The notes beneath the pieces were generated by a model. That model had not been told where the DNA came from. It made no database searches and worked only from the letters and a program-made list of their open reading frames with translations. A stretch of DNA of 64,000 bases from NCBI GenBank assembly GCA_036785375.1, contig JAWMAR010000391.1, positions 992,001 through 1,056,000 on the forward strand. Reading direction: 5' to 3'. Made by a program: the position numbers and the translations under genes. Source of the stretch: Leucoraja ocellata. Its lineage: Eukaryota. Below, piece by piece: positions 1-64,000 of the stretch. The stretch's first letter is position 1. Every line of letters starts with the position of its first letter.

Positions 1-291
1 GAAGTTTAAGAGATGTTTTAGTTGATTGTTTGAAGGGTAGCTGATAGGATTGAGAGTTAAACCATTTCAGTTTTGGGAATTCCAGGAGTAGTGCATTTAT
101 CCTAAAAATGAATAGGCTCTCTGGAATGAAATTAGGAAATATTTCCAGATAGACATTTTGATATTTTCCACAAGTGTCAGACTTTGTGAGGTCAGTTGTT
201 AATATTAAATCTGTGGTTTTAGATTTTTAAAGAAAGCTATTTGGGATAATGAGGCAAATGTGGCTGCAAGGAATGAACATACTAGTGGTCT

Positions 292-361
292 TTTAGTCAT
301 AGAGCTATATAGCACAGAAATGGGCACTTCGGCCCGCCTTTTCCATGATAACTAAATTGTC

Positions 362-393
<32 letters not shown>

Positions 394-870
394 TCTTTTA
401 TTGTCATTGCACATAAGCGCAATGAGATTTGGTATGCAGCTTCCATCCAATGTCATAACATAAATAACTAATAAAATTTAGATTTAGATATAGATACCCC
501 GAGAACAGGGATTGTAAAAAGAACAGTAAAATAGTCAAAACAGTTCAAACAGACTAAAGTGCAGATGTGTCTCTACTCACATAGCTGAAACTGGATCACA
601 TCCCTGCAAACATTTCCTATCCATGGACCTGTCGAAGTGTCTGTTAAATGTTATATTTGTACCCACTTCTATCACTTACTTTGGCAATTCATTCAATATA
701 CCCACCATCCTCTGTGTGGAAAAAGTTACCTATCTAGTCCCTTTAAAATATTTTGCCCTCTCACCTTAAAACTATGCCTTCTCGTTTGAGACACTCTTAC
801 CCTGGGAAAACTATTGCAGCTAATCACCTTATCTGTGCCCTTCATTATTTTGTAAACCACCTGTAATCAA
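292..870 (-). mobile_element. Degenerate CR1/HER1-like LINE 3' end, interrupted at ~363-570 by an (AAT)n-tailed insertion
   Basis: Resembles the reverse complement of the CR1 3' fragments at 5880-6305 and 38672-38910; (AAT)n at 363-391. Confidence 0.6.
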
Positions 871-3009
871 TCTTGAACAGGTACATGGGGCTAAATCATC
901 GACTCCAATTCCAATTAGTGCTGGCAGCCTGTCTGGAACAGCGAACACACGGTTTCCATTCTCCTACCTACTTTATGGCAGAGAATGATCTGAATCCTGA
1001 TGGTGGACTCTTGGGATTGTGTATGTGGGCAAATGGTGAACTCGGGCAACCTTGTCAGGGAGGAAAGATTTCCACGTTACTTCTTTGAAAGACCATCTTC
1101 GATAACATGATGGTTACCAGAATAGCAGATGTTTTTGCAGGGTTATTTGTTGTCAAATTTGATTTATCGAAACCAGTTCATGGGGTGGCTGTTCATATTT
1201 TCACTTGGATTTTATAGTGGATTGTAATGAAGGCATCAAACCAAGGGATTGTTTGCCCTTTCTAACGGAGGTAAAAGGAGGCACAGCACCATATCAGAGT
1301 AGAGCAGGAGGATTCCTGGCAAAGCTTAGCATCCAGTAACATTGCTGTAGATGATCCAGCCAAGGCCAAGTTGTTAGTTTTTGTGTGCATTGTCTTTCCT
1401 GCATTACCCAATGACTCCACCTCAAATGTATTAAATTGACTAAAGTGATTTGGAAGAGTGCAAATCGCTTTACTTAGAAGCAGAGGGGACCTGTACATAA
1501 TTTTTCCACAATAAGATTTCTCAGGATATAATGAGGTACAAAACTGCCAATGCTTTGCGGTGAGGTGTGTGCCAAACTATGTCAGGAAGACAATGCACCC
1601 TTTATGCCGAAATGAAATTATATACAAGAGTTGGCTGCCGCAGTTAAACTGAAGTATGTGAGTCTTTAAAAAATATTGTACCTTTTAGCTTTGGACATTG
1701 GCACTTGGAATGTTTCTGTTTTGCTGAAGGACTGACCTGTTCAAATTGTTGTTTCAATGGTGGAGATTACAGTCTTGGATCTGAAGGAACAACGTAGATC
1801 AAATTTACCTCTCGATCATCCTGATGCTCAATTAGTGCAGTAGGCCAATGGAGAATCCAGTAAAAAGTGAAATGGGAAGCTGAGGGAGGAGAAGACATCA
1901 CGCCACCATTGAAATTGGCACTTCCCTGTGGATAGGTTCTTTTTTGTCCCAATATCTCCCATTTAATGTTTTTTCCGCATAATTGCTTACGTTATATTAA
2001 TTGAATGGCATGCAGCTTTTGTGAGCTTTCCATGTTCACGGGTGTCTGCAGTACTCTCAAAAGCAGTTGTGCTGCGAATCTTGCACGTGTTGCTAACGAG
2101 TGCAGTTCTTGGCGTGCAGCCTCAATGAATTGTTTGTCCCCATATACGTTTGAGAAGTCTGTACCTTTTCTGGATTCCACCCGGTGGAATAAATAAGACT
2201 GGGACTTGTGATTTGCTATATTCAATTCATAGCATTTGAAGCTGGTGCACATTCTCCCTCTCCTGCCTTGTGATCCCATTAAAATAGTTAATGCTAGCTT
2301 CAACCAGCTAATCTAAAATTAATAGACACATAGAGCTGATGTTATTTTGTTGCAATCTATGTTCAGAAATAGACGATAATTTCAATAAATTTAGCATTTT
2401 GTATTGCTCTATCACGGACCTGTTAAGGAGATTTTGAAAGTCATTTTACTGGCTCCATTAAAGGCCTCTTAAACAAACCACAAGTAACCGTAATGTACTT
2501 GGCCTGGTTCCGATGAACAACCTTCTAGGATTTTTGGATGGCATGGTGCCTTGACAAAGTAGAATATAGAATGAATGTGGTAAGTCGGTAGGTAGTTGGT
2601 GTGTTATCCATTTGCTTGGCTGAGTACAGATCCAGTCATAGTTGAGCTCAACAATATCTGGTCAAAAAAAAGCCCATTCTGTTGGCAGCCAACCCACCGC
2701 CTAAAACATTTAATGCCACAACTGTTGATAGAAAGCTTTTGACAGCAGCCCTCGAGGCCATCTGGTGTACGGTAACACCACCACCTGAAAGCCGCATACC
2801 ATCCCTTACAAAATGTCTATTCTTCCTTACACATTGCCTTGTCCATACTCAAAAAAAATAACTTGCCGAAAAGCACAGAGACCGATATCACCACAACCCG
2901 GTACTAATTATAAGTGGTGGGTCACTGCTCCTCCTCAATGGTAGTTAAGGATGGGTAATAAATGTTGGCCTTTTCTTGATGCCCACATTCCATGAGCAAT
3001 CACACAAAT

Positions 3010-3166
3010 CACTTCCAGCTTTACCATCATGCTATATACAGTAAGATCCAGATCAGACTTTATTCCTCCAAATCTGCTGAAAGGATAAGTGAACCGCCAT
3101 CAGCATCCTCTTCCCAGGCCAACATTCGCAGCAACGAGGTCCGAACAGCACTCAGTCCTATCTGTC

Positions 3167-3206
<40 letters not shown>

Positions 3207-3745
3207 TTTTGTTTATAGGGACAATGCATATGAATTAACATTTTGCATGTAAATATGCGAGATTGTAGCTAATCAGCAGCTAACTTCCGTCTCTAGTCCC
3301 AGGCAAAGGTAGGTGAAGTGTCTTGCCCAAGGACACAACGACAGTACACACTCCAAGCAGGATTCGAACCGACCACCTTCAGGTTGCCAGCCGAACACTT
3401 AGCCCAATCCATCGAGAAGGCCACATTGTTGGCATGCCTGACACCAGATTCCCAAAACAGATGCTGAGCTCTGAGCTCTATCACGGGAAGAGATTACCAG
3501 ATGGACAGCAATGTGTTCAAAGCAATTTTCACGAACCCTTTGGAATCTCCGGCCCACGGCTACTCATAATGGAGAAGGAGCATGAAGGATGATATTGAGA
3601 ACATTAAGGACAGTGCAAGCATTGCATCACTTCAAAAACTATTCACTTTCCCGTTCAATCAGGAACCTCATGCCCATCTGTGGAAGAGTCCATGGTTCCT
3701 ACATTGACCTCATCAATTACTTAAGAGTCAGCCAGAATTAGTTGG
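3010..3745 (+). mobile_element. Degenerate RTE-clade LINE 3' fragment with a nested SINE
   Basis: GHIVGMPDTRFPKQMLSSELYHGKRLPDGQ resembles the RTE C-terminal WAGHxxRMxxxRLPKQxLYxEL motif. Confidence 0.7.
3167..3406 (-). mobile_element. tRNA-derived SINE (B-box GGTTCGAATCC; gtccttgggcaagacacttcac core), (ATT)n tail
   Basis: Head closely matches 20837-20943; (AAT)n at 3167-3204 on + strand. Confidence 0.8.
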
Positions 3746-3973
3746 AGGAGCTGCCAAAGAAGATACAACAAAATATCTCAGGTCACCCTACCTACTTTAT
3801 GAAGACCAACACAAACCATTTAGTTAAATAGTCCTCATTCCCCATTTTAAATTCTTCCATTTCTGTCTGCAAGACATTCACATTTGCCCTAGTTAGCTGT
3901 CTCTTTAAAAAAAAAAAATACTAACTGGTTCAATTTTCATATTTCTTGCCTGTTTACCCATTTTTGCTTTTCT

Positions 3974-4120
3974 TAGAAACATAGAAAATAGGTGCAGGAG
4001 TAGGCCATTTGGCCCTTCGATCGTGGCTGATCATCCAAAACCAGTACCCCGTACCTGCTTTCTCCCCATATCCATTGATTCCGTTAGCCCTCAGAGCTAT
4101 ATCTAACTCTCTTGAAAACA
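3974..4120 (-). mobile_element. CR1/HER1-like LINE 3' end
   Basis: Reverse complement of the tail at 24290-24450. Confidence 0.75.
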
Positions 4121-4349
4121 TCAAATGAAAACATCTTAATCAATTCCTAGTTTTTTGAGTTCTAAAATGCTCTCAAGTCCACGTCTAACATTTGTGGCAG
4201 CTTTACAAGCCTCGTCCATTCATTTTATATTATCGTTAAGTTCTCCTATCATCCAAGGATTCAGCACTCTTCTTTTTGTGTCCTTGTGCAGATGGAGGGG
4301 AATACAATTTTCTGCAAATTATACTTTTTTTCCTTAAATGCATGCCATT

Positions 4350-4925
4350 GCTTGTCAACCTTCTACAGATGCACAGTAGAAATGATCCTATCAAGATGCA
4401 TCAAAGCTTGGTGTGGTAACAGTTCTGCCCAAGATAGTAAGAATTGCAGAAAGTTGTCTATGTAGCCCAGTCCATCACACAAATTAGCTTCCTCCCTCTT
4501 CCCCCTCCCCCAGCCCCCCTCGACTCCATTCTACACTTTATGCTGCCTTGGCAAAACAACCAACTTAATCAAGGACCATTGGGCAGAAGATACAAAAAGA
4601 ACATACAACCAAATTTGGGGACTGCTTCTGTTATGATTTGTGAACGATCCTATGATAAGCTTGGATATAGTCCTGATCTTCCAACCTACCACATTGTGGA
4701 CCTTGCACTTTTTAAAATCTTCATTTTCTCTGTAACTAATGCTGTAACTCTGTAACTGAACCAGTATAATGCTGTAGTGCTGTATTTTACCCTCTAGTAT
4801 TTTTCTCTTTGCATCTTGTGATGTACTTGTACTCATAGTATGATTTGACGGGATAGCTTGCAAACAAAGCTTTTCACTGTATCTCAGTAGATGTGACAAT
4901 GAATAAATCAACCAACCAACCAAAA
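4350..4925 (+). mobile_element. Degenerate Rex1/Babar-like LINE 3' fragment
   Basis: YRCTVE...WxGN...LQKVVxxAQ remnants; tail cactgtatctcagtagatgtgacaat followed by (AACC)n. Confidence 0.6.
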
Positions 4926-5879
4926 CAAATTTCAATCTGTTTTCACCAGAGATAATTATTTCCTTTTTGATTTAAGATCCCAGCATAAAATTCTATCAAA
5001 TTACGGGTCCCTCTTCCCTGAAGGTGCCTTCCCCTTGATCGATTATTTCCTTATCCCTGCTCTTTGCACAATATGAGAACTGAAGGTTCTAAGTAACTTT
5101 TTCCCTATTTGGTTCTTCAATATATCGATCCAGAAAGCCATCTTGCAGAAAAGTTTTGTGGCCCCAATTACTGCTAATGTCACATATCTAATTCAATTAT
5201 AATTTCAAATCCTGATTATCCCATTGGCTCCTCTAATTTCCTGATTTATGTCAGGTCCAATATTACACCACAATGAAGGCAACTCCAAAAACTAATTTAC
5301 AGAATTACATCTGGAACAAATCCTGATCAGTATTGACAACCTCGTTGCTTGCTGTGGGTTGGATGCTTCCGTGTTCGCCTTCAATAACAATCAGTGCATC
5401 TAAATTGGGTTAATTTCTCTGGAATCGATTCATCTCTTCCCAAGGCTTTGTCTCTGCACTGAAACCGTAATGAAATGTTTCTGAGGTGTGATGACATTGT
5501 ATATTAATGCAAACCTGCATGATTTCATAATCCTCAATGTCAGACTTTTAGATTGATGGTGTGTGAACTGGGGAGAGTCTATTTTTTAAAACAGATTCAT
5601 TCTTAGCAGCAGCCAAGTCCCTCTTCTCAGTGCAACCCCTCCCTGTTGCAAATGAAAATAATTCTCCTTCCTGCTGTCTGCAAAGCAATTCTTGGAAGAA
5701 TAACATATATGCATATGGATTATTTCGCAGTAGAATTCGGACCAAGACAGTGCTGTTTGCCAAGAGGATCGAAGACATATTTAGAACCAAGATCTTCATT
5801 TAAAATCATTTCTCAATGGCAGATTTATTTCAGAGTATCCAAAAACATTTTACATTTAATGAATATGAGGATGTTTCAT

Positions 5880-6305
5880 TGGAAGGGCTGAGTAATAGGG
5901 CAAGCTGGGACTTTAATTCTTGGAGAGTAGGAGGATGAGGGGTGAATTTATACAAGATGTATAAGAGGGGAATAAATAGGGTGAATGCATAGATCATTTA
6001 CTTAGAAAAAGGGAATCAAAAACCAGGAAAATAGGTTTAAGGTGAGAGTGGAAAGATTTAATAGGAACCTGAGTGATGACTTTATCCTTCAGAGGGCAGT
6101 AAGTGTATGGAACAAACTACCAGAGGAGCTAGTTGAGGCAGGTGCTCGAACAACATTTAAAAGGCATTTAGACAGGTACATGGATAGGAATAGTTTAGAG
6201 GGCTATGGGCCACACTTGGGCAGGTGGGACTAGAATAGATGGAGCATCTTGGTCAAGTTACATTGGCAAGTTGGGCTGAAGGACTTGTTTCCGTGCTATA
6301 TGACT
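5880..6305 (+). mobile_element. CR1-like LINE 3' fragment
   Basis: QRAVSVWNKLPEELVEAG..TFKRHLDRYMDR..LEGYG, the CR1 ORF2 C-terminus. Confidence 0.8.
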
Positions 6306-6378
6306 TAATATTTTTTAAACCATTGTATTACAAGAAATGTAATAGTAAATTTTGCCCAAATACAACCTGATAATGACA

Positions 6379-6584
6379 AGGTAGACACAAAATGCTGGAG
6401 TAACTCAGCGGAACAGGCAGCATCTCTGGAGAGAAGGAATGGTTGATGTTTCGGGTCGAGACCCTTCTCAACCTGAAATGTCACCCATACCTTCTCTCCA
6501 GAGATGCTGCCTGTCCCGCTGAGTTACTCCAACATTTTGTGTCTACCTTCGATTTAAACCAGCATCTGCAGTTCCTTCCTACAC
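6379..6584. mobile_element. Fold-back Penelope-pLTR-derived element
   Basis: Inverted arms of about 80 bp; flanking direct repeat ATAATGACA at 6370 and 6585. Confidence 0.75.
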
Positions 6585-9500
6585 ATAATGACACGGTAAT
6601 CTCAGTACTATTGGTTGATGTATAAGTACTAGTCAGAACATTGGGGTTAACTCTGCTGCATGTTTCCACACATGAATGCTCATGATGGAGGAAACTTTAA
6701 GTGGCGGCTGAGGTGGGATGGAGCATTTGTTGGGGGTCTGAATAGAGTGGGAACAAAGAAGAAAAGGCACAATATGCTGGAGTAACTCAGCGGTTCAGGC
6801 AGCATCTCTGGAGAACATGGATAGATGACATTTCAGGTGAAGACCCTTTTTCAGAAGTCAGAATAAAGAAGGAAATTGGTTAACTAGAAAGTTGAAGCTG
6901 CAAAGGTTGTTCATCGCTTTAAGATGTGTCAAGAAATGCACGAGTGGAGAGACGAGAAGTGGAACCTACTTGCAGTATTTGTGCGGTAATGAAGGAATGA
7001 AGACCAGCTCGAATAAGAGGTTGGAAAGGAAGAATAGTCCATCTTAAACTGGATGGAGAAAGACTGCCATTATTAAGCAAGAGCTTGAGAAGGAATGTTT
7101 GTACAGAGAGTGGAGACTTGGATGAATAGCCACTGTGAACCGAGTTTAGAGGGGGTAAAGGACTTTTGGTGAACAGGAGCAAAGGGGAATCTTTACCAAA
7201 AAAATCTAGTTTATTTGATTTAAATTAATCTGCTCAATTTTGTCCATTGAGTCACCTTTATTAATTGCTATAAGAGTATTTTGCATGAATGCTTTTTTGT
7301 AGCCACATAGTTAGAGAAACTATTTCTACAGTGTAGAAACATGCCCTTCAACCCACCACATTTATGCCATCCATCAAGTACATATCAACACTAAATGCAT
7401 TTAGTAGCACTTAGTAATGTTATTTCTATTTGAAAAACTGCTGCTAAATTAGCTGCTAAATTTGTATAAGATAATTATAAGCAGTTGAATAAGGGGTGGG
7501 AATTAATAAGCTTTGGCTTCTTCCTTCTCCTTTTCGGACACATATGATTTAATTTATTTATAAATATTGATTATGACACTTTATAAATATACTTGATTTT
7601 TTTTGTTTTTTTGTATGCTGTTTCACACTTGCTTTTCATTCTTTTATTCTGATCAAAATAAATAAATAAATGCATGTGATTAAACAGACATTCAATTACC
7701 ATTTATTAATGTGATTTCAGGTGTAGAGTCATCCAGTATTACAATGTTCTGCACAGATTATTACCTCCCAATGATTCAAAACCTGTAACAACTACTTTTA
7801 ATAATTATATATAAAACTATAGTAAAATTATTTTTGAGTTTGAAAATGTACCATTATCGAACTAAAACAAACCGTTCCTGTGGGAAGATGGGAGATGATT
7901 TTGTTGCAAACTAGGTTTGCTCACATTTTATTCCAAATTCAGTGTTTGCTCACATTTTTAATGTGATAGTCTGTTCACATTTTTTAATCTCTCTGAAGTT
8001 TGGAGTTTTCTCTTTTAATATATCTAATTTAATTTTAAAAACATTCACGTGTTGTGGGACATCCATTGAAACTGCCCATGTTTTGATTTTAGAAATTGGT
8101 CTCTGAAAGATGAATAACCATTGTAAAATTCTGCATAAATAAGAATAACCAAATGCGCAAGATAATATTTTCATTCAGCCACATCAAAGCACTGGCCTTG
8201 ATAATGTCTCCTGTTTTATTTTGAGGTGATAGCTTTTGTTTGAGGAGGTGGTGGGGACTTTCCTAGAGCTGTGAGATACACAAGAGGATCTGTTGAAAAT
8301 ATTTCATAAGTAGGGTTTGGTGACTATGGATTTGGTACAACATTAAGTTTGTGTCAGGAGTTTGCCAGGTTCTGCGCTGGTGGAAACTCCACACTGAATT
8401 TGGAATAAATAAAATGTACCAAGAAAGGGTCATTTTATTCTGATAAGTTTGAGGTGTTTATATTGGCAACCAAGAACCAAATTGTTTGCTTATGATTTTA
8501 AGTGACTTGCTTCCATGTGCCACCACTGTGTTGGGCCAGGAATGTAATAATTAATGAACAGATTGTTGTGTATGAATGGTACATTACAATATGGTTTCAT
8601 TTAAAACCAATGTCTTTATGTACCTTTCATACACAATTTCTAAAGTGTTATTAAGAATCTTGGCACCGTCTGATGATTGTTGATGGTAATAAGAGTAAAA
8701 CTGTTTTTTTGAATAAAATAGGGATCGGGCAAAGGAATCTGAAATTCCACCAAAACAAAACAAATTATTAAAATCAGAATCTAACAAGTGGCTGAATTGA
8801 AAACTGAAGGAATTATGTTATGTCTGAAGACCCGAAACATCACCCATTCCTTCTCTCCAGAGTTACTCCAGCATTTTGTGTCTATCTTCGAAGTTATGTT
8901 AAACTTTTGTTTAATGTTGGCCTGACTTGATTAGGCAATCCAGTGGCGATAAATCTTCTGGTTTTCTTTGAAATAATTCCACAGGATCTTTTCCATCCAA
9001 CTGAGAAAGCAGATGCAGCTTTGGAGGATGAATGAGATTGCAATCGATGTTAAGTAGAAGCAGATGCAGTTCTGGTTGTTATATCAGAAATAAAAAGGAT
9101 AGGGTTAGCGCAAAGGCTGGAAGAATGTTTACAAGGTTGATTCCAGAAATGCAGAATCATATCTATCGTGAAAAGGGGTGAACAGGTGACTCTTTTGCTG
9201 CATGTAAAGTAAAGACTGAGAGATGACAGAATGCAATGTTCCAAGATTTATGAAGCGTTCTGAGAATCATTCAGTTTTATTTCTGAGCAAAAGCAACACC
9301 AGACACATTCAAAAGAAGGTATTCACCAATAACTTAAACAGGGAATTTCAAGGAAGCTACTTTACCCTGAGATTAATGAGAACAACCAGAGAGCAGTGAG
9401 AACATAGAATATCTTTACCATGGCATAATGAAGGCAAACACATTGATACATGTAAGAGGAAGCCAGATGATCATCTGAAGGCGCAGGAAGTGGGTGGGGA

Positions 9501-12156
9501 TGGTGCTGATAATAAGAGGTGAAATGGACACACGCCCAAGTGAAGCACCCGCACTAGCATGAACTGAACGGACATGATCTATTTCTGAACTATTTCTGTA
9601 CATTGTGGACAGCCCGATTGTAATCATGTAGACTTTCCACTGACTGGATACCATGCAACAAAGAGCATTTCGCTGTAGCTCAGTACACGTGACAATAAAC
9701 TAAACTAAACTATTCTATGTACCCTTGTCCCTGCAGACTGAAAGGGTTAGTTTATATTCAGACAGCTCAGGAAAAAAATTTGACTTGATGACAGGCAAAT
9801 CTATTGTTCCTCTTCCAAAAATATAAGAAAGCACAAGGCCAGGAAATGTTGGCAGAGATGTGACTGTTATGTTAGATTGAATTGTAAATGTGTTCTAAAC
9901 CATGGTGTATCGCACAGATAATTTGGAATCACCTAGTTTGCAGATACCATTGGTCTATCACTTTAGAGGAACCATTCCCACAATCTCAGTTATTTTTTTT
10001 TTGTGATTAAGTTTGATGAATAAATCATTGACATTGTTGTTTATCCAAGTTTTACTGGCACAATGATGTGATTTATTTCTATTATTCCTTTATACCATTT
10101 ATTTTCAAAGTGCTCTGGCGTCCTCTGTTGGTTAGTGACAGGACTGCAAGTAAACAGGTATCCATGTTTTTGAAGTTCCACTCCAATGTGCATGTAGGTA
10201 GCAAACCCCCTAAAACAGGGGGAGCTGTCCATATCCGTTCAGTGCGAGAATCACGTTTGGTCTGTAGATGGCCTGACGACCCTGGAGCCAGTTGACTTCT
10301 GACCAGGTGGGGTATAGAATATTGGAAATGTGACCAGGATTAAGGGAAGGATTTATCTGGTTAACTACTTGTCCTTCTGTAGTCAGTACACACTGGTGAT
10401 TTGCAATGCAGTGAGTGAGAATCCAGTGAGGGATACCATGAGCCATCTAATTAATGCAGATAGGAAACAGTTTTTTGGAGATTGGATCACTGCAAGAAGC
10501 TCACCACAGACAATTACTTCTAGTCCCCGTTCTTTGCTTATTTTTAAAAGATGTATATTCTTTGACATTGGTAGGTCAGATAATCCATGTTCCTCGACAC
10601 TGCACTGCCAGACGTTGGCACTCTGGTGGTTTTTCCAATAGTCCATCATTTGCTACACAGCATGGTGGCCATCGTACATCCTTGATGTTGGTGGATGGTA
10701 ACAAAACAGTCGTGATTGCAGGGCCCAATCCTACTACAAAGATACAGATGGAATAACAAGGAACTACAGGTGCTAGTTTATCAAAGAAAGCCACAAAATG
10801 CCAGAGTAACTCAGCGGGTAAAGGCAGTATCTCTGGAGGAGGTGCACATGGTTGAATTGTGATTGAATGTTGACAGGAACAATGATCACGTTGTGAGTTC
10901 CACAAACTGCAATGCGACTCTTGAAACCACAACAATACCTGGTGGGGCCATAGTGGTGCCAGGAGTTTGGAGCGTGATTAGATGCGTCTCACTGATGAGA
11001 AAGTAAACCAGCCTTACATCACCTTTTCAGTGCGTGAAGTACAATCAGGGTTGGTTCCCATTCGCAGACTGCAGGACAAATTTAATTACTAATCCAACAG
11101 CCTCCTCTCCAGTGCTCTCATGTGACACTTCTAAATTGCCAATTAACTCCTTTACTGGTGTTCAGTAAGGATTTTGTCAGGAATAGTTAGCTCTGGAAGC
11201 GTCGATACAAGAGCTGAATTCCAGAGGGGAGATGATTGCCACGAACATCAGGCTAATATTTAACTGAATGGAAAAATCGTGTCTTTGCAGAACTGAACCT
11301 TAAGGGCAATCCTCGACAAGACGAGAGTCATGGATAGCACCAAAGAAGTTGACTGATTAATGGTGCAATTTATCTCTGCTTCTGGGAGGTGCTGTTGGAG
11401 TCTTTCAAAGCAATGGCGTATACTAGCCATGCCCCATTTTTCACAAATGACCATTCTTCTGCCATATCAGGAAGAGGGTGTTTGCTAATGACTGAGAACC
11501 CTCTGCAGAGTACCAGTTGCAGCTCCTCAGATATTGTAGGAGTTCTATGCCTGCGTGAAGTGGGATTTATCTGCCACTTGTGAGCACACGTAATCATTGT
11601 GCTACACAAGTGACAGATAAGTGACTTTATGTCTCCAAAAGTGTGAATATAATCGCCTTCAAAGGCATTGTTATTGGTAAATCCACAGCCAACAAAATCT
11701 TCAGTGTCATCATTGACCAGAATTGAAACTAGAGCAACCACTTAAATCCTGTGTCTACTATAGGAGGTCAAGGGCTGTGCATCCTGCATCACATAACTTG
11801 TCCCTTGATTCCCCAAAGCCATTTTGCCATTAATAGTACATAAGTCAGGCATCCCAGCAAGTCACTTGAAAGGACATGGTCACTCCTTCATGATCACTGG
11901 GTCAAAGTGTTGAAAGCCCTGTGTAACCACACCGGGAAAATCCTTTCATCACAAGCACTAACATTATCTTGAGGGCGATCAAGAATCAGTTACAAGTGCC
12001 AGCGATGCCTACTTCTCATAAGAATTTAACAAAAGTAATTAAGTTGAGATAATTGTACATTTCCCTGCTTTACGATGATTAACTTCCTGTTTTTTTTTTC
12101 TTCCTTCACCCCATCCCCATCCCCAACCTTGCACCATTTCTCTTCATTTCTCTTAG

Positions 12157-41038
<28,882 letters not shown>

Positions 41039-43000
41039 ATGACCACAGCTGGTGGATGTAGCTTGGTCACATAATGCAACAAATGTACTGAAGTACAAAT
41101 CCAATTATCTAGCAATGGAACTACCAGGTTAATTCACGTATGCAGGAAAATATGTCTTATTGTTAAGCTAATAAATAACTAACAGACTAAGTATTCAGCA
41201 AGCATTTACATTTCCCTGAAATGTTTGTCTTTGAAGTTATGATTTTTATGTTTTATTTTGTTAACTGTTGAATATTGCTTTGACACGCGTAACTGTGGCG
41301 ATACGGTTAGTATAGTTTGTTTTTTTAACTCCCAATCACTTCAGTGACCTCATGATCTTGATGTTGTTCAGGATCAATGCTGCACAGCGCTCATGAAGAT
41401 TCAATAATCTGTGCCACTGTCAGCCAGTGCTGTGCAGTAACATGTACCGCTTCCCCAGCCTCTGCTACCATGGTTGCAGTGTTCAGTCATTATAATTTGG
41501 GTCACCAGTGCCCAAATGCAACTTGGTAACCTTGTAGTTTTTAGCTAACGTATGTAGCATAACTCTTAAGTTTGCCCAACGATGATTTTGTGTAGGTTAA
41601 AAATTGCTGACCTTGTACAGCTTAACTTTAAAAATAAATGGGCAAATTACTGTGAAAATCGAAGGTAAACCTGGAGTCTGAAGGGAGATTGGATATATGG
41701 AGATCTAGTGCCAAATTTAGGTTTTAGAATGTAATTTGGTCGCAAGCAGCAATCTGTTGTTTACTTCTGAAATCTTTTTTGATCTTTTGATAGCACCTTC
41801 AGAAAATGTGATTATGATGAATATAACTATAATTATTGATGCTTTCTGAAACAATCTTGTATTTTCCACTTTACCTCAATCTTGTTTCTTGAGGATTCCA
41901 GATGCTGTACTTAATACTTAACAGATGTTGGTTACAGAATTTGCGCTTGTCAGCTTACTTAATTATGGTGGCTTGTCTATTGGTATGCAGAGGGAGGACA
42001 GAGGCTGCTGAGGATGTTGTCAATGTGCTATGTTTACATGGTGGAACACACTATACACTAAATCCCCCCCCTTGTTAGTGTTCTTTTAAAAATGAAGTTC
42101 AGCAAAACTTTTCTTTAGGATTCCAACAAGTTGAAAAATCTAAATTGTTACCCGAATTAAAACAATATTCTGTGTGGCCTTTTTGCGGAGCAAGTTACAG
42201 CTTGCGAATTGGACCTCGTCCAAAAAAAGGGGTGACCTATATTTCTGATGAAACAAAATATGCTTGACGTTTTCTGAGTTTTTAAAAAAAAGCATGAAGC
42301 ATAAATCCTGTCATGGATAAAAACAATTAAGTCCTCATCCCTGGATAAACAAGTACTGATTTATAGCAGGACAGAAATTGCAAGACTGAACTTGAATTTT
42401 TGTAGATGGATTAACGTGTCCATATCAAGCTGATTACAGCTGATGCAGGCAATCAGAATTCTTAAGAAATGGTGATTTAACCACAAATATTGTCAAAGAT
42501 GTATTTTCATTTCAGGATGCAGAATTGATTTGAATATTGTAACAATTGGACTTTATGCAAGTGAGTTTTTCATACCGTAAAACAAATGATTATTAAAGTT
42601 ATCCTTCAATTATAGTTTATTAGGCATTTATTTCCAGTTGTGTGTATATATTACAAAGCATAGTGATTCCAAATTGTACATCTACCTTAAATTATATTTG
42701 TGTTCTGCACAATATATATTCACTTCAGATTTGTAAATATCTTACGGAAATAATCCACTAACTTTTATAGTTATATTAAAAAAGATGATGCATGCGTTAT
42801 TATCTTTCATATTTAAGGTTGTATTTTAGAATAGAATCTGAAACAAGAAAGGAGTGGATGGAAACTATTTTGTAAATACATTGTGCACTTACAATGACAT
42901 GAATTAAATTCAGCTGGAAAATTGATTTTGTGCACCACACTGGGGAAGCTGATGTATGTACAGTCTATTTATAATAAAACACTCGTTTTCATGGAAACTG
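41039..43000 (+). other. NEDD4: Probable NEDD4 3' UTR
   Basis: AT-rich stretch after the stop with no recognisable repeats; AATAAA at 41170, 41633 and 42973; end is approximate. Confidence 0.65.
42973..42978 (+). promoter_or_regulatory. Candidate distal polyadenylation signal AATAAA
   Basis: AATAAA preceded by TGTA-rich sequence at the end of the AU-rich UTR-like block. Confidence 0.5.
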
Positions 43001-45342
43001 GACCTGATTTTTAATTGAGATTTACAGCAGTTTTGAAAAGCACTTCAATACTTAATAGCTTTGTTTCCCCTCCAAGTTGTTTTGGGCCCCTCGTGTTATT
43101 GCAGCAGGAACACGGCGACCATTCTGTTGTTCACTGAATGTATGTTGTACAATAAAACAAGAGGAACAGTAACAGATTATTATATTGCAACTCAGGAGGG
43201 TTATGATCTGTGGTTAGACTACTGCTGCTATGAAGTGTGCAGAGGCAATGCTCGCTGCTCCTCGGGATTTTGCAAAAGTGCCTTCACTTTAAAGAGCCCC
43301 TCTCGCTGCCAGCAATACCCAGCCGGGGAGATGGTATTTGATGGGATCGGTTGCAATCTTCAACCTGGGCACCCGCTCGCAACCTCACCGTCCGTCATCC
43401 AGAAAGCTGCTGCAGTTTATTACAGTTTGTAGCGTTTTATTTGTCTTATTGATCTGAGGGTATTAAACAAATGTGTCTATGATGTGTGGATATGGAAGAG
43501 CAGGGAGAGGGGAGCAGAAATGTGTATTCCAACCACATTTTGGTGGACATACAACAGTGGATTCTATTCATCGTGTCATCTTTAAGGTTGTTAGGGGAGT
43601 ATTTGTTTTTTGGTCACTAGCACTATAAGAGCCTTGGGTACAGGGCCTTCTTGGAATATTCCCTTCCTTACAATGTTTCAGTAACAACTGAAGTCTCGTC
43701 TCGAGCTGAATACAACACACAGCTGCTACAGTTTAGTGGCTATTTAATTCGAGCAATCAAAGACTAATTTCTACTCCTTATCATCCAAATGACCTCAGTC
43801 TTTTCAGCAATAGTACAGATGCTCATTGCGGATATACGTTTCTTATCCTCCACGTTAGCTCCTGTTTGACAAATCTTGTGGGACTGGAGCCTCATCAGTA
43901 CATGGAAAGCCACTTGACTGGTCTGCCCTCCCATAGATAACGTCAACCATTAGGGCTATGGCTTTGCAACCATCGGTCTTATGCCTTTGAGGCAGGCAGA
44001 AACATACCGGAAGGCAAAAGTTGTCATTGGAGAGGATGGGGATTACAAACCCCCACAAAACCATGCTTCAACAGTGCCTGCTCCACTAGAATTATTCCCC
44101 AACTGTTAATATCTCTGCAGAACCATCTTCCATTAGATCTAAACCTCAAGCCAGTTCCAGCTTCACTGCACCTCTGCAGAAACATACCCCAGTAGATCCA
44201 TTCCTCAACGTGCTAAACCCCAGCACTCCAATGTGCAGTTACCCCTTTGAGAAAAGCAAGAAATGAAAGCCACATGTTTTAGTAGATCTCAATCTGTACA
44301 ATAATTGATATTATATTAACCTTGGTGTCTTAAAGGCTTGTGAGACTAAGCTTAAATCTGTTCGTGATCCTGTACAAACTGAAAGCCAAAACGTGCTCGT
44401 GTGTAGGTTTAATAAACACTCATGGTCATGGTCACATTCAAGCTTTTGTTTTTGCAGCAAACAATTTATTCATGGAAATATGAAATGAAAGATCTCTTTA
44501 TCTGAAACGGGCTGCGTGTGCCATGTCAAGTGAAACGGTTGATGCTCCATTGATTCAAAAGATGCTCTAGTTTTCATTGTGTGTTTGCTACAAATCAACC
44601 CTCCACAACATTGAAATCCAATGTCAGATGTAATGTGGTTGTCAACAATGGGACTATCCGAGCAATGTTACCATAGTCATAAAGATATACACCATAGAAA
44701 CAGCCCCATCGGCCCATCTCATCTATGCCAACCAAGATACATTTGGCCCCTATCCTTCCAAACCTTTTATATCTGTGCACTGACCAAATTACCTTTAACC
44801 ATGAGTTTATATACCTCTTAGTGTCAGCTATAAATGTCCTACATTCCAGGGAAAGAAGTCCCAGCTTATCCAGCCTTATAACGCAAGTCCTCCAGTTCCT
44901 GAAACATCTCTTTTGTTCCCTTTCTAGCTTAATGTCATCCTTTTTGCAGGGTGACCAGAACTGCACAGACTGCGTCAGTCTGAAGAAGGATTTCGGCCCG
45001 AAACGTTGCCCATTTCCTTCGCTCCATAGATGCTGCTGCACCCGCTGAGTTTCTCCTGTTCAGGCTGCACCGATTGCAAGTGTCCACCAGGTGGAGGTCT
45101 TCATTTAATAATCATCACCCGATACTTAAGGATTTAATTCCATTTTTTTTCTGAATCGGTGTGACTGACCTTTGGGAGTGTGATTTGTTCTCCCTACAAT
45201 GACAAGTAGACACTGGGTAGAGAGGGGAATAAAAGGATGGAGGGTTTGTTTATCTAAAATTGATACATTTTCTTCCCTGTGCACCGATTTCTTCCTTCCC
45301 CCTCCAGCAACCTCCATTCCCTTCCTCGCGCTCCCTCTTTTG

Positions 45343-45594
45343 TTTGAGAAGGAACTGCAGATGCTGGAAAATCGAAGGTAGACAAAAGCGCTGGAGAAAC
45401 TCAGCGGGTGCAGCAGCATCTATGGAGCGAAGGAAATAGGCAACGTTTCGGGACGAAACGTTGCCTATTTCCTTCGCTCCATAGATGCTGCTGCACCCGC
45501 TGAGTTTCTCCAGCAGTTTTGTCTACATTGCCTATTTCCTTCGCTCCATAGATGCTGCTGCACCCGCTGAGTTTCTCCAGCAGTTTTGTCTACC
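45343..45594. mobile_element. Young fold-back Penelope-pLTR element with a duplicated right arm
   Basis: Hairpin centred on gtttcg-gga-cgaaac (45445-45459); identical 66-bp units at 45461 and 45528. Confidence 0.8.
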
Positions 45595-45657
45595 CTCTAA
45601 ACCTCTTGCCCCCTACTTTAAACCCATGCATTAGATAGATCCTATTTTTTTTACTCC

Positions 45658-46522
45658 TTAAGATACAGCACTGAAACGGGTCCCTCGGCCCACCGAGTCC
45701 ACACCGACCAGCGATCCCCGCACATTAACACTGGGAGAATTTTAATTTACACCAAGCCAATTAACCTACAAACCTGTACGTCCTTGGTGTGTGGGAGGAA
45801 TCAAGATCTGTACTCTGATCAAGAAGGCTCATCAGCGTCTCTTCTTCCTGAGGAGACTGAAGAAGGTCCATCTGTCTCCTCAGATCCTGGTGAACTTCTA
45901 CCGCTGCACCATCGAGAGCTTCCTTACCAACTGCATCACAGTATGGTATGGCAACTGCTCTGTTTCCGACCGGAAGGTATTGCAGAGGGTGGTGAAAATT
46001 GCCCAACGCATCACCGGTTCCTCGCTCCCCTCCATTGAGTCTGTCCAAAGCAAGCGCTGTCTGCGGAGGGTGCTCAGCATCGCCAAGGACTGCTCTCACC
46101 CCAACCATGGACTGTTTACCCTCCTACCATCCGGGAGGCGCTACAGGTCTCTCCGTTGCCGAACCAGCAGGTCGAGCAACAGCTTCTTTTCGGCGGCTGT
46201 CACTCTACTAAACAACGTACCTCGGTGACTGCCAATCACCACCCCCCCCCGGACACTTATTATTATTTATTCAAATCGTTTGCTATGTCGCTCTTCAAGG
46301 GAGATGCTAAATGCATTTCGTTGTCTCTGTATTGTACACTGACAATGACAATTAAAATTGAATCTGATCTGAATCTGAATCTGAAACCGAAGATCTCGGA
46401 GAAAACCCACGCGGTCATGGGGAGAACGTACAAACTCCGTACAGACAGCACCCGTGGTCGGGATCAAACCCAGGTCTCCGGCGCTGTAAAGTAGTAACTC
46501 TACCACTGCGCCACCGTGCCGC
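45658..46522 (-). mobile_element. HE1-like V-SINE split by a LINE insertion
   Basis: Tail at 45658-45800 and head at 46384-46522 rejoin into one SINE. Confidence 0.85.
45810..46383 (+). mobile_element. Young Rex1/Babar-like LINE 3' fragment
   Basis: Open frame KKAHQRLFFLRRL...FYRCTIESFLT.CITVWYGNC...LLPSGRRYRS...NSFF; (TGAATC)n tail. Confidence 0.85.
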
Positions 46523-48299
46523 ACCTGGTATGGGGCCATGTTTCCTGCCGTCCACCCTATCTGTGCCCTTCATCGTTTTGTATTACCTGTGAAAGATCCT
46601 CTCTAAACATCCCCTGATCCAACTAAAACAAATTCCAGGAGATGGAAAATGAGAGGAATTATGTAAGTAAAGCCGTTTGAGAATATATTACTAAATTTTG
46701 ATTTTTATTCTTCTAGCAATGATTTAATATAGTGGTCACCTACACTCAGTCTGAAGAAGGGTTCCGACTTGAAACGTCATGTACTCTTTTTCTCCAGAGA
46801 TGCAGCCTGACCCGCTGAGTTGCTCCAGCATTTTTTTGTCCCTATCTGTGGTATAGTTTAGTTTATTATTGTCACGTAGACTGAGGTACAGTGAAAAGCT
46901 TTTGTTTGCCTGTTATCCAGTCAGAGGTAAGACGATACATGAATACAATCAAGCTGTCTACAGTTGGCACAGATAAAGGATAAAGGGCGCAACATAATTG
47001 CAAAATTATGAAACTTAAATTTGCTCTGTGCAAATGGATAGAGTATAGAATAGGAGATTATATCATGCACGCTGGTCTGAGCTCTGTCAGGGGGAGAGAT
47101 TACCAAGGTGAAGACTGCGGAGATGCCGAGGATGTTCTTAAAGCCTCCTTGGGGCGAGAAATCAATTCATTACCTTCTGGGGATCCAATGGCTACTCAAA
47201 GTGGAGGAAGCATGCAGAAGCCAAACTGAAAGGAGTGCACTCTCTGCCTCCCACACGACTCACCCACCCACACACCCTGCCATGCTCCTTTGCCTGCCTA
47301 TGGCAGTGTCTACAGATCCCACATTAGCCTCATCAGGACCACAGAACTGGGCAGGAGGTAAATCATCCTAGAGGAATGCTTTAGAAGACAGGTAGGCAGC
47401 CTTGCAAAAGAGGGTGACATTGAATTTCTCGGCAAACGTCTTTCTGCTGTTAAATTTCCACTAGGATATTTTTTTCTTCAGTGTTGAAAGCAAAGAAATC
47501 TAAAAAGAACTTTGTTAAATTCTTTAACGACTATCTCCTTTAATCGACGGGGTTTGTACTTTGATTAAATGCTGCGGCTCGTGGAACTTAGTTTAATCAG
47601 CGTGGGAGCCTTTCTACCGATGGACAAACAGACATCGGTTTGGGTAACTGCCAGAGCCGGACGGAGCATTGGTCTGAGTAAGTGTGTGCTTCACATTTGC
47701 ATTCTATGTTGGCTATTGTTTTTCACATCAATATGTTAAATGCCTTCACTTGGTTATTCTTGTGTTGCATCTGCGAAAAGCCCTGGAGAAATTCATCTGC
47801 AGCTGGCAGAAAAATGGACCTGTAGCCAACAAACGGACTTTTATTAGGAATGAATGGATTTTTAGTTCGAGTCCAAAAATAGAAGTGACCAGCAGGAGCC
47901 ACTCGAAACCAGAAGAAGCAAAGTGAAGTGGCAATCTATAAATAAAAACAAAGGCACTTCTATACTCTTGTGAAAACCGGGAACCCATTCAGACCGGCGC
48001 ACAAAAAGCTTCACTTATTATGTGGTTAAGGCAGAAGCAGGTTATTCTAAATGAACAATAAAATTACACGAAGCATTGGTTGGCTTCCAGGGTATCACAA
48101 CTGAGCTTTCTGCATGAAAGTTAAATAGCAATGCGTTGCTAGATGTGCCACTCCATGCTGACACCTCATCAATCGAAGGAGAAGCTTCGGTTGAAGATTA
48201 TATATTTTTCTGTTTAAATATGAAATAAGTGGATCAGTTTTCCAAAAACTATTCCTTATTGGAATTTCAGATTGTACAGAAGGCTATAATAAAATATAA

Positions 48300-48515
48300 T
48301 GCCCCTGTCCCACTTAGGAAACCTGAACGGAAACCTCTGGAGACTTTGCGCCCCACCCGAAGTTTCCGTGCGGTTCCCGGAGGTTGCCGGAGGTTGCAGG
48401 TAGTGGAAACAGGTAGGGAGACTGACAAAAACCTCCGGGAACCGCACGGAAACCTTGGGTGGGGCGCAGAGTCTTCATGGGTTTCTGTTCAGATTTCCTA
48501 AGTGGGACAGGGGCA
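48300..48515. mobile_element. PIF/Harbinger-type MITE, second copy in inverted orientation
   Basis: Same TIRs as 18781-19006; TAA/TTA flanks. Confidence 0.85.
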
Positions 48516-51500
48516 TTAATTGTTAATGGACTCAAAATTAGAACGTAGGCACTGACTAATTACATGAAAGATGTTAAGCTGTCCATTGCCTGCTTTGAAC
48601 ACATTTAGATGGTTTAAAATATACTAGGAACATACATTATTCAAAACTTCCATTGGATCACATAATTGGGAATGAGAGAGAATGCTATTAAAAAACATTT
48701 AATTACTGAGCTAAAAGGGCGAATATATCACTCTGTGTGAGATTTAGTTTTCCACACCAGGAGATCACAGCATCTGCAATCTCCAGGACTGCGGCAGCTA
48801 CAACTGGGTCTACTGGTGAAGATAAAGGAAAAATCATCCAGGATTGCAGTTACAGGAGAATCAGGAATAGACCATGCAGTCTCTTGATCCCTCTCTGGCA
48901 GTCTAGCAGATCATGGCTGAGCCTTTGCTTCAACTCCACTACTCGGTGCTGAGTTTATAGGGGCTGGGAAATTCCTAAATTCACAACCCTTTGCATAAAA
49001 ATATTTCTCCCATTTTCAGTTCTAAATGGCTGATATCTATTCCTGATGATATGCTACGAAGGAACTGCAGATGCTGGTTTAAACCGAAGCCCATTCCTTC
49101 TCCCCAGAGATGCTGCCTGTCCCGCTGAGTTACTCCAGCATATTGTGTCCATGCACTGAATGTATCATGCATTCCAAACCCAACCACTAGAGATGGCACC
49201 TTAGGTCAGTGGTGGTGTCAGTCCTCAGATAGAAGTCAGAAGCTGATGGGTTCAAATCCTGGGCACTACCTCTTTTCCGTACAGTACAGTACTTGGAGAG
49301 TTACTCTCCCTTCAGTGTGATGTCAAATCAAGATTGTTTCTAACCCTCTTGGATCCTATAATACTGTTAAGGAGAGAGCAGCAACCTCACTCTGTGTCTT
49401 GGCTGATAATGACCCCTTGGCCATCATCACTAAAAACTCATTACTTGGTCATTTTCTCATTAATGATTCGAGCTGTGGATGTCATATTCCCCTTTTTTTT
49501 TAAACCATGACCACATTCCAAAGTCCTAGTGACTGTAAATTGCTTTGGGGGCAACTCTCAGCCCATGAAATGCAAATATTGTTTTTCTTTATTAACTTTC
49601 AGTCAGCTTAAGAGATGTCCATCAGTGTGACTACATGTTAACACATCACACATTAAAACATTCATTCAGAAAGGACTCCAGAAGAACAATTGGCACGTCT
49701 TAATATTTAAACAAGCAGGCTAAATGCTAGGCTTTAAGAAATCACAATCGGACATCGTCTTTATAATATCCACTGTCATTATTTATCTGAGACCCGGAGG
49801 AAAAGTTTCAGAGACAAGTTATTAATTTGATTGCAGCAAAGTCCACTTCAGCTTGTTCGGCTGAAAAGGTTTTGAGGTGCCTCGTACAACTGAATCTGTT
49901 GGCATGGCTATTGTGTAAATGGTTTCAGGCATTCCAAATGGATGGAGTTGGCAGGCATCCAACTATGTGAGTCATTAGTTTCATTAACATGTGCAACTGA
50001 CAGTTTCCTCAGCAACAATGTGCATTTATGTAATGCGCTCACCATAAAGACAAATTATCAAAACAATCCACAGCAACGCAATCTAAAGTGGACAGTGAGT
50101 CTTAAAAGGATGGTTGAATAATCGCTTGGATAAATGAACCACACAAAGGAGAAGAGAGCTCTTTACTTTGGAGATGACATTTCAGAATGCAGTGCCAGGC
50201 TTGCTGAAGGCACAAATGCCCATCGTGGGTGAGCTGGAGAGATGTACATTGTTGGAATGGGAGTGGGCAGCTGGAGGAGATGAGAGAGACGAGGAGAATG
50301 AACTCACAAAGCCATTGTAACATGACGACTATTGGAGTGGGTAAGTGGAGTGGGTAAGTGGTAGGTTGATGAGAATAAAGCTGATTTACTCAGAAGACGT
50401 GGACAGGATATAGGCATTAGTGTTCTGAATACTTAAACATTTTGAGGATGGAGGATAAGAGTCTGGATGGGACAGCTTGAAATTGGTGTCCGGATGTAAC
50501 AAAGGTACTTGGGAAGAAGGAATTCAACTCAAATGACTGGGTGGAGAAGAGGCGGCAACGTTATGAAGATGTACACGGGAACTCTTTTCCTGCTGGTGGG
50601 AACAAGATACACTGATACACAGATTGCAAACTGTGTAGTTCGGTGCAAGAACACTACAGTACATCTTCCCTGGAGCAGCACACAGAGTGTACACAACATC
50701 TACACAGTGTATTCCCTCATGCAGTACACATTCCCTGGGCTGGTACACACAGTGTATTCTCTGGGCCAGTGTACACGGTTGCTGCCATGGAGGGAGGGAC
50801 AGGTTGCAACGAGTGGAACAGAGATCCACAATTTACAGGGAGAGGTGCAGAAGGGCTCGTCAGGGAGATGCACATGCCACAAGCAAGATCCTGCAGGGGT
50901 GGATGGGGGCAGAGGGAGCGCCAGGAAACCTACCAGGCCACCATAAGATGAACATTGTAGAAGAGTCCAGTTGTCTCCTGCTGGAAGGAGAAGAACAACT
51001 CGGCAGATAAAATATTACCAGAAACGTTACAACCTCATAAAAAGGTGAGCTGCAGATAATTAAAATGATTAATAACTTGTGTATTTAATCAGCTCCACCG
51101 TGTATCAGGCCCTTGACCTGTGGAGGTTGGTGTTGATGCAGTCAGTCAACCTGCGTGCAATATCCTCTGGAGTCCAGCACTTCAGGTGATGCCACCTCTA
51201 TGGATGAACCAGCCAAACGGTGATCGGAGCCTGACTGCTCAACAAAGCAGGCGAATGAAGAGGCTCATTCCACACTGGCAAAGGAGAATGAACCTCTGAT
51301 TGACTTGTTCATTCCCTGCAGATTCATCCTGCAGCCAGGATCACGTGGTTTGTCCGTGCTCAGCGGCTTCATACACTATGAAAGGTTCTGCACAAACCTT
51401 CTTCCCTGAGGAGGTCCAGTGGCCTCCAACAAATAGTAAGAGGAACAGGTCAAATGATGACCAGGAGTCTCCAGTCACACATCACATGTTGTCTGGCAGC

Positions 51501-52093
51501 AGGGTTTGAGACAGAAATGCCATTTGACAGCAGTGAGGTTGACTCAACAAATCATCTTAGCATAACCCCCTGCTTACCACAATGGGGGCAGGGAATAAAA
51601 TAGTTTGTCCCAGATATACTGGTTGGTAGAAGGGTCTCGATCCGAAATGTCTCCTATTCCCTTTCTCCAGAAACGTTGTCTGACCCGTTGAGTTACTCCA
51701 GCTTTTTGTGTCTATCTTCTTGTCCCAGACATAGCTAGTTGGACAACTACCATCAGTGGTTATCCGTCTCGTATTTCTAAGTCAGAAGAACTGAAAATGT
51801 TCCAAATCTAAAGAAATTGCTGGAAATACACAGCAGGTCAGTCGTGGTTTCACCCTTGCAGAAACCCCCCCCCCCCATCAATCTCCTGCTCTAACAAACT
51901 TCTCTTATCCCTTTCCCAGTAATGACGACTGGTCTGGTCTTTCATCTGAGACATTCACACTGTTTCTATTCCCACAGATGCAGCCTGACCTGCTGGGTAT
52001 TTCATGCATTTTCTGCTTTTTTATCCCTAGTCTGTAGTCTGAAATGGAAAAATTAAAAAATCTGGTATATTCACTCTGAGAATAATGTAAGCA

Positions 52094-52303
52094 NNNNNNN
52101 NNNNNNNNNNNNNNNNNNNNNNNNNNNNNNNNNNNNNNNNNNNNNNNNNNNNNNNNNNNNNNNNNNNNNNNNNNNNNNNNNNNNNNNNNNNNNNNNNNNN
52201 NNNNNNNNNNNNNNNNNNNNNNNNNNNNNNNNNNNNNNNNNNNNNNNNNNNNNNNNNNNNNNNNNNNNNNNNNNNNNNNNNNNNNNNNNNNNNNNNNNNN
52301 NNN
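52094..52303. other. Assembly gap (210 N)
   Basis: Run of n. Confidence 1.
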
Positions 52304-52379
52304 CACCTCTCAAACTACAATCCCCCATACTCAACCACCATTGACTGCCCAAACCGTCCACTTTCCACATAGAGGCTTA

Positions 52380-53660
52380 AGGTTGTACAGCACAGATAAA
52401 GCCCCCTTTCCCCATGATGTCCATAGTGACCTTTTTGCCCCTCTGCAAAAATTCCTTTTGCCTGTATTAGATCTGTTTCCTTCTATGCCTTGACTATTTG
52501 AACGATTGTCTAAATGCATCATAAACATATTATTACATTTGACTTCACCACCTCCACTTTCAGGGAACTTGAACCATGGGTTGCAGTGTTCATCAATATT
52601 CCATGGTGCCCTCCCATTTACTATTGTCCTACTCCTATTTGACTTCCTAAAACATATCACCTTGCACTTGTCAGGATTAAATTGCATCGCCAGTGCTGAT
52701 CTATATGCTGCTGTAGCCTTAGACAGCTTTCCTCACAATCCACAACACCACGAACATTCGAGTGATCCACCAACTTATTGATCATACTTCCTACATTCGT
52801 ATCTCAGTCATTAAAATACATCACAAACAACGAAGGTCCCAGCACTGATTCTTGTAGTACACCAGTGATATCAGACTTCAAGTCAGAGAAGAATCCTTCC
52901 ACCACAACCCCCTGCCTCTTAGAGTCATAGGGCCAGGTTCTTTGGCCCAACTCATCCTTGCTGACCAAGATGTCCCATCCAAACTAGACCCATTTGCCCA
53001 CATTTGGATGGTATCTATCTAAAGCTTACCTATCCATGCACCTATCCAGAAGTCTTTAAAATGCTATTAATGTACCTGCCTCAACCACCTTCTGGCTGCT
53101 CATTCTGTGTACGTATATCCACCTCTCTCTCTCTCCGTGAAAAGGTTGTTGTTGACTATTGGGTATTTGGGGACCACTAGTACATTCCCAACAAGATGAT
53201 CATCCCCTTTTAATTTTTTAGCTCCACCCATACAGATGCAATGGATGAGTATTTGTCAATGTTACCTTGGACTACTGTTGTGATGTTCTCCTTAATCAAT
53301 GAAGCAACACCTCTCCTTTCTTTCTGCTGCCTCTGTCTCACCTGTGACACCTGTACCCTGGAACATTAAGCTGCCAGACCGGTCCCTCTCATACTCATTA
53401 ATGTCCCAGTCCCACATATTTATCGAGGCCCTGAGTCTATCCGCCTTACCTATCCTGTCCGCAGAACTTGTTGCCTTTGTCTTCTGAATCAACTTTGAGC
53501 CTCCCATTTGCCTCACTATTTGGTTTGGATCTTGTTCCCCTGTTCCCCTGTCGATCTAGTTTAAACCCTCCCTAGGAGCACGTTATGGTTTTGGTTCCCC
53601 TTCAGTTCAGGTGCAACCTCTAGAATAGCTCACTTCTGCCCCAGATGAGATCCTAATGGC
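52380..53660 (-). mobile_element. Degenerate CR1-like LINE fragments (endonuclease, RT and tail pieces)
   Basis: MQFNPDKCKVICF; endonuclease N-terminal remnant LRASINMWDWDI; CR1 tails at 52380 and 52920. Confidence 0.65.
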
Positions 53661-55493
53661 CCAAGAGCCAATTATGTATCTTTGTGTTGTTTGACATTAA
53701 ATCTGTGGATCAGGCAGCATCTCTGGAGAAACTGGAGAGGTGTGGTTTTGGGTCAGGATCCTTATTCAGATTTATTATTGGTCTACACTGAACATGTCTC
53801 ACAAATATAGAGTAAGGCAATAGCATGATACACCTTCATCTTGAATTTTAAGCTGATTCCTCTTCATTCCTGTACTTCTCAGTCTTCCAGTCTCAGAGCT
53901 GGCTACTGCTATCCTGTTGTTGTTTTCGTCATCAGTGTTGACTGATCTTCAGGGAGTGCTGCTGGGATATGTGAACTTGTCCACAACTGAAAACCTCTGC
54001 CTATTCACAGGGACGTTTGGTTCTGTGTGGGGGGTGTTTGGTGCAAGTTGTTGCATAACATGAGACTATATTGATTGATCTGCCGTATTTATCTTTAAAT
54101 GATCAATTAGTACGATGGCTTAATCTGAAACACAACTGGAGTTTGTTCATCAGGAATGTGTGTGAACTTCATTATTTTGAAAATATATCCCCTCCATGCA
54201 TTTCCCTCTCCACTGCATGACAATTTGATCAATATATTGTGACATCCATCACTCCTTAATTCACCAATGGTTAAAATGGTGAACATTTGCCAACAATGCT
54301 CAGAAAAAAATGCCATTTTGTGCCGAGGCCAGAGTGCTTCATCAGGAAACTAGAGAATTTGTGCAGGAAGTTATTTAAATAATCCGAATAGAAATTAATT
54401 TAGCATTCTGACAGATACAATAGTAGTGAACTTGCCAAGTAGCATGCAAAGGGAAAATGATCTGGGCTCTCTTAGCTCTCTACTAGTGTAACGTGGTGAT
54501 GTTGAAATGGCGTGGGTATCGGTGACAATGGATTTAGGAGAAGTGTCTCCGCAAGATTCTTGATTACTACGGGTGTCAGAGGTTACGGGGAGAAGGCAGG
54601 AGAATGGGGTTAGGAGGGATAGATAGATCAGCCATGATTGAATGGCAGAGTCGACTTGATAGGCCTATTTCTACTCCTATTCCTTATGACCTTATGACAT
54701 TGGTTTATTGGCTGCCCTTTTCTCAGCTGAAGGATGAAGCTTCCTTGTCTCTCTGCTCGTTTTGTGCAACTGTGTCCAGGTCCCGTCTGCTTTTGCTCCT
54801 GCTGACTTCTGTCACCAGATTAGGCAACAGGATATTGAAGCCTTTGCACCTGTTGGCTCCTGGACTGATGAAGACGTCAGGATCTCTCTTTCAGGAGACC
54901 AGCAGCAATCTCCATCATTACCCCAGTACACACCTGGCCAGAATTGTCAGCGCACTGAGAAATATGGCTGAGATCAGTGATGACCACCTGGAATGAACTC
55001 GTGGACAGGAAATATAGTTACTGTGACCTTTACCTGAAGGTAGCCTTCAGTCAGGCAGGAGAGCATGACCGAAGGTCATCGGCAGGACTTCATCCATCTC
55101 TGTCATTATGGCCTTTGAGCCTGTGAATGCATTGCTCATCAGGGAGGTTCAGGTGCAAACGTGGTGCCCCTGAAGGCTCTCTGTGTGATCTTACAGATGT
55201 ATATTTCAGTGCCTACTGCACTTGGACCCAGAGCCTCCATCTGTCACCTGCCCTACTTATCCTGGAGCCTCCCGTAATGAACTGCTGTCATTAACATTGC
55301 TGTCTGGGATACGATTTGAAAGAGTACGCAGCAGCTAAGGAGTGCCACAAACATGTGTTGGTGATTTCAGCATTCTAGACTTTAAAAGGTGCTTCAGGAA
55401 TTTGTCCTCAGTTCAAAACCACCCATGTGACATCTCCCAAAGTCCGGAAATCAAGAACCTAGCTCCAAGTTCTCCTGAGACTGTTAGACAATG

Positions 55494-55779
55494 GTTTAGT
55501 TTAGTTTAGAGATGCAGCGCGGAAACAGGCCTTTCAACCCACCGAGTCTGTACCGACCAGCAACCCCTGCACATTAACATCATCCTACACACACTAGGGA
55601 CAATTTACACTTAAGCCAATTAACCTACGTCTTCGGAGTGTGGGAGGAAACCAAAGATCTCGGAGAAAACCCATGCGATCACGGGGAGAACATACAACCT
55701 GCGTATGGAATTGGGATCGAAACCGGGTCTCCGGCGCTGCAAGCGCAGTAACGCAGCAACACTACTGCTGCGCCACCGT
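55494..55779 (-). mobile_element. HE1-like V-SINE
   Basis: Reverse complement of 21415-21738; (TTTAG)n. Confidence 0.85.
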
Positions 55780-56559
55780 AAGAAGGTCGTTGCTTGGATT
55801 TATGCAGATGTGGGCTGCCATTTACATTGTACAATTACTAATGTTTTTTGCAATGTGTCTGATGTGAGGAAAAACATCAGGCAGGCTCACCTTAAATTGC
55901 CTGATCTAATTTTATAGTCAACATAATCTAATCCAGAAAAAGTGGCCACTCTAAAATATTTATGGTCCCATTGTGTTGAAACAAAGAGTGTTAAAGTTTC
56001 AATTTCAATGCAATGCGATGGTGCTAAATCAGATGCACAACCTCATGGGTTCTTAAGAGTTTGATAGAACTGACTCTCCATTGCAATTCCTCATTGCCGA
56101 TGTTCTGGTGGGTTTTGTGCATATTGCTCTCTCTGCTCTGAAGGTTCTGGGTTCAAGCCCCACTTCAGGTACATCAACACAACCACCGCTGAGTTTCTAA
56201 TGCCCTAATTGTTCTCTGAGGTGTCATCAAGTGTTCGATGGCACAGTTTGGAAGAAATGGGGAGTTATTTGCTGTGTTCTGGGTAACATTGATCCCTGAA
56301 TCACTAAAACATATACGTAGTTGGGTCATGATCACATTGCTGTCTGCAATAATTGGCTGGGTACAAAGTTGCTGCCTGTATTTTCTACAACAGTGACCAC
56401 AGTCGTTTGTTGCCTGCAGAATGTTCTGTAATTCCATGTAAGTGGAGGCCTCTATTATATACTTTTTACTCTGCAGGTTAGAATAGCAACATGAACTATC
56501 TCATACAATGCAGTATATAATAGCATTACTGTACCTATGCCAAATTGAGGATTTGCCAT

Positions 56560-56830
56560 TGAGATACAATGTGGAAACAGGCCCCTTGGCCCACTGAGTC
56601 CGAGCCAACCACCAATCACCCTGTACACTAGTTCTACCCTATAGTCTACAGACATTTTACAGAAACCAATTAACCTACAAACCTGCACTAATGTAGGTGG
56701 AAACTGGAGCACCCATAGAAAGCTCACAGGGTCAAAGAGAGAACCTGTAAACACCATACAGACAGCACCCCTAGGCAGGATCAAACCTGGGTCTCTGTTG
56801 CTGTAAGGCAGCAACTCTACCACTGTACCA
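56560..56830 (-). mobile_element. HE1-like V-SINE (older)
   Basis: Same layout, more diverged. Confidence 0.78.
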
Positions 56831-57530
56831 CATTGGTTTAAATATAAGAGGAGAATAGTAAGGATGCAGAGAGAATGGGGGGAAAAAGGTGAATGGAAAT
56901 GATGTGTAAACTCTCAAACCCAAGACAGTTTCTGTGGAAACAGGATCATCACTCTACCAGAAAGCACATCAAATGGCAAACGCTCATGACGTTATCCGAT
57001 GGACACCAGATATATTTTGCACAGTGAATTGATGTAATGAATGAAATACCTGTTCCTCAATCTCTTCAGCTGTAATAACCCTAAAATGGCTAAATCTAGT
57101 ACAAGTGGACGAAGCATTTAAATGAGGGCAATTATATATTTCCTGGGGCTCTTCAACCAACTGCAGCTTCTGCCCCTGTATCTTCTGCAGATGTCCCAGC
57201 TACTCAATCACACGTTGACACTAAAATTACTTTTGATTGCATTCATTTTTAAGACGTGCAAAACTGAAGGGATGTCGTTAATTGAAACCTGTAATGTATT
57301 ATGTAAAATAATTAACATTGACTTTTCAATCCCAGTATTTAACAAAAGTAGATCAGTCAAAATATACAAACATGGAAAAACTGATTTGTAACTTTAAAGA
57401 TGATTTCTTCAATGTAGGAAATTTATATTTTGAATACTGTGGCCTCAAAATATTGCGGGATGTTTAATATTATTTTTCACCGAATATAGGTTTTATATGA
57501 GATGTTAGAGAAGTAATTATATAAGTAATC

Positions 57531-57973
57531 AAAGTTTGCAGAGACTGAAGGTGGGGTATAACCATGCAATGAGAACACTGCTAAGGAGACCTAGATGGTG
57601 TAGTGCTAGTAACATGTTTGTGGCTGCAGGAGTCAGTACTTTAGAAGCTATCCTAAGAAATCATATGTATAAATTCATTTGCAGGATAAATGACTCTAAA
57701 AATGTGCTTATTGTGGCCTTGTCAAACATAAGGGTTAGCACTACACGCTACGAATCCCAACTGTGGAGACACTGGTATCGTTGTCTCGTTGTAGGACATT
57801 GATCATTCTTTTAATCTGGATTTTTAATTCATGTATTGTGGTTTTTTTTGGTTTTTTTAATATATAATTTATGATGCTTTCATAAGTGGACTAAGATTTT
57901 ATATGTACTTTTAATATGCAATGCATTTTTATGTAATGTTGCCCCTTGTCTGGACCTTGAGTCCGTAACAAAG

Positions 57974-58009
<36 letters not shown>

Positions 58010-58016
58010 GTTATTA
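57531..58016 (+). mobile_element. RTEX-like LINE 3' fragment with (TTA)n tail
   Basis: LKVGYNHAMRTLLRRPRWCSASNMFV...LRNHMYKFICRINDSKN matches the recalled RTEX C-terminal pattern. Confidence 0.65.
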
Positions 58017-59129
58017 TCATATCTTCAAATGTTAAGATTTCAGTTCTTTGAATGCAGCATCACCGCTGAAGACAGCTGTTTCCTTTGACTTTCTCACTTT
58101 CTCTGATTTAATTTAGCACTAAACCGCATTCTACCCCACTTGAGTGTGGACAATAAATGTACAATTCTGAAGTGAAGGGGGTGCCAGAACGTATTCAAAA
58201 TAGAATAACATTTATTCTCCTTCAGCCACCTGCCTCTGGAAGGCGCCAGGAAGCAGCGCTGCGTATGGTCACTTAAGGGTACACATCAGTTGTAAAGCTT
58301 GAATGGGTTCTCTTTTAAATTGTGCAGGTTATTGTCCAGCTGCTGTATGTTTTCATTGTTAATTATCAAATGTTAATTAAAAATCCTGAAACTTTGTGCA
58401 GAGTGGTTTCTTACGTTTCCACTTTAATTGTCCAGTCAACTTTGAAGCAGCTCTGCTTGGTTGATTAAGTGGTGTGGCAGGCAGTGTAATTATAACCTGC
58501 GTCTGTGGAAACAGTTGCAATGGAATTTTTCTGTGGGCGGGCGTGAGGGCTTAGTGATGAGGGAATTAGTTCTGGTCACCAGGACAGCAAGACACCACTT
58601 AACTTATGCAGTAACAAAATTAAATTAAAAGAGTCTAAGTTTGATCTGGCTCTTTTTAATCTGTTGTTTTCTTCAGCGTCACCAGAATTTCTGCTAAAAC
58701 AGACATCTGATCCAGTGGAAAATTATAAAAAGTGGAAAATAATTAACATAGGCTTGATGCAGTAAGTTAACACACAGGCTTCTCACCTCTGTGACCTATG
58801 TACCGATCTAGCCTAGCCTGAAGTCACTAAAAGTCTTCTCCCACTACCAGCTGTGGGGTTGCTATCTGAAACAAATTTAACTCAACCCAACGTAGCAATC
58901 CAACTCTGAACGACAATCCAACTTGCTGCTGAGGGAATGACAACAATTTGTAATGACATGTTAAAAGACAAGATATCAAGAGTTGTTTTTTAAATGTGCT
59001 CTAGAAATAAAAGTGACGACTTGATATCAAAAGACACCTTTTTGAATTTTGGATGGAGGCCTGTTGTTGGATCGGGGTGACTTGGAAGTTCCTAATAATG
59101 CTCTTGAAAGCCAAAGATAGAAACATGTC

Positions 59130-59255
59130 GTTTAAGAAGGAACTGCAGATGCTGGAAAATCGAAGGTACACATAAATGCTGGAGAAACTCAGCGGGTGCA
59201 GCAGCATCTATGGAGCGAAGGAAATAGGCAACGTTTCGGGCCGAAGCCCTTCTTC
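59130..59255 (-). mobile_element. Penelope-pLTR single arm
   Basis: Near-identical to the left arm of 45343-45594. Confidence 0.75.
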
Positions 59256-60850
59256 CATTCTTAAGTCACAAGATTTGTTGGACACAAGATTTTATTTACC
59301 TTGCAGACATATTTATATCAATTCCCTCTGGTTATTCTCCTTTGAAGTACTTAGGGTTGTTTTTACTGGTTAAGGATACTACATAAATACAAGTTGTTGC
59401 TGTCTTTTGTGAGGCCGAACGTGGAATGTCGGAGGACATGAGTTTTATGTCAATCCTATAATGTACCTTGTTATATTTTAATCAAAGCTGGGTGCCCATA
59501 AAAAGCTGTGCATTTAAAAGAATCTTTACAGTCTACAAACTTTATCTGATTTTGTTAAAATTTAACTGAGGTCTTGGATTTCAGTATTATCCAATATGCC
59601 TCCAAGCACATCCTTCAGGGGATTTATTGGAATGCCAAACGGTTGGCCAATTTGCTATACCAATTGCATTTCTGTACTGCAATTAGGAGAACACACTAGT
59701 TCTCACTAGTTTTTCGAAAAGATAAACTGGGCATATGCTATGTATCCAATGGTTCCATAAATACAACCATGACATGCCGTGGCTGCCTATCTAGGTATCT
59801 AATGGAAAGTGGGCCATTGGTGGACAATAATGTGCCAATTGAGTACCAGTGAGACTCTTCCCGAAACATTGATTACTTGCAAAATTGGTCTTAAATTGAG
59901 AATTTGATTTAGAGAAGGAGGTGGTATTAACAGGAATTTCTGGCATTCAAGTCAGAAATTCCTGAATACAATCAGCGACCTGGCTGGTGTCAGAAGATGG
60001 TCACAGATAGGACTCCAAATTCATTTTAACAGTGGTCTTGCTGTGTTTCGATTCCTATTATCCTCACAAAAATGTTATGATGTGACTTTACCATTCAAGC
60101 CAGAAAAAAAAGTTATATAGTAAGTAAAATCAATATTTTATTGACTATATTTTATTTAGCATTGAATACGAAGTTCATTTGAATTTCAACATTTTGTGTA
60201 ATGATTTCAATTTTCACTTGATCCAATTAATGATGTAACTAACAAATACAGCTATTATTGATAGTAATATGATGCAATATCATTCAAAATATGTCACGGG
60301 CCACAAGAGTTTCATTCTCCGTGGTTTTATAAGAAACCCATCAGAAAAAAATGTTAATTGAGCAAGTACTAAGATTAAAAAATGTTTAAATGCAAATAAT
60401 CATACATTTATTTTTAATATAACGCAATTTTAAACAGATGTATTCTCAGCACTTAATAAATCCATTGGTGCAGCACAGTAAATAAAAAACTACTAGAATG
60501 CTGAACCAGTCAAGACAAGCTCATGGACTTGCAGGCAGATTATTGGCCTGCTTTGGAAATTGACTTTATGCTGGTTGACAGGGAGAGGAGGGATAATGGG
60601 AGAGTCCTCACATTGGCAGTATCTGACCAGTCATAACCCAAGCATTAATTTTAAGAGACTGGAAGTGTATATAAATGATTTCGATTCTAGATATCTAAGT
60701 CTGCCATGACATAAACATACGAGGCAAGTATAGATGAAAATATTAAATTTCAAAAATACATTAATTGATTAAGTGAATTGACAATTGTAGGAAATGGATT
60801 TAAATAAAAGCCAGTATGAAATCATTCACTCATTCATAAACAAAAGTGAA

Positions 60851-61012
60851 ATAATAAATATAATGAAAATGTACTGGAGATACTGGTTTAAAGCAAAGAT
60901 AAACACAAAATGCTAGGATAACTCAGCAGATCAGGCAGCATCTCTGGAGAAAATGGATAGGTGACGTTTTAGGTCCGGACTTCAGTCTGAAGAAGAGTTC
61001 TGGTCAACTATC
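60851..61012. mobile_element. Penelope-pLTR-derived insertion with a short inverted piece
   Basis: Flanking 16-bp direct repeat CATAAACAAAAGTGAA at 60835 and 61013. Confidence 0.7.
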
Positions 61013-61250
61013 CATAAACAAAAGTGAAGTATTTTCTAAATGATTAAAATGTGGAAATAGTGAAGTTTCAAATATAGATCATTAAAATATTATGACTGGT
61101 CAATGGGAATGAGGTGCAGTTGTAATATGTTCCAGCTATCATGGTTTGATCCTGCATGCCCAGGAATTTGAAGTGTTGACTCCACCATCATCCCATCGAC
61201 ATAGACAGATTTGTGGGTCCTCATCCTTTCTCTTCCAAAGTCCACAATCA

Positions 61251-61413
61251 GTTCGGGTCAAGACCCTTCTTCAGACCAGCTAGTCAGGAGAAGGGTCTCG
61301 AGCCGAAATGTCACCCAATCTTTCTCTCCAGAATTGCTGCCTGTCCTGCTGAGTTACTCCAGCATTTTGTGTCTACCTTTGATTTAAACCGGCATCTGTA
61401 GTTCTTTTCCTAC
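61251..61413. mobile_element. Fold-back Penelope-pLTR element
   Basis: Centre cttcagac-cagcta-gtcaggagaag. Confidence 0.75.
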
Positions 61414-62378
61414 ATCCCTATTACTACCTGGACAACAGAACACTGTGGACCTCTTGCACTACCGTAGATTTGCTTTTCTTCTAATTGTGTTGCACTAACG
61501 CCTCAATTTTTTTTGCTGTCTTTTTTATTCAATCTTGCAGAAATTTATGTATAATTTATATATAATTCGTTTTGATGTTTTTGTCCGAGTCTGTGCTTGT
61601 CGGTGCCTCGACAAACAAGATTTCCGTTGTATCAGTGTTATAATCAAGGATGGGTTTCGGATGATTGTACTGAATGGAGCAAGTTTGAAGGGCTAAATGA
61701 CCTAAATGTGCTCTGACGTTTATATTCCCATGTAGTCATCTTTGGCAACAGTCCTGTTGGCGACTTGGAATTAAATGTGCCACATAGCAAACAGTAGTTG
61801 ATGTTGTTTTTGTCCAGTGATTCATCCTGGAAAATGTGTATCTTAACACTAGGTGAAAACGATATCTAGATCATCTATAATGTCCCCTATGATTTGATAA
61901 ATTGTGAATACTTATCTAATGAGGATTTGAGAGCCAAGGTCTCAGTGGTCAGCCTACACTCTTAAGGTGTGTGTGTGTGTGTTTCCAATATCAATTTTCG
62001 CCTGTCACTAACAATGCATCTCCTGTGGTGCCCCTTCATAAACTGTGAGGCTATGAGTACTATGTCATTAATTGTTGGAAAGAGAATAATTTATTTATGG
62101 CATAAGGCGCTAAAAAATAAAAATGCTGCCACTTGGTTATAGAAAACAAAAACAAAAATCACATGGTTGGTTAATCTGCATCTGTTGGGTAAACAGAGAA
62201 GGACCATTGCGTATCTGAAGCATTCTTCATATGTTCCTTCAATAAATGGTAATAGATTTGCTCTGCATTTCCTGCATGTATATTTGTTCCATTACACTAT
62301 ATATCTTTGGGCTTAAAATAAATTGTAAAAGCAGTAGGGAACACAAAAATAATTATTGGGAAATACTGTAAATTGGAG

Positions 62379-62563
62379 GTACACAAAAATGCTGGAGAAA
62401 CTCAGCGGGTGCAGCAGCATCTATGGAGCGAAGGAAATAGGCAACGTTTCGACCCGAAACGTTGCCTATTTCCTTCGCTCCAGAGATGCTGCCGCACCCG
62501 CTGCGTTTCTCCAGCATTTTTGTCTACCTTCGATTTTCCAGCATCTGCAGTTCCTTCTTAAAC
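62379..62563. mobile_element. Young fold-back Penelope-pLTR element
   Basis: Near-perfect hairpin; 14-bp flanking direct repeat ACTGTAAATTGGAG at 62365 and 62564. Confidence 0.82.
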
Positions 62564-63819
62564 ACTGTAAATTGGAGAATTAGAGCAAGGTTATTTATCA
62601 CAAGGATGTTAGAGGAAATGAACAGGTTTTATAACTGATAAAGGTACTTGATAAACAGATAACATGTGTCTGATAAATTCTAAGATACTTATTAGATCTA
62701 CATAATATATCAGACTGTGACATTGGTTACAATATCAATGTTTGTTTCTTGATTTGATTACTTCCCTTAAACAGAAAACAATCATTGCTTATTCCATGCA
62801 ATGTGTTGGAGGTTCAACCGTGTGAATAGCTTTTATCTCTTGCAAAAACATTTGGTCTATTACTCTGCTGTTTGTGGCATTGGGTCTCTTACTAATAATT
62901 GGATATATATGTCAGAGGATTTGTGAATTTTGTCTGCGATCTGCTATGAAAATGTTGATTTGAACAGCTGAGGAACTGGCATGCTTTGAATGGGCTTGAT
63001 AATTTCCACTTACTTTCTGTTTGAGGACAAGCGTCTGCAGAAATTGGTGAGAAGACAAATCAAGCTAATTTTGCAGTGCTGTAACTTGAGCCTCACTCAA
63101 TGAAGTGGCAGAATCCCTGGAACTCAGAATGCATTCTTCTGCAGGGGCATTTGACCCATTGCGGATTCTTTAAGCCATTGAACACCCGTTTGGAATCTTG
63201 CTTACTTTTGGTAATCAGCAGAAACCTCAGCAGACACATGAAACATTATTACTGGGTTCCACAACTTTGCTGGCTCTGAACCCACACAAAAATGGTTAGA
63301 CAACTTCACCAGGAGGATGCAAGTAGCTGATTTCATAACTATAGTTTCATTTTGAAAGGGGATCAAAGTATTGATTTTTCACCAAAAATGTAGTTAAGTC
63401 TTAATTTTCCGTGCTGAGTTAATTATATTTTAATGAGGTCAGAGAATAAGTATTGCAAGAATTTTTAGCTCAATTCCTTTGCTTACTTACTCTTACTAAG
63501 AGTGGTAACTTATCTGGAGTGAAATTCTCAAAGTGAAAATTCCTTTGTGATTAGCACTAGATTTTCATGACGAAGCACTCTTTCACCCCAAGCTTGAAAG
63601 CCACATGAATGATTTTTCCAACCATTGTCATTGCACAGCAGTCAGGAGTTAAAAACTGCAGAATTGCTATTGTCAATTGTAGGATTCCCATTAATTCTGC
63701 AATTCAAGTCTGCATCCTTCTTTGACTCTTTCCTCTTTGACTTTGACCTGCTACCAATAAAAATCAATGTAAGTTTGAGAAAAGCATCTCATATTCTGAC
63801 TGAAGATAGCAGCAGCACT

Positions 63820-63983
63820 GGCAGCATCTCTGGAGAGAAGGAATGGGTGACATTTCGGATCAAAACTCTTCTTCAGACTAGCTAGTCAGAAGAAGGATCT
63901 TGAGCCGAAATGTCACCCAATCCTTCTCTCCAGAGATGCAGCCTGTCCTGCTGAGTTACTCCAGAATTTTGTGTCTATCTTCT
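63820..63983. mobile_element. Fold-back Penelope-pLTR element
   Basis: Centre cttcagac-tagcta-gtcagaagaag. Confidence 0.75.
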
Positions 63984-64000
63984 AAATTCTAGCGAGTACA

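What the first reader, a model, noticed from the sequence alone, without database searches (positions are those of the whole stretch)
6370..63983. Dense family of tiny fold-back Penelope-pLTR insertions behaving as single mobile units
Seen: about nine 160-330 bp palindromic elements (6379, 14536, 20028, 35905, 36419, 45343, 61251, 62379, 63820) plus many single arms. All are built from the sequence that ends the Penelope GIY-YIG remnant at 22586-22668. Four insertions have long flanking direct repeats: 9 bp (6370/6585), 8 bp (14528/14861), 16 bp (60835/61013) and 14 bp (62365/62564). One arm is usually longer and the inversion point varies. Known: Penelope elements can carry inverted pLTRs. 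Inference: these are MITE-looking but RNA-derived, non-autonomous hairpin retroelements made by strand inversion during insertion, possibly an under-described class in batoids.
Basis: partly seen in the sequence, partly recalled or inferred. Interest (0 to 1): 0.7.

Follow-up and report, generated by a model that had tools for sequence, protein, structure and literature searches.

The report
Two-armed Penelope end hairpins
These short mirror-image repeats are single insertions built from two head-to-head copies of the end of a Penelope-type jumping gene, a layout already known; their one-sided tail and either-way centre suggest that each was likely made afresh by copying started from both cut ends of the host DNA, not spread as a mobile family of its own.

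Summary
The hairpins are real: 9 head-to-head pairs by profile search in the window plus 2 lopsided ones, and all four target-site duplications (TSDs) are exact. The arm is the 3' terminal repeat (pLTR) of an RT/GIY-YIG Penelope-like element. In 814 kb of this genome, 70 fold-backs occur (about 85 per Mb). None has two tails. TSDs peak at 14-16 bp, and a related species has an empty site for 62379, so each is one retro-insertion, not a DNA MITE. They are mostly not copied as units: junctions vary, two odd junctions are unique, and the central loop lies either way round relative to the tail (104 vs 69 copies). Best model (inferred, 0.6): both nicked target strands prime cDNA at the two pLTR start sites that bracket the known 'tail', and the two cDNAs are joined head to head. 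The layout is the published inverted-pLTR-plus-tail insertion in minimal form; the gain is a large natural data set on an unsolved step of Penelope insertion. This scan reported the same structure and a similar reading on other DNA of this genome.

The parts
21737..22054 (+). Broken GIY-YIG endonuclease remnant of a Penelope-like element
   Evidence: tblastn with the RT/GIY-YIG ORF of locus L123; translation
22589..22666 (+). Old tail-less pLTR arm downstream of the GIY-YIG remnant
   Evidence: profile hit, model 9-96, score 46
6379..6584 (.). Fold-back: tail-less arm (-) then tailed arm (+); TSD 6370-6378 / 6585-6593
   Evidence: partly deleted on the other haplotype between its left arm and the arm at 6764
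14536..14860 (.). Fold-back: tailed arm (-), tail-less arm (+), both reaching into the 3' UTR upstream of the pLTR; TSD 14528-14535 / 14861-14868
20026..20236 (.). Older fold-back: tailed arm (-), tail-less arm (+); no clear TSD
35895..36141 (.). Older fold-back with 37-nt spacer
36419..36607 (.). Fold-back: long tail-less arm (-), 25-nt filler, short tailed arm (+); unique junction
45344..45595 (.). Young-subfamily fold-back with the hotspot junction, plus a tandem third arm (45525-45595)
49055..49152 (.).
60851..61012 (.). Tailed arm (-, 60868-60982) plus about 30 nt of a + arm; TSD 60835-60850 / 61013-61028
61249..61409 (.). Lopsided fold-back (30-nt left arm, tailed right arm); shares junction and private alleles with 63810
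62379..62563 (.). Young-subfamily fold-back with the hotspot junction; TSD 62365-62378 / 62564-62577; empty site in a related organism
63810..63985 (.). Fold-back with a perfect central palindrome; left arm internally deleted; neither arm tailed
6764..59257 (.). Single arms at 6764, 8828, 10754, 16978, 25249, 44976, 46747, 51623, 51971, 53698, 59131
   Evidence: profile hits

Best explanation
Each hairpin is one insertion of two head-to-head copies of a Penelope-like element's terminal repeat (pLTR), likely built on the spot when both nicked strands of the target each primed a cDNA (twin priming). Shown: pLTR origin, single event with a 10-17 bp TSD, at most one tailed arm, variable junctions, central loop in both orientations. 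Inferred: the Penelope RT/GIY-YIG protein nicks both strands about 8-15 bp apart; one 3' end starts reverse transcription at the tail-less site and the other about 33 nt further 3' at the tail end; both cDNAs stop early, often near the CAGT|CTGAAGA start of the ribozyme motif (possibly the RNA 5' end); their free ends are joined by microhomology (hotspot: the TTTCG-nnn-CGAAA palindrome in the ribozyme's stem II region) or with filler bases. The two arms usually come from the same sub-lineage, so probably from one RNA or one source locus. If only one end primes, a single arm results. The hairpins are mostly dead ends, not a self-copying family.
For: pLTR origin: (14 same orientation, 0 opposite, 6 none, of 20 remnants); L123 carries the young arm with tail right after an RT (YIDD) plus GIY-YIG frame, whose longer homologues carry PF00078 and in part PF01541. 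Arrangement: neighbouring arms within 30 bp are head-to-head in 60 cases, tail-to-tail in 5, direct in 8 (814 kb). One-tail rule: 0 of 70 fold-backs have two tails; of 41 with both ends classifiable 35 are tail/no-tail and 6 no-tail/no-tail, against about 11 two-tail pairs expected from single arms (91 tailed: 84 tail-less; P about 2e-6). TSD: 16 of 41 census elements vs 0 of 196 shuffled flank pairs; 81 of 110 young hotspot elements, mode 14-16 bp, vs 3 of 330 shuffled (the 110 include about 10 duplicates). Empty site: a contig of organism E joins 62348 to 62560 with 11 letters between. Loop orientation: 104 vs 69 genome-wide exact matches for two 95-nt patterns differing only in loop direction; 35 vs 14, 1 ambiguous, in 50 contig-1 copies; no reversed triplet among 18 unfolded source motifs. 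In 15 of 35 tail/no-tail elements the tail-less arm reaches 10 nt or more further 5' than the tailed arm, so neither arm can be a copy of the other. 14 of 70 have both arms running to the pLTR start, abutting or with filler (counted by eye). Overlap between TSD and element averages 1.44 nt at the tail-less end and at least 1.02 at the tailed end in 55 elements, against about 0.35 by chance (arithmetic, not simulated). In vitro, the anole element nicks and extends both strands, starts at two sites that bracket the tail, and is predicted to be a dimer (PMC11167929).
Against: No experiment here; all mechanism is read from genomic fossils. A pre-formed hairpin intermediate cut once at each of the two sites would also give one tail and both loop orientations. 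Arms are strongly concordant for sub-lineage alleles (48 of 49 young tail-less arms carry the allele fixed in the tailed arm, which is 30% among contig-1 arms), which snap-back copying also predicts. Two local pairs (61251/63820; two elements at C391 820-821 kb) share a junction and private alleles, so some junctions are inherited or converted. 25 of 41 census elements have no clear TSD. The pile-up of 5' ends (164 of 319 arms at model positions 1-8) is bounded by the model's start; only 9 of 100 single arms gave TSD-defined ends, 6 of them at positions 4-12. A transcription start there is untested.
Confidence: 0.6

Rival explanations
1. Pre-formed hairpin intermediate: a transcript or cDNA self-primes at an internal palindrome, and the endonuclease then resolves the two ends, one at each side of the tail, before or during integration (close to the self-priming and EN-resolution ideas in PMC3846280 and PMC8557442).
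For: Explains arm concordance, the palindromic hotspot junction (4,885 exact matches, control 0), the one-tail rule and, if the two cuts are assigned at random, both loop orientations.
Against: Ends scatter over several bases and overlap the TSD by 1-5 nt at both sides, as in target priming. 14 of 70 junctions join two full-length 5' ends, abutting or with filler. Some arms differ at a diagnostic site (4 of 21, two of them duplicates of one insertion). In vitro the two tail boundaries are RT start sites primed from nicked target DNA (PMC11167929).
Confidence: 0.17
2. Snap-back: only the tailed end primes; that cDNA folds back and copies itself; later deletions and loop flips blur the picture.
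For: Arm concordance; loop from the tailed arm is the majority (104 of 173; 35 of 50); long palindromes are deletion-prone (own knowledge).
Against: 40% reversed loops among copies with a mutation-free 95-nt stretch; tail-less arm longer in 15 of 35; 23 of 26 allelic pairs have no gap of 4 nt or more at 1-2% haplotype divergence (low power); fixed tail-less end with target overlap is unexplained.
Confidence: 0.1
3. Self-propagating non-autonomous hairpin retroelement: whole fold-backs are transcribed and re-inserted as units.
For: Thousands of copies share one junction; 61251 and 63820 share a junction and four features found together in only 2 of 222 arms, with unrelated flanks.
Against: The shared junction is a microhomology hotspot made in both orientations, which unit copying would not flip; unusual junctions of 14536 and 36419 are unique; re-copying would not give a fixed target-primed-looking end on both sides; the two related pairs are only 0.85 and 2.6 kb apart, and recombination between nearby arms is seen, so gene conversion may explain them.
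Confidence: 0.1
4. DNA MITE, or two independent insertions side by side.
For: Small size and terminal inverted arms.
Against: TSD 8-18 bp and variable; asymmetric ends; frequent single arms, three of them haplotype-polymorphic with 14-16 bp duplications; 60 head-to-head vs 5 tail-to-tail; both arms absent together at the empty site.
Confidence: 0.02

Closest known systems
Inverted-pLTR insertions of endonuclease-bearing Penelope-like elements (Adineta Pen2/Pen2a, PMC3846280; general scheme in PMC8557442, PMC8969392)
   Same: Inverted 5'-truncated terminal copy joined head to head, palindrome at the junction, 30-40 bp tail at one end only, TSD of 8-10 bp or more.
   Different: Here the insertion is reduced to the two pLTR arms (about 80-320 bp, no ORF) and is very abundant (about 85 per Mb). 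Published interpretation is self-priming; the statistics here favour priming from both target ends.
Anole Poseidon element PAc in vitro (PMC11167929)
   Same: Two internal RT start sites bracketing the tail; both strands nicked and extended; hammerhead motif in the pLTR not needed for insertion.
   Different: The main text read does not describe joining of the two cDNAs into an inverted product; different host and probably a different clade (not tested).
Non-LTR retrozymes / solo pLTR derivatives (bioRxiv 10.64898/2026.07.22.740005)
   Same: Short non-coding pLTR-related units with a type I hammerhead motif that depend on PLE enzymes.
   Different: Retrozymes are defined as direct tandem repeats with an intact ribozyme in each unit; these are inverted pairs, and the hotspot junction removes the CUGAAGA box from both arms.
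LINE-1 twin priming (recalled, no call)
   Same: Second target strand primes a second cDNA, giving an inversion joined by microhomology inside one TSD.
   Different: In L1 the inverted piece is a different, upstream part of the RNA and starts at variable places; here both arms cover the same sequence and start at two fixed sites.

Membership tests
EN+ Penelope-like element insertions | Arm is the 3' terminus of an element encoding RT plus C-terminal GIY-YIG | tested here: met
   L123 ORF then arm with tail; GIY-YIG E 0.008, below Pfam cutoff; homologues with PF00078/PF01541; 14 vs 0 orientation
EN+ Penelope-like element insertions | Inverted 5'-truncated copy adjacent at the 5' end (head to head) | tested here: met
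   60 vs 5 within 30 bp
EN+ Penelope-like element insertions | 30-40 bp tail at one end only | tested here: met
   ends at model 96-109 and 129-135; 0 of 70 with two tails
EN+ Penelope-like element insertions | Variable TSD around the whole unit | tested here: met
   empty site
EN+ Penelope-like element insertions | Minimal hammerhead motif in the pLTR | tested here: inconclusive
   CUGAAGA, stem, GAAAC-GUH seen in the sequence and matching the description in PMC4209133; no Rfam hammerhead hit in the window; cleavage not testable
Neptune clade | RT phylogeny and Zn-finger-like motif between RT and EN | not tested
   A CxxxxCxxC-type motif precedes the GIY-YIG; its link to Neptune is recalled; no tree built
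DNA MITE | Fixed short TSD and symmetric TIRs | tested here: not met
   TSD 8-18 bp, asymmetric ends
Non-LTR retrozyme | Direct tandem units each with a complete hammerhead | tested here: not met
   direct neighbours within 30 bp only 8 vs 60 inverted; hotspot junction lacks the CUGAAGA box
Non-autonomous retroelement family copied as a unit | Dispersed copies inherit one junction and both ends | tested here: not met
   exception of two local pairs; only three window junctions were searched genome-wide

The most novel reading that the evidence does not exclude
The Penelope protein routinely primes both target strands on one RNA, one at each of the two start sites that bracket the tail, so the inverted pLTR and the one-sided tail of all PLE insertions are a single twin-priming signature; this genome holds roughly 3 x 10^5 minimal products that record it, and a minority pass their junction on to daughters.
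Probability: 0.35. Interest if true: 0.65.

Novelty: new variant of a known kind. Interest (0 to 1): 0.36.

Why it matters
How Penelope-like elements make their inverted repeats and one-sided tail is described as unresolved (PMC8557442, passages read). This genome offers about 280,000-310,000 ORF-less fold-backs (extrapolated from 27 in 334 kb and 43 in 480 kb to a 3.44-Gb assembly that holds duplicate haplotypes) whose tail rule, loop orientation and end overlaps give specific predictions for the existing in vitro system. For annotation, they look like MITEs or miRNA hairpins (weak Rfam miRNA matches) but are retrotransposon stubs. The architecture itself is not new.

Tried and rejected
Ribozyme cleavage as the turning point: no peak of 5' ends at the predicted cut (15 of 319 arms at model 29-36, like neighbouring bins); rejected. 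miRNA genes: Rfam matches are all below gathering score and reflect the hairpin alone. Haplotype-polymorphic fold-back: none among 27 in 315 kb aligned; three polymorphic single arms found. A hybrid element (young tail-less arm, old tailed arm shared with a neighbour 0.85 kb away) was first read as proof of two RNA templates; it is ambiguous because its tailed arm is about 7% from the neighbour's and conversion fits too, so it is not counted as evidence. 'Tail-less primer runs first on the RNA': 15 vs 5 (P 0.04) but the hotspot loop comes more often from the tailed arm; not adopted. No RNA holder was listed for the stretch; expression, small RNA and editing remain untested. Empty sites for 6379, 14536 and 20028 in more distant organisms remain untested. 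No intact full-length element was found among 12 longest-ORF loci. Literature searches found no paper describing ORF-less pLTR fold-backs as a dominant class or twin priming for PLEs; Repbase, Dfam, Arkhipova 2006 and Evgen'ev & Arkhipova 2005 were not available, and no supplements were read, so absence from print is not established. PMC9977147 passages were irrelevant.
Full report
Observation. The listed palindromes exist. A profile built from 30 long arms finds 33 arms in the window and 9 head-to-head pairs; two more pairs have a second arm of only about 30 nt. The four direct repeats are exact. The window lies on contig C391 of a 3.44-Gb assembly; contig C603 is the other haplotype, about 98% identical.

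What the arm is. The window's 21737-22054 stretch is a broken GIY-YIG frame; a protein search from a related copy gave 172,294 first-look candidates. Locus L123 has an RT frame (YIDD) running into GIY-YIG, a pyrimidine-rich UTR and then the young arm with its tail; its homologues carry RVT_1 and, in part, GIY-YIG, while Pfam on the fragment itself gave only a sub-threshold GIY-YIG hit. In 814 kb, the first arm within 700 bp downstream of a GIY-YIG remnant is in the same orientation in 14 of 20 cases, opposite in 0, absent in 6. The arm is therefore the pLTR. It begins with a CUGAAGA-stem-GAAAC-GUH motif like the minimal hammerhead of PMC4209133 (passages and section 4 read); Rfam did not score it.

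Census. I took 334 kb of C391 and 480 kb from 28 stretches of other contigs chosen by coordinate: 354 arms, 70 head-to-head pairs within 150 bp, 214 other arms. Within 30 bp, 60 neighbours are head-to-head, 5 tail-to-tail, 8 direct. Arm 3' ends fall at two places about 33 nt apart. No fold-back of 70 has two tails; of 41 with both ends classifiable, 35 pair a tailed with a tail-less arm and 6 have no tail; 29 had a degraded end and were left out of that count. About 11 two-tail pairs would be expected from single arms.

Single events. TSDs were found in 16 of 41 census elements (0 of 196 shuffled) and 81 of 110 young hotspot elements (3 of 330 shuffled; mode 14-16 bp; about 10 of the 110 are duplicates). 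After removing end overlaps the stagger is mostly 8-15 bp (55 elements). A contig of organism E runs from 61385-62348 into 62560-63833 with 11 letters between, an empty site for 62379, whereas contigs of organisms B, C and D end inside the element. Three single arms are present on one haplotype only, with 14-16 bp duplications (one complex), so the family was active recently; no fold-back among 27 is insertion-polymorphic.

Not a unit-copied family. Junctions vary widely. One junction has 4,885 exact matches, control 0, but it sits at a palindrome already present in the pLTR, and its 3-nt loop faces either way relative to the tail: 104 vs 69 for two patterns differing only in loop direction, 35 vs 14 with 1 ambiguous in 50 contig-1 copies; unfolded sources showed no reversed triplet (0 of 18). 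Copying a hairpin as a unit would keep that orientation. The odd junctions of 14536 and 36419 match fully only their own alleles among 40 and 37 scored candidates. Against this, 61251 and 63820 share a junction and four features seen together in only 2 of 222 arms, with unrelated flanks, and a second local pair exists. Local re-copying or gene conversion can explain both; recombination between nearby arms did delete part of 6379 on the other haplotype.

Mechanism (inferred). Snap-back of the tailed cDNA predicts the loop always in sense and the tail-less arm never longer at the 5' side; both fail (reversed loops in 29-40%; tail-less arm 10 nt or more longer in 15 of 35, tailed arm in 5). Both ends overlap the TSD by more than chance (means 1.44 and at least 1.02 nt). 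In vitro the anole element nicks and extends both strands from two start sites that bracket the tail and is predicted to be a dimer (PMC11167929, parts 1-2 of 4, the whole main text). The simplest reading is twin priming: one target end starts at each site and the two short cDNAs are joined. Arms nearly always share sub-lineage alleles (48 of 49 in the young sets; both-arm carriers 38 vs 12.7 expected in contig-1 copies), so the two templates are usually the same RNA or come from the same source; 4 of 21 differ at one diagnostic site (two are duplicates). Many arms start at the beginning of the ribozyme motif (164 of 319, bounded by the model; 6 of 9 TSD-defined single arms at positions 4-12), not at the predicted cut; a transcript start there is a guess. 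A pre-formed hairpin cut at the two sites remains a serious rival.

Comparison. PMC3846280 (part 1 of 5 and passages) describes inverted pLTRs, a 31-bp one-sided tail, 8-10 bp TSDs, junction palindromes and solo pLTRs, and proposes self-priming. PMC8557442 (passages) and PMC8969392 (passages) give the inverted truncated copy and tail as typical and the mechanism as open. The retrozyme preprint (part 1 of 5 and passages) covers direct tandems only. Six searches found no description of ORF-less fold-backs as a dominant class or of twin priming in PLEs, but Repbase, Dfam, older subscription papers and supplements were not seen. L1 twin priming and the Neptune label are recalled. Earlier notes of this scan (76 fit the look-up, 8 shown), read after I had stated my reading, reach the same identification on other DNA of this genome; they are not independent support.

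Verdict. Real, abundant, correctly traced to Penelope ends; a minimal, high-copy variant of a known insertion layout, of moderate interest for what it says about the insertion mechanism.

Noticed in passing
window 18782-19005 and 48290-48525: A second palindromic family unrelated to the pLTR, with about 85-96 nt terminal inverted arms and TA-rich flanks; looks like a true DNA MITE; not classified.
   Followed up: no
window 23352-24365: 337-aa open RT frame (PF00078, E 4e-13), CR1/L2-like by recall; about 1 kb here is missing on the other haplotype.
   Followed up: no
window 6412-6810 vs C603: 400-bp deletion on the other haplotype between two same-orientation arms, i.e. recombination between pLTR copies.
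   Followed up: partly
window 61249-61379 and 63850-63980: Two fold-backs 2.6 kb apart are each other's closest relatives genome-wide among scored candidates and share junction and private alleles; local re-copying or gene conversion.
   Followed up: partly
L089:8638-8898 and 9490-9725: Two insertions 0.85 kb apart share an unusual ribozyme-less tailed arm found nowhere else, but their tail-less arms are of different subfamilies.
   Followed up: partly
window 45810-46383 and C603 near window 34420: Haplotype-polymorphic insertions of other retroelements (587 bp and about 2 kb), showing several recently active families.
   Followed up: no
window 21420-21733, 55495-55779, 56663-56831: Abundant SINE-like repeat with an AAACT-type tail, one copy inserted just upstream of the GIY-YIG remnant.
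   Followed up: no
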